The notes under the pieces were generated by a model. It searched no databases and had not been told where the DNA came from. It saw only the letters and a list, made by a program, of their open reading frames with translations. 64,000 nucleotides of DNA from positions 62,001 through 126,000 of the forward strand of contig NC_089429.1 of the NCBI RefSeq assembly GCF_026210795.1. The letters run 5' to 3'. Source of the DNA: Rhizophagus irregularis (lineage: Eukaryota). How positions within the stretch are numbered: the stretch's first letter is position 1; each line of letters starts with the position of its first letter. Position numbers and translations under genes: made by a program. This document shows, piece by piece, positions 1-64,000 of this stretch.

Positions 1-659
1 CAAATGTAAGTCAAAAAGAAGTAAGTTGAAGTAAGTTAAAAAAAGTTGAAAGAGTTTTTTGGAGGTATATATACTTGTAAAAACTTCATTTTGACTAGAC
101 GCGGTGGCTTGTTATAAGTTTATCAGGCGAAAGAAATGAATCGCATCTCATGAGTAATTATCACGAGTATTTATTAATTACTATTACGCAATTTTTCGGT
201 TGTACAGTTGACTATATTTGACTAATGTGGCTTTTTGTATAAAAAAAATAAAACGCAGTAACTCTCTTACTCCGACGCAAAAGTATCGGACTTGTCCTCG
301 TGGTATTTTCTTGACCTGATCAAAAATGCAGATCTATGCATAACAATAAATGTATTTTTCTTGACCCGATCCAAATAATGGAATTTTCTTGACCCATAAA
401 TATAATCAAGTATTTTCCCGAAAAAAAAATCCGAATTTTTCGGAATTCTATGTACACTTCCGAAGATAAAAAAATTTGCCACTGAGAATTACCCTTTTAG
501 GCTGATCTGTGGCTTGTGCTTAAACCATAATCATGTGTTTTTCAGAAAGAATATTCCGAAAGTTTATATTAACTATATCTGGTATATTATCATAGTTTAC
601 TCCTGAACGCTAAAAAAAAAAATATTTTCGATTTTAATTTCATATAAACGAGCAATTAT

Positions 660-1170
660 AATGTGTGTACTTGGTCTTTGATATTTTTCGTGGACTTGTA
701 ACTTGTGTATGACCTTTTATTTTAATTTATTTGATCTTAATACATGGGCAATAATATGGTCTTTCGCGTCTAATGAGCAATTTAATTCATGTATAGCGGC
801 CTCTTATTTTAATTTTTAATGGGTAATGTTAATTCATATTCTTATTTGATTTTAATACTTTTTCATGGACAATTTTAATTTATGTCTTTCCATTTGATCT
901 CTAATATTTTTCGTAGGAATTTTTATTTATGGTGATGGTCTGATTTCTAATGAGCAATTATAATTCATATATAGTGGTCTTTCTATTTGATCTTTAATAT
1001 TTTTATGAGTAATTTTAATTTATATATGGCGGCTTTCATATTTTGATCTTTAATACCTACCCTTTCGTGAATTTAATTTATGTATGATGGTCTTATTATT
1101 ATTTGATCTTTAATATTTTTTTTGTGAGCGTGCGATAGTCTTTTCATTTAATTATTCACAGATTTTTAAT
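660..1170. repeat. Degenerate AT-rich tandem-like repeat region (recurring TTTGATCTTTAATATTTTT / AATTTTAATTTAT motifs)
   Basis: Motif variants recur at ~730, ~893, ~987, ~1042 and ~1102; unit boundaries are fuzzy. Confidence 0.45.
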
Positions 1171-1299
1171 TTATATGTAATAAATGCAATTTTTTTTTTG
1201 GAAAATATCATTTATTATATAAAAATATGCACAATTTAATATTTTACGTAGTTGAAAATAAAATGTTTATTTTGTATCACTAATATCAAAATATACAAT

Positions 1300-2781
1300 T
1301 CACCAACCTGATACATATATTATTTCTAGTCTAGATTTTCATGTTTGTCCTTTCTTTCCAATTCTTTATTAATCCAATTTTTAATCACTGTTAATGTTGT
1401 ATCACATTTAGGTATATCAATATTATTGTACATACGAGATACCATTGATTGATTAAAACCAATATCATTAAGAGAAATATCCCTTATTTCTCGAGCTATT
1501 CTATATTGACTTGGAACATCAAGGGTTTTCCTATAATCTAAAATTATTTTAAATTCTTTAAGTATCTTTGATTCTTTGCTTGTAAAAACTCGTGTTCTTT
1601 TAGGTTTCCATTGTTCATTTAATTTATCTTGATCTTGGGATTTGTGATTAGAACTAGAATTATAAAATGTATTAGTATTATCGGCAATATGCTATTATTG
1701 TTAATTTAATAATAATAATTAATATAAATAAATAATTATCTCCTACGCATTAACTTTTCAGCAATTAAATTTTGTGTTGATTTTAAGGTTTGAGTACGAA
1801 TTCCAATATATTCATCAATAGGCAAATTCTTTTTACCAATATCCAAATTTTTGACAATATTATTTTCTACTTCTACTGTCGCCTGGTTCTATTCTTAATA
1901 GCCGGTACCAAATTACTCCATAAAACAATCGTCTTCCACCAAACTTTTTCTAAGTAGTTTTTTAAATTGACACTATAAAAAGGATTTATAATTGATTTTC
2001 CTGTGGTATCTAATTGTACTTCAATTTTAATATCTAATTGTAATATTAATAACTCGTAATTACTATGATGGTTTTGTAAAATCTTCAATAAAAAATTACC
2101 ATCTTCCATAGTATATGTCCAAGCATTTAATTCATTACATTGTAACAAATTTGATATATATATTAAATCTTCGTTCTCATCTTCAAGATTTTGATTAGAT
2201 TCAAAATTTAATTCCGGCAAATCATACAAATTATCATTATTAAAATTATTAAATCTATTTTTTCTAACCAAAATTACTTTTTCGTTAATTAAATTTAATT
2301 TTTTTTGTAGCATTAACCACTCCCATTTATCTATTTCATTTTCTACATCTTGAATATTTTCCTTTACTCTTACTGAATTCCACACTCGCATCACAAATTT
2401 TGCCAAAATTTCTCGATTATTACCATTTCAATTATAAATTTTTTTGATCTAATATGGTATCATATTGCTCTTATAGCATGTCCAAAGCACCAAGCAACTA
2501 AAATTTTAGAATTATCAAACTCTTGATTTGCTACAATATTTCCAACTATTCTTTTAAAATACTGATCTGGTGTCTTATTATTATATTCTTTCAACACTGC
2601 CACCAATATATTACGTGCACAATCAGTATTAATTAAGTAAGGAATAGAATTAACATTAAACAATTGTAATTCTTTTTGTCTATAAATATTCAAATAATGG
2701 CAAAGATTATTAGATTTGTTATAAGTTCAAATACATCTATAGGCGACGCATCTGATCCTTTACCTAATGAATAATGATGAG
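1300..2781 (-). pseudogene. C-terminal half of a decayed MULE/Mutator-type DDE transposase
   Basis: ORF 2460-2693 has INTDCARNIL (second catalytic D context) followed by AWCFGHAIRAI (CxxH motif typical of MULE transposases). Fragments continue through 1873-2406 with stops and frameshifts. Confidence 0.65.
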
Positions 2782-3122
2782 CCAGTTCCATGACACACCG
2801 AGTTGTTTCTCAAAATCACGAGATGATCGGCTAATCAGATTTCGGAAAAAATTCATAGATTTGCGATCATCCTTTTTTTCCCATATTCATATCAGGGCAA
2901 GCTATTAGGATAGGTTATCTCCCGCAGATCAAAGGAGTTTTTTATTCACATGCATGTAGATTAATTTACACAGTATTGCATATCAATTTCGCAGATGTAG
3001 TTAAAAAAAGGACAAAGTTCACTATGTGGACAAACTAATACTTTTTATTTATTTATGCATAATCAAAAATGAAAAATCTGGACACGCGTGTCCGGGCGCA
3101 GTAATGTGGCGCAGTAAACAAA

Positions 3123-4437
3123 TTATTGATTTGCTCTCAAGACACCAGCTATTACATGATAAACATTATTATCAGATAAATTTAATATAAATCTAGCGGG
3201 AAAAGTTCTAATTCGTGCTATTTTCGATTTACCAATACCATTAAAAAGCTTATAGAGCTTCTCGGCCCTTTCCATCCTCTTTCGCAAAGCTTCATCAGAA
3301 AGTTCTGTTACGGAGATTTGTTTCCTAACTTCATCTTTAACGAGAGCTTCAGCTCCATACTTACCATGACTGGGTTTTAATTCCTTATATCGCAAGTGTA
3401 AAGCTTCTCCAAAGTCGAAATATCGATTGATGACATTCCGTGTTGCATCTTTATTTTTTTCTTCGGCTTGGTCTATCATACTGGATAGATGAAAAAAATT
3501 ACCAGAGTTTAGTGACGCATTCGATTCTTCCAAATCTTCATTATTGGAATTATCGGTTAATAACTCTTCGATAAGTTTTTTCAGCATAGAAGGGACGCCT
3601 TCCTTATTAGATGTCTTCTGCTTCTTACTTGACGATTTTTCGGGTAAATCACTAGAGCGTTTCTGGGCGGTACTCGAAGCCTGTTCTACTGGAAACGATT
3701 CCATATCATCGGCTGAAGTACAGGTAGGACATCTTTTGTGTAGATCGTTAATACAATCTAAATGCACAGCATGTTTACAGGATAAAAAGACGGTATCTTT
3801 CTGGAAATCTATGGAGATTTCTTCGGAACATTTCTCACATATAGGGCGTTGGATTTGACCGCTAGAGAGTTCCTTTGAAATCGAGTCATCCACATTTTTG
3901 GAATTGCCAGGCGTAGTACTAACAACTTCAATAGGGCTGGTTGCCTGGTCAGAAGTTTCTTTAGTGGCCTCAATAGAACTTGATGCCTGGTCAGTAGTCT
4001 TGGACGAACTTTGTTCCTCTCCGCCTAATATCCCTAGTTCGTTCATAAGAATTACATCAGCGTCCTCATCCACGGGAGTTTGATCTCCTGAATCCACTTG
4101 CTTGGAGGTAGTATCTGTAGTCGGGGTTGTAGCCTTGTCTTGCGATCCCTTTTCCTTAAAAAGATCCGGAGAGAGAAAAGTTTCAATATCTCTATTACAA
4201 TCCTTATTCGGGCATCGCACTTCTCCATTCACCAGATACTTTTCGAGACACTTCTGGTGAAATATGTGTCCACATGAAGCTAGGGTAAATTCTTTGTATG
4301 GCGGGTTCGATGCAGAATAAATCCCTTTTCCATATAATGAGCATGGATTCACATCCGGGATACTGATATGCCATAGCAAGAGTGCTAGTATAGCGGAGGA
4401 TATTTTTTGCGAGCGCTACGATGTGTGTTCTATCCAT
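3123..4437 (-). CDS. Protein with two RING-like zinc fingers and a C-terminal helical domain; one frameshift or unrecognised intron near the 5' end
   Basis: ORF 3123-4379 has SCGHIFHQKCLEKYL...RCPNKDC and CEKC...SCKHAVHLDCI...CPTC. The likely ATG (MDRTHIVALAK) at 4437 is in another frame. Confidence 0.75.
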
Positions 4438-4499
4438 ACCTCTTCGTATACGGCTGAAGAGCCTTGAGCAAAAAAAGATCATTTTGTTTTATATTACTT

Positions 4500-4710
4500 G
4501 CTAAATTTCGCAGGAGAAAACATTCCCCGGATCCTCACTAGCAATTACGCATTGCATTTCGTCATTCCGTTAATCTCCCTGCAAATCGATAAAAATAACG
4601 AAGGATTAGCATATTTATCTCCAAACCCCATATGCGAAATATTGATTGCTGGAAAAATATCCATACCTGAATATTGTTTTGTTAATATGATACTAGCGTG
4701 GCCAAAGACA
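4500..4710. repeat. Conserved ~200-bp non-coding repeat, copy 1 (upstream of RING gene)
   Basis: Blocks GCAATTA(C/T)GCA..TGCATTTC, TGCAAATCGATAAAAAT, CCAAACCCCATATGCGAAATATTGATT and GAATATTGTTTTGTTA recur at 8215-8575 and, inverted, at 33003-33225. Confidence 0.8.
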
Positions 4711-5002
4711 GCCAGAGGAGCTTTTGTGCCCCAGTTCGCAATTTGCCCCAAATTGAAATAATTACTATATAAAGGGTATAGTGCTGGTACTGCCTTAAGG
4801 CATTATAAAAATGGGTCAGTAATGGGTCGATAATTTAGGCCGAATTGCGATTTGGGGTACAACAGTCTTCCGCACATACCCTATCTTTTAACAACACACA
4901 TGTTAAAAATACGTACTCGAGTTACGGGCGAAACTTTATTAATATTTATGTGAGAATACAAGGCGAAAAACTACATATTTACTTGTGACGTAATAACATA
5001 AT

Positions 5003-5628
5003 CTATTTCGGTTTATAATCTTTTGAATTATCCTTGTAACCTTCGTCAGTGTCATACGAACCGCCCATGTATGAAGCGGATCTTATGGGTGGTCTTTCAT
5101 CAAAATATGGGTTTTCGTTGTATTCACGGGCATTAGGAATTAATGGTTCACCACTAGTACCAACAGCTCTGGAACAGGATTGAATGCAGTTCGCCGTAAA
5201 TAAGTTATACGGTGTATTCCCGCCGGCGGATTCGAAGATATCTTCGACTGTAGTGTTTGGATTGGCCGTATGAAGACTCACTACATGAAAATTATCCTTA
5301 TTTTCGACATCCTCCCATGGAACAATCTGGGTGGAATTTCCATTCTTATCCCGGTCAAAAAAACCTTACCCTGGTCAATAAAATATTGGTTAGTTCCGTC
5401 ATCGTAGTCACCACTAGTAGTTCCCACAGTAGTAACTAAAAGCCCTTGATGAGGAACTCCTAATGCTGATAAACTCTGGGAAAAAATTTCATCTCCAGGT
5501 TCGATTGGGCGTTGAAGTACTTGCACAAATTCAACTTCTTGCTTATATGGATTGTTTTGTTCCATAATAAGTGTTGGAGGATAGAAATCAGAAGTCTCTA
5601 AGCTTCCAAATGAAAAAGGTTGGCGCAT
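5003..5628 (-). CDS. Hypothetical protein in two abutting ORFs (possibly a frameshifted gene)
   Basis: ORFs 5281-5628 and 5003-5281 abut and have coding-like composition; no motif recognised. Confidence 0.35.
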
Positions 5629-5750
5629 GACCTATGAAGTTGGCAATAATTTTTTTTAAAGTTATTTTTGATCAATATTATTATTGCTAAACTATAACCT
5701 TTATGAATGAAGAGTGAATGTGTATTTGTCAAGAGTACGTTTGGTTAATA

Positions 5751-6046
5751 CAAGTCCCCGACTACTATCTCCACCTACGAAACATGTTTTTCGGTTTCGA
5801 TTTCGTCCATTCCCACCTACAAAACATGCGTTGCACGTTTTTTCGGCTTCGACCAGTTATCCGCCTACGAAACACATATTGCATGTGCTTTTTCGGCTTC
5901 TCCTGGAACCGCCCAGATCCACCTACTGAAACATACGAAATGTTTCTCGGTTTCACAACACCTACGAAACACAAGAAAATGTTTCGAGGCCTATCCCACC
6001 TACCAAAACACAAGGAGTGTTTCTCGGCTTCGCGGATGGGAACTTG
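5751..6046. mobile_element. MITE with short TIRs and internal CACCTACGAAACA repeats
   Basis: Starts TA|CAAGTCCCC and ends GGGAACTTG|TA; about six internal CACCTAC(G/A)AAACA motifs. Confidence 0.65.
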
Positions 6047-6318
6047 TATTATTGCAAAAGTACTAGAGAAAAGTAGTGAGAAAAAATGTTCTATTTTGAG
6101 ATATTTATATATTGAAGTATCATCATTTTAAGGGGAAAAATCATTATTACTTTGATCACGTGACGGATATCACATAAGTTGAATCGCGTTCGATCAGCAG
6201 TAAGAATTACGCGTTAACTTGACTTCGTACTTTGTACTTCACAACAAGTTTCTTTTAAAGTCACCTTTTCTTTCTGTTTCATCACATTCTTAAATAAATT
6301 ACGCGTTACATTTTTACA

Positions 6319-7881
6319 ATGGCTAAGTTGTTAAAGTGGCTCAAAAGGAATCTTAAGGGCAATATTAAAGGAACACTAGAGGAAACGATCAAACATTTGA
6401 TTTCGTTAAAACCTCCAAAATGTAATAGTGAGGCGTTGAAGTCTTCCTTACGAGATCTGATGAAAAACGATAAAGTGATACGTAATGAATACGAATCACT
6501 AAACATGTGGCTTAACGCTGATGTTCCTGAGAAAGTGAAAAATAAAAGACTAAGAGTTATTGATAAAGATAATCGAGCTGTTTTCAAGAAAGTAAGAGTT
6601 GTACAGTACAATATTTCTTACGGAACACAAACACAAACACAAAATTCAAATAGTACAGCAAAAGAAGTACAAGTAGTTCCTACAAATGATAAAGAATTGC
6701 AGGAAAGTGATGAAGAACAAGCAGTCCCTACAAATGATAAAGAATCGCAGGAAAGTGAAGAAGTACATGCAGTTCCTGCAAATGATAAAGAATCGCAGGA
6801 AAGTGACGAAGAACAAGCAGTTTCTACAAATGATAAAGAATCGCAGGAAATAGATATACGAAGTTGGGAAGTAAAAGAAGAAGAGGGGGAAGTTTTAGTT
6901 CATCCATCATTTTCACGAATTCCGCAAAAGTTCTCATTCTCGCCATCGAAGCAAGGTTCGTATGTTGAGCCAATACTAGAACACGTTGAGAGAGCACTCT
7001 TTAGATTCCTTGTGAAAAATCAGGAATATATACCGTCCAATATTGTGAAAGAATTCGCAATTAAATGCCACCCTCCGCGAAATGTTGATTTCTCGGACGC
7101 CGATTTACTTTGTCTCTTGAACTTTATCATAAAAAATAGTTCTTTGTTTACGGTTCCTAATTCTGATCAAACGCTGTTCCATGGAGAATATAAACTGAAA
7201 CCGTTAGATATTCTTAAATCATTCAAAACTGAAGCAAGAAATCACCATGCACACGGAATAACGCAAATTGAAGGAAGGTGGTGCGACGAAAAACTTCAAA
7301 GACTGTCGACTTTGTCATTAGAATTAGTCAATTGCCTTGGTAAGTTTTGTATGGATATCATTCATACAGTATTTTAAATATTTATTAAGAACAATTTTTT
7401 TGTGTAATCTATTTTATAATAGGAGACGAAAACGCATATGAGTTATTATTGAGAATTAAACTGGAGCTTAATTCTGAACTCGAGGAACAATGTGTTTCAT
7501 CAATGAAAAGGAAATATGAAGAAAATGAAGATAAATTTCATGAAAAAAAGAAAAGGATGGTAGAAATAGAACTCGGAGAGTTGGTTGATTTCGCTCTTGA
7601 TATAGTAAATAAACTTAATTCAACAAATGAAGGACATCTAAGTCAAATAGTGCGACTAGCTGTCGATGAAGACAAGGTATTTTTAAAGATTTGGAAATCT
7701 TTAGCAACCCGAAAGGACGAGAATGAAAGGATTCAAAAGTTTATTTCTCTGATGAATGTCCTTTTTGATATGGTGAGTATTTCAGACGTATCTCGAATGC
7801 TTAGTATAATATCCGATTTTACAACTGATTTCATAATATTATACTCAACAGAATTTAAAGACCAAGAGTGAAACAATTTGA
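6319..7881 (+). CDS. Three-exon gene with an acidic tandem repeat and a probable Swt1-like HEPN domain
   Basis: Exons 6319-7339, 7423-7772 and 7852-7881; GT-AG introns keep the frame. Contains DADLLCLLNFIIKN followed by EARNHHAHG (RxxxxH). Confidence 0.75.
6664..6850 (+). repeat. Coding tandem repeat, four copies of ~48-51 bp (VPTNDKESQES)
   Basis: (A/G)CAAATGATAAAGAAT(C/T)GCAGGAAA is repeated four times. Confidence 0.9.
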
Positions 7882-8214
7882 GAATATTAAAAATTTGACT
7901 TTCCTTTTCCGATAATTATCAGCAAGAGCTTTAATTTGTTAGTACAACAGTTTATATTACTTAATAAAGTATTATGCATAACTTATCGAATAATTATATA
8001 AGTAAATCTTGATCATACATATTTGGTTAGGTAGCATAGTTTTATGCGAAGTTAAAAAAAAAATAACATGCGCAAATAATTTATATTTTTCCAATGCACT
8101 GGTTAAAAAACAAAGCCGATATGGGCAAAAATCCGCCTTCTTGGTTGAAGCCAGAGAAAAATATATCACAATAAGTTAGAATCATTTACTGTTAACTGCT
8201 TTCTGGGCATGAAC

Positions 8215-8575
8215 TTTACTGGCAATTATGCACTGCATTTCGCCATTCATTAGCTCCTTGCAAATCGATAAAAATGACTTCATGATTTGCATACGACTCT
8301 CGTTAGGTGAAATAACCAGAAAATGTTCAAATGGAATTAGCTCGTAATTTTGGAGGAATAGAATTTAATGCTAAAATATTTTGGCGATTTTCTTAAAACA
8401 TTGAATAATAATAATCCATGGTTCTATAAACCAATTCCAACAGAACAATTATTCGATTCAAATTTAAATAATTCTGATGATATCCCAAACCCCATATGCG
8501 AAATATTGATTACCAAAATATATTCGAATATTGTTTTGTTAGTATGATTCTAGCGTGAACTGGAAACATGACACG
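8215..8575. repeat. Conserved non-coding repeat, copy 2, interrupted by ~180 bp of unrelated sequence (~8297-8476)
   Basis: Same blocks as 4500-4710, in the same orientation. Confidence 0.75.
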
Positions 8576-8818
8576 AAATAAATGCGAGATATATATGTGA
8601 ATCTCACCTGCCCCCTTGATCCATCGATCTGCGGGGTGAGAATGAAATAACTCAAATTAATTTTGCAGAAAATCAAGTGATAGATTATTTCTGAGCTATA
8701 CGAAGAAAAAAAGAGAATTTCTCTGATATCGACTACTGCGCATAATACAGTATATAAGCCACCCACGGATAATTCAGTCTATGCAAATATGTGATTCACT
8801 TGATAATCTCCTAGGCGG

Positions 8819-9808
8819 TTACCGGAGAGATGATTGGAGAGGTTTTTCTTTCATATTTTCCGTCAGATAATAATAACCTCTATCACATTCACCATATTCA
8901 TTATATCCACCGTATCCATTATATCCATCATCATCCGAATCGTCTGGCATCTCATCTCCAGAATTACTATCGGGATCAGAGTCATCATTACATGAATTGG
9001 AGCCACCATCTTGCGTATTATCTGGATCTGGCCGAAGGCGCTGAAGCAAAGGGACCTCTTCATTCGCCTCATCGAAATACACATCGTCATCATCTGAAGT
9101 GGTGGTGTTCACTTTAGTGGGATTCGTCTCATTGAAAAACATATCTTTATCAAACCACGCCTCTTCCTTGGAATTATCAGAAGAATTAGAGACATTGACT
9201 AATGGAATAGGTGCAGTTGATTCTTTTGGAGGCGAGACCTCCAATACATTAATTTGATCGGATCCCTCTGGGACCTCGTTATCTTGTTCTACGTCCTCGG
9301 AATCATCAGTGAATTCCATATCGGGATTTTTGGTAAAGTGATCCATGACTCTTTGAATTTCTTCGTTGGTAAATTTTGAAATACTGTTCGCACTGTATGA
9401 TTTAATATATATGACCTTATCTAACCCTATTGTTTCAGTCAACCTGTAAATCTTCCTAGCTCTTTCGATTTTCTTATACAGAGCGGGACGCTTAGTGTCG
9501 GGATTCTGCGCAAGTATGAAATCATAAATTAGTCCTTTGGCTTTTTTCATGCCTACTCTATCTCTAGCCATGATTTCGTCAATGGTTTTATCAAATGCTA
9601 TAATAAAAATTCTCCAGCATAAAATTTCCGCCTGGTTAGCTTTTATCGATACATCTTCTGCATCACAAGCTTTTTCATATAAGTTAGCTATATTTTGTAA
9701 GATATCCGATTTTTCCTGACCCGAGGTCAGCGAAATTTGCCAAGAAAAATTTTTTATTATTACATGCGAAAAATAAATACAAAGTTCGGGACTGTGCCCG
9801 TGATACAT
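8819..9808 (-). CDS. Unknown protein with a helical domain (LYKKIERARKIYRLTETIGLDKV) and an acidic GYxGY-rich tail; 5' end uncertain
   Basis: 329-aa ORF; the domain aligns by eye with the C-terminus of the RING protein at 3123. Confidence 0.6.
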   Translation of the reverse strand: MYHGHSPELCIYFSHVIIKNFSWQISLTSGQEKSDILQNIANLYEKACDAEDVSIKANQAEILCWRIFIIAFDKTIDEIMARDRVGMKKAKGLIYDFILAQNPDTKRPALYKKIERARKIYRLTETIGLDKVIYIKSYSANSISKFTNEEIQRVMDHFTKNPDMEFTDDSEDVEQDNEVPEGSDQINVLEVSPPKESTAPIPLVNVSNSSDNSKEEAWFDKDMFFNETNPTKVNTTTSDDDDVYFDEANEEVPLLQRLRPDPDNTQDGGSNSCNDDSDPDSNSGDEMPDDSDDDGYNGYGGYNEYGECDRGYYYLTENMKEKPLQSSLR

Positions 9809-9847
9809 GACGTTTCTATGCTAATGATGGCGGACTATTTTACATGA

Positions 9848-10866
9848 TTATTTTTTCGAGCGATACTCCTCTATTCTAGCCTTTTTCTTTGAGGGGGAAT
9901 CGTCTTCTGCACATGCCCTATCCTACTACTACACCCAACACCTTTTTCACGCCACTTCGCAACGTTTGATATTCCTCGGAGTCTTTATCCAAGGCCTTCT
10001 TGTTAAATTCGATAGTAACGGGGACTTCACTCGCCTGAGAAATTTCACCCGGAGAATATAGCAAAAAATGCCAATCCCTGGCCGAGGTGATGATACCATA
10101 GAGATAATCGAAATCATCATCACCATCTCGTTTTCTTTTTCTCTTATTCGTTTCGTACGAACTTTCGAGTTGCTTTATATTTTGGGCGAAGCCTTCGAGA
10201 ATACTACGCTGGACCTTGTCCTCTGTCACACAAATAAGGTTCTCAGCCTCCTGGAAGGGAAATAACATTAGCTTATTTCGGGAAAATGCCAAGAAAAAAA
10301 CATACCTTTATTGCATAATCGACTCGCCCGGAACTCTCTTCCCTGATTATTTCAAACTCTGGCCTCATACTAAATTCCTTCTTCGTGAGATCTCCTGCGA
10401 TATGGAGGGATGTATGAAGTATAGTCGAAACGTATTCATTGCGCATGGATTCCAAGCTATCTAAAACCAAAGAACCATAGTGCTTCATCCTGAACAAAAT
10501 ATTATCCATACAATGTTCGAAATGCTTATCAGTGTCTTGAATTTCGTGGGTTTGTAGGGAAAAAATCGGGATGGTATCCGTGCCCTCACTTTCGAGACCA
10601 TAATTTTTCAACACTTCTTTCAAACTTTTGTACGAGGAGAACGCACGCTTCGGCTTTTCTTTGAGGGTCTTAGCCTCTTTTGCAAGTTTCATAGCCGGTC
10701 CCATTTCCAACCCTGCTTGCATAAAATCTTCCTTGCTCATGTCGATAAAGACCTGTCCATCGATTTCTCTATTGCGGAGAACGTCATAGTGTTTTTTATC
10801 GTCAAGCTTGAGGTTCTGTTCTTTCAAAAAATCGATAAGGGTTTCTGTATCCCAGTTCTCAACCAA
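9848..10866 (-). pseudogene. SAM domain + PD-(D/E)xK restriction-endonuclease-fold (Crinkler-like) gene; no ATG at the 5' end and a small deletion near the 3' end
   Basis: WDTETLIDFLKEQ...EIDGQVFIDMSKEDFMQAGLEMGPAMKL is SAM-like. GRVDYAIK, intron 10251-10305, then EAENLICVTEDK...GFAQNIKQL. The tail ..DRACAEDDSPSKKKARIEEY is out of frame. Confidence 0.7.
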
Positions 10867-10887
10867 GTAAGAGTCGTGTTCGGTTGT

Positions 10888-11900
10888 TGAGGTATTGTAA
10901 AAAACGTGTTCAAGATTCTTTTATATGCATCTGTACTACCACCTTTTGTAAGAAAATATGGAACCAGTTTTACTAATTGTCCTGTGTAATCTAAAAAAAT
11001 ACCTGGATTTTCATATACATAATAATGATAATAAACAATTGCAGCTTCATTAAATATTACTATTGATAATGGTTGCGTCTGAATAGGTTCTTGAATAAAA
11101 CCCATATTTGGCGTTTAGATGCTGATCCTGATCCATTTTTTTCAAGATATTCGCTCTTTTCTTTTTTATTTATATTTAAAATAGCTGCATGAAATTGTTC
11201 ACATAAATTGTATCCCAATTGTTTATTTGCATAATTTTTAATTGAATTAATAGTCCTTGCTGAATAAGCTGATGGTACATGTTGCCGATTACCAGTATAT
11301 CTAACTTCACCTTTAACAGTAGACATAATTTTTTTTCACATATCACGAGGTGACTTATAATTAGAATTTATTAAATTCTGTCTGGCTAATCCACAGCATT
11401 AACCATATGTTTTTCCATCCAAATGTTTGCATTGTTTTTTATTAATTGAGAATGTAACATTAATAGTTACTAATTCTTTAGAATTAATTAAATCCAATCT
11501 GTCAATGATTATTTTAAAAGTTGTTTTTTCATTTTTTTCACATCCTTCACAATAACAATATTTCGTTAAGATTTTATTTGATTTATATGTTTTTTGAATG
11601 GATATGGATATCTGAGGAGGAAATTCAGAAATCAGAACGTTTCTTAAGTAATTCAACCAAATAATAATTACTAGTTTGCCATGGTCGCCAATAATAATTA
11701 ACTTCTTGATTATTATTAACAAAAAATAAAAATAATTTATTTAATGCATTTTCTTGAGTAATATTAAATTGAAAATCTTGAGCTTCCTCATAAATAAGAT
11801 AACCATCAATATTTTTAACATTAGGAACAAATGCATCATCAATACCTATTAGCAATCCTAACAAAGCTGAATTTTGATCTCTTTCTTGATCATTAAAATG
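10888..11900 (-). pseudogene. N-terminal half of the same MULE-type transposase
   Basis: GIFLDYTGQLV (first catalytic D context) and RILNTFFTIP. The frame joins HYSLGKGSDASPIDVFELIT at ~2780 once 2782-10891 is removed. Confidence 0.6.
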
Positions 11901-12171
11901 ATCTTCATACTCATCTCAATCCTTTATATTATATAACCGGTTTTTTGTACTTTTGATCCTTTACAATATCAACGTTATAATTTTGATCTTTAATAACCAG
12001 TTTTTTGTACTCTTCTTGATTCTTTACGATATCAATATTATAATTTTGATCATCATCAATAACCAACTTCGTAATATTATAATCTACAATAATTGGCTTA
12101 TTGCAATCTTCAGTAATAGATAAATAATCTTGAATGTAAGATAATTTATCATCCGAAAAAGCAGTAAAATC

Positions 12172-12664
12172 TAGAGCTTTAAAAAAAATTCAGGTCAGGT
12201 ATGAAGATTGACCTGACCTGATTGACCTGTTGACCTGAAACTATTGATTCTACTATATAATAAAAGTGAATTGCAGTATTGGGATTCACTTTTTTATATG
12301 ATTTTAATATAAAAATGTTGAATCGCAATATTTCGAGAAAAAATGTTGCGAAAACGTTTTTTCATAATATTAAAAAAATGTTTCGTAACATTTTTTTTTT
12401 GATATTTCAATAATAACGTTGCGAAAACATTTTTTTCATAATGTTATTAAAAAAAACGTTTTGCAATATTTTTTTTCAATATTTTAATAAAAAACGTTGC
12501 AAAAACGTTTTTTTTCATAATATTATATTAAAAAAAAAGTTTTGTACCATTTTTTTTCAATACTTTAATAAAAATAGTTTTGAAATTTTTCAGGTTTCAG
12601 GTCAGGTCAGGTCAAATAGACAACCTGATATAACCTGACCTGACCTGACCCATTCAGAGCTCTA
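12172..12664. mobile_element. hAT-like non-autonomous element with GACCT/AGGTC subterminal pentamer arrays
   Basis: Ends TAGAGCTTT.. and ..CAGAGCTCTA; multiple CAGGT/ACCTG repeats at both ends; no clean 8-bp TSD. Confidence 0.55.
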
Positions 12665-12859
12665 GTGACTATCCAGTTAGTGAAAGAAAGAAACTCTGGA
12701 ATGTTCTTTCAGCAAATATGCAAGACATTTTATTTTCTCTAGCTCATGCTGTAAATACAGCAACTCCACTATTACCAACTTCTTCTGCAGATGACCCCCT
12801 GAAGTAGAACAGAAAGAAGATAAAATACTGAACTATGCAATACGTGCTTATCAGCAGAA

Positions 12860-13086
12860 AAACCTATACTGGCTAAGACCCTTAGAAATTAACTTTCTCC
12901 AGTTAGATGATCCCAATGATGTAGCGACCATTTCCTGTAAAATCAAAAATGTATGCATACCCTATGCTATGATCGATACAGGGTGTCAGGATCTGACTCT
13001 TCAGTAATCTCTGAGAATGTAGCTAAGCATCTAGGTCTCAAAATAGTTCGAAAGAATGTACATGCACTTAATGGTGTAGCTGCATC
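12860..13086 (+). pseudogene. Retroviral-type aspartic protease fragment (Ty3/Gypsy-like)
   Basis: VATISCKIKNVCIPYAMIDTG / SDSSVISENVAKHLGLKI; the D-T-G motif is followed by an 8-bp frameshifting insertion. Confidence 0.65.
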
Positions 13087-14718
13087 TAAGGATGGGTCCG
13101 CAAATGATTTTCAAATTCTGCAATATTGCGGATTTGGAGTTGAATTGCGGTTAGTAGCTCGCAATTCTGCAATTTTAATTGCTGCCTATAACTGTTAGTT
13201 TCGTACATTTATAAAAATGCCAGAACTATGGGTTCTGGCATTTTCTTTTGATTTTTTTTATATAAAAATGCCGGAACTATAAGTTCCAGTATTTTCTTTT
13301 GATTTTTTTTACATAAAAATGCCAGTACTATAGTTCCGGCATTTTCTTTTGATTTTTTTTACATAAAAATGCCAGAACTATGGTTTCAGCGTTTTCTTTT
13401 GATTTTTTTTACATAAAATGCCAGTACTATGATTCTGGCATTTTCTTTTGATTTTTTTCACATAAAAATGCCGGAACTATAATTCTGGCATTTTCTTTGA
13501 TTTTTTTCGCATAAAAACACGGTCTTATGGTTCCAGCATTTTCTTTTGATTTTTTCGCATAAAAACACTGGTACTATGGTTCTAGCGTTTTCTTTTGATT
13601 TTTTTTACATAAAAATGCCAGAACTATGATTCCGGTGTTTTCTTTTAATTTTTTTTACATAAAAACGCCAGAATTATAGTTCTGGCGTTTTCTTTTGATT
13701 TTTTTTACATAAAAATGCCAGTACTATGGTTCCAGTATTTTCTTTTGATTTTTTTCACATAAAAACGCCGGAACTATAGTTCCGGCGTTTTCTTTTGATT
13801 TTTTTTACATAAAAATGCCAGTACTATAGTTCAGGCATTTTCTTTTGATTTTTTTTTACATAAAAATGCCAAAACTATGATTTCAGCATTTTTTTGATTT
13901 TTTTTATGTAAAAACACTGAGACTATAGGTTCCAGCATTTTTTTAAATTATTTTTTATATAAAAATGCCGGGACAATAGGTTCTGGCATTTTTTTTAAAT
14001 TTTTTTTATATAAAAACGCCGAACTACCATAGTAAATCGACATTTTTATAAATTTTTTATATAAAAACACTGGAACTATAGGTTCTGGCATTTTTTTTAT
14101 TTTTTTTTATTAAAAATGCCAGAACTATTAGTTCTAGCGTTTCAATTTTTATTTTTTTTTATATAAAAATGCCGGAACTATTTAATTTTAGCGTTTTTTT
14201 TTAATTTTTATAAAAACGCCAGAACTATTATTTCCAGCATTTTTTTTTATTTTTTTTTATTAAAATTGCCGGAACTATTAGTTCCGGCATTTTTTTTTGC
14301 AGTTATAATAAGAGAAAATGCCATTTCTGTCAGTTTTTCTAAATTACTGATCCATTTTTTTCTAAAAAAATAAAATCATTTTTTTTAAAATTTTGTTAAT
14401 GAAAAATGATTTTTTTTTGATTAATAATAAGAGGAAATATATTTTTTAGTAGTTAAATTAAAAAATTATATTTCATTAAAAAAAAAATTAGTTTTTTTTG
14501 CGGACATTTCGCAAATCTGCAACTATTCTACAATCCCGCAAATATTCTGCAATTAAATTGCGGTACTTTGGATATTTGCAAATTTGTGGAATATTTGCAG
14601 GATTGCGGATAATTGCGGATTTGCAGATCTGCAGATTTTAGATTTAAAAATCTGCAATGTTCCGCAATACCATAAATCACAATTATTCCGCAATTACATA
14701 TTTGCAGCACCATCCTTA
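13087..14718. mobile_element. hAT-like non-autonomous element carrying an internal minisatellite
   Basis: TIRs TAAGGATGGGTCCGCAAAT and ATTTGCAGCACCATCCTTA; TTGCGG/CCGCAA subterminal motifs at both ends; no matching TSD. Confidence 0.6.
13211..14298. repeat. Minisatellite of ~50-bp palindromic units, about 21 copies
   Basis: Unit ATAAAAATGCCAGAACTATGGTTCTGGCATTTTCTTTTGATTTTTTTTAC; each unit contains the hairpin AAAATGCCAGAAC-tat-GTTCTGGCATTTT. Confidence 0.9.
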
Positions 14719-15082
14719 ATTATGATACCATTTTTTATATAATATTTTTATTATACTTTTATAAACATTTATAGCTACTAAGACTATATAAATTTTTATT
14801 TTCTTTATATTTTATTAAAATATACTTACTTTTTAATAATATATGTTAAAAATTCAATATATATGAGAAATGGGTTTTTTATTAGTGAAATGGGTTTTTT
14901 CACACCTCTTTTACATTTAATAATTTAAGTTTCACAAATGTAAATTTTTGTTCAACTTATTATTTAGTCAAGTGATCATCAATCAGATGATTTTTTGGTA
15001 TTACAAAACAATTTTGAGTAACGAAAATTATGAAAATTAATTCAATAATTCTTTTTAATTCAGAGTAGACAAATCAGCCTAT

Positions 15083-17110
15083 ATGTTTCAAATTTGTGGT
15101 TTCTCATATAGAATAATGATGAGAATGCGTTGATTGCTTCTGCTTGGACTTCCTCTTTAGTGTTTAAGAGGATTTCTTCCTGTGTATCTATGACTATGCG
15201 AATTCTATTTAAGTCGATTTTTGAGTATGTTTTATCTAATATATTATTAATCATTCTCCGTTGATCTGTAGTAATCATACTATTCCTTTATTTTCTCTAT
15301 TCTTTTTTTTATTGTTTTTTCTTTACACTTTTTATCTTTCATTTTGATTACTCTTCTAACTATCTTCAGCCAATTTCTAGTCTCATTTTTCCATATGTGC
15401 CAGTCAGTATCTTCTGTTAACTCAGATATGTTTGTTCTGTAATGACCATTGAATGTTTTGATTCCTTTCAATGCCTTGAGCAATTCTGCACCTTTCAGCT
15501 CATTCTTATATAATTTTCTCATTATACTTCTTATGTAGAGGAGGTCCTTACGTTCTTTCAAGAAGTCTTCAATTTCTTTATAGTTTCTATTTAGGTTTGT
15601 TTTGATGCCTCCTACCTTTCTGTGTGAGATGTATTTAAGTAATACCTGTTGTATACACTTACATATAATATCCTATAATTTGTTTAAGGTATCTTCACTT
15701 CTTCTGTGGGTTTCTATATATTTGAAGGCATTATGTTTTTTCAATAGACTTGTGAGATATATTTCATATTCGTTCTATTGTTCATTTGTAGTGTTTTTAT
15801 AGGACCGGGAAAACTACTAATAAAGGTCACCGGTTTTCTTGGTTCGAACCCATATTTAATTTTCAAAAAGGTCACCGTAAAAATAATTAATAAAAGTCAC
15901 GTGTTGGTTCGCAAGAATAAGAAAATTTGAGTGAAGATCTTTCCTTTTTCTGTTTTTGGAGCGAAAACATGTGAATAAATAGCCAATTGACCAATCATAA
16001 GATGGTTCGCATATATATGATTTTCTGATTTTTTTTCCGGTGACCTTTATATATAGTTTTCCCGGTCCTGTTTTTATAGTCATATACAACGCATTTTGTA
16101 TTTTTTTCCGCTCTTCTACTTCCTTTGTTATTGGAGACCATTTATCTGTGAAAGATATTTTCATGAATGTGATATTGTGGTTACTATCTGTAATGTCAAT
16201 TGATTGGTATATACGACTCTTCATTATTCTGAATTCAAGTTTAAGATCCGCCTAGATGTAATCAATTTTTGATGATGTAATTTTATTTGTCCACGTAAAC
16301 TCGTAAAGCTTATCTTTTTGGGATTTAATTTTCTGAATGTATCCACAAAGAAGGCATTATCTAACCATGTGATAATGTTAGAGGGTTTTTTTCCAAGCTT
16401 AGATGGGCTACTGTAATCTAACGATTTATCAATATATGTATTCAAATCACCTATTAAAATATAATGTTTATTTTTTGCTATGATTAATGAATTCGCCTTT
16501 GATATGATTGGTTAGTTCACTTTGTTTTTCCATGTCAGATGGTGGCATGTATACTACTCCTATTATAAGTGTGCAATTCTTAAGGAATAGTTAGACTTCT
16601 ATATAATACGTGCCAATTCTATTAATTTTTCTTATATGGTTTTCCCATTTTTTGTTAATCACAATATACACTCCAGATCCTTTTATTTTGTTGTCTTTAT
16701 TAGTTCAGAATGAGGTGTATTCTGCGTTCTGTTTATTCCAGAATTTGCTATACTTTCTGTCTCTTTTAGTTTCAACTATTCCTACGATGTCAGCTCTTTT
16801 ATTCGTGCAGTAATCCATTAAAATATTAAGCTTGAAGTCGCCAGTCCAAGTCCATTAATATTATGTCCCATAAATACTAAATTAAACGCGTTAATTTTAC
16901 TAATATTGTTATTAGGGCTATGTTCGTTTTGTTCTTTTTGTAAAGGTCTAATGTTCGTGTCTTATTTATATATTACGTTATTGTTTTGAATGTTCTTGAA
17001 GGAAGTGTTGGAGGGTTTTCCCTTCTTTTTTTTCTTTGTTTTTAGTGTAACTCTAATGTTATTGTTTGTCATCATTTTGGGCTAGTAAGTTATTTTTTAT
17101 ATTCTATTAT
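15083..17110 (-). mobile_element. Decayed LINE ORF2 5' fragment (APE endonuclease and linker), a family distinct from the array LINEs
   Basis: Minus-strand fragments HNINGL, DIVGIVETK, GSGVYIVINKKW, GDLNTYID..FVDTFRKLNP and DSNH; many stops. Confidence 0.7.
15802..16068. mobile_element. MULE-like MITE with 10-bp TSD
   Basis: TIRs GGACCGGGAAAACTA..TAAAGGTCACCGG and CCGGTGACCTTTA..TAGTTTTCCCGGTCC; TGTTTTTATA at 15792-15801 and 16069-16078. Confidence 0.85.
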
Positions 17111-17245
17111 TATTTTTGTTTTCTGTTTAGACCAGCTAAGGGAAAGAATTTTCAATTCCATATAAACTTTTTTTTATTTTTTAGCTAAAAAAATTATTAC
17201 TATTAAATATTAAATATTATATATAATAATTAGTATTATAAAATT

Positions 17246-18502
17246 GACATGAAACTCCAATTGATTGGAATATAATTTGGAACTTAATTCATAGATATAA
17301 AGAGTTTAATTGTATTTCAGTTAAAAAACATTGGCACTTAATATTTTATTGTTAAACTATTTGCTAAACTTCTTCCTATAGGTACTATTCTTCTACAGCG
17401 AAAACTAAATCTATACAAAGAGTTTGTCTGTCCAAGGTGTAATACTAATAAAGAAGAAAACAGACATCATTTCATTGAATGTGAGGCCAATAAGAAACTT
17501 ATGGTCTATAATCATGCAAAATGATATGATTTCCATAATTCAAAAATGAAGTAATATAACAGAGGATACATCTAAGATTATAAACAAGAAATTAAACCAG
17601 ATACTAGGAACACAACATGATGATAAAAAATTTTTTGATTTTTGCTCACTGGCCTTGGAAGCTAAGATTGACACTAATTTTTCCAAAATATCAAAACAAA
17701 TATTTGGATTCTTAGAATCAAAAAAATTTTATTTTTGGCTTCACTTTTGGATTCCTTCATCATGCACTTTAAGGAACTAATTTGGTTGTCTAGATGTAAT
17801 GCTACTAATGCATGGAAAAAGACTAAAAATATTGGAAAAAAAGACAAATTAAATGAATCTGAAAATATGGATCGTTATTTTAAATCCTCTCATCAACAGA
17901 TCAAGCAATTAAAACAGAATAAACAACAATCAAAGAAGAATAATATAACAAATTCATAGAAAGATCAAATGGTAGAGTTTGGTGATACATCATTGGAATT
18001 GAATTCAGTACAGCTTGAAAACTTAAAAAATGAAAATCTCATATTATCAAAATGCTATAGAATGGAAAAAAAAACAAAAGATCAAATGTGTTTATTAATT
18101 AATAATAACTGATGGTTTAGTTGGGCTTATAAAAAGACAAAAAATGTTATTAACAATGTTATAATTGATTTAGCAACAGTATAATTAAACTTAAATTGGA
18201 GTTATACATAAATTTACCAAATTTGAAAGGAAAAAGGGAGGGAAAAAAAAAAAAAAATATAATAATAATAATATTTATAATAATAACAACAATTTCTATA
18301 ATATAATCAATAGACATAATATTAATTATTTTTATAATCAATAGATACAACACTAATTATTTTTTATTCTATATTTATTCTTATCCATATTTTAATGATT
18401 GCATCCTACTGGGTGGATATAGCTTATGATAATTTGTTTGTATGGTATATAAACTACATATCAATAAAGCATATATAAATCATTAAAAAAAAAAAAAAAA
18501 AA
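17246..18502 (+). mobile_element. 5'-truncated conventional poly(A) LINE (3' end of ORF2 plus 3' UTR)
   Basis: IDWNIIW, LLPIG..LQRK..LY..VCPRCNTNKEE..HF.EC zinc motif; ~20-nt A tail at 18485-18504; direct repeat AATTAGTATTATAAAATT at 17228-17245 and 18503-18520. Confidence 0.8.
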
Positions 18503-19986
18503 AATTAGTATTATAAAATTATTTTGGCTTTTAGTTATTCAATTTGAACAAACTTTTTTTTGTTTTGTAAAGCTAGATTTGTAGAACTAAATGAGTACTA
18601 TAAAATAAAAAAATTAGACTACTAGAAGTCAAGATAATTGCATTATAATAATTATATAAAAATAATTAAATTACTTATCATATTTATATTTAAATATATA
18701 AATATTACATGATATATATAGATCTGATCTGAAGATTGACTCCCCCCACCTTCTTTCAAATTAATTTCTGGTATGCCCCTAACTTTATTAATAAGTGCAG
18801 TTTTTTTATTATTATTAAGAACAGATGGCTATCCTAAACATTATAAATTTTCAGTTTTCCCAGTCTTTTTAATTTATTAATAAATTTACATATTGTAATA
18901 GGATCATGTCCCATTTTTCTTGTTATTTATACAGGATTAAAATTTTTCATATATGCTAGTATTTTTTCTTTCTCTTGAGAGGATAACCCAATATAATGTG
19001 ATATTATTTTTTAACTGCAAAATGAATTTGGTAAGTTGTAAAATTATGGAAAATAATAAAAAAAATAATAAAATAGGTGTATCATTACACAATATAAAAT
19101 TAGGCAATACTTTCTAACATGACTATACTTATTTTTATTTTTTAATACTATAGAATCTAAAATTAATTTACAACAGAAAAGTTTTCTTGCAGAACTTAAT
19201 CTTTTACATAAAAAAATAAGTAATATAGATAAGTAAAAATATTTTAAGTATAGGTAAAATAGATTATTAGGATGTAAGAAATTATAGATAGCAATATTAT
19301 AATAGAAATAAATTAGTTTATAGAAATTATTTAGAGAGTGAAGAAATAACTTGTTGGAACTCATATTAAGTGACCTAGGATTCATGTACTCCCTCTTTCT
19401 TTGATAATATCATATATATTTATTTTTCTAAAATTTAAAAAAAATCATAAGTTCCTACATTGTAATACTATAACAAAATAAATCATATTGTGTATTGGAT
19501 AATATAAGATATTTCATGATAACTAATTTTTTGTTAACCAATATTAATAATAGGAACTCCATGTTTCAGATGCATTTTCATAAATCAATAAAATTTAAAT
19601 TTGATAAGAATTTATTTGTATTTAAGAGATTTTAGATACATTTACTTGATAAAAATATAAAAGTTAAATTTGAATCATATACTTTTTTCTTCACATTTAC
19701 AAATTTTACTATCACTGGTCAAAAACCAGGCAAACGTGGCATAGTAGCCTTTATCTTTATTAAATTTATTTGGACTTTACAATTTACAAAAAAAAATAAA
19801 AAGAAAATATAAAAATAAAACTAACTAAAAACAAAGCTATATAGTCTCCTAAGAAAAAATAAAGTAAAAAATTAATCTAAAAAAAGAAAAATCGCAATAC
19901 ACTAAATTTCCCCAGATCTTCCCCCTTGATATATTACAACCAAAGTAGAAGCAACTATGCTAACAAAATAACGAATAGCGCGCCCA

Positions 19987-22900
19987 CTATAAAAATCGAC
20001 ACTCCATCCTGCAAAAGCTGTTATTAAGTAGCACCGTTAGACGACCCATAAAACCCGAAAAATGATTAAACCAAGGTAAACCGTATTTCATCGAGTTCTT
20101 CAACCAATCGGTTCCGGAGTCACGTAAATCGTGTAGGGTCGGAGGTGGTAAAGATGAGTAAGGTATATACGATGACAATGGCAAATTAGAAGGCTTCGGA
20201 GTAGTTTTCAACTTATAAGTAATATTCATCGCGTTTTCCCATCTACTTTTCTCATAAGAACGCGGATTCCAAATTCGTTTTCTGAATTTTTGAACAAAAT
20301 TATTATGAATAGCAGCGATAACCTTAATCGCAGAGATTCTTGGAATAGACAAATCGACTAAGATGTCAATAAAAAGTGTAGGTAAACAACCACGGACGAG
20401 GGCGTAAGAGGACCAATTTGTAGAAGAAAAGGACCAGCATGAAAGCAGGTGAGTTTAGCAATAAAGGGAGTAGGATCAATATCAGCCAATTTTCCAGCTT
20501 CTTGAATTTTAGAAATCAAATGGTTTTGATAAGATTGGAGAATTTGTTGCATAGGTAGACGACGTTTTTTGCACATAAAAAGGTGCATCAGGTCTTCCAT
20601 GCGATCGATACAAGAACGGCAAGTTAATTCGTCCATGTATAAGTCTGGTCGAGTCCGCTTAAGCTTTTCCAATGTAGGTAAGTCGTCCAAGAAAAGTTTG
20701 AATTTAAAGGTTAAGTGTCTTGAAGCATGCTCAAGAGTAAAAGATGCATCATGAGAAGGCATGAAATTCAAGGTAAACCAAGTAAGTTCCCAGTCGACAA
20801 TATATTCTATATTAAATAATAATAAAGAAATAAAGTGAAATCGCGTTAAATTTAACAAATCACGCATTAACTGCGTTTGATAATACTGTTTAAGAAGGTG
20901 TCGTGGATTAGATTCACAAACGGCGTCATTGTCGTAAGTCAAGACGAAATCATGGGCAGAAGCAAGGTCCATTCCAGAAATCAAAATACTGGATGATGCG
21001 GTATGGGCAGTATTGGCCAGGGAGTCAGCAAAATCGTTCAAATAATTGCCAGAATGAGCTTTAACTTTAACAGGAAGAACTGTCAAATTCTTGGTAAGGA
21101 TAGTTCGTTCAATAATGGCCCAAAGCTCAAAATTTGTTGTTTTGTAGTAAAGACGGCTATTTGAGTAGACATAGGAAGAGCAACTTCGAAGGCCATCAAT
21201 GGCAGTTTGCGAGTCAGTATAAATAGTAACTTCTGAGTCGCGAGGAGAAATGGTTAAAACTGCGTAAATAGCGGCAGCTTCAGCACGAGAAGAAGAAGGA
21301 TTATCTCGAATGATGCCATGTGCATAAGTGGCAATGGAATTAGGAAAACCAGCATCAGGTACGATTTGTATCCAAGACCAGCCCATAGAAACATTAGGAG
21401 TGCCTAGATTAATAAGAGACCCATCAGTGAAAAAGATATAACGTGAGTCTGAAGACACAACCAACGGCGAATTTGCAAAAACAGCAGCAGCTGAGGATTC
21501 AATAGTGATAAGAGGAGCGGAAACTTCAACAATATCATCAGGAGGAGAGTCAAAATCAAAATCCAATCGACTGTAATAAAGACGGACACCATCTTCGATA
21601 TCAGCCCAGGTAAAAGGAGAGGATACTGCAGAAGTATGACGTCTAATGCGCTCATTGATGGTGGGCAGAATAAGCGAATGTTGTAGAGAAACCGTAGGCG
21701 TACAAAGGGTTAAATCAGCATTCCGTTTTTTGGAAGGAGGCAAAGGAGTATGAGCAGCACAACCAGGGCAAGGAGAGAGTCTAATGAGGTCACCAGGCGA
21801 AGATTCACAATCAGGAGAGACCCAGTGAACAATAGAACAAGTACCACGACTTGCTTGAACTAAAAGTTGTTTGCCAAAGATGGGAGAACCGTAGTCGTCT
21901 AACGTGACAATCCAATTTTTTGTAGTGGTAGGAGAGGACAGGCAAGGAGTCAATTCATAAAATGAAGAGTCAATCGTAGGCGTAGTAATGAACTGGCTCA
22001 GCAAACGATTGTTGGTGTCAGGAATGGTAGTAGCTTGCTGGATATCTTTATACCAATAAGGGATACAGCCAGGGCCACGTCGTCCAACCAAATTGTCATA
22101 GTAGGCTTTCCAAGAAATTAAATGAGTCCCTTGAGGAGTAACAAGCTGAGATAAATAAAATAAATGCCGTTTTCGCAAAATAGGGAAATAGGCTTTAAAC
22201 GCTTTAGGTGTCATGCATTCAAATAAGGGAACGCGTCCATCCATCAAAGTCAGGTTCGGAAGCTTCGAAAGTTGAGTATGAAGCAAACGAAAAGGAGTAG
22301 AGGATAAGAGAGCAATAGTGCATGCGATATAATCTTTCTTAAAAGAAAAAAGAGAAGACCATATAGACCAATCCTTAATTAAAAGGGGAGAAATAGGAAT
22401 TAAAAAATTATATTGAATCAAACTCAATCTATAAATAAAAAGAGATTGAATAAAAGAAAAGGAAGAATTAGCCATTAAAAATAAATTAGTAATATGACAT
22501 TGTCGTTGATGAGCAAATAAATTTATCAAGCCCAAGGCTTGAGATAAAAATAAAATGGGATTTGGTAAAGAGCGAGAAAAATTTGCTTTGTGCTTTACAA
22601 CAGATCGTATACTTCTCGTTATTAGGTGGCAGTCAGATTCAGACAAGTGAGTAACTTGCATCCGGTATTCAAGTTTCGGTATAAGGACAGCATTATGTAA
22701 ATAAACAACTTGTTTGGATGAGAGCTTTGCAGGGCGGATGGTTGCAGCGAAAGAGCAGCATTCACGTTTGAGTTGTTTCTTGACAAAATCCCGGGAGCTT
22801 TTAATGTTAAACCAAACACCTAAAAAACGAAAAGAAGTTGTCATAGAAATTGGGGTAATGGTAATGGAAGGAACACTATTTAATGAGGATAAATCTAAAT

Positions 22901-25613
22901 TAAAAGTAATAGGAGATAAAGTGGAATTCGAAGTCAAAGGCAACGAATTAGTAATTAACACATATTTGTTGTGATTGGCAGAAGTGTTATTAATTTGATA
23001 AAATTCTTCTGTAATGGATAACATAAATTCCATGCCAGTCCTCGACGAGGAAATAAGAGTAGAGTCATCCATAAATACTAAATTATTAATCTTCAAATCG
23101 GAAGAAGGATTGGGAGAATCAATTAAGGATGGTGTAGAAAGAACATAAGGGTCCATCATTTCATGCTTCAAGACAGTAAGTAAGGGATCAATATAAATAA
23201 CCCATAAGAGAGGAGAAATAACTTCGCCTTGGTCAATACCAATGCGAACCCTATAAGCAGGCGTGGATCCATGAGCAGTGAAAACGCTATTAATGCGTTT
23301 TGTGAAAAGGGAAAGAATAAACTTAATAGCAGAAGCTGGAAGACGTATTCGTTCTAAAGCGAAACGTAACATTGTCAAATCAACCGAATCAAAAGCTTTA
23401 GAAATGTCTTGAGAGAGAATCCAAAGTGGGTTTTTGTTGACATCAGCATCATGGATAATAGATTCTAGAGTAATAATAGGGTCGCGGCAAGAACCACCAG
23501 GAAGACCAGCGAAGTTACCACCTTTAAGAACATCATGTGTAGCCATAATAGTAGAAAGGCGATTATAAAAGAGTTTGACAAGAGATTTTCTAATCACTTC
23601 AAGTAAAGTAATAGGACGAGTATTTTTCAATTGACATTTCCATTCGTGAGGTTTGGGAATGGGAAAAACCATTGCCTGTCGCCATAAGTCAGGAATATCA
23701 GCTTTGGAAAGGCATGCTTGAATCAAAATGAGGAGTAAAGCCGAGGTACGAGATCCGAGATGTTTGAGCATTTCATAAGTGATCATGGAAGGACCTGAGG
23801 CTTTACCGTTAGGAGTAGAAGAAACAGTGGTTAACCATTCGTCAAGGGTAGGGGGATTCATCAAAGAATCATAGATGGAGGAGGGCACATCATCCATAGG
23901 TTGGTAAACAGAAGACCATCTATCAGGTAATGTATCTACAGATACAGGAGGAGTGGATTTTATAGGTACAAAGTTTTGGAAATGGTTAACAACAGCATCG
24001 TCTATATCCTTGGGAGCAGTTAATAACTGAGGGTGAGTGGGATGATCAACAAAGACACGATCCAAAGTGATACGGCGGCGGGTGCGAGAAAGCGCTGAAT
24101 CAATGAAAGAGGAAAGGTCAGTTTCAAAATTATTGTTCCTATCGTCCAAATGAGCACGAATGGAGGAGTCTTGGAATTCTTTTTCTTGAAGTAAATGAAA
24201 TCCCCGTAAGGATTTTGAAATATTGGATAAATCATCAAGAAGTGACTTAAAATCATCTTGTCGACATGATGAAAGAGAAGAGGGCAAAGTAAGAACGAAA
24301 GTAAATACTTTCTTATATAATTGCAAAATGTTTTGAAGTCTGATTAAATGAATAGACCACTTATGTTCATGAGCGGCAGAATAAGTTGAAGGATATTTGC
24401 GCAATAAACGTATTGAATGCATAAGGCGATTTAAAAACCGATAATGTTGGGTTAAAATTTCCAGATCTTTAGGAACCTTAGGAGTATAATTATTGCCAAC
24501 AGTGGAAGAAGGTAGTGTAGCGTTGGCAGCTTTAAGAATTCGTGATTGGAGATATTCGCACATTTGATTGATATGCCAAGAGGAAAAGGTTGAAGGTGAG
24601 ACGTCACATAAAGCATCAGCTTTATCAGCAAATTCCGTCCATTGAATTTCAGTTACAGAATCAAATTTGAAGACGCGATGGGTTCGGCGCTTAAGTTGTC
24701 GAGCGCGAGCCAATTTGGTAGAGGCAAAAAGTAAAGACATATCATAGTATGTTATGACGGGGTTATGATCAGATGTGCAAACATCTTGAGCATTAAAAAT
24801 GCAAGCAGTAAGAGCAAATCCTTTGAGAAGAGGGCAGGACCATACATAATCAACTCGAGTAATGTGATCATTGCGATGAAAGGTACCTAAGGAGTCGGAA
24901 AGATTAATAGGAGTATAGTCTTCATATCCGTGAGAGAGGAGATGAAAAAATAATCGGTGAATATGTTTTGAAGCAACTTGAGGTTGATTGAAGTAAATAG
25001 GGTAATATTTGTCTAAATGCATATTGAAATCGCCACAAACAGCATGGTAAAAGCCAGCATGTTTAGTAAGGGTAAGTTGTTGAATGAGCAAATCAATAGT
25101 ATCAGTGCGCAGAACACTTTCAGCAGGGGGAGGGATATAAATAACAAATATACGCAATTTAATATTGCCTTTGAAATATAAATCAACAGAAAGTAACCGT
25201 GAAGAATGCGATTTAAAATCTTGAACATGTGAAGCAAGGGAATTTTCTATAAAAAGAGAAACACCACCAGAAGAGAGAATTTGTTTAGAAGTATCCAAAT
25301 TAGAAGAGAACACAGTATAATTAGAAATACGTTTGGATAAAAACTTCATTTGTTTAGGGTGAAGATGGGTATCCACGATACCACCAAAGGAAATATGTTT
25401 TAAGGAAAAGAAAGTAGAAATTTCTTCTAATTTGGTCTGACCGTGCATTTTGAGGCCATTGACATTAAAAGAGGAAATATTAAATGAATTGGGGATAGGA
25501 GAAGTGTTACTAGGAGAAGAAAATAATGATTCATGTGAAAAAAATTCAGTAACATTATCGGGGTTGGGAGGGTTTCGTACAAAGGTGTCATAATTAAAAT
25601 TATTGTCCGACAT
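19987..25613 (-). CDS. LINE-A ORF2: APE endonuclease - reverse transcriptase - RNase H - C-terminal zinc motif; 1751 aa open, then a frameshift near the 3' end
   Basis: Endonuclease: SFNVNG, GDFN, RVDYVW, SDHNP. RT: QDISKAFDSV, GIDQGEVISPLLW, FMDD, FRFLGV. RNase H: FTDGS, SRAEAAA, YTDSQ, VKAHSG..NDFAD. Zinc motif: CRSC..HLFMC. Confidence 0.93.
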
Positions 25614-25663
25614 TAAAACACAATGATAAAAACAGTCGGGGAGATAAGATTTGAAGAAGAAAA

Positions 25664-27794
25664 TTAAATAGAAGAAGCTGAATCAGCTTGTTCTAGGGGA
25701 GCACCACCAATGGAGCTAATGAATTGTTTGATATGACCAGTAAGTTGGTCCAATTTACTTTCAATAACGACTCTACTATTTTTGAGATCATTAATTTCTT
25801 CTTGCGTGGAGGAGATAGGGGTAAAGGGAGGAGCATTTGGAGAAAGGTGAGAAGAAGGAAGTGATGTGTCAGGAATAGTAGTGAATGTAGGCGAAGGTCG
25901 CGTTAAAATGCTTTTGGGGGGCAGTAAAGATTTAGCGGAAGACTGAATATTAAGCGGAACATGAGTTACAGGGGCATCTTCTTGCATGAGGTCCGGTTCA
26001 GGTTCATTGGGCACAGGAAGTGGATCGAGGCCAAGGTGTGATTCAATACGAGTCATCCGTTGGTCAGCAAGTTCAAGAGCGGAGATGCGTTTGTGAAAGT
26101 TGGCAACTTCACATTGTAAATCTCGCAAAAGGTTTAAAATGTTATTAGCATCATCAGGAGATAATGCAGAGTTAGGAGTTTGTCGGGGTAAGGGACGTGC
26201 TGTAGAACGAGAGGAGGAAGAAAAGGAGACAGATCGTTCTTTACTATTATGGCGGGCACGTTGAGAAGTATTGGGAGGGGGTTTGTTATGATTACTATTA
26301 TCATTATTAGTGCGGTCATGGGAAGCGTTATTGGCTCGTCCAGAATTGGGAGCAGATCGATCTTTAGATTTGGAGCGAGATCGAGAGCGAGAACGTGCAT
26401 TGGCAATATTAGAATTGGAGCGGAGGTTGATTAACATTGAATCGTTCTTTGAGTTTTGCAACAGGGTCGCGAGTGCGGCTTCTACCTCTGGTTTGTTTGA
26501 GTGGGCAAAAATTAGGAGCACAACCTAGTTTGCCACATCTGCGACAAAGTTTATTAGTATTATCGGGGGAGGACCAGAAAAGCACTTTGCCTTGGAAGCT
26601 AACAGTCTGTTCCATAGCAGCATCCATGGTTTCTTGGGAGTTGAAGGTGACATAAGCCCATCTTTTGGGTTTGTAGGAATTTAAAGAAAGAGGAACATTG
26701 ACAGCTTTTGCACCAAGTTCGCGTGTAAGAGGAGCCAAGTTGATATCCTTAACATTGGGAGGAAGTTGAGTGAGGGTGGCAACGTATTGATGGCGCGCAG
26801 CCTTTTGATCCACAGTATAGAAACATGGAGTTATTCGGAGACAGGTGGAGAAACAGTAAACAGCCCATTGGTCAGTAAAACGAGCAATTGAATCGGCGTG
26901 ATCATACACAATACGGGTTTGCTGGACTTTAGCATTAGGCCTGGAGAAGAGGCGACAAGAGGTAATATTACCAAATTTTTTGAAATAGGCCATGAGGTTG
27001 TCTTTTTTAATGAAGAAAGGGATATCGGTAACTTGGATAGCCCGGAGATCTTCATTGGATCGGAGTTGGCGAGGATCATGTGCATGAAAGATTAAGTCAG
27101 GGAACTCAGGATGGGTGGAACCAACGCACAAATCGCGTGCTTCAGCTGTATGGAAGTGGATAACGAGGCGTTTAGCCTCACCAGAACCTGTCATACGAGC
27201 TTTTCCAGTGAATGACTCGTACGTTTCTAAGAAAAGGTTATTCACAGCCTCAATAAGGGCTTTATTGGTAGGGAATTTCTTGAGTGATTCGGGGGCAGCA
27301 TTCGGCGCAGCCGCAGCCTGAAAATCATCTCTGGTTATGGCAAAGGTCACCACTGGATCTGGGGTTTCGATCGCCATCAGGAGCACCATTAGTATCCAAA
27401 TTGGGCGACGCGTTAGGGGGTTGTTGCAAGTCTTTGTTTGAATTGGCTACGCATGCATGGACGCGTCCACATTTCCAGAAGACGCGACGTGACCGGGCGC
27501 AGTTGGCGCAGCAGATTTTTTCGGGGAGGAGGTCAAAGTATTTTCGCCAGAGATATTTTGTTGAGGAGAAGAGGAAAATCCATCTACTCCAACGTCAGCC
27601 GTCTGGTCATCGGCAACGTAGTCTTCTTCCATAGAATTATCGGTAATTGTGCGATTACGTTTCTGCTGGACAGTGTTTTCGCCATCAGAGCTTGAGTTAT
27701 CAGAGTTATTGTTATTTTTTCGTTCTTGACGGGAAGTTTTCCTACTGTTAGGGTTATGACTTCCACGGCCTCTCTTGGCATAGTTACCAGACAT
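25664..27794 (-). pseudogene. LINE-A ORF1 (RRM-like domains, Cys knuckle, RS-rich linker, coiled coil), broken into three ORFs
   Basis: IQVTDIPFF..FKKFGNI and WAYVTFNSQE (RRM-like), CRRCGKLGCAPNFC, RSRSRSRS; ORFs 27447-27794, 26409-27389 and 25664-26521. Confidence 0.85.
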
Positions 27795-28219
27795 AGTAGA
27801 GGGCTTTGAGTTGGGAATATATAAAATATAAAATTTTATTAGTAGCTTGTATTATTTTTTTAAAAATAATAAAAAAAAATATTTTTCGTCGGAAATTTTC
27901 GTTGTTGAAAAATTCAGGAGAGAGTTACTGGTCAAAAACCAATATATCGGGTAGCAGATATGTATCAGATATGTACCCGATATGTGTAGTATTAATGCAG
28001 AAAATCGGGTACCCGATATGTGTAAGATATATGTAAATATATATATCATATACATATCGGGTACCGATATGTATATGATATGTAAATGATATGTAGACGA
28101 TATATATATTTACATATATCTTACACATATCGGGTACCCGATTTTCTGCATTAATACTACACATATCGGGTACATATCTGATACATATCTGCTACCCGAT
28201 ATATTGGTTTTTGACCAGT

Positions 28220-28251
28220 ATAAAGATAAAGGCTACTATGCCACGTTTGCC
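28220..28251 (+). mobile_element. 32-bp extreme 5'-truncated LINE-A copy with its own 15-bp TSD
   Basis: ATAAAGATAAAGGCTACTATGCCACGTTTGCC is the reverse complement of 19729-19760; flanked by TGGTTTTTGACCAGT at 28205-28219 and 28252-28266. Confidence 0.85.
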
Positions 28252-29959
28252 TGGTTTTTGACCAGTGTATTACTAATTCTTTTTAACAAATTTTAATAAA
28301 TTCTTTATAATAATTACAGTTATTTGTAATTTAATAGAATCACATTTTTCCAATATGTCTTATTTTATTTTAACTGCGGCTAACACTTCAAATGAGCTTG
28401 CAAAAGTTACAACACTTTTCTTATCTGCAGTTAAAAAACAGCCAAAATTGATGAAATCCTTTCATATAGAAGTTAAGATTTCTGATGAATGATGATAGTA
28501 TTCTATTACGAGTTTGTCTTAACTCCATATTATAGTATGATGTATATCTTTATAACAAATTCAGAACTGAAGTGATTATAATTATAAAGGAATATATTAC
28601 AACCACACAGAAGATAATCCCACCTGAAGAAGATGAACCATCTATAGTAAATTTAAATTGTGAAGATCTTGAAAAAAATAAGGCATATACTTGATGTAAT
28701 AGGACTAATTATCATGATAAATCTCTTTGTGATAAGTTTAATATTTGTATATTCACATAATTGCCATTTTTATCATGACACTTATCAATCTATTAACCTT
28801 TTTGTAGAATATGATTATATTAAGTATATATGTGCAAATCTGAGATTCTTAAGAAGAAATTTGCAATTTTTATTGCACTATAAAACTTATCCTTCAGAAG
28901 CTCTTTACAAAAGATTATGTTGTGTTATTGTGATGGGAAATTATTAGAGAATTGTTCTTTGCATCTTATTTTAATAAAAAGAAAGACAATCACTGTGATA
29001 ATAAGAAATTGTTATAATGAACTAATTTCTGGTCGGTTTTGTTAAAAGTTAAACTATTGAAATTCCACACCATGGCAGTTAATTTTGGCTGGTGAAAGTT
29101 AGCTCAGTTGCATAATAAATATATGCAGACATGCTATACATATGTCTACTTATTGTTTAATAAAGAAGCTTAGGAGGTGATGAAGGAAAAGGTGACAAAT
29201 AATGAGCTAATCTCAAAACTGAATATCTGAAATTATCCCAGGCTGAACTATTTGCTAGTGGGCTGTATGGAGCTAGAAAAATAGCATTTGCAATTAGAGA
29301 AAAGTCAATATATATCAAGCAGTATTAAGAAACTAATAGATTTTGTCAATGAACTAACAAAAGCAATAAAAACTACCAATGATTCTGTTAATGCATTAAC
29401 AAAGAAAGATTTCAGGAAGGATTCAGTTCTCTTATTAAAGCAATCGATAAACTTGCACGTTCAGAGAATTCTTAATCTGCTGTAAGGCAAATTACGTAAT
29501 ATTAATAAAAAAGTTCAATTCAGAAAATTATATTAAAGCATGAATATTATATTTGTATTTTGTAATGGCAATGTATTCGCAAAATTTATTATTTAGTATA
29601 TTAGCATTTAGTAATGAGATATAGCTTTTTTATATAGTTTCGCTATTATATTAATAATTTCTAGTCATGAATATGAATGAAAGGTCTGTGTGATGGTAAA
29701 TTCCAACATAACACTTTTTTTTTACCTGAGCATAATCACCCTATAAAAGCGTTATGTTACAATCTATTAATAAACTGGCAGTCAAGAGTGCGTCATGCTC
29801 AAAAGTTCTATCATACGCAACTTGAATTATAGTTGTTAAATGTTAAAATGAAATGAAAAGGGATATGATTTTTCGTAGATTCATCTCGGCCCAAAAAGAT
29901 AACTTCGAAAACATTGTCAGAATTTCAGAATACAAGAAATATAGGAGTACATCATCAAA

Positions 29960-30240
29960 ATTCAAAATATACAACCTATATGTGATATGCCATTATACAT
30001 ACTATTAATGGAAAGGGTACAATCATTAACTACTCTGATTTGGATGATAATTGCATCTATAATACGAGTAGAACTGAATACTGAATTTCACTAACTGAAG
30101 ACTTCCTCAAAGATGACACAAAATTGTGTAAGAGTGTAAAGAGTGTTTTAGAAGTGATCGTAGGATTATTAAAGGATAGAGCAGTAGGTAGTGAGGAATC
30201 TGCAACTAAGAAGCGCCATGTAGAAGAGATAATTAAGTAA
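29960..30240 (+). pseudogene. 3' remnant of a paralog of the SAM/PD-(D/E)xK (Crinkler-like) gene
   Basis: Translates ..LCKSVKSVLEVIVGLLKDRAVGSEESATKKRHVEEIIK*, matching LRSGVKKVLGVVVG..DRACAEDDSPSKKKARIEE at 9848-9960. Confidence 0.6.
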
Positions 30241-30243
30241 TTG

Positions 30244-30368
30244 TTATCAGTCATGTTGTAGATGATAACTGATTTACCACTAGGATTGCTATGTATATCA
30301 TATGGCCGAAGGCCACATGATAGAGTAGCATCCTAGTGTAAATCAGTTATCATAAACATGACTGATAA
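30244..30368. mobile_element. 125-bp fold-back (MITE-like) element
   Basis: TTATCAGTCATGTT..GATAACTGATTTAC.ACTAGGAT pairs with ATCCTAGT.GTAAATCAGTTATC..AACATGACTGATAA; central GGCCGAAGGCC. Confidence 0.65.
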
Positions 30369-31022
30369 TAAAGTTATTGGATATGTATGACGTAAAGCAA
30401 CTGAGACCTTTTCGCGTATCTTATTTATTATTTTATAATAATGTGATCAAAATTTTGTATATCACTAATTATAAAGTGACCAAAATTTGTGTATCACTAT
30501 TATAAAGTGATCAATAACATACGTGAAAAATGTCCAGTTACATAGAACATATACAATAAGAAATAGGACACTAGCATAGATTCCATAGAAAATTCGTCAC
30601 GTATCGCAGGCTACGTCACAAACTCTGTATTTATTTTTGCATGTATTAATAAAAAAATTTTCTTGGAAAAAGTGATCTGTGTGACAATTTGTCACGCGCA
30701 CATTATTTTTTTATCTATCGTTCATATGTACTAATTCGAACTTTTGAATTATTCCGTCTCGTATAAAAAATATTATTGAATATGTAATCTGAGATTGATT
30801 CGAAGCTCTTAGAAAGAAGTTACTAAAGTTTAAGGCTGTGAATGCGAAATTGAAACATATAAAGAGAATTTTATTGGTTACAATTTTAGCGTAACTCAAT
30901 CAACCAATTTTGAACTAGCCCAATCTTGAAATGGCCTAGTGTACTGATGGATTAAAATAATAAAATGTGGCTTTGTTTTAAGTAATCTATAGTTCACAAT
31001 CTCTAGCAATTTTCTAACGAAA

Positions 31023-32385
31023 ATGTCAAGTACTTACACGGTTACACCGGCTCAGGTGGATCAACTGGATCATCCGACAAAGCAGTTCTGACTTCTGATA
31101 CTATGGCGTAAGTAGTTATAAGTACTGTAACTGGAATTTTCAAAATTTTTTCTTACTTCAGTTACTTTTAGTGATGCCGATGCTGGTGTGGCTCCAAATC
31201 AAACCCTGGTATTAAATTATTATCGAAATTTATGGTGGAAAAGCGGTGAATTTAGTTCGAAAGCAAAGTGGGAGGAAGTAACGTAAGCCTTTTTCCTAAC
31301 TGACATTTTTGAGCTAGTAAATTACAAAACTAATATTTAAATTTTGCATATCAAGACTTCCTTACGTACTTGTCGATAATGTCTCTTTACGCGAATATGA
31401 ACTTCGCACCGACAAATTCAACATACGTGGTGTGTGGGAATGGAAAAATAATAAAGTAATGATTTACGAACTTCCGTCCAAACCACACGAAACTTGTATC
31501 TACGCGATTAATAAGGTCATTAGTCGAGCCTGTACTGCTGTTGATTATACTAATTCCAGAATATTGAATCTAGGAGCAACTCGTAAGCATCAATTATTAA
31601 TTTACTATCTTGTCCTTATTATTATTATTTGTACGGTATAAATCTTTCTTCTTAAGGAACTCACGCCGATGATTCCGGAAAAGAGGCCGATTCTTGTTTT
31701 CGCCCGATGAAAGCACGTGTTCCAGCACCAACTGGAAGTGACGGAGAGGTATTTCTACTTCCCCATTAGTTTTGGATCCCTTAGCATCAAAGTTTTATGT
31801 TTTCGTTATTTCAGAGCGAACCCTGGCCAAACGTCGTAGTAGAAGTTGCGTACACTGAAAGTACAGATCACGTTCTCGAAAAAGTAAAGGAGTACTGGTT
31901 ACCGGATTTAAGTCGTGTTCACGACGTAATAGTAGTTAAAATCGATCCGGTTCCTGATGGAGAAATACCTTTGCGCATGCAAGTAAGTTGTATTAACTAA
32001 ATGTTTCCTTGCTTGTATGTTATCCTAAAGAATTTAACCTATGTAGGCGTGGCATTTTTGTGTAAATGACAGAAGAACGAGGAGTGCACCACCTGAGGCT
32101 CGAACTCATGTAATGTTACAATAGGAACATTTATCCTTTTATCAATCTTTTCAATTAATGTGAATGATTTATTATTAGTTTGAATTTGGCACCTACGACG
32201 GGAACAACCCGCCCAATCAGTTGAACATTGTACCGGGAATGTGCCTAATCAACATCGATTTAAATTGCCTTTATCATGAAGCATACCCGGGTACCCAGAT
32301 TCCCACTCCTCCCACTCTCCCCGATCCCATTGTACTGGATTTCTACCAGGTTCTGGATGAATTTTTATGTGCATATAGAGTATAA
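31023..32385 (+). CDS. Seven-exon Uma2/DUF820-like PD-(D/E)xK endonuclease gene; apparent 8-bp insertion frameshifts exon 1
   Basis: Approximate exons 31023-31107, 31172-31281, 31356-31582, 31657-31748, 31815-31982, 32047-32109 and 32179-32385 with GT-AG introns. Motifs IYELPSKPHE, GKEADSCFRP, PWPNVVVEVAYTES. Confidence 0.75.
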
Positions 32386-32539
32386 TCGAAGCTGAAAGCA
32401 ACCAGGTTATGAATTGATGAATTAATTGGACTAATCATTCTTAGTCATCAAATGCAGTAGTTAATATCTTATAATGTAAAAATATATATTTTTATTGTTA
32501 GAAATCAGTTAATGTAATACAAATGCAAATATAATAAAA

Positions 32540-32850
32540 ACATTGGTCAAGCTCGACTGAGACTCAAATTAAGAATATTGTAAATTTTTCTTTGAGTCTT
32601 CTACAGGCAATACAGATAATGCCAAAAGTGATCAGCATGACCGTACATGACTGAGGTGTCTTAACCGCACTTATTCCTTTAACTCACGTTTCCAATTCTC
32701 TAGATGATTCCCAAATTGAAAGGTCGTAATGAAGGGGATTATTATGGAGATGATGGCATGTATGATGAAGGATGTTATTACAAAGATAAAGGGTATTATT
32801 ATGAAAACGGAAGATGTGAAAGAAAAGTCTTACCAATAGAGTCCGGTCAT
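32540..32850 (+). pseudogene. 3' remnant of a paralog of the 8819-9808 gene
   Basis: DYYGDDGMYDEGCYYKDKGYYYENGRCERK resembles DDGYNGYGGYNEYGECDRGYYY; the segment TTCCTTTAACTCACGTTTCCAATTCT resembles PIPLVNVSNS. Confidence 0.55.
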
Positions 32851-33002
32851 CTCTCTAGTATATATACTTGGGAAATACTCAATAACTGTCACCTGAAATG
32901 CGCAGTACGATATCGGAGAGATTCTTGCCGAAGAATAGGAGCTGTGCGACGTGCGATTTGCATATATATTTCGTTTTTCGGAGTTGATTTGCGTCTATTT
33001 TT

Positions 33003-33225
33003 TGCGTGTCATGTCTCCGGCCACGTTAGTATCATACTAACAAAACAATTCGAATATAGGTAGTTTTTTGGAGCAATCATTATTTTGCATATGGGAATTG
33101 GAGATATCTATGCTAATCATGAAGTCATTTTTATCGATTTGCAAGGGGATTAACGGAATGATGAAATGCAGTGCGTAATTGCTGGTGAAAATTAATCCCG
33201 AAGGGAATGTTTTCTCCTGGACATT
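33003..33225. repeat. Conserved non-coding repeat, copy 3 (inverted relative to copies 1 and 2; upstream of RING pseudogene)
   Basis: Reverse-complement match to 4500-4710, e.g. ATTTTTATCGATTTGCA and GAAATGCAGTGCGTAATTGCT. Confidence 0.8.
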
Positions 33226-33291
33226 TGCCTGGTGCTATAAAAACAGGGCCTTGTATGAAAAATTACATAGCTATTTTTGGAAAATGATACC

Positions 33292-34442
33292 ATGGAGAAC
33301 CAAGAGAGCTCAGCTAATACAGAAGTTCCATTTGATGTGACAGAAATCACTACTGACGATATCAATATGGAGGATTTCTCTACTCAAAGTAGTGATATGA
33401 CCAAGAAGGCGAGTAGTATGAACAAATCTCAAATCACTGCTCTAGCACAGATAATATGATTCGTTCTACTGGCATTCATATTCCGGAGATGAAACCATGC
33501 ATTTTATGTAAACAAAAGTTCATCTCAGCCAATCAAAGAATTTACTATGGCCAGCTGTGGCTGTCTTTACCACCAAAAGTGTCTCGAAGGATATTTCCTG
33601 AATATTGCAAAAAACAAGAGCCAAGCTAATATGTCCAAATTGGGATTGTAAAGGCGGAGTGATCAAAACTCTAATAACTCAAGATCTTTTTAAGGAAATG
33701 GGCAAACCTACATCCTCAACTGTAGATGTCACTAAGCCAGTAGATTCGGAAAATCAAACTCCCATGAATGATGATGTAACACTAATGGACGAACTAGGAT
33801 TATTAGACAGAGAGAAACAAAGTTTGTCCAAGACTGCTGACGTTGTTAAAGAAACTTCTGACCTGGCCCTATTGAGGTTGTTAGCTCTACACCTGGTAAT
33901 TCCAAAAATTTGGATGACTTGATTTCAAAGGAGTCTAGCAAGAAAGTGAAACAGACTAGTGGAAAGAAAGTATTGTCTATGCTAAAAAAACTTATTGATG
34001 AATTATTAACTGATGTACCTGTTCCCACTGCTGGAGAGAGCAAATGATAATGGAGTCAGTATTTTTTTGCAACTCTCCAATAAGATTAATAATGCTGTAA
34101 CTAAAAATGAAGATGTATCTTGAGATTTTATTTACAGCTATTTTGATTTTGGGGAAACTGTATTTAAACGATACAAGGAGTTAAAAGTTAAAACTTGTTC
34201 ATGGTAAAGACGAAGTTCGAGCTTTAGTTAATAGTGAGGTTAGTGAAGAGATTCCTGAGACGAAATGTTCCAATGATGCTTTGCGAAAAAGGATGAAAAG
34301 AGGTTGGAAGATGTACAGGATTTTTAATACTATTGGTAAAGAAAAAATGGCTCAGATCACATCAATTCCCCTGTCATTTATCTTGAATCTAACTCAAGAT
34401 GACATCAATTATATGATTGCTAAAGTTTTAAAACCATCCTGA
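33292..34442 (+). pseudogene. Decayed paralog of the RING gene at 3123-4437
   Basis: KEFTMASCGCLYHQKCLE, CPNWDC, KPVDSENQTPMNDDVTLMDELGLL, SMLKKLIDELLTD, YFDFGE, DALRKRM; stops and frameshifts. Confidence 0.8.
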
Positions 34443-35216
34443 TCAAAAGATTTATCGCACCAATTTGATTTACTAGATTGGGCTCAAATTCAATTAAATT
34501 TAAATCAAATTTTAGATTTGGTTTATAATCTAAATTCATAATCTGATTTATAAAATAGAAAATAGATTTGATTTCAGTACAGTTAACTCCCTCTATAGTC
34601 ACTCCCGTTATAGTCACATTCTACTATATAGTCACACCAGTTGAATGTTCAAAACACTTTATTATTAAAATCTATCCTATATAGTCACAATCTATCTGTA
34701 GTCACTATCACACCTATCCTCAAAAATCTTATATTAAAAAGAACCGTTTATAATCACAGTTATATAAAGAATATATTAAATAACTTGGCATCTAATAATC
34801 GTACAAAGATGTATCATAACTTGTTAGAATCGTTTCACTGAGACGAATCGAATGGTGGTAGTTTTATCCTTTTTCTTTGCAAGTGTTTACGGCCAGACCA
34901 CCCATTGCCTCTTATGAGACTAATCTCGGGTCTGTGTCCTATTATCTTCAATGGGCAACCATTAAACCGAGTACTTAATTCCTCAAGTAACAGCACCACT
35001 ATAGAAGACATCCCCCATTGGGCCATTTTAGGCTGATCTGAAGCTAGGTACACGCCGCCTACTCATCCTATACCCATTGCATGATACTGGTACTCAATTT
35101 ATTTAATGACCTTTAGAGAGCACCTATTTTCATGGAGGATTTTTGACAGGTAACATCAATCATCTAGTACCCTTCCATACCACTATTTTAGGTACTAAGT
35201 CTCACTCAAAGGCCAC

Positions 35217-35416
35217 CACAGGTCGAAATGCTAAAAATCGGCAAAAAAAATGGCGTGAAAAGCAGTGGTTATTCTTGGCTATTCTTGGCTATTCTTGGCT
35301 GTTTTTGGCTATTTACGAATTAACCTATACTATTTGTAAATAGTTTATACAAATTTGCGAATAGTTTATGCGATTTGCGCCATTTTTTTTGCCTATTTTT
35401 GATCATTTGACGTGTG
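35217..35416. mobile_element. 200-bp CMC/CACTA-like MITE with 3-bp TSD CAC
   Basis: TIRs CACAGGTCGAAATGCTAAAAATCGGCAAAAAAAATGGCG and CGCCATTTTTTTTGCCTATTTTTGATCATTTGACGTGTG; absent from the SINE-B copy. Confidence 0.85.
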
Positions 35417-35597
35417 CACTACAGCCCGCGATTACCTAGCACCGATAGTACAGTTGTTTACCCCAAGTGGTATACTTTGTAGTGACCACTCAGACAGGAA
35501 GTAGCAGGCATCTGTCCAGGATCACCCCTTATGGTGGGTATCAACCACTAGGGATCACCAACTAGGACCCAAGGAGTAGGGAATCGAACCCCATAGC

Positions 35598-35952
35598 CAG
35601 GGTTGGGAAATGTAGTACTGTACTGTACCAGTACAGTTAGTACAGTACATACAGTACAGTACTGTACTGAGTTTTTTTAGTACAAGTACATTTTTTTATA
35701 TAAATTACAGAGGTATTTTTAATCATATATACCCTGTTTTAAGTGGTCCAGTGATTAGATTTCAATAAAATTAAGCTTATTAGATTCATCTCAATGAGAG
35801 GAATTTAATAGTATTTATTTTATCATAAATGAATCAAAATAACTTTATTAAATATATGGTATTTAAAATTTTAAGTACAATGTACTAACTGTACTGTACT
35901 GTACTGTACTGTACTGAAATTTTACCTTGTACACCATATTTTCCCAACCCTG
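35598..35952. mobile_element. hAT-type MITE with 8-bp TSD
   Basis: CAGGGTTGGGAAA..TTTCCCAACCCTG; CCCATAGC at 35590-35597 and 35953-35960; (GTACT)n subterminal repeats. Confidence 0.92.
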
Positions 35953-36440
35953 CCCATAGCCATACTACCTGTTCTGTGCACAAACACCTTGATTGGTCTA
36001 AGACCTAACAGAAAGTCTAACTACCACTAAGACATTGCACCCTCAGCTTTACCATCTAGGACGACCATCTAGCCATTACTGACCCCAAGCGGTATTGTAG
36101 AGTGACCACTTGGACAGGAAGTCCCCCTCAAGGTATAGTAGTGACCTCAAGAACAAGACTGCGCACATGCCAATGGCCTCATAGGGAACATTAGAAGGAC
36201 ACCATGACCCTTAGTTGAAATGTGCGGCCTAACCATACACACTAATTCACCATGATGCAGTCCAACTACACTAATCCCTGTACCTTCACGCTATTGGTTG
36301 TAGCGTCTGCAGTAAAATTCTTTTTATTTCCATGGTCATGGGAATCGAACCTGCGACCTCACCATACTCAGGCTTAATGAGGGTCTCAGTGACTAACCAC
36401 CAAGATAGGGTGACCAACCCTACAGTTTTATCCTTTTCCG

Positions 36441-37780
36441 TACAAACAGTCTTGTGACTTTATCTTTTATTTATATTTTAGTTTCGAAAGAATAGTCGAA
36501 CAATATTACAAAAATAAGAAAATAAACTAATAAAAAATAAAAAGAGTAGCTTCACGACTCATACAAGTAAAGAAATCTAAACTAAAATAAATTAAAGCAA
36601 AGAAAAACTAAACTATTACAGAATCGCATACCCCAACTTTACCCGAAGGCCAGTGTGAGTCAACTATCCAACATCCAAAAATCCAGTCCGTTACCAGAAA
36701 GAAACCCTAAGAGGTTGAACTGTTAAGCGGCGCAGAAAATCCAGGTGCGAGATCCACGATCCACCCCGAATTATAGAAGAGGATATCCAAGAAATCCAGG
36801 AATCCTGAGAAACTGTCGCCAAAGAAGAGTTGTGTTTTTGTGGAGAAGTAACGATAGAAGGAGAAGTTGTAGATGGGCCACGTAATTTGGAAGCAGCCGA
36901 GATACCCTGCGACTCTTCCCAAGCATGGAAAAGAACATTCCGGCATAGCCAAATTTCACCATATAATTCGACTTGGAAATCATTAAGGAGAGGAGAAATA
37001 GTCTTGTATATGACAGAGAGAGGAAAGTGTTGGTTTAAGAATGCTGTTAAATGTGCAGGTAACAATCCTCGAGTAAGCCAAAGACAGGACGGAGAAGGAG
37101 CTTCATAGTTCCAACAATCCAAAGCAGAGAATTCGTGTTGGAAAGAAATGTCCAAAGATTTCAAGGACAAGAAAGAAGATAAACAAGAATCTCTGAATTT
37201 AATAACTTCAGAATGATGTATTAAACATGGATTCAGATCAGGTAAAATATAAGGACAAGTCCAGAGATGGTTCAAGTCTTCAGGAGCTGAGTTGCATTGT
37301 GAACAAAGCCAATCGGGAGAATACAAATAGGGTTTGCGTTGTTGTAGAGTAGTTAAGGTAGGCAACATATCCAAAAGGAGTTTAATACGGAAGATCCAGA
37401 ATTCAGGATGACCATTCTTATGTGAAGCAAAACCTTTAATTTGTGAAAGGCAAAAATGTATACCAGCCCAATCAAAAAGTGAAGGAGAACCAAGAGCAGT
37501 AAAACGTGCCAATGAACAGAAAGATAAAAGAGCACGAGCATCAGCTATGGAGCGAAGAAAGTGACGAACATTCATGTCAACAGGCAAAGAATTAAATGAC
37601 AATAAGCATGGAGCATAGCAAAATTCCAAAAGTAAAACAGCAGGCTGTGAAGATGAATGAGCATCTTTGGCCAGAGAATCCGCTTGAACATTGTATATGT
37701 CATCACCATGAGCAGGGACTTTAATCAAATCGACTTTAAGATTTCGATCCATGATAAGTTGTTGAACAAAAAGCCAAAAC
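36441..37780 (-). mobile_element. 5'-truncated LINE-C (sister of LINE-B): end of RNase H, zinc motif and 3' UTR
   Basis: Uninterrupted frame IKVPAHGDD..N..AD, CSQCNSAPEDLNHLWTC, LRRLTVQPLRVSFW*; flanked by AGTTTTATCCTTTTCCG at 36424-36440 and 37781-37797. Confidence 0.88.
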
Positions 37781-38422
37781 AGTTTTATCCTTTTCCGATC
37801 ACTGGCTGACAAGTTATTCAACAAAATGTTAAACATCGGCATTATAATATTTCTTGATTTACGTTTACTGCACCATTTAACATTTTGCTAGATTTCTCGG
37901 TACCTAGTGATTGTAAAAAGACGATTTATAGCTCGTTGGAATCGCCTCATCGAGACGAATCGAATGGTGGTAAGCTCATCTCTCTGTGATCAATATTGAT
38001 GGAGTTATTACTTAAAAACAATTTAATATTTTTTAATTTCGGAAATTGATCTAGTGATTGGATTTTGATGTATTTTATACCATTAGATTCGTCTCATCAA
38101 GACGAATCGAATGGTAGTAAGATCGTCTTTCTAGGATCAATATTGACAGAGTTATTACACAAAAACCATTAATATTTTTTTAATTTCAGAAATTAATATA
38201 GTGATTGGATTTCGACGTATTTTATACCATTAGAACCGTCTCATCAAGACGAATCGAATGGCGGTAAGATCATCTCTCCACGATTAATATTGGCAAAGTT
38301 ACAATACAATAAAGTTTTAAGTATAATTCTGGCTAAAATTATGTTAATTTTTGGCCGGAATTATGATATACAAATATAAGAAATTTTTTATATAGTCACA
38401 TCTCTTTATAATCACCAAATAT

Positions 38423-39426
38423 ATGGGTTGGTCACCCTATCTCAGTGGTTAGTCACTGAGACCCTCATTAAGCCTGAGTATGGTGAGGTCGCAGGTTCGA
38501 TTCCCATGACCACGGAAATAAAAAAGAATTTTACTGCGGATGCTACAACCAATAGCGTGAAGGTACAGGGATTAGTGTAGTTGGACTGCATCATGGTGAA
38601 TTAGTGTGTACAGTTAGGCTGCACATTTCAACTAAGGGTCATGGTGTCCTTCTAACGTTCCCTATGAGGCCATTGGTATGTGCGCAGTCCTGTCTTTGGC
38701 GTCACTACTATACCTTGGGGGGACTTCCTGTCCAGGTGGTCACTCTACGATACCACTTGGGGTCAGTAATGGCTAGATGGTCGTCCTAGATGGTAAAGCT
38801 GAGGGTGCAATGTCTTAGTGGTAGTTTGACCTTCTGTTAGGTTTTAGACCAACCAAGGTGTTCGTGCACAGACAGATAGCTTGGTGATTGGGTTCGATTC
38901 CCTTCTCTGATGGGCCCTGGTTGGTGATTCCTGGTGGTTGATACCCACCATAAGGGATGATCCTGGGTAACACCTACAAGCTTACTGTTCAGGTGGTCAC
39001 TACAAAGTATACCACTTGGGGATTACAACTGTACTATCGGTGGTGGGTAATCGCAGGCTGTAGTGGCCTTTGAGTGAGACTTGTTACCTAATATGGTGGT
39101 ATGGAAGGGGTCTAGATGTTTGAAGGTTATCTGACGAAAGTCCTCCGTGACAGTAGTAGTGGTGAGGGGTTTATAATAGTAGCCATTACAGTATCATGCA
39201 ACGGATTAAAGGACGAGTAGGGTGGTGTTCTTCCGATTCAAAGGCCTTCGGGTCCCTGGGGTATGCCTGAATGTTGGACGGGCTGGATAAGTTGTCTTGG
39301 TTAAAAAGGTGGCCTTGATGACATCTGGTGGTTCAATGATGGCGAGGATACGAACGACCTACCTCCATAACCTTCAATAGAGGGTGCGGAAAGTAGTGGC
39401 CACTAAACGTACAATACACTTGTAAA
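38423..39426 (+). mobile_element. SINE-like element, variant B (~1.0 kb, two Pol III A/B-box modules, no long ORF)
   Basis: TCTCAGTGGTTAG (~38440) with GGTTCGATTCC (~38494); TCTTAGTGGTAG (~38813) with GGTTCGATTCC (38891); bounded by ATAATCACCAAATAT. Confidence 0.8.
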
Positions 39427-39441
39427 ATAATCACCAAATAT

Positions 39442-39542
39442 TCATGGCTTAGTGAGGATGATGCAATGAACGACCTACCTCCATAACCTTCAATAGAGGG
39501 TGCGGAAAGTAGTGGCCACTAAACGTACAATACACTTGTAAA
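39442..39542 (+). mobile_element. 101-bp array unit made of the SINE-B 3' tail
   Basis: GAACGACCTACCTCCATAACC..TACACTTGTAAA is identical to 39352-39426; flanked by the 15-mer on both sides. Confidence 0.8.
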
Positions 39543-39696
39543 ATAATCACCAAATATGAGGATCATCGCAACTCTTTCCTGAATTTTTGAAAATACTAAT
39601 AAAATTTTATTTTGAAATTTTCGTTCGAAAATTTCTAAGTGCTCGTTCAAATACTAATATTCCACAGTTGCTTTCCTCTTTACTGAGCTTTAAACT

Positions 39697-41814
39697 ATGA
39701 CTACACCTCCAGCTCCTTCTGTTATTAACCCGGATATTCCGCCGCCACTGTGTCCTGTTGTTTCTACTCCCTCTGGAGACCGACCTTTATTTCCCACTAA
39801 TACCGCTGGCACGCCTAACAAACGTTCACGCGTTGTCTCTGATGACGCTATGAATGTTGATATAACTTCACCTTCTGCTTCGACTCCCAACCTTATTTCT
39901 ACCGCTCCCTCAGGTCTTCCTGTCAACAAAGTCCAAGTGATTACCTCTTCTCGTAATACTACTACCCCTGTTGAAACTGTTGACGCTTCCATCCATGCTC
40001 CCTCCAACACTGATGGCAAAGGCAAAGCTGTTGCTTTTGATATCCCAGAACGACGACCATCTCCCGATGGTAATGCTGCTGCTATCAAATCCGCACCCTC
40101 TCGTTATCATGCTGCGGCCTATCTACGTGACGCACCTTACGCGTTTACAGCTAAATTCACCACCAATCGCTCTATGTGTGACGAAGTGGATTGTTCACTC
40201 TCCCGTTATCCCTCTTATGGTGCCCGTGCACGTTGCGACGGATCAGGCAATAACAAAAAGATCCTTGTCTTCTTCAATGATCAGCATGACTATACCGATT
40301 GTGTCAGTTCACCACATGCAGATCTTCTCAATTTAGCCTTTATTTATTATTCCCCTGCAGATGCCAAACTCAATGACGAAGCGAAGTCTTTGTTTGTTAC
40401 TGATATCCCACTTTTCCTAACTGAGACTCAAGTCCGTCAGGCCTTTTCCCGTTATGGCACTGTAACCAAGTGCAAACTTACTCCTCGAAAACACTATTAC
40501 AATAGACATATCCAATTTTCCTCCGCGGACGCAATTACCCAATTTAATGATATTTGGGCGATCGTTTGTCTTGGTAATTCTTTACGCGTCTGTCCGGCAT
40601 CTTATTCAAAATCCCAACGTGATAGCCGCAGAGAACATGTTGCTATCCTTGCCAGCATTCCCAAAAATATTAAAGAAACTGATCTGATAGATATTGCCAC
40701 TCAAGTTAACGCTAAGGCTCTTAACGTTCCTTTATCTATCAATTCATACAAACCTAAACCCTATGCATATTTGAATTTCTCCTCGTTCGAATCTCTTGAG
40801 GCCGCCAAAGAAATGACCGTGGCTTTCCGCGGCAAAGGTTTAACTTGGCACCCTCCTAATGAAGTTCACACTTTATGTCATGTCTGCGGACGTTCGGGTT
40901 GCTCTCCTTCTGTATGTAGCCCTCGCCCTACACGTAAAGTAGACGATCGCCTTAACAAACTTTACTCTCGCTTCAATGCTGGCCCTAGACGTGGCCGTCA
41001 GGATTCACGACAATCACGTGACAACTCTAATTCCCGTTCAAGATCACGTTCCAATTCTCGATCTCGCTATAATAATTCCTCTTCATCCCGCTCTAACAAC
41101 AGCAATAATAATTCTAACACTTCTCGTCCCAATACTCCTCGAAGTAGTAACCGGACTAACAATAATAATAATAATCCCAGAAACAATGAAAATTCCAGAC
41201 CTGCTCAACCTTCGCACAAACCTCATCCTATTATTTCTACAACACCTGCTTCTTCATCTAATGATCCTGCCCCTACGCTTCCTCAACATATTATTGATGA
41301 ATTAAAGGCGCAGATTAAAGAGATCGCTAACACCCTTCATACTCTCGAGGAAACTGTCTCTTGGATGAATGATACTATCACGTCCCATGAATATAGGCTA
41401 TCCGAACTTGAATCAGCGATGAATTATGACAACCCTGGTGACTCTGATTTGTATCCGCCTCGTGATGATTATGAAAATCAGGATCATTCTTATAATAATG
41501 GATGGGATGATGTTTCAACACATGACACAAATTCTGGATTCAACCTTCCTCCCCATACTTCCTCTTCTCTTATGGACGTTTCTCCTGATGCTTCCTTCTC
41601 AGCTTTGGATCCTAGCTCCGTCCTATCAAGACGACATGTCCCCTTACCTGTCTCCCGACCTACTAATATCACCCCCGACGCTAATACTTCCCGTTTGCAA
41701 TCAGAAATTTTTAATGTTACTAATATACAAATGAATCTTTCTGCCCAACTTGATTCAATTATGGAAAAATTGGACTTCTTCTCTCCTTCTAAACCCTCCC
41801 CTTCCAATGATTGA
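39697..41814 (+). CDS. LINE-B ORF1, 705 aa (RRM-like domains, Cys knuckle, RS/N-rich linker, coiled coil)
   Basis: SLFVTDIPLFL..FSRYGTV, YAYLNFSSFE, CHVCGRSGCSPSVC; homologous to LINE-A ORF1. Confidence 0.9.
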   Translation: MTTPPAPSVINPDIPPPLCPVVSTPSGDRPLFPTNTAGTPNKRSRVVSDDAMNVDITSPSASTPNLISTAPSGLPVNKVQVITSSRNTTTPVETVDASIHAPSNTDGKGKAVAFDIPERRPSPDGNAAAIKSAPSRYHAAAYLRDAPYAFTAKFTTNRSMCDEVDCSLSRYPSYGARARCDGSGNNKKILVFFNDQHDYTDCVSSPHADLLNLAFIYYSPADAKLNDEAKSLFVTDIPLFLTETQVRQAFSRYGTVTKCKLTPRKHYYNRHIQFSSADAITQFNDIWAIVCLGNSLRVCPASYSKSQRDSRREHVAILASIPKNIKETDLIDIATQVNAKALNVPLSINSYKPKPYAYLNFSSFESLEAAKEMTVAFRGKGLTWHPPNEVHTLCHVCGRSGCSPSVCSPRPTRKVDDRLNKLYSRFNAGPRRGRQDSRQSRDNSNSRSRSRSNSRSRYNNSSSSRSNNSNNNSNTSRPNTPRSSNRTNNNNNNPRNNENSRPAQPSHKPHPIISTTPASSSNDPAPTLPQHIIDELKAQIKEIANTLHTLEETVSWMNDTITSHEYRLSELESAMNYDNPGDSDLYPPRDDYENQDHSYNNGWDDVSTHDTNSGFNLPPHTSSSLMDVSPDASFSALDPSSVLSRRHVPLPVSRPTNITPDANTSRLQSEIFNVTNIQMNLSAQLDSIMEKLDFFSPSKPSPSND

Positions 41815-44800
41815 ACACCTATTTATATCGGATGCATCACAGGGATTTCATCCCCCTAATAGTGCGATACCTAATAATAATAGTCCTAATAATCCCTCTT
41901 CTCCTTCCTTTTCTTCCCCTCTTATTAACTTTGGACAAATCAATGTTAATGGATTATGTTCCCCGATTCGACAATTGCATTTGTTAAATTATTTCCTTCA
42001 TTCTTCTTTTGGCGTTTTATCTTTAAATGATACTCGTTTTATTTCCTCTAGTGCTAAATTTATTTATCAAAATGAACATTCCCAACATAATTTTAAGTCC
42101 TATTGGACTCCTTCCCCTTCTAATTCACGACCTCATGATGGTGTTGGTCTTTTACTTCGCCATCCTTTATATAAACATGTTCAGAAAATTGATCCTTGGA
42201 AAGGTCGTCTTTTAAAATTAGATCTTTTTTTCCATCAAACTAAAATTTCCATCATTTCTGTTTACATTCCTCCTTATCACTCTATTCATTATAAAGAACG
42301 TGATGCTATTTTTGCCCAACTTAATTTATGGCTTGATAAAGCCCGTTCTAATAATTACCATGTTGTAATACTTGGTGATCTTAATGCAGATGAAATTTCA
42401 CATTCACATCTTCCTCAACATCATTTAAAAATTGTACGATTACTTTCTTCTCGATATTTTACGGATCATCAATCCCATATCTCATCAATTTCTGGTCCTA
42501 GTCCTACCTTTTATCATCAGAATGGTTCTTCAAGACTTGATTATATTTGGTCATCCCCTGGATTTCCTGCTCCTGGTCTTTTTTCTCAAGTTGAAACTTG
42601 TCCTAAGTTGAATGATAATCAATTTACTGATCACCGTGTACTTATTACGACCTTTGATTTTAGCTCTTGTTTTGCTACTTTAGCTAAAGCTAGATTAAAA
42701 CAAAAAAGCGAACAACGCACCATCTTTCTTTACAAAAATTTGAAAGATGACACTTGGGACAAATTTTCCAATGAAGTAAATTCACGTCTTTAGTTATACT
42801 TGACCACACACCACCCTTCAGTATCTTCACTTTCAGCTCTTTCATTGGACAAACTTTGGCACACTCTTAAACGTTCTATTCTTGGTGGTGCCATTGAATT
42901 TCTACCATTTCAACATGTATCCAATACCCATCACCATAAATATCCTCCTGAGCTTACGATGCTTATTGCTATCAACAAATTCTTGGATAGATTATTGTTC
43001 AAATTGACCACGTCTCGGCCTAGTCGTCCAGCTCAAATTTCACAGATGATTAATTCTTTGTCTACACAACTAATTCTTCTGAAATCTTTTTTAAAAAATT
43101 ATACTATACCTATTTATAGTACGACACCACTTCCTGCTTTTATCAAATTTTTGCGTTCGCAAAAAGCTTTGGTCTCTGCATATCTTTCCACACAATTTCA
43201 TCAACATTGTGTAGATTCCATAGAGTATTATACTGCTCTTAGAGATGAACATTTCTCTACGTCTCCAGGCTCTTTTATTTCTTCAGCCCTATCAGTGGAA
43301 CATCGTTCTATCGTCCTTGATAGAGTTTTGGTGGTTATTGACTCCAAACCCACATTACTTACTGATCCTTTGGATATCAAGCAAGCTGCTATAAAACATT
43401 TCCAATCGGTTGTTACTCCTCCTTTGGTCCAGTATTCTTCTACAGATTCATTTCCTTCACGATGGCAACGAGCATATACTCCTCTTCCTGATATTGATTC
43501 GTCATTATTCAACTCGGTCATGTCTCCTATTCTGGAAGATGAATGGAAGAACACCCTCAATTCCATGCCTAATAACAAGGCCTCCGGTCCTTCCAAAATT
43601 TCTTATGAAATGCTCAAACATCTAACTGGCGAAGCTCTCAACTTATCCCTTGTTTTAGCTAACGCCTGCCTCATTCATGGAGACATCCCTGCTGATTGGC
43701 GTGAAGCGCTTGTTTATCCCATTTTTAAGCCTCATGAATTTGACGCCCAATTAAAGAATACGCGACCTATCACTTTGTTAGAAACCGTATGGAAATGCGT
43801 GGTTAAGTTCGTTACAACTAGACTTTCAAAAATCCTGGCTGACAATCAAGTGCTCCAAGGTGGTAATTTTGCTGGATTGCCAGGTGGTTTCACTGACATT
43901 CCTATTAAGATGCTCGATGCTATTATTCATCAACGACGCTTTGATAAAAGCGATGACCAAGAATTATGGATTGTTTCTCAGGACATTTCTAAGGCCTTTG
44001 ACTCAATTGATTTAAACATGCTTAGACTAGCTTTAATCCGTCTGCATATACCGTCTCTATTGATTAAATTTATCATCAACCTTTTTACTAGACGTAATAA
44101 TAAAATTATTACCCATCATGGTGATACTTCTGGATATAGAGTGAAAATTGGTATTGACCAGGGTGAAATTATTTCTCCATTATTATGGGTTATTTACTTG
44201 GATCCTTGCTTACTACACTTAATCGTGAAGCTTGTGATCCCTTTATTTTGAAATCTTCTGCATTATTGGATTATTCTCCAATTGAATATAAACAACATAA
44301 TCTTCCTGTTTCGCATATTACATTTATGGATGATTCTACTTTAATTGCTTCATCTAAACGAGGAATTGAAGATCGCCTTTCCATTACTGCTGAATTTTAT
44401 ACTCTAAATAATACTCAAGCAAATTCAGCAAAATATATCCTTCTTTCTTCTGAACAATTCTCTCAAACTGTAGAGTTTGATCTTTTTCCGTCTCCTTTAA
44501 TTACAACTTCTACCCTTACTTTAAAGGCTTTAGCCTTATCAACATCTTTCCGTTTTTTAGGGGTTTGGTTCTGCCTTTCGGCTTCCTCTCGCTTTGTTCA
44601 CAACCAAACTACTTCCATGGTTAAAGATATGGCTGCTTTACTTAGTCCTAAAAAGCTTTTGGCTCAACATGTGGCTTATCTTTATAATGTTGTCCTGCTT
44701 CCGAGACTAGAATTTCGCCTACAAACCACATTATTTGCAGAATCCACCATTAATCGCATGGTTTCTCCAATGCTTTCTCTTATTCGTCAAAAGGCTGGTT

Positions 44801-47285
44801 TGGCCTCAGTCACTCCTCTTTCTGCGCTTTTCACACTGTTGCCGTTCTCTATCCAGCAAGCGTTTGGTCGATTTCTATCATCTCATGTGGCTTCATGGCA
44901 AAGAGTTTTCTCTCATCCCTCATTTAAGGTTTTTGCCAATTATATGATTACCTATCTCCAAGGATTTTTGGATTGTGATGCCTGTCCCTCTACTATTGAT
45001 TTGGAACCATGGTCCCATACCTTTTCTTTACGAACACATTCTTTGTTCAATTCTTTATTGTTCTCTTCTCGCTTAAATATCACGTGGTCTTTATTGTTCC
45101 GACCTCTGAGGAAAGATTTACGTCCGGCAATTCCACTCCGGTCTATTTTACCGAACGATTTATTTACTTCCATGAATAAAGTTCGGAAGAAATTTTGCAC
45201 TCGTTTTCTTGCCCAATTGATTACACCGTGTGGCTCTCGACTTCTCCCATGGAAAGATTTACGTTTTCTTAAACGTGTCTCGAACAAAGGATCCGTGCTT
45301 GCTTGGTTTAATTATTTATTTAATCTTGTTGTTATTCCTAATTCATCTTTCTTTTTTATTTTACAAACCATTTAGAATTCCTAATTCCCATACTGTAGCT
45401 TCTATTTCTTTTATAGACATTAGTCGAAATTATTGGTTTAACCCTCAATGGGCTATTTCTTTTAATCGCAATACTAACTCTTTCTTTGTTGGCCGTGTGA
45501 TTACTACCTATCCTGCTCCACGTAACAAAGCTCTTATTTCATATTGGATTGCGTCTTCGGTTGATGATTTGCTTTCTGATTTTACTGCATGCCAAGGTTG
45601 TGCCTCTGCTCTCCCGCGATCCTCTACCTCTAAGACGTTGCTTAAACGTTGTCCTTCTGAAAAGTGCTTCTCTTATGTTCCGTTATCAAGTTTGATCCGT
45701 TATCCTACGAAACCTCGTACTTATATACATGCGGATACTCGCTCGGTTTCACTTTCTGCCTCGTTAGGCTATGCCAAATCTCTTTTATTATTTCATCTTT
45801 TTGCTCCGGATCGGTTACCTTCTACGAATAAACAAGTGCCTAGGATTTCTGATATCCAACTTCCTTCTTTGGTGTCTACACTCTATATTGATGGTTCCTT
45901 CCTTCCTCCTTCTAGTCATCCGGTATCCTCGATGGCTTATGCATGGACTGCTATAGATCCTGATGGATTTATTTTGGAATCCCACTATAATAATATTTTT
46001 TCCATTTTTCATTCTGCTCTACGCTCAGAAATTTTTGCTTTATTGCATGGATTGGACTCCCTCCCTCGAAATTCAAAGATTACTGTCACCACTGATTGTG
46101 CTCAATTACTTTCTTTATGGTCTTTGTATGTGGATGCCCTTTTATTCCCAGAATGCTTAACGAATCCAACCACTTTTTGTGGTTCTCCATTCGCACTATT
46201 ATGTTGCAAAAGAATCTGGATGTTACCTTGATCAAGGTTCCTGCTCATGCTGACGACCCTTTGAATAATCATGTGGATGCATTAGCCAAAGCCGCTCATA
46301 CTGATTCACATCTTTCTTCTTGTCCACAATTGGAATTGATGGCTCCTTGCATTTTACAATTTAATTCCTTACCTGTGGATATGAATATCCGGAAATTTAT
46401 TAGAGATATTTTTAACGCTAAAAGTCTTCTAACTCTTGCTGTATTACCAAGATTTAATTCCTATTCCTCAACTTCTGATATTGATTGGGCTTGCACCAAA
46501 TTTTGTCTCAATAACAATAAACAATTTGCCTCTCATTGGAATGGCCGTTCCGAATTTTGTGGTTTCCGTATCAAACTACTATTAGATATGCTTCCGACGC
46601 TTACAACTCTTCAGAGACGAAAGCCTCATGTTTATAATCCAAGTTGGCTTTGTCCCAATGTAACTCTTTTCCTGAGACTTTAGACCACTTGTGGACTTGT
46701 CCTTATATCTTACCAGAATTTAGCCCTTTAAATACCTTTAAAACACTTTTCTTGGCTCTTCGGACTAATTATCTTGACAAACTCCTTTCCGCGTCATCTT
46801 TAATACCATTACCGGACTCTTTTGCTGCTGCATTTATGGCTCTTGATTGTTGGGATTGTGACCCTCCTTCATTTTCTTGCCTGAGACTCGTACGAGGACT
46901 TATACCGATATCCCTTACAGAATTTCTTGGAACCTATTTTTCTTCATTTACCATATGGTCTATCTTAGATACACCTTTGCACGACTTTCATTTTGACCTT
47001 TATGTCCAAATCTGGTTGTGCCGTTCCATTTTTTTTCATCATTGGGAATTAGCTCAAGGCATTACAAAAAAAATGAAATCGTCAGCTTTTGGGCCTTCTT
47101 CTTTTCTTTGTCCTTCCTCTAACATTCCTCTTGACTCTTCGACACCTTCCTTGGCGACAGCTTCCTTGGATTCCTGGGTTTCTTGGGTTTCCTCTTCTAT
47201 AATCCGTGGGGGATCTTGGATTTCGCAGTTGGATTTTTGGCGCCGCTTAACAGTTCAGCCTCTACTTAGGATTTCTTTTTGGTAA
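41807..47285 (+). pseudogene. LINE-B copy 1 ORF2 (APE-RT-RNase H-Zn) with one in-frame stop and several frameshifts
   Basis: QINVNG, GDLN, RLDYIW, TDH; QDISKAFDS, GIDQGEIISP, FMDD; YIDGS, RSEIFAL, VPAH..NNHVD. Confidence 0.9.
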
Positions 47286-47563
47286 CGGATTGGATCTTAG
47301 GACATGCTGGATAGTTGACTCACACTGGCCTTCAAGTAAAGTTGGGGTATGCGTATTCTGTAATAGTTTAGTTTTTCTTTACTTAATTTTATTTTGTTTA
47401 GATTTCTTTACTTGTATGAATCGTGAAGCTAGTTCTTTTTATTTTTTGTTTATTTTCTATATTTGATATTTGTAATATTGTTCGATTTGTTTATTGTACT
47501 TTCGTTTAAAAATAATAATAAAAGATAATGTCATAAGACTGTTTGCTCATAATCACCAAATAT

Positions 47564-50500
47564 GAGGATCATCGCAACTCTTTCCTGAATTTTTGAAAAT
47601 ACTAATAAAATTTATTTTTGAAATTTTTGTTCAAAAATTTCTAAGTGCTCGTTCAAAATACTAATATTTCCACAGTTGCTTTCCTCTTTACTGAGCTTTA
47701 TACTATGTCTACACCTCCAGCTCCTTCTGTTATTAACCCGGATATTCCGCCACCACCACGTCCTGTTGTTTCTACCCCTCTGGAGACCGACCTTTATCTC
47801 CCACTAGTACCGCTGGCGCGCCTAACAAACGTTCACGCGTTGTCTCTGATGACGCTATGAATGTTGATATAACTTCACCCTCTTCTCCTGCTCCCAACCT
47901 TATTTCTACCGTTCCTTCTGGTCTTCCTGTCAACAAAGTCCAAGTGATCACCCCTCCTCTTAATACTACTACTCCTGTTGAAACGGTTGACGCCTCTATC
48001 CATGCTCTTCCAACACCGATGGCAAAGGCAAAGCTGTTGCCTTTGATATCCCAGAATGACGACCATTTCCCGATGGTAATGCTGCTGCTATCAAATCCGC
48101 ACCCTCTCGTTATTATGCTGCGGCCTATCTACGCGACGCGCCTGACGCGTTCAAAGCTAAATTTACCACTAATCGCTCCATGTGTAACGAAGTGGATTGT
48201 TCACTCTCCCGCTATCCCTCTTATGGTGCCCGTGCACGTTGCGACAGGTCAGGCGATAACAAAGAGATCCTTGTCTTCTTTAATAATCAGCATGACTATA
48301 CCGATTGTGTCAGTTCACCACATGCAGATCTTCTCAATTTAGCCTTTATTCATTATTCCCCTGCAGATGCCAAACTCAATGATGAAGCGAAGTCTTTGTT
48401 TGTTACTGATATCCCACTTTTCCTAACCGAGACTTAAGTCCGTCAGGCCTTTTCTCGATATGGCACTGTAATCAAGTGCAAACTTACTTCCCAAAAACAT
48501 TACTACAATAGACATATCCAGTTTTCCTCCGCGGACGTAATTACCCAATTTAATGATATTTGGACGATTATTTGCCTTGGTAATTCTTTACGCGTCTGCC
48601 CGGCGTCTTATTCGAAATCCCAACGCGATAGCCGCAGAGAACATGTTGCTATCCTTGCCGGCATTCCAAAAAATATTAAAGAAGCTGATCTAATAGAAAT
48701 TGCTACTCAAGTTAACGCTAAGGCTCTTAACGTTCCTTTATCTATCAGCTCATACAAGCCTAAACCCTATGTATATTTGAATTTCTTCTCGTTCGAATCT
48801 CTTGAGGTTGCCAAGGAAATGACCGTGGCTTTCCGCGGCAAAGGGTTAACATGGCACCCTCCCAATGAAGCACAAACTTTATGCCATGTTTGTGGGCGTC
48901 CTGGTTGTTCTCCCTTTGTATGTAATCCTCGTCCCACACGGAAAGTGGACGATCGCTTCAACAAGCTTTATTCTCGTTTCAATGCTGGACCTAGATGTGG
49001 TCGTCAGAATTCGCGCCAATCACGTGACAATTCCAACTCCTGTTCAAGATTGCGTTCCAATTCTAGATCCCGCAATAATAATTCCTCGTCATTCCGTTCC
49101 AACAACGACAATAATAATATGAACACTTCTCGTCCCAACACCTCACGCAGTAGCAACCGGCCCAATAACAATAATAATAATATTTCCAAGAACAATGAAA
49201 ATACTTCCGGTTCTGCTCAACCTCCACACAGACCTCATCCTATCAATTCTACATCTCCTACTTCTCCATCTGCCGATTCTGCTCCTACACTTCCTCAACA
49301 TGTTATTGATGAATTAAAGGCATAGATCAAAGAGATCGCTACCACCCTCCACACTCTAAAAAAAACTGTCTCTTGGATGAATGATACTATTACGGCTCAT
49401 AAATATAGGCTATCTGAGCTTGAATCAATGATGAATTATGACAACCCTGGTGACTCTGATTTGTATCCACCTCGTGATGATTATGAAAATCAAAATTATT
49501 CTTATGATAATGGATGGGATGATGCTCCAATCCATGACACGAATTCTGGATTCAATCTTCCTCCCCATACTTCCTCTTCTCTTATGAACGTTTCTCCTGA
49601 TGCTTCCTTCTCAGCTTTGGATCCTAGCTCCGTCCTATCAAGACGACATGTCCCCTTACCTGTCTCCCGACCTACTAATATCACCCCCAACGCTAACACT
49701 TCCTGTTTGCAATCAGAAATTTTTAATGTTACTAATACACAAAAGAATCTTTCTGCCCAACTTGGTTCGATTATGGAAAAATTGGACTCCTTCTCTTTTT
49801 CAAAACCCTCCCCTTCTAATGATTGAACACCAACTTATATCGGGTGTATCACAGGGATTTCACCCTCCTGATAGTGCGATACCTAATAATAATAGTCCTA
49901 ATAATCCCTCTTCTCCTTCTTTTTCTTCCCCTCTTATTAACTTTGGACAAATCAATATTAATGGATTATGTTCCCCTGTCCGACAATTGCATTTGTTAAA
50001 TTATTTCATTCATTCTTCTTTTGGCGTTTTATCTTTAAATGATACTTGTCTTACTTCCTCTAGTGCTAAATTTATTTATCAAAATGAACATTCCCAACAT
50101 AATTTTAAGTCCTATTGGGCTCCTTCCCCCTCTAATTCACGACCACATGATGGTATTGGTCTTTTACTTCGCCATCCTTTACACAAACATGTTCAGAAAA
50201 TTGATCCTTGGAATGGTCATTTATTAAAATTAGATCTTTTTTTTCATCAAACAAAAATTTCTATCATTTCTGTTTACATTCCTCCTTATCACTCTATTCA
50301 TTATAAAGAACGTGATGCTATTTTTGCCCAACTTAATTTATGGCTTGATAAAGCCCGCTCTAATAACTATCACGTAGTCATCCTTGGTGATTTTAATGCA
50401 GATGAATTTTCACATTCACATCTTCCTCAACATCATTTAAAAATTTTACGATCACTTTCTTCTCGATATTTTACGGATCATCAATCCCATATTTCCTCAA

Positions 50501-53500
50501 CTTCAGGTCCTAGTCCTACCTTTTATTATCAGAATGGTTCTTCAAGACTTGATTATATTTGGTCATCCCCTGGATTTCCTGCTCCTGGTCTTTTCTCTCA
50601 AGTTGAAACTTGTTCTAATCTGAACAATAATCAATTTACTGATCACCGTGTACTTATAACGGCCTTTGATTTTAGCTCATGTTTCGCTATCTTATCCAAA
50701 GCTCAATTAAAGCAGAAAAGCGAACAACGCACCATCTTTCTTTACAAAAATTTGAAAGATGACACTTGGAACAAATTTTCTAATGAAGTAAACTCACGTC
50801 TTGAGTTATACTTAACCACACACCACCCTTCAGTATCTTCACTTTCAGCTCTTTCATTGGACAAACTTTGGCACGCTCTTAAACGTTCTATTCTTGGTGG
50901 TGCCATTGATTCTCTACCATTCCAACATGTATCCAACACCCATCATCATAAATATCCTCCTGAACTTACAATGCTTATTGCTGTCAACAAATTCTTAGAC
51001 AGATTACTGTTTAAATTGACCACATCTAGGCCTGGTCATCCTGCTCAAATTTTACAAATGATTAATTCTTTACCAACCCAATTAATCCTCCTTAAGTCTC
51101 TTTTAATAGATTATACTATACCTTCTTATAGTACAACACCACTTCCTACTTTTGTCAAATTTTTACGTTCACAAAAAGCTTTGGTTTCAGCTTATCTTTC
51201 TACACAATTTCATCAGCATCGTGTAGACTCCATTGAATATTATACTGCTCTTAGAGATGAACATTTCTCTACATCCCCGGGCTCTTTTATTTCTTCAGCC
51301 CTATCAGTGGAACATCGTTCTATCGTCCTTGATAGAGTTTTGGTTGTTATTGACTCCAAACCCACCTTGCTTACTGATCCCTCAGATATCAAACAAGCTG
51401 CTATTAAACACTTCCAGTCGGTTGTTACTCCTCCTTTGGTCCAGTATTCTTCTACAGATTCATTTCCTCCACGATGGCAACGAGCATATACTCCTCTTCT
51501 AGATATTGATTCGTCCTTATATAACTCGGTTATGTCTCCTATTCTGGCTGATGAATGGAAGAACACTCTCAATTCTATGCCTAATAATAAAGCCTCTGGT
51601 CCTTCCAAGATCTCTTATGAGATGCTCAAACATTTAACTGGAGAAACTTTCAATTTGTCCCTTGTATTAGCCAATGCTTGTCTCATTCATGGAGATATTC
51701 CTGCTGATTGGCGTGAAGCGCTTGTTTACCCCATTCCTAAGCCTCATGAATTTGACGCCCAATTGAAGAATACGCGACCTATCACTCTATTGGAAACAGT
51801 ACGAAAATGTGTGGTTAAGGTCGTTACAACTCGACTTTCAAAAATCCTAGCTGACAATTAAGTGCTCCAAGGTGGTAATTTTGCCGGATTACCTGGCGGC
51901 TCCACCGACATTCCTATTAAGATGCTTGATGCTATTATTCATCAACGACGCTTTGATAAAAGCGATGACCAAGAACTATGGGTTGTTTCTCAGGACATTT
52001 CTAAGGCCTTTGACTCGATTGATTTGAACATGCTTAGACTGGCTTTAATCCGTCTGCATATTCCGTCCTTACTGATTAAATTCATCATTAACCTTTTTAC
52101 AAGACGTAATAATAAAATTATTACCCATCATGGTGATACTCCTGGATATAGAGTTAGAATTGGTATTGACTAGGGCGAAATCATTTCTCCACTACTATGG
52201 GTTATTTATTTAGATCCTTTGCTTACAACACTTAATCGAGAAGCTTGTGATCCCTTTATTTTGAAATCTTCTGCATTATTGGATTATTCTCCAATTGAAT
52301 ATAAACAACACAATCTTCCTGTTTCACATATTACATTTATGGATGATTCTACTTTGATTGCTTCATCTAAACGAGGAATTGAAGATCGCCTTTCCATTAC
52401 TGCTGAATTTTATACTTTAAATAATACTCAAGCAAATTCAGCAAAATATATTCTTCTTTCTTCTGATCAATTTTCTCAAACTGTTGTGTTTGATCTACTC
52501 CCATCTCCTTTAAATACGATTTATACCCTTACTTTAAAGGCGTTAGCCTTATCTACATCTTTTCGGTTTTTAGGTGTTTGGTTTAACCTTTCGGCTTCTT
52601 CTCGTTTTGTTCATAACCAAACAGTTTCCATGGTCAAAGACATGGCCGCTCTACTCAGTCCTAAAAAACTTTTAGCACAACATATAGCCTATCTTTATAA
52701 TGTTGTCCTACTTCTGAGGCTAGAATTTCGCCTACAAACCACGTTATTTGCAGAATCTACCATTAATCGCATGGTTTCTCCAATGCTTTCTCTTATTCGT
52801 CAGAAGGCTGGTTTGGCCTCAGTCACTCCTCTTTCCGCGCTTTTCACACTGTTACCTTTCTCTATTTAACAAGCGTTTGGTCGATTTCTATCATCCCATA
52901 TGGCTTCATGGCAGAAAATTTTTTCTCACCCTTCATATAAGCTCTTTGCCAATTATATGATTACTTATCTCCAAGGTTTTTTGGACTGTGATGCCTGCCC
53001 TTCTACTACTGACCTGGAACCATGGTCCCACACTTTTTCTTTGCGAACACATTCTTTATTTAATTCTTTATTGTTCTCTTCTCGTTTAAATATCACGTGG
53101 TCTTTATTATTCCGACCTCTGAGGAAAGATTTACGTCCGGCGATTCCATTCCGGTCTATTTTACCAAAAGATTTATTTACTTCCATGAAAAATGTTCGAA
53201 ACAATTTTGGTACTCGTTTCCTTGCCCAACTGGTTTTTCCGTGTGGCTCTCGACTTCTCTCATGGAAAGATTTACGCTTTCTTAAACGAGTATCGAACAA
53301 AGGATCTGTGCCTGCTTGGTTTAATTATTTGTTCAATCTTATTGTTATTCCTAATTCACCTTCTTTTTTTATTTTATAACAATTTAGAATTCCTAGTTCT
53401 CATACTGTTACTTCTATTTCCTTTATAGATATTAGTCAAAATTATTGGTTTAACCCTCAATGGGCTGTTTCTTTTAATCGTAATACTAACTCTTTTCTTG

Positions 53501-55563
53501 TTGGCCATGTGATTACTACCTATCCTGCTCCACGTAATGAAGCTCTTATTTCACATTGAATTGCGTCTTCGGTTGATGATTTGTTTTCTGATTTTACTGC
53601 ATGTCAAGGTTGTGCCTCTGCTCTCCTGCGATCCTCTACCTCTAAAACACTGCTTAAACGATATCCTTCTGAAAAGTGTTTCTCTTATGTGTCTTTATCA
53701 AGTTTGATCCGTTATCCGACGAAACCTCGTACTTATATACATGCGGATACCCGCTCGGTTTCACTTTCTGCCTCGTTAGGCTATGCCAAATCTCTTTTAT
53801 TATTTCATCTTTTTGCTCCGGATCGGTTACCTCCTATGAATGAACTAGTGCTTAGGATTTCTGATATCCAACTTCCTTCTTCGGTGTTTACACTTTATAT
53901 TGATGGTTCCTTCCTTTCTCCTCCTAGTCATCCGGCATCCTCGATGGCTTATGCATGGACTGCTATAGATCCTGATGGATTTATTTTGGAATCCCATTAT
54001 AATATCATCTCTTCCACTTTTCCTTCTGCTTTACATTCAGAAGTTTTTGCTTTATTGCACGGATTGGACTCCCTTCCTCGGAATTCAAAGATTACTGTCG
54101 CCACTGATTGTGCCAATTACTTTCTTTATGGTCTTCGTATGTGGATGCTCCTTTTATTCCCAGAATGCTTAAAGAATCCAACCACCTTTTGTGGTCCTCC
54201 ATACGCACTATTATGTTGCAAAAGAATCTGGATGTTACCTTAATTAAGGTTCCTGCTCATGCTGACGACCCTTTGAATAATCATGTGGATGCATTAGCTA
54301 AAGCCGCTCATACTGACTCACATCTTTCTTCTTGTCCACCATCGGAATTGATGGCTCCTTGCATTTTACAATTTAATTCCTTACCTGTGGATATGAATAT
54401 CCGGAAATTTATTAGAGATATTTTTGACGCCAAAAGTCTTTTAACTTTTGCTGTATTACCAAGATTTAATCCCTATTCTTCAACTTCTGATATTGATTGG
54501 GCTTGCACCAAGTTTTGTCTCAATAACAATAAGCAATTTGCCTCTCATTGGAATGGCCGTTCCGAGTTTTGTGGTTTTCGTATCAAATTACTTTTAGATA
54601 TGCTTCCAACGCTTACAACTCTTCAGAGACAAAAGCCTCATTTTTATAATCCAAGTTGGCTTTGTTCTCAATGTAACTCTTTTCCTGAGACTTTAGACCA
54701 CTTGTGGACTTGTCCTTATATCTTACCGGAATTTAGCCCTTTACATACTTTTAAAACACTTCTATTGGCTCTCCGGACTAATTATCTTGCCAAATTCCTT
54801 TCTGCGTCGTCTTTAATACCTTTACCGGACTCTTTTGCTGCTGAATTTATAGCTCTTAATTGTTGGAATTGTGACCCTCCTTCATTTTCTTGCCTGAAAC
54901 TCGCACGAGGACTTATACCGATATCCCTTACAGAATTTCTTGGAAATTATTTTTCTTCACTTACCATATGGTTTATCTTAGATACACCTTTGCACGACTT
55001 TCATTTTGACCTTTATGTCCAAATCTGGTTGTGCCGTTCCATTTTCTTTCATCATTGGAAATTAGCTCAAGGCATTACAAAAAAAATGAACTCGTCAGCT
55101 CTTGGACCTTCTTCTATTCTTTGTCCTTTTTCTAACATTCCTCTTGACTCTTTGACACCTTCCTTGGCGACAGCTTCCTTGGATCCCTGGGTTTCATGGG
55201 TTTCCTCTTCTATAATCCGTGGGGGATCTTGGATTTCACATTTGGATTTTTGGCGCTGCTTAACAGTTCAGCCTCTACTTAGGATTTCTTTTTGGTAACT
55301 GATTAGATCTTAGGACATGCTGGATAGTTGACTCACACTGGCCTTCGGGTAAAGATGGGGTATGCGTTTCTGTAATAGTTTAGTTTTTCTTTACTTAATT
55401 TTATTTTGTTTAGATTTCTTTACTTGTATGAATCGTGAAGCTAGTTCTTTTTATTTTTTATGTTTATTCTCTATATTTGATATTTGTAATATGGTTCGAT
55501 TCGTTTATTGTACTTTTCGTTTAAATTTAATAATAAAAGATAAAGTCAAAAGACTGTTTGCTC
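47564..55563 (+). mobile_element. LINE-B copy 2, full length, both ORFs disrupted
   Basis: Colinear with copy 1 with the same termini; stops at e.g. 48435, 49323, 51859, 52171 and 52867. Confidence 0.93.
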
Positions 55564-57675
55564 ATAATCACCAAATATGAGGATTATCGCAACTCTTTCC
55601 TGAAAACTTGAAAATACTAATAAAATTTATTTTTGAAATTTTCGTTCAAAATTTTTAAGTGCTCGTTCAAAATACTAATATTTCCCCAGTTGCTTTCCTC
55701 TTTACTGAGCTTTATACTATGACTACACCTACAGCTCCTTCTGTTATTAACCCAGATATTCCGCCGCCATCACGTCCTGATACTTCAGCTCCTTCAGGAG
55801 ACCGACCTTTGTCTCCTACTAATACCGCTGGCACGCCTAATAAACATTCGCGTATTGTTACTGATGATGCTATGAATGTTGATATAACTTCGTCCTCTTC
55901 TCCTGCTCCCTCCCTTATTTCTACCGTTCCTTCTGGTCTTCCTGTCAACAAAGTCCAAGTGATTACCTCTCCTCATAATACTACTACTCCTGTTGAAACT
56001 GTTGACGCTTCTATCCATGCTCCCTCTAACACCTGATGGTAAAGGCAAAGCTGTTGCCTTCGATATTCCGGAACGACAACCATCCTCCGATGGTAATGCT
56101 ACTGCTATCAAATCTGCACCCTCTCGTTATCATGCTGCGGCCTACCTACGTGACGTGCCTGACACATTCAAAGCTAAATTCACCACCAATTGCTCTATGT
56201 GTGACGAAGTGGATTGTTCACTCTCCCATTATTCTTTTTATGGCGCTTGTGCACGATGCGAAGGATCAAGCGATAACAAGAAAATCCTTGTTTTCTTCAA
56301 TAATCATGATGATTATACCGATTGTGTCACCTCCCCATGTGCCGATTTCCTTGATTTGGCTTTCAGTCATTACTTCCCTGCAGACGCTAAGCTCAGTGAT
56401 GAAATGAAGTCTTTGTTTGTCACTGATATTCCACTTTTCCTAACCAAGACTCAAATCCGTTAGGCATTTTCCCGATATGGCACTGTAATCAAGTGCAAAC
56501 TTACTCCTAGGAAATATTACTATAATGATTGTTGGTCCGATTGCTACTTTGGGAAGTATTGGGACGAGAAGTATTAGTATTATTGTTGCTGTTGTTGGAA
56601 CGGGATGAAGAGAAATTATTATTGCAGGATCTAGAATTGGATCACGATTTTGAACGGGAATTGGAATTGTCACGTGATCAGCGCGAGTTTTGATGACCAC
56701 ATCTAGGGCCAGCATTGAAGCGAGAATAAAGTTTGTTAAGGCGATCATCTACTTTCTGTGTGGTACGAGGATTGCATACAGAGGGAGAACAACCAGGGCA
56801 CCCATAAACGTGGCATAAAGTTTGTGCTTTATTGGGAGGATGCCATGTTAATCCTTTACCACAGAAAGCTACGATCATTTCTTTGGCAGCTTCAAGAGAT
56901 TCAAACGATGAGAAATTCAAATATACATAGGGTTTAGGCTTGTAGGAGCTGATAGATAGAGGAACGTTAAAGGCCTTAGCGTTAACTTGAGTAGCAATTT
57001 CTAACAGATTAGCTTCTTTAATATTCTTTGGAATGCTGGTAAGGATAGCAACATGTTCTCTGCGGCTATCGCGTTGAGATTTTGAAAAAGATGCCGGGCA
57101 AACACGTAAACAATTACCAAGGCAAATGATCGCCCAAATATCATTAAATTGGGCAACTGCATCTGCAGAGGAAAATTGGATATGTCAATAATAATAATCC
57201 TTGGAACAATGATAATTCTTCCGGTTCTACTCAACCTCCACACAATCCTCATCCTACCAATTCTACACCACCTACTTCTCCATCTGATAATTCTGCCCAT
57301 ACACTTCCTCAACATATTATTGATGACTTAAAAGTGCAGATCAAAGAGATCGCTAACACCTTTCATACTCTAAAGGAAACTGTCTCTTGGATGAATGATA
57401 CTATCACGGCCCATGAGTATAGGCTATCTGAGCTTGAATCAATGATGAATTATGACAACCCTGGTGACTCTGATTTATATCCGCCTCGTGATGGTTATGA
57501 AAATCATACTCATTCTTATGATAATGGATGGGATGATGCCCCAACCCAAGACACGAATTCAGGATTCAATCTTCCTTCCCATACTTCTCCTTCTCTTATG
57601 GATACTTCTCCTGATGCTTCCTTTTCAGCTCTAGATCCTAACTCCGTCTTGTCAAGAAGACATGTCCCCTTACCT

Positions 57676-57720
57676 CACACGTCAAATGATCAAAAATAGG
57701 CAAAAAAAATGGCGCAAATT
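57676..57720. mobile_element. Single TIR of the CACAC.. MITE family seen at 35217-35416
   Basis: CACACGTCAAATGATCAAAAATAGGCAAAAAAAATGGCGCAAAT is the reverse complement of 35373-35416. Confidence 0.8.
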
Positions 57721-57723
57721 ATA

Positions 57724-57892
57724 CATGCTGCTCAAATTATTTTGGGATGCCATAATTATAATTTGGGATGCTATAATTCATTCGGTTTATATATAATTTA
57801 CTATGTAAAGTGCCAAAATAATTTGGGATGCCATAATTGAATTTGGGATTTTACTTATAATTACGGCAGTCCAAAATAATTTGGGTGGCATG
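57724..57892. mobile_element. Tc1/mariner-like MITE flanked by TA
   Basis: TA|CATGCTGCTCAAATTATTTTGG..CCAAAATAATTTGGGTGGCATG|TA. Confidence 0.75.
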
Positions 57893-60800
57893 TATAGTGG
57901 TTACAACTCGGCTTTCAAAAATCTTAGCTGACAATCAAGTGCTCCAAGGTGGTAATTTTGCTGGATTGCCAGGCGGTTTCACTGACATTCTTATTAAGAT
58001 GCTTGATGCTATTATTCATCAACGACGTTTTGACAAAACTGATGACCAAGAATTATAGATTGTTTTTCAGGACATTTCTAAGGCCTTTGACTCAATTGAT
58101 TTAAACATGCTTAGACTGGCTTTAATTCGTCTGTATATACCGTCTTTATTGATCAAATTTATCATTAACCTTTTTACAAGACGTAATAATAAAATCATTA
58201 CACATCATGGTGATACTTCTGGATATAGAGTTAGAATTGGTATTGATCAAGGTGAAATCATTTCTCCATTATTATGGGTTATTTACTTGGATCCTTTGCT
58301 TACTACACTTAATCGAAAAGCTTGTAATCCCTTTATTTTGAAATCTTCTGCGTTATTGGATTATTCTCCAATTGAATATGAATGACACAATCTTCCTGTT
58401 TCGCATATTACATTTATGGATGATTCTACTTTGATTGCTTCATCTAAACGAGGAATTGAAGATCGCCTTTCTATTACTGCTGAATTTTACACCTTAAATA
58501 ATACTCAAGCAAATTCAGCAAAATATATTCTTCTTTCTTCTGAACAATTCTCTCAAACTATAGTGTTTGATCTTTTTCCATCTTCCTTAATCCCGATTTG
58601 TTTCCTTACTTTAAAGGCGTTAGCTTTATCCAAGTCTTTCCATTTTTTAGGTGTCTGATTTTGCCTTTCAACTTCCTCTCGTTTTGTTCATAATCAATGT
58701 ACTTCGATGGTCAAAGATATGGCTGCTTTACTTAGTCCCAAAAAACTTTTGGCACAACATGTAGCTTACCTTTACAATGTTGTCTTATTGCTGAGATTAG
58801 AATTTCGCCTACAAACCACATTATTTGCTGAATCTACCACTAATCGCATAGTTTCTTCAATGCTTTCGCTCATTCAACAGAAGGCTGGTTTTGCTTCAGT
58901 CACTCCTCTTTCTGCGCTTTTCACACTGTTACCTTTCTCTATTTAACAAGCGTTTGGTCGATTTCTATCATCCCATATGGCTTCATGGCAGAAAATTTTT
59001 TCTCACCCTTCATATAAGCTCTTTGCCAATTATATGATTACTTATCTTCAAGGCTTCCTAGATTGTGATGCCTGTCCTTCTACTATTAATTTGACACCAT
59101 GGTCCCATACGTTTTCTTTACGTACACATTCTTTATTCAATTCTTTATTATTTTCTTCTCGATTGAACATCACATAGTCTTTATCGTTCCGACCTCCGAG
59201 AAAAGATCTACATCCAACTATTTCACTCCGGTCCATTTTACCTAAAGAATTATTTATTTCTATGAAAAATGTTCGGAAAAACTTTTGTACTCGTTTCCTT
59301 ACCCAACTAGTTACTTTGTGTGGCTCTAGACTTCTCTCATGGAAAGATTTACGCTTTCTTAAACGAGTTTCGAACAAAGGATCTGTGCCTGCTTGGTTTA
59401 CTTATTTATTTAATTTTATTGTTATTTCTAATTCTCCTTCCCTTTTTGTTTTACCGCAATTTAGAATACCTAATTCCCATACTGTAGCTTTTATCTTTTT
59501 TATAGATATAAGTCAAAATTATTTGTTTAATCCACAATAGGCTATTTCTTTTAATCGCATTACTAACTCTTTCCTTGTTGGCTGTGTGATCATTACCTAT
59601 CCTGCTCCGCGAAATGAAGCTCTTATTTCACATTGGATTGCGTCATCTGTTGAATGACTTATTATCTGAATTTACTGCATGTCAAGGTTGTGCCTCTGCT
59701 ATCCCGCGATCCTCTACCTCTAAGACACTGCTTAAACGATGTCCTTCTGAAAAGTGCTTCTCTTATGTGCCTTTATCAAATCTTATCCGTTACCCTACGA
59801 GACCTCGTACTTATATACATGCGGACACTCGTTCGGTCTCACTTTCCGCCTCATTAGGCTATGCCAAATCTCTATTATTATTTCATCTTTTTACTCCAGT
59901 TCGATCACTTCCTATGAATTATCAAGTGTCTAGGATCTCCGATATTCAACTTCCTTCTTCGGTGTCTACACTATATATCGATGGCTCTTTCTTTCATTTT
60001 TCTAGTCATTCGATACCTTCGATAGCTTATGCATGGACTGCTATCGATTCTGATGGATTTATTCTTGACTCCCATTATAATATCATTCCTTCTTTTTTCC
60101 CTCTGCATTGCGTTCTGAAATTTTTGCTTTATTGCATGGACTGGACTCCCTCCCTCAGAATTCCAAGATTACTGTCGCTACCGATTGTGCACAATTAATT
60201 TCCTTATGGTTTACGTATGTGGATGCTTCCTTCATTCCTAGAATGCTTAAAGAATCCAACCACCTTTTATGGTCTTCGGCACGGGCTATTACTTCACAAA
60301 AGAATCTGGAAGTTACTTTTATCAAGGTTCCTGCTCACACTGACGATTCTTTGAATAATCATGTGGATGCATTAGCTAAAGCTGCTTATATTGACTTGCA
60401 TCTTCCTTCTCGTCCGTTGTCGGAATTGCTAACTCCTTGCATTTTACAATTTAATTCTTTACCTGTGGATATGAATATCCAGAAATTTATTAGAGATATC
60501 TTTGACGCTAAGAGCCTTTTAACTCTTGCTGTATTACCAAGATTTAATTCTATTTCTTCTACTTCTGATATCAATTGGGCTTGTACCAAATTTTGTCTTA
60601 ATAATAATAAGCAATTTGTCTCTCATCGGAATGGCTATTCTGAGTTTTGTGCTTTCCATATCAAGATTTTATTAGATATGCTTCTGACACTCACAACTCT
60701 TCAGAAATGAAAGCCTCATATCTATGACCCGAGTTGGCCCTGTCTTCAATGCAACTCCTCTCCTGAGACTTTAGACCACTTATGGACTTGTCCGTATATT

Positions 60801-61655
60801 TTACTCGAATTTAGTCCTTATAATACCTTCAAAACACTTCTGTTGGAACTTAGAATTGTGTGTATTGAGAAATTTCTTTCTGCGACTCCTTTAATACCTT
60901 TACTGGACTCTTTCGTTGCAGAATTTACGGCTCTTGATTATTGGGAATGTGACTTTCCTTCGTCTTCTTGCCTGTGACTTACACGTGGACTCATACCGAT
61001 ATCCCTTACAGGATTTCTTGGACTTTACTTTTCATCATTCGTTATATGGTCTATTTTAGATACATCTTTACACGACTTTCACTTTGATCTTTATGTTCAA
61101 ATCTGGTTGTGCCGTTCTGTTTTCTTTTATCATTGGGAATCAGCTCAAGGCATCTCTAATAAAATAAAATCGTCCGTTATTGGACCTTTTCCTATTTCTT
61201 ACCCTTCCTCTCAAATCTCTCCTGATTTCTCGACACTTTCCCTGGCGATAGTTTTCTTGGATTCCTGGGTTTCTTGGGTTTCCTCTTATATAATCCGTGA
61301 GGGATCTTGGATTTCGCACTTGGATTTTTGGCGCCGCTTAACAGTTCAGCCTCTACTTAGGATTTCTTTTTGGTAACGGATTGGATCTTAAAACATGCTG
61401 GATAGTTGACTCACACTGGCCTTTAGGTAAAGTTGGGGTATGCGTTTCTGTAATAGTTTAGTTTTTCTTTACTTAATTTTATTTTGTTTAGATTTCTTTA
61501 CTTGTATGAATCGTGAAGCTAGTTCTTTATATTTTTTATGTTTATTTTCTATTATTTGTTTTTGTAATATTGTTTGATTTGATTATTGTACTTTTCATTT
61601 AAATTTAAAATAAAAGATATAGTCATAAGACTGTTTGCTCATAATCACCAAATAT

Positions 61656-64000
61656 GAGGATCATCGCAACTCTTTCCTGAAATCTTGAAAATACTAATAA
61701 ATTTAATTTTTGAAATTTTCGTTCAAAAATTTCTAAGTGCTCATTTAAAATACTAATTATTCCCCGTTGCTTTTCTCTTTACTGAGCTTTATACTATGAC
61801 TACACCTACAGCTCCTTCTGTTATTAACCTGGATATTCTACCGCCACCGCGTCCTGTTACTTCTGCTCCCTCTGGAGACTGACCTTTATCTCCCACCAAT
61901 ACTGCTGGTGCACCAACCAAACGATCACGTACTGTTTCTGATGACGCTATGAATGTTAATATAATTTCGCCCTCTGCTTTTGCTCCCACACTTATTTATA
62001 CCGTTCCTTCTGGTCTTCCTATCAACAAAGTCCAAGTGATTACCTCTCCTCATAATACTACTACTCCTGTTGAAACTGTTGACGCTTCTATCCATGCTCT
62101 CACTAACACCAGTAGTAAAGGCAAAGCTGTTGCCTTCAAAGTCCTGGAACGACAACCATCCCCAATGGTAATGCTGCCGCTATCAAATCTGCACCCTCTC
62201 GTTATCATGCTGTAGCCTATCTACACGACGCACCTGACACGTTTAAAGCTAAATTCACCACCAATCGATCCATGTGTGACGAAATGGATTGTTCACTCTC
62301 CCACTACCCTTCCTATAGCACCCGCGCACGTTGTGATGGATCAGGCTATAACAAAAAAATCCTTGTCTACTTCAATAATCATGAAGATTTTACCGATTGT
62401 GTCAACTTCCCACGTACCAATCTCCTCGATTTGGCCTTTACACATTATTCCCCTGCAGATGTCAAGCTTAGCGACGAAGCGAAATCTTTATTCGTCACCG
62501 ATATCCCACTTTTTCTAAACGAAACACAAGTCCGTTAGGCGTTTTCTCAATATGGTACTGTGATTAAGTGCAAACTTACCCCTAGGAAACATTACTGTAA
62601 TGGACACATCCAATTTTCTTCTGCTGATGCAGTTACCCAATTTAATGATATCTGGGCGATCATTTGCTTAGGCAATTCTTTACGTGTCTACCTGGCATCT
62701 TTCTTAAAATTCCAACGTGATAGTCGTAGAAAACATGTTGCTATCCTTGCTTGCATTCCAAAAAAATATTAGGGAAGCTGACCTTTTAGAAATTGCTAAC
62801 CAAGTCAACGCTAAGGCTCTTAACGTCCCCCTTTCTATCAGTTCTTACAAGCCTAAACCCTATGTATATATGAATTTCTCCTCATTTGACACTCTTGAAG
62901 CTGCAAAAGAGATGACTGTAGCTTTCCGCGGCAAAGGGTTGATGTGGCACCCTCCCAATGATGCACACACTTTATGCCATGTTTGTGAGAGTCCTGGTTG
63001 TTTCCTTTCTGTGTGTAATCCTCGTTTTACACGTAAAGTGAATGATCGTCTTACCAAATTATATTCATGCTTTAATGCTATTCCTCAACGTGGTCATCAG
63101 GATTCGCACCAATCACATGACAAATCCAATTCCCATTCAAGATCGCGATCCAATTCTAGATCCCGCAATAATTTTTTTTCACCCCGATCCAGCAATAGCA
63201 ATAATAATCCTAATATTTCTCGTCCTGAAACCTCCTCATATAACAACCAGAATAATAACAATAATAATAACAAACCCAGAAATAATGAAACTTCTTCAGG
63301 TTCTACTCAATCTTCACACAAATCTTAGCCTAATAAATCTATACCTGTTTCTCCATCTAACAATTCTGCCTTTACGCTTCCTCAACATATTATTGATGAT
63401 TTAAAAGCGCAGATTAATAAGATTGCTAATACCCTCTATACTCTCAATGAAACTGTCTCCTGGATGTAGGAAACTATCACGCAACATGAGTATAGACTAT
63501 CTGAGCTCGAATCAATGATGAATTATGATAATCCTGGTGACTCAGATTTATATCTGCCTCATGATGATCATGAAAACTATTCCCATGGTAATGGATAGGA
63601 TGATGAACCAACCCGAAAAACGAATTCACGATCCAATCTTCCTCCTTATACTTCCTCTTCTCTTATAGACACCTCTCCTAATACCTCCTTTTCAACTTTG
63701 GATCCTAACTCCGTCTTATCTAGTAGACATGTCCCTTTACCAAACTCATGATCCAACATTATTGCCCCTGATGCTACTACTTCCCGTCTACAATTGGAAA
63801 TTTCTAATGTTACTAATGTACATAAGAATCTTTCTGCTCAACTTGGTTTGATTATGGATGAATTGGACTCCTTCTCCCTCAAACCTTTCCCCTTCTAATG
63901 ATTAAACACCAACTTAATTTGGGTGATTTACAGGGATTTTACCCTACTAATAGTGCGATACCTGATAATGCTAATCATAATAATTTTCCCCTTTCCTCTT
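61656..64000 (+). mobile_element. LINE-B copy 4, 5' part (runs off the window), ORF1 heavily decayed
   Basis: Same 5' start GAGGATCATCGCAACTC; ORF1 fragments with many stops. Confidence 0.9.

Follow-up and report, generated by a model that had tools for sequence, protein, structure and literature searches.

A LINE family with a likely preference for the tips of a CACTA-type MITE in Rhizophagus irregularis

Introduction

LINEs that target DNA transposons are already published for the animal Tx1 families (Tx1L, Tx1-Mar, Tx1-9_AMi). In the 64-kb stretch of DNA analysed here (the window), from the root-symbiont fungus R. irregularis, sequence of one LINE family, LINE-A, is found at the identical nucleotide of both terminal inverted repeats (TIRs) of a single MITE, which raises the question of whether this LINE seeks out the ends of DNA transposons. 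At several loci LINE-A lies 16 bases inside CAC..GTG ends, flanked by a 15-bp duplication. We consider it likely that its endonuclease complex aims it there, and that the MITE was struck two times, by a full-length copy on one side and by a copy that broke off after 32 bases on the other.

Results and Discussion

The composite and the LINE-A genes are made up as follows.

19710..19712, no strand: left TSD, TAT, of the DNA transposon, read from the sequence
19713..19728, plus strand: regenerated left tip CACTGGTCAAAAACCA, the terminal C (19713) and a 15-mer (19714-19728), read from the sequence
19729..27926, minus strand: LINE-A, 8,198 bp, 3' end outward, its ends homologous to those of the sister family LINE-B
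19930..25613, minus strand: ORF2, APE endonuclease - RT - RNase H - CCHC, C-terminal end approximate
25664..27794, minus strand: ORF1 with RRM and CCHC knuckle, its frame interrupted by shifts in the present copy
27927..28219, no strand: MITE core, a near-perfect palindrome of 293 bp (295 bp with the terminal C and G)
27927-27941: inner left 15-mer, the start of the palindromic core
28205-28219: inner right 15-mer, the end of the core
28220..28251, plus strand: 32-bp stub that matches the 3'-terminal 32 nt of LINE-A exactly, outward
28252..28267, plus strand: regenerated right tip TGGTTTTTGACCAGTG, a 15-mer (28252-28266) and the terminal G (28267)
28268..28270, no strand: right TSD, TAT, read from the sequence

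The initial annotation placed an 8.2-kb LINE-A in the left TIR and a 32-bp LINE-A 3' stub in the right TIR, each with the same 15-bp duplication one base inside the transposon end, and the coordinates bear this out. The 15-mer TGGTTTTTGACCAGT has exactly four exact occurrences in the window, all within the composite, where base composition predicts 0.00018; its single relative with two mismatches is at 8098. The two outer 15-mers of the MITE core double as the inner copies of the LINE duplications. As was also claimed, LINE-A (minus strand) and the stub (plus strand) both point outward, the TAT duplication of the MITE is intact outside them, and on each side the terminal C or G plus the 15-mer regenerates the outer 16 bp of the TIR. 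The outer 48 bp of the composite form a 100% inverted repeat, the LINE-A junction has no poly(A) tail, and the left tip is now 8.2 kb away from the subterminal GATATGT repeats in the MITE interior, with LINE-A intervening. The term "full-length" fits the extent of LINE-A and not its reading frames: compared with homologues, ORF1 runs out of frame over a stretch near 27445-27390 and also shifts near 26450; ORF2, set against P0002, shifts near 20440. These frameshifts may be real lesions or assembly errors.

With its CAC..GTG termini and 3-bp TSD, the host MITE shows what defines EnSpm/CACTA (CMCT) elements in the pertinent part of PMC12730594, and it shares these termini, the TSD length and the subterminal repeats with the non-autonomous elements described there. 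No partner transposase was seen among the 12 long gene models scanned. As to the initial annotation's suggestion that the composite could still be mobilised, the sequences compared, which fall short of a whole genome, yielded no second composite bearing a different 3-bp TSD. The MITE is also found without the LINE, as dispersed empty ends in public runs (the MITE end, the G and then diverse other flanks; 2, 11 and 4 contigs among those listed).

LINE-A has the composition of an APE-type non-LTR element: an APE endonuclease (EN) and a non-LTR RT in ORF2, an RNA-binding domain in ORF1, a target-site duplication, a fixed 3' end and variable 5' truncation. Pfam finds RVT_1, RNase_H (E 7.9e-11) and Exo_endo_phos_2 in ORF2 and RRM in ORF1. 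In an alignment of 70 EN sequences the motifs N, Y, D-x-N, D and D-H are conserved. APE enzymes usually carry a metal-binding Glu at a position that is Asp in 61 of the 70; because of this replacement the activity of the LINE-A endonuclease is not assured. Its catalytic motifs look intact. The EN structure model (pLDDT 82) has L1-EN as its top Foldseek match, and ExoIII folds match as well. Since L1-EN ties with ExoIII enzymes in VIA-align, where the TRAS1, R1Bm and Tx1L endonucleases are not among the matches listed, the fold gives no clade assignment. At the 3' end of the LINE RNA, the terminal 72 nt fold no better than shuffled sequence (z -0.62), and the window holds no tRNA or Rfam matches.

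If LINE-A is aimed at this sequence, its copies elsewhere should carry the same flank. Seven gene models at four loci, among 405 proteins, cross the LINE 3' end. At all three R. irregularis loci (P0134/P0325; P0001/P0312/P0313; and P0151, from isolate A5) the reading goes on into W-F-L-T-S, the translation of the 15-mer, and in P0001 mid-RT sequence from a further copy comes immediately after it; gene models may hold predicted splices, and so at least 13 nt of the target are fixed by them and direct tandem junctions are unproven. At the R. clarus locus (P0404) a different five-residue spacer separates the LINE end from a truncated next copy, and would fit a 15-bp duplication of another target.

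Contigs from four public runs, belonging to four studies, were also compared with the stretch. Upstream of the 48-bp segment, the loose ends give the LINE 3' UTR consensus in all four runs (3, 13, 9 and 7 contigs listed per run; agreement 0.74-0.95). Beyond the terminal G they are diverse: agreement among the 6, 7 and 5 contigs listed is 0.53, 0.50 and 0.52, and for unrelated flanks a simulation, which presupposes how the agreement value is computed, gives 0.52, 0.51 and 0.54. In run X6, five contigs connect the MITE end with the LINE 5' end. The flank, whose absence from LINE-A copies elsewhere had been named as an argument against targeting, is thus shared by the three R. irregularis read-through loci and by public-run contigs.

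These contigs also bear on the reading in which an independent CACTA-type element, with the 48-bp inverted repeat as its own TIR, took up both the LINE and the MITE. A perfect inverted repeat with CACTG..CAGTG ends and a TAT duplication does resemble a normal EnSpm element. However, the sequence listed inside the 48-mer is LINE 3' UTR in every run, 32 bp of the segment are homologous to the LINE-B 3' end, and the LINE end can have another flank or, in R. clarus, another spacer. We regard this reading as largely refuted and scarcely credible.

The different flank just mentioned sets a limit on specificity. Seven contigs listed (X4, 4; X6, 3) depart exactly at the junction into TTGATAAGGACTGATG..., which ends in TGATG 16 nt from the LINE end and so shares the register of the CACTG target; according to PMC12730594, TGATG is the terminus of PlavakaB-type elements. 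By eye, 8 of 16 positions are identical to the CACTG target. Eighteen contigs listed reach the terminal G, against seven listed with the second flank, a comparison of contigs listed only, with 53 further loose-end rows outside it, made with a stretch that included the target, which favours copies carrying it. A rough reading of the depth table, in which depth is not copy number, has about a quarter to two thirds of LINE-A-type ends entering the CACTG target. PMC4494074, in its part on target specificity, takes more than 20% of flanks being alike as a criterion, and three proxies (the 3/3 read-through loci, the 18 versus 7 contigs listed, and the depth share) place LINE-A above that value. Because the second flank occurs, the LINE-A family is target-preferring and not strictly single-site, which qualifies the original claim of sequence-specific targeting of transposon termini. 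Two candidate target transposon ends for LINE-A can be written down, CACTGGTCAAAAACCA and CATCAGTCCTTATCAA.

Two further families can be set beside LINE-A. Four copies of the sister family LINE-B in the window, mutually 81-91% alike, lie head-to-tail, and all four are preceded by one and the same 15-mer, ATAATCACCAAATAT, which is particular to LINE-B. LINE-B has 44% identity to LINE-A across the aligned ORF2 stretch, and the two families have both end motifs in common. Counting against tip targeting, the third family, LINE-C, lies within a 19-bp duplication whose sequence is not evidently that of a transposon tip; the possibility that LINE-C targets its own coding sequence was ruled out, as homologues lack the translation of the duplicated 19-mer. 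In a quick RT tree of 67 rows, picked by RT coverage and without named reference clades, LINE-A and LINE-B/C form separate, well-supported groups inside a wider lineage, and deep relatives with the same APE-RT-RNase H layout occur in metagenomes and in Entrophospora.

The constant register invites the explanation that position and not sequence is recognised, with ORF2p tethered to transposon ends (by bound CMCT transposase or at a cruciform MITE tip) and cutting at a fixed distance. The second flank lies 16 nt from its PlavakaB terminus despite being only half identical to the CACTG target, its agreement values (0.77 and 0.68) match or come near those simulated for 15 fixed letters before diverse flanks (0.80 and 0.79), where wholly diverse flanks give 0.60 and 0.57, and the LINE-B junction is likewise 16 nt ending in TG. 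Yet the second flank is known only as a 30-letter consensus of its seven contigs and may stem from a sister subfamily that has an endonuclease of its own; the X4 value of 0.68 falls below the simulated range. Moreover, the 15-mer is reused inside tandem arrays with no true terminus after it, in P0001 and in LINE-B, where the base after the 15-mer is not G at 38408 and 39427; this points to sequence recognition. We judge cutting at a fixed distance quite improbable.

Targeting could also be real without the stub being a second insertion, if the stub were what a deletion left of a longer copy, had been copied from the left end by template switching or conversion, or were an artefact of assembly. 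Stub and left copy end are 100% identical, but LINE-A copies are often nearly identical (one cluster has 113 members), and its identity is therefore uninformative. Its junction, known from the present assembly alone, appears in none of the contigs listed from the four public runs; these runs, however, contain only 59-66% of the words of the stretch, and depth at the right flank is zero in all four, a value that proves nothing. An artefact would be in keeping with the several indels that set the LINE-A copy apart from homologues and that may themselves be errors of assembly. Against all of these, the inner 15-mer of the stub is kept to exactly the base seen at the 5' junction of the full-length copy, which is what a fixed second nick would give, and conversion would not be expected to stop at that base. 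We hold an origin other than insertion to be rather unlikely, and infer that the MITE received two independent insertions.

Searches beyond the genus gave no further case. The metagenome scan, whose pattern covered both junction types, returned two loci (L001 and L002, with the same sequence around the match) that have 23 bases in common with the MITE end; they were rejected, as their flanks are not CAC..GTG and no LINE is present. Twenty-five viral matches to the 16-mer have unrelated continuations and were taken as chance, as were two prokaryotic matches, and a related-locus search of viral contigs found nothing. In the literature outside subscription journals and Repbase Reports we found no fungal LINE targeting TIRs and no case at a TIR tip. 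Two searched motifs are absent from the supplement tables of PMC11075540 in the portion covered (9,058 characters); the TE library of its authors may already include the LINE-A family.

Among the closest known arrangements is that of Tx1L in Tx1D of Xenopus laevis, where an APE-type non-LTR element likewise occupies one particular site of a non-autonomous DNA transposon, with the specificity ascribed to the endonuclease in the relevant passages of PMC4494074 and PMC1950540. Tx1L belongs to the animal Tx1 clade and has a piggyBac-type target, whereas LINE-A is fungal and RNase H-bearing, lies 16 nt from the tip and rebuilds the terminus by its duplication. The EN hairpin between anchors has a predicted 7 residues in LINE-A, the length in R1Bm, compared with 9 in L1 and 11 in Tx1L. 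A similar, not always strict preference is described in the crocodilian section of PMC4494074 for Tx1-Mar and SINEU in Mariner-N4_AMi and for Tx1-9_AMi in Harbinger, where the targets are abundant non-autonomous DNA transposons and sister families switch targets. Those insertions lie in the transposon interior (near position 240 of Mariner-N4_AMi and some 300 bp from the Harbinger 5' end) and not at the TIR tip as in LINE-A, and both the host kingdom and the transposon superfamily differ.

Proto1 elements combine APE and RT domains, and LINE-A matches the Proto1 architecture (APE-RT-RNase H); it departs from the typical, though not strict, Tx1 trait of an ORF2 without RNase H. Against the PDB, its RT matches L1 and R2 equally, at about 62 bits. 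The list of RNase H-bearing non-LTR clades in PMC4640811 includes Proto1 and not Tx1. These clades have the layout in common with LINE-A, and, unlike for LINE-A, the portions of PMC4640811 and PMC11075540 that deal with them report no target specificity. The supplement of PMC11075540 records both Proto1 and L1-Tx1 families in R. irregularis.

Targeted insertion of LINE-A could proceed by target-primed reverse transcription. ORF2p would nick the strand 5'-CACTGGTCAAAAACCA-3' just past that sequence, and the freed 3' end would prime cDNA synthesis on the LINE RNA. As the junction has no poly(A), a transcript that continued into the duplication downstream of it could form as many as 15 base pairs with the primer, sharpening the targeting. 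A second nick 15 bp away, one base inside the terminus, would yield the 15-bp duplication, which would rebuild the outer 16 bp of the TIR and leave a fresh target. Early termination would produce stubs, and reuse of the rebuilt target head-to-tail arrays. The palindromic MITE would offer two identical targets in opposite orientation, so that both insertions point outward and the 48-bp inverted repeat arises as a by-product. In a wider and doubtful extension, Glomeromycete LINEs of the LINE-A lineage would be specialist parasites of CMCT tips, cutting at a fixed 16-nt register from CA..TG termini in more than one superfamily (EnSpm-like CACTG, PlavakaB CATCA and maybe others), possibly while tethered to a transposase-bound end; the 15-bp duplication would rebuild the tip, and composites with the 48-bp inverted repeat would then move as DNA transposons carrying the LINE.

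Conclusions

It is thus likely that LINE-A seeks out the tips of transposons and restores the tip with every insertion, a parasite-of-parasite strategy described mainly in animals so far. Target-specific APE LINEs are mostly confined to the Tx1 and R1 clades in the account given in PMC4640811; a fungal RNase H-bearing lineage, with sister families that each have their own 15-bp site, would, if true, represent a further origin or an extension of this strategy. Such related endonucleases with different, readable targets would form a natural panel for learning how the specificity of APE domains changes, and could be of use in inserting genes at chosen sites. Composites like this one would be prone to mis-annotation as CACTA elements with long TIRs. 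For the LINE itself, striking and rebuilding a transposon tip would provide a safe, self-renewing niche, and predicts the way in which LINE arrays form in the repeat-rich genomes that harbour this lineage.

Two probable insertions in one MITE

Once LINE-A, the stub, and one copy of each flanking 15-bp duplication are taken out, what remains is a nearly perfect palindrome of 295 bp that has CACTG..CAGTG ends and a TAT triplet on each side, exactly the anatomy described in the initial annotation.

19729–27926, minus strand: LINE-A, 8,198-bp non-LTR retrotransposon in the left TIR
28220–28251: stub, 32-bp LINE-A 3' end in the right TIR

The ends and target-site duplication (TSD) of the MITE fit the EnSpm definition, CAC..GTG ends with a 3-bp TSD, in the available text of PMC12730594. 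The duplicated 15-mer occurs four times in the window, always inside the LINE-A/MITE composite (0.00018 expected). Contigs from 4 of the 22 listed public sequencing runs were compared with 28136–28300. Since the stub junction is seen in none of the contigs listed, and the right flank of the MITE has zero depth in 4/4 runs, the double hit is known from this assembly alone, where it probably represents two insertions into one MITE.

LINE-A ORF1 encodes RRM and CCHC domains and ORF2 encodes APE, RT, RNase H, and CCHC domains; judged against homologues, both are frameshifted in this copy. Over 1,720 residues ORF2 matches R. irregularis protein P0002 at 100% identity, which assigns the window to this species or a very closely related one; P0002 belongs to a 90% cluster of 113 members.

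Identity of the 32-bp piece

Other LINE-A copies were examined through public contigs and gene models. The reading in which the 48-bp segment (stub plus outer 16 bp of the TIR) is the TIR of an independent DNA transposon found without LINE sequence failed when checked in the contigs, and the 32-bp piece is ruled out as part of such a TIR by the LINE 3' UTR consensus upstream of the segment in 4/4 runs (3, 13, 9, and 7 contigs, among the loose ends listed). Downstream of the terminal G, the loose ends agree no better than simulated unrelated flanks do (0.50–0.53 vs 0.51–0.54). Empty MITE copies are evidenced by contigs in which MITE ends are followed by G and then by other flanks, and a homologous TAAAGATAAAG..GTTTGC motif ends LINE-B, a sister family in the window. 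MITE ends are joined to the LINE 5' end in five contigs of run X6, and to sequence resembling it in four of X1 (14 of 21, by eye). The 32-bp piece is therefore the LINE 3' end.

Flanks at other loci

Seven gene models at four loci, among 405 proteins examined, read through the LINE end. The translated 15-mer, W-F-L-T-S, follows it at 3/3 R. irregularis loci (P0134/P0325, P0001/P0312/P0313, and P0151), so that the possibility of LINE-A copies elsewhere lacking this flank did not hold at these loci. In P0001 the motif is followed by mid-RT sequence of another LINE copy, as expected for a 5'-truncated copy landing in a rebuilt target. In R. clarus P0404 (residues ~1815–1845) the LINE 3' end is nearly identical, but the five spacer residues after it differ, and truncated endonuclease sequence of the next copy comes next; possible codons of the spacer are compatible with a CACT end, the nucleotides not being readable from protein. 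Protein searches centred on the junction returned P0151 and P0001 only. Because predicted splices could lie at the joints, these models prove the flank better than direct tandem junctions.

A second flank, TTGATAAGGACTGATG (loose ends at 28252), follows the LINE end in at least 7 contigs (X4, 4; X6, 3) vs at least 18 reaching the terminal G, among the contigs listed. It ends in TGATG, 16 nt from the LINE end, the same distance as the CACTG target; TGATG is the PlavakaB terminus in the accessible part of PMC12730594. Its carriers are LINE-A itself or a sister subfamily. Depth, which is not copy number, suggests that the CACTG target follows roughly a quarter to two thirds of LINE-A-type ends. 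The same flank at other loci supports the proposed targeting of transposon termini; the second flank speaks against strict specificity. TTGATAAGGACTGATG also loosely resembles a palindrome at 30241–30371.

Endonuclease

25613–24654, minus strand: EN domain, family-wide Asp for Glu (61/70 sequences)

The EN catalytic motifs are conserved over the 70 sequences except at this position, where APE domains usually carry a metal-binding Glu. The LINE-B EN likewise has Asp there. The EN structure model (pLDDT 82) has human L1-EN as its top Foldseek match (E 4.8e-14), and VIA-align ties L1-EN with ExoIII enzymes (Z 22–23.5, rmsd about 3, about 220 aligned). The specificity hairpin has seven residues between anchors, two fewer than in L1 and like R1Bm, as far as the available portion of PMC1950540 describes them; this length neither proves nor excludes specificity.

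Sister LINEs

39543–64000: LINE-B array, four head-to-tail copies, 81–91% alike
36443–37778 (36421–37799 with flanks), minus strand: LINE-C, 5'-truncated, 89% to P0109

Each LINE-B copy is preceded by ATAATCACCAAATAT and 12 further constant bases, GAGGAT(C/T)ATCGC; because the last 3' junction falls outside the window, the duplication is 15 or 27 bp. The LINE-C duplication is 19 bp (CGGAAAAGGATAAAACTGT) and differs in sequence from the LINE-A and LINE-B targets. A quick tree separates LINE-A from LINE-B/C, each in a supported group, within one lineage that also takes in Entrophospora elements and metagenomic APE-RT-RNase H elements. As far as sequence comparison goes, a duplicated site of its own for each family is a trait of the LINE-A, LINE-B, and LINE-C lineage.

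At two further positions, 38408 and 39427, the 15-mer ATAATCACCAAATAT has no LINE start next to it; the copy at 39427 forms the end of a perfect direct duplication of 90 bp (39352–39441 = 39468–39557). LINE-B copy 3 has a ~690-bp internal inversion and a large deletion (56507–57198, 57676–57896), with a 44-bp piece at the break identical to 35373–35416 (CACACG.. end).

Other structures in the window

LINE-C and a ~147-bp tandem repeat (37905–38312) lie within a fold-back at 35417–39065 with long inverted arms (35417–36420/38425–39065) and outer ends CACTACAG..CTGTAGTG, at which a matching 3-bp TSD is absent. A related transposon end, CACTGGTTAAAAAACA (8097–8112), has two mismatches to the target 15-mer and no adjoining LINE; its partner end was not found in the window. 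A 50-bp unit is repeated in about 20 tandem copies at 13192–14318, and small palindromes lie at 12327–12581, 14391–14484, 30241–30371, and 30409–30529. Metagenome locus L001 (1373–1586), like L002, has two outward-facing MITE-like ends around a long AT-rich palindrome, with CAC..GTG tips and LINE both absent.

Proposed mechanism and known systems

We consider it likely that LINE-A targets the TIR tip. The best reading is target-primed reverse transcription, in which the first nick would fall 16 nt inside the transposon terminus and the second only one base from it. The resulting duplication of 15 bp would then restore the tip and create a fresh target, which would explain why the LINE sequences at both palindrome ends point outward, how the stub and the arrays arose, and where the 48-bp inverted repeat comes from. 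Because poly(A) is absent at the junction, read-through LINE RNA could plausibly pair with the primer. The main alternative is that the LINE machinery is tethered to transposon ends. LINE-A might in principle hitch-hike if a CACTA transposase moved the composite, but the MITE core contains the subterminal repeats, so that 8.2 kb now separates them from the left tip, and among public contigs and gene models a further LINE-A/MITE composite was not seen.

The available sections of PMC4494074 describe Tx1L in Tx1D, Tx1-Mar in Mariner, and Tx1-9_AMi in Harbingers, both insertion positions stated there being internal to the transposon. In the accessible text of PMC4640811, Tx1 and R1 account for most target-specific APE elements, and the list of RNase H-bearing clades does not include Tx1. 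The R. irregularis families L1-Tx1, Proto1, CMC, and Plavaka are catalogued in PMC11075540, the available part of which makes no mention of LINE target preference; the excerpts of PMC13465315 and PMC5753468 add nothing further on it. LINE-A, which is not classed as Tx1, behaves like a Tx1-type transposon parasite.

Follow-up and report, generated by a model that had tools for sequence, protein, structure and literature searches.

In the window, a stretch of 64,000 nt from a fungus that is probably Rhizophagus, a root symbiont, a non-autonomous DNA transposon carries two stacks of LINE and SINE-like units on opposite strands (Table 1). All three LINE families of the window sit in non-autonomous DNA transposons. 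The left end of the host element begins with TA and then CAGT, contains six TATAGTCAC-type subterminal motifs and ends in target A copy 3; no transposase frame was found in the 922 bp of the host that are visible. From the end motif of this single left end we take the host to be pogo-like, a superfamily label that is our assumption.

Table 1. Features of the host transposon and its two stacks, in window coordinates
Feature	Coordinates	Strand	Remarks
Host non-autonomous DNA transposon, left end	34578..34875	+	TA, then CAGTTAAC.. terminus at 34580
Target A copy 3	34860..34875	-	16-mer, one substitution; downstream of SINE-A
SINE-A	34876..36423	-	related to S1
Target A copy 2	36424..36439	-	GGAAAAGGATAAAACT when read in element sense; separates the 3' end of LINE-A from the 5' end of SINE-A
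LINE-A, sister family A	36440..37780	-	5'-truncated, 1.34 kb
Target A copy 1	37781..37796	-	
Host transposon, middle part	37797..38407	+	three more 147-bp-type repeats; TATAGTCAC motif at 38391
Target B copy 1	38408..38422	+	native host sequence; host flank variant in public contigs
S1, SINE-like non-coding unit	38423..39426	+	
Target B copy 2	39427..39441	+	exact 15-mer
S2	39442..39542	+	26 nt + 75 nt identical to S1 3' end
Target B copy 3	39543..39557	+	exact 15-mer
L1, full-length family-B LINE	39558..47548	+	
Target B copy 4	47549..47563	+	exact 15-mer; junction also in public contigs
L2, full-length	47564..55563	+	91.6% to L1
Target B copy 5	55564..55578	+	exact 15-mer
L3	55579..61640	+	~86.5% to L1/L2
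Target B copy 6	61641..61655	+	exact 15-mer
L4, 5' part	61656..64000	+	ends at window edge; ~81% to L1/L2

The larger stack is punctuated by the 15-mer ATAATCACCAAATAT, which occurs exactly six times on the + strand of the whole window (target B in Table 1) and nowhere else in it with up to two mismatches; counts in shuffled sequence averaged 0.65, and 0 of 100 shuffles reached six. Exact copies are found only at the joints between units; the units are 1004, 101, 7991, 8000 and 6062 bp long, with a last one of at least 2345 bp. The four LINEs are 81-92% alike and begin with the identical base, the last 12 nt are identical across the three visible LINE 3' ends, and no poly(A) is present at these ends. 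The first 15-mer is preceded by host DNA and overlaps TATAATCAC, a variant of the host TATAGTCAC motif; the right end of the host and the closing 15-mer lie beyond the window. The initial annotation had described an array in which six exact 15-mers separate four LINEs, a SINE-like unit and a shorter piece of 101 bp, all in one orientation, with a first nucleotide common to the LINEs, no poly(A), and a first 15-mer native to the host beside its subterminal repeat, and all of this was borne out. Its description of four ~8-kb-type LINEs fits L1 and L2, but L3 is 6.1 kb long owing to an internal inversion (~56516-57196) and an insert (~57676-57896) at a 2.2-kb deletion, and the window ends within L4.

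L1 has an intact ORF1 with an RRM, and an ORF2 with an APE endonuclease and a reverse transcriptase (RT); RRM_1, Exo_endo_phos and RVT_1 all scored above the Pfam cut-offs in its frames. Taken by themselves, the broken L1 frames had no Pfam match to RNase H, and this domain was assigned to ORF2 through P0235, which carries PF00075 and to which L1 and L2 are 92% identical over ~1690 codons. Traits of APE-type LINEs are present, namely a target duplication at every visible joint and a 5'-truncated copy (LINE-A, flanked by the 16-mer). The LINE-C protein matched solved structures of L1 and R2 elements to about the same degree, weakly in both cases. Among 240 proteins, one gene model (P0173, family C) runs from ORF2 into the next copy, which is too thin to use. 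Searches farther afield gave 0 metagenome matches to the 26-mer of the LINE 5' end, 170 pattern matches with 0 confirmed in a protein-led scan of prokaryote genomes, and 0 in such a scan of viral contigs; the supplement of PMC11952901 contains neither motif. A single metagenome match to the LINE 3' motif fell in a bacterial coding region and was dropped as chance.

S1 lacks any frame of at least 150 aa. An A-box-like motif lies at 38441 and B-box-like motifs at 38494 and 38891; in S1 a strict A-box pattern had 0 matches, ARAGORN reported 0 genes and Rfam gave no tRNA match. Two Rfam matches to mir-2804, far below threshold and inside an inserted palindrome, were discarded. The SINE is repeated, SINE-A being a second copy, and both S1 and SINE-A are flanked by target duplications. 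Comparison of the 3' ends revealed no tail shared by SINE and LINE, and BLASTN of S1 against the LINEs gave no match; the LINE proteins presumably move the SINEs. S2 had been read as a 101-bp SINE tail, which is correct for its last 75 nt (100% identical to S1) but not for its first 26 nt, which match nothing else in the window; S2 itself may be a local duplication.

The second stack lies ~610 bp from the first in the same host element, and consists of a LINE of a sister family and a related SINE, with a 16-mer spacer that is unrelated to the 15-mer. When this stack is taken out, the register of the 147-bp host repeat is restored, with target A in register within the repeat. The sister families are ~65% alike in the endonuclease-RT part, and an RT tree of database homologues places the LINEs of the two stacks in different families. 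LINE-A has 361 codons without a break and is 90% identical to P0233. SINE-A matches S1 at 94% over 457 bp in the head and 83% in the middle, with a different 3' part, and is broken by two small inserts (~35595-35964 and ~35222-35416). The 15-mer is missing from both SINE-A and LINE-A. LINE-A, which is unbroken, is upstream of SINE-A with its two interruptions, the same order as in the larger stack; the junction itself gives no order, as its two extra bases may be microhomology. Family A presumably prefers site A genome-wide. This second stack at another site, and the age gradient described below, are additions to the initial annotation.

We consider it probable that the family-B LINEs cut one fixed spot of the host transposon. 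Every insertion would duplicate 15 bases, and the upstream duplicate, still with its native flank, would likely be the one cut again, so that LINEs from separate insertions, and SINE-like units that hitch-hike, would pile up head to tail, likely with the newest in front. The site is presumably set by the APE endonuclease, which appears to need the flank upstream of the nick: the native flank is TCTCTTT, and the downstream copies have TTTGCTC or TGTAAA instead. Target B copy 1 is presumably the active landing site.

The 15-mer junction was surveyed in the contigs of 4 of 24 listed public runs, with 24 of 271 loose ends and 40 of 143 letter rows listed; one of these runs may derive from the source strain itself. 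In all four runs, the depth summed over contigs at the final base of the 15-mer amounted to 0.40-0.60 of the value at position 47529, which lies in the LINE 3' end. The depth at the 15-mer compared with the first bin of the LINE 5' end was 162,075 versus 129,175 in run X17 and 112,445 versus 64,357 in run X3; long single contigs had depths of ~180-280. Summed contig depth is not a copy number, since overlapping short contigs can inflate it up to ~31-fold, which leaves a floor of ~14-28 copies. Among the loose ends listed, the 15-mer was preceded by the SINE 3' end in at least eight contigs of run X1 and by a host flank variant in at least three of X3; all four runs also had a junction variant carrying an additional G, which is absent from the window. 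A LINE is considered target-specific when more than 20% of the family's flanks lie on one target (PMC4494074, available text). The depth ratio points above this value in all four runs, as a summed contig depth and not a count. The repeat-level depth of the junction favours genome-wide targeting, though depth is not a census of flanks.

Stacking could also be guided by the junction, with re-entry at the upstream duplication of any earlier LINE or SINE, irrespective of its sequence, and a spacer peculiar to each array, and this we regard as unlikely. The unrelated spacers of the two neighboring stacks, together with the related SINEs in both, are what it would predict, and five pairs of overlapping ORF1 homologues, chosen by eye among 120 rows and each with an equal longest contig (13.7-61.7 kb), hint at clustering, though not at a site. 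However, the same 15-mer recurs at repeat-level depth in four of four runs with several host-flank and SINE-flank variants, and the stacks hold different LINE families, as Tx1-Mar families do at two sites. It is less likely still that the 15-mer is a terminal tail carried by the elements, with units that simply abut. A deep LINE 3' end joined to the 15-mer would also be expected in that case, but the first copy comes after host DNA and shares bases with a host motif, the 15-mer follows SINE and LINE ends that otherwise share nothing, SINE-A and LINE-A lack it, and junctions of host, 15-mer and LINE start were found in at least three of the X3 contigs listed.

Each of the tandem LINE copies was inserted independently, with a single duplication between neighboring copies. 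Between copies, dN/dS is 0.15-0.29 and dS reaches 0.57, and an excess of third-position differences was found in eight of eight pairwise comparisons (p 7e-5 to 4e-35). As the copies differ mainly at silent sites, they represent separate insertions rather than duplication or assembly error. Local amplification of one insertion (by unequal crossing-over, rolling-circle replication or a template-jump concatemer) followed by neutral decay is therefore largely refuted for the LINEs, and we give it a very slim chance: it predicts dN/dS near 1, and a concatemer would neither restore the target at each joint nor mix ages. Some local exchange is apparent in a 90-bp exact repeat made up of the S1 tail and the 15-mer, and in a 134-nt tract identical between L2 and L3, which points to exchange between copies that can blur ages. 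Least credible of all is an assembly artefact in which dispersed copies were strung together through the common 15-mer; among the contigs listed none spans the surveyed 601-bp stretch, but 15 bp is too short for joining contigs, the copies are 8-19% apart, and neither a monotonic order of decay nor a second stack with its own spacer is expected from mis-joining. The earlier proposal that each insertion regenerates the target is supported by the silent-site divergence, the native 15-mer, and the deep junction with its host-15-mer-LINE and SINE-15-mer-LINE variants.

Damage to the reading frames rises along the array. Breaks per codons surveyed are 5/2398 in L1, 11/2398 in L2, 13/1410 in L3 and 9/700 in L4, that is 2.1, 4.6, 9.2 and 12.9 per 1000 codons (trend p 1.2e-4), with frameshifts that may include sequencing errors; stops alone number 0.4, 3.3, 6.4 and 8.6 per 1000 codons (p 1.7e-4). 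Both trends hold when shared stops are dropped (p 4e-4 and 8e-4), and the RT end branch is 0.068 for L3 versus 0.025 for L1 and 0.030 for L2. Private nonsynonymous/synonymous ratios in the 267-268 codons of ORF1 are not monotonic (L3 0.47 and 0.81 versus L1 0.94 and 1.08). With damage mounting at each step between L1 and L4, the upstream end is likely where the stack grows.

The closest known system is that of the crocodilian Tx1-Mar LINEs and SINEU, for which a single Mariner, Mariner-N4_AMi, offers two sites of dissimilar sequence and opposite orientation (PMC4494074, as far as its available text goes, here and below). In both systems a DNA transposon is the common target of LINE families and SINEs, at two sites without sequence likeness, one of them used in the opposite direction and the other in the same direction (~240 and ~830 in Mariner-N4_AMi, 281-296 and 908-922 here); the families differ in preferred site, a 16-bp duplication occurs and tandem SINEs sandwich the duplication. 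Here, in contrast, the setting is a fungus, the LINEs have RNase H, the SINE head has tRNA-like boxes rather than U1/U2, and a stack has at least four full-length-type LINEs with seemingly base-exact targeting and a measurable age gradient. Tx1L of Xenopus is likewise an APE-type LINE targeting a non-autonomous DNA transposon, Tx1D, but that host is of piggyBac type, and no stacking or SINE is mentioned where it is cited (PMC4494074). R1 copies in Drosophila 28S rDNA are also APE-type LINEs separated by a duplication (14-bp in R1), and new copies are inferred to insert into the duplication 5' of the resident ones; R1 differs in its rDNA target, in having on average at most two to three copies per unit and no SINE, and in that graded ages are not reported in the portion available (PMC2718515), whereas dS among the copies here reaches 0.57. 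In Drosophila double-insertion tandems of site-preferring elements, an insertion keeps the target and makes a new one, leaving a duplication in the joint as here, but those described in the available part of the report are mostly one-family dimers, often 5'-truncated, with no mixed LINE/SINE stack in a DNA transposon (10.1101/158386). The fungal FoTeR, MoTeR and Cnl1 are site-specific non-LTR elements too, but are described, in the text available, as having a restriction-like endonuclease and an unrelated enzyme architecture, targeting telomeres and leaving no definite target duplication (PMC12857005).

The novelty asserted by the initial annotation is accordingly narrowed: the stacking of a LINE with a co-targeting SINE in a Mariner, and growth of R1 tandems at the 5' duplication, were known (PMC4494074 and PMC2718515, available portions), and what is new here is the fungus, the RNase H-bearing lineage and the long age-graded record. 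In the literature searched, outside subscription papers and Repbase, no fungal transposon-targeting APE LINE with a co-targeting SINE was found. A wider proposal, which we offer tentatively as possible rather than probable, is that an RNase H LINE lineage of arbuscular mycorrhizal fungi evolved targeting independently, perhaps with guidance from proteins that bind the host repeats, that its sister families split exact sites in non-autonomous DNA transposons, that the two-site opposite-strand layout converges on that of Tx1-Mar, and that the arrays are time-ordered.

Transposon-targeting APE LINEs with co-targeting SINEs would now extend to fungi. Given one-sided growth and hardly homogenised copies, each array would, if this is true, amount to a tape on which LINE and SINE activity is recorded in order of time and which could be read across strains. 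One-sided growth and graded decay would give insertion order without an outgroup, and thus direct dating of LINE subfamilies and of neutral mutation in a fungus in which the timing of nuclear evolution is difficult. The sister families with unrelated sites would also form a natural pair for studying how an APE endonuclease changes its specificity, a change that bears on site-specific insertion tools.

The units between copies of the 15-mer (target B) form a real array of LINEs and SINE-like units (see table). All six copies of the 15-mer are exact, a number reached in 0 of 100 shuffles, and no further match at up to 2 mismatches was present in the window. The identical 15-mers between units described in the initial annotation were thus borne out, as were the common start of the LINEs (the same base in 4/4 copies, L1 to L4) and their lack of poly(A), seen in all three 3' ends visible in the window, which are alike. 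L1 and L2 are 91.6% identical; identity to L1/L2 is ~86.5% for L3 and ~81% for L4. The 101-bp unit S2 had been taken for a SINE tail, which holds for 75 of its 101 nt but not for the remaining 26 nt, which have no match elsewhere in the window. These first 26 nt (39442-39467) bear a loose resemblance to the start of the LINEs. S2 may have arisen as a SINE variant cut short, or through local duplication of 90 bp plus some filler.

Features of the array, its host transposon and other repeats of the window
Feature	Position	Length	Strand	Remark
15-mer (target B), six exact copies	38408, 39427, 39543, 47549, 55564, 61641			
S1		1004 bp		Unit between 15-mers
S2		101 bp		Unit between 15-mers
L1		7991 bp		LINE between 15-mers
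L2		8000 bp		LINE between 15-mers
L3		6062 bp		LINE between 15-mers
L4		2345 bp up to window end		LINE
Host left end, TA-CAGTTAAC	34578-34587			
16-mer (site A), three copies	37781, 36424, 34860		minus	Differs from the 15-mer
Family-C LINE	27926 to 19761, within 19713-28267		minus	Third, distant family
Tandem array	13208-14299			~50-bp unit; related shorter repeat near 12326-12574
RING-finger gene and decayed inverted paralogue	3123-4710 and 33012-34394		minus (gene)	65-80% alike

The host, a non-autonomous DNA transposon, contains a 147-bp repeat as well as TATAGTCAC-type motifs. One variant of this motif, TATAATCAC, is overlapped by the first 15-mer, in agreement with the earlier proposal that this 15-mer is native to the host. 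At site A, the 16-mers frame a 5'-truncated LINE (LINE-A) and SINE-A, whose head shares 94% identity with S1. Taking this stack out brings the host repeat back into register; therefore, site A also belongs to the native host sequence. After this reconstruction of the host, sites A and B lie at 281-296 and 908-922, in the opposite and the same direction, respectively. LINE-A, with 0 breaks in 361 codons, is upstream of SINE-A, which carries two inserts and a mutated 16-mer duplication. This order, with the less damaged unit upstream, is that of the main array; junction bases alone leave the order unfixed. An identical 44-bp transposon end is present in SINE-A (35373-35416) and in L3 (57676-57719, at its 2.2-kb deletion).

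L1 codes for a protein with an RRM, for an APE endonuclease and for a reverse transcriptase (RT). Its ORF1 finds its best matches in Rhizophagus irregularis, with 85-92% for the five highest, and the homologue P0235, which carries RNase H in addition, is 92% identical to L1 and L2. L1 to L3 fall in one clade (98/97), family B; its sister clade in the tree is that of P0230/P0233, the best matches of LINE-A (90-91%). The long ORF2 of family C matches the R. irregularis protein P0121, of a 113-member cluster, with 100% identity across 961 aa. This match and those of the L1 ORF1 point to R. irregularis as the source of the window. The family-C LINE is enclosed by a 389-bp near-perfect palindrome (183/194 pairs), which ends in CACTG..CAGTG, has an ATA duplication and is taken from its end motif to be CACTA-like; no clear target duplication of the LINE's own was found at the locus. 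Each of the three LINE families in the window sits inside a non-autonomous DNA transposon. In the gene model of one of 240 proteins, P0173 (family C), the end of ORF2 runs into a 5'-truncated ORF2, which hints at a tail-to-internal tandem elsewhere.

LINE sequences were compared pairwise by frameshift-aware codon alignment. All eight comparisons showed a third-position excess and dN/dS of 0.15-0.29, with dS from 0.27 (L1/L2) to 0.57 (L1/L4). Local duplicates left to decay are unlikely, since their dN/dS should be near 1, and mis-assembly of one copy, also unlikely, should give near-identical units. Because dN/dS is low and the copies are far from near-identical, their sequences indicate that L1 to L4 derive from different active source elements. 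A 134-nt tract is, however, identical between L2 (52837-52970) and L3 (58914-59047), which are elsewhere 86.5% alike (chance ~2e-6), and includes a stop codon common to both. It is likely a gene conversion; some exchange between copies has therefore occurred.

Breaks (stops plus frameshifts) rise from 5 in 2398 codons in L1 (2.1 per 1000) through 11 in 2398 in L2 (4.6) and 13 in 1410 in L3 (9.2) to 9 in 700 in L4 (12.9). The one-sided trend has p = 1.2e-4 (stops alone, 1.7e-4), or 4e-4 (stops alone, 8e-4) without shared stops. In L3, a 2.2-kb deletion, an insert and an inversion add to the damage, and its RT end branch is the longest. Private nonsynonymous/synonymous ratios climb along the array in long comparisons (ORF2 0.54, 0.51, 0.91; ORF1 0.65, 1.08, 1.14); against the age order, two short ORF1 comparisons show no such climb. 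The same CAG to TAG stop in ORF1 of L3 (56461) and L4 (62536), within an identical run of only 10 nt and no conversion tract, may reflect recurrence or a shared source. From the graded decay we infer that each new unit inserts at the upstream 15-mer, which alone has kept the native flank ahead of the nick.

LINEs insert by target-primed reverse transcription. On this model, the family-B endonuclease would nick the host site at TTT/ATAATC, a second cut 15 bp further on would duplicate it, and the upstream duplicate would remain cleavable. The previously proposed mechanism, in which each insertion regenerates its target and so builds a stacked array, probably stands, given identical spacers, native targets (including the first 15-mer), independent descent, graded decay, and two families at two sites. 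The exact 5' junctions of 4/4 LINEs may mean that some spacer sequence is included in LINE transcripts and lets them anneal to the target. The SINEs, whose putative tRNA-like head is suggested by box motifs only, would likely use proteins of either LINE family; comparison of SINE and LINE 3' ends found no common tail.

Contigs from 4 of 24 listed public sequencing runs, one of which may be the source strain, were compared with the L1/L2 joint. At the final base of the 15-mer, contig depths added up to 83,506, 162,075 (run X17), 7,606 and 112,445 (run X3), or 0.43, 0.48, 0.40 and 0.60 of the sum at 47529, within the LINE 3' end. Long single contigs have depths of ~90-290 (7-35 in run X1). Summed depth is not copy number: overlap may inflate it up to ~31-fold, which gives a floor of ~14-28 copies in X3 and X17. 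In these two runs the 15-mer was deeper than the first LINE 5' bin; therefore, many 3' ends continue past the 15-mer into sequence that is not a full LINE start. Among the matches listed (24 of 271 loose-end and 40 of 143 letter rows), at least 8 contigs had a SINE 3' end as their loose end ahead of the 15-mer (agreement 0.82) and at least 3 had a host flank unlike that of the window (0.72), and a junction variant with an extra G, absent from the window, occurred in 4/4 runs. Four scans of metagenome, prokaryote-genome and viral-contig collections added nothing.

Several parallels have been published. Tandem R1 copies are separated by a 14-bp duplication, and new copies are inferred to enter the duplicate that lies 5' of a resident one (PMC2718515). 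Tx1-Mar LINEs and SINEU occupy Mariner-N4_AMi at two dissimilar sites, one near 240 used in the opposite direction and one near 830 used in the same direction, with site preference differing by family and SINEU-3 in tandem around a 16-bp duplication (PMC4494074). The two-site host layout here, with opposite and same directions, parallels this crocodilian system, and the array probably works like Tx1-Mar or R1, without assignment to either. A general double-insertion rule is given in 10.1101/158386. Fungal site-specific elements are described with a restriction-like endonuclease and telomere targets (PMC12857005), and the available text and supplement of a survey of mycorrhizal-fungus transposons (PMC11952901) do not mention such an array. 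The claim of novelty therefore holds in part: no fungal case of such stacking was found in the literature, although Repbase, subscription papers and bioRxiv supplements could hold one, but a host transposon, a co-targeting SINE and tandem stacking are already combined in Tx1-Mar. The logic is known; the kingdom and lineage are new, as is a measurable age order.
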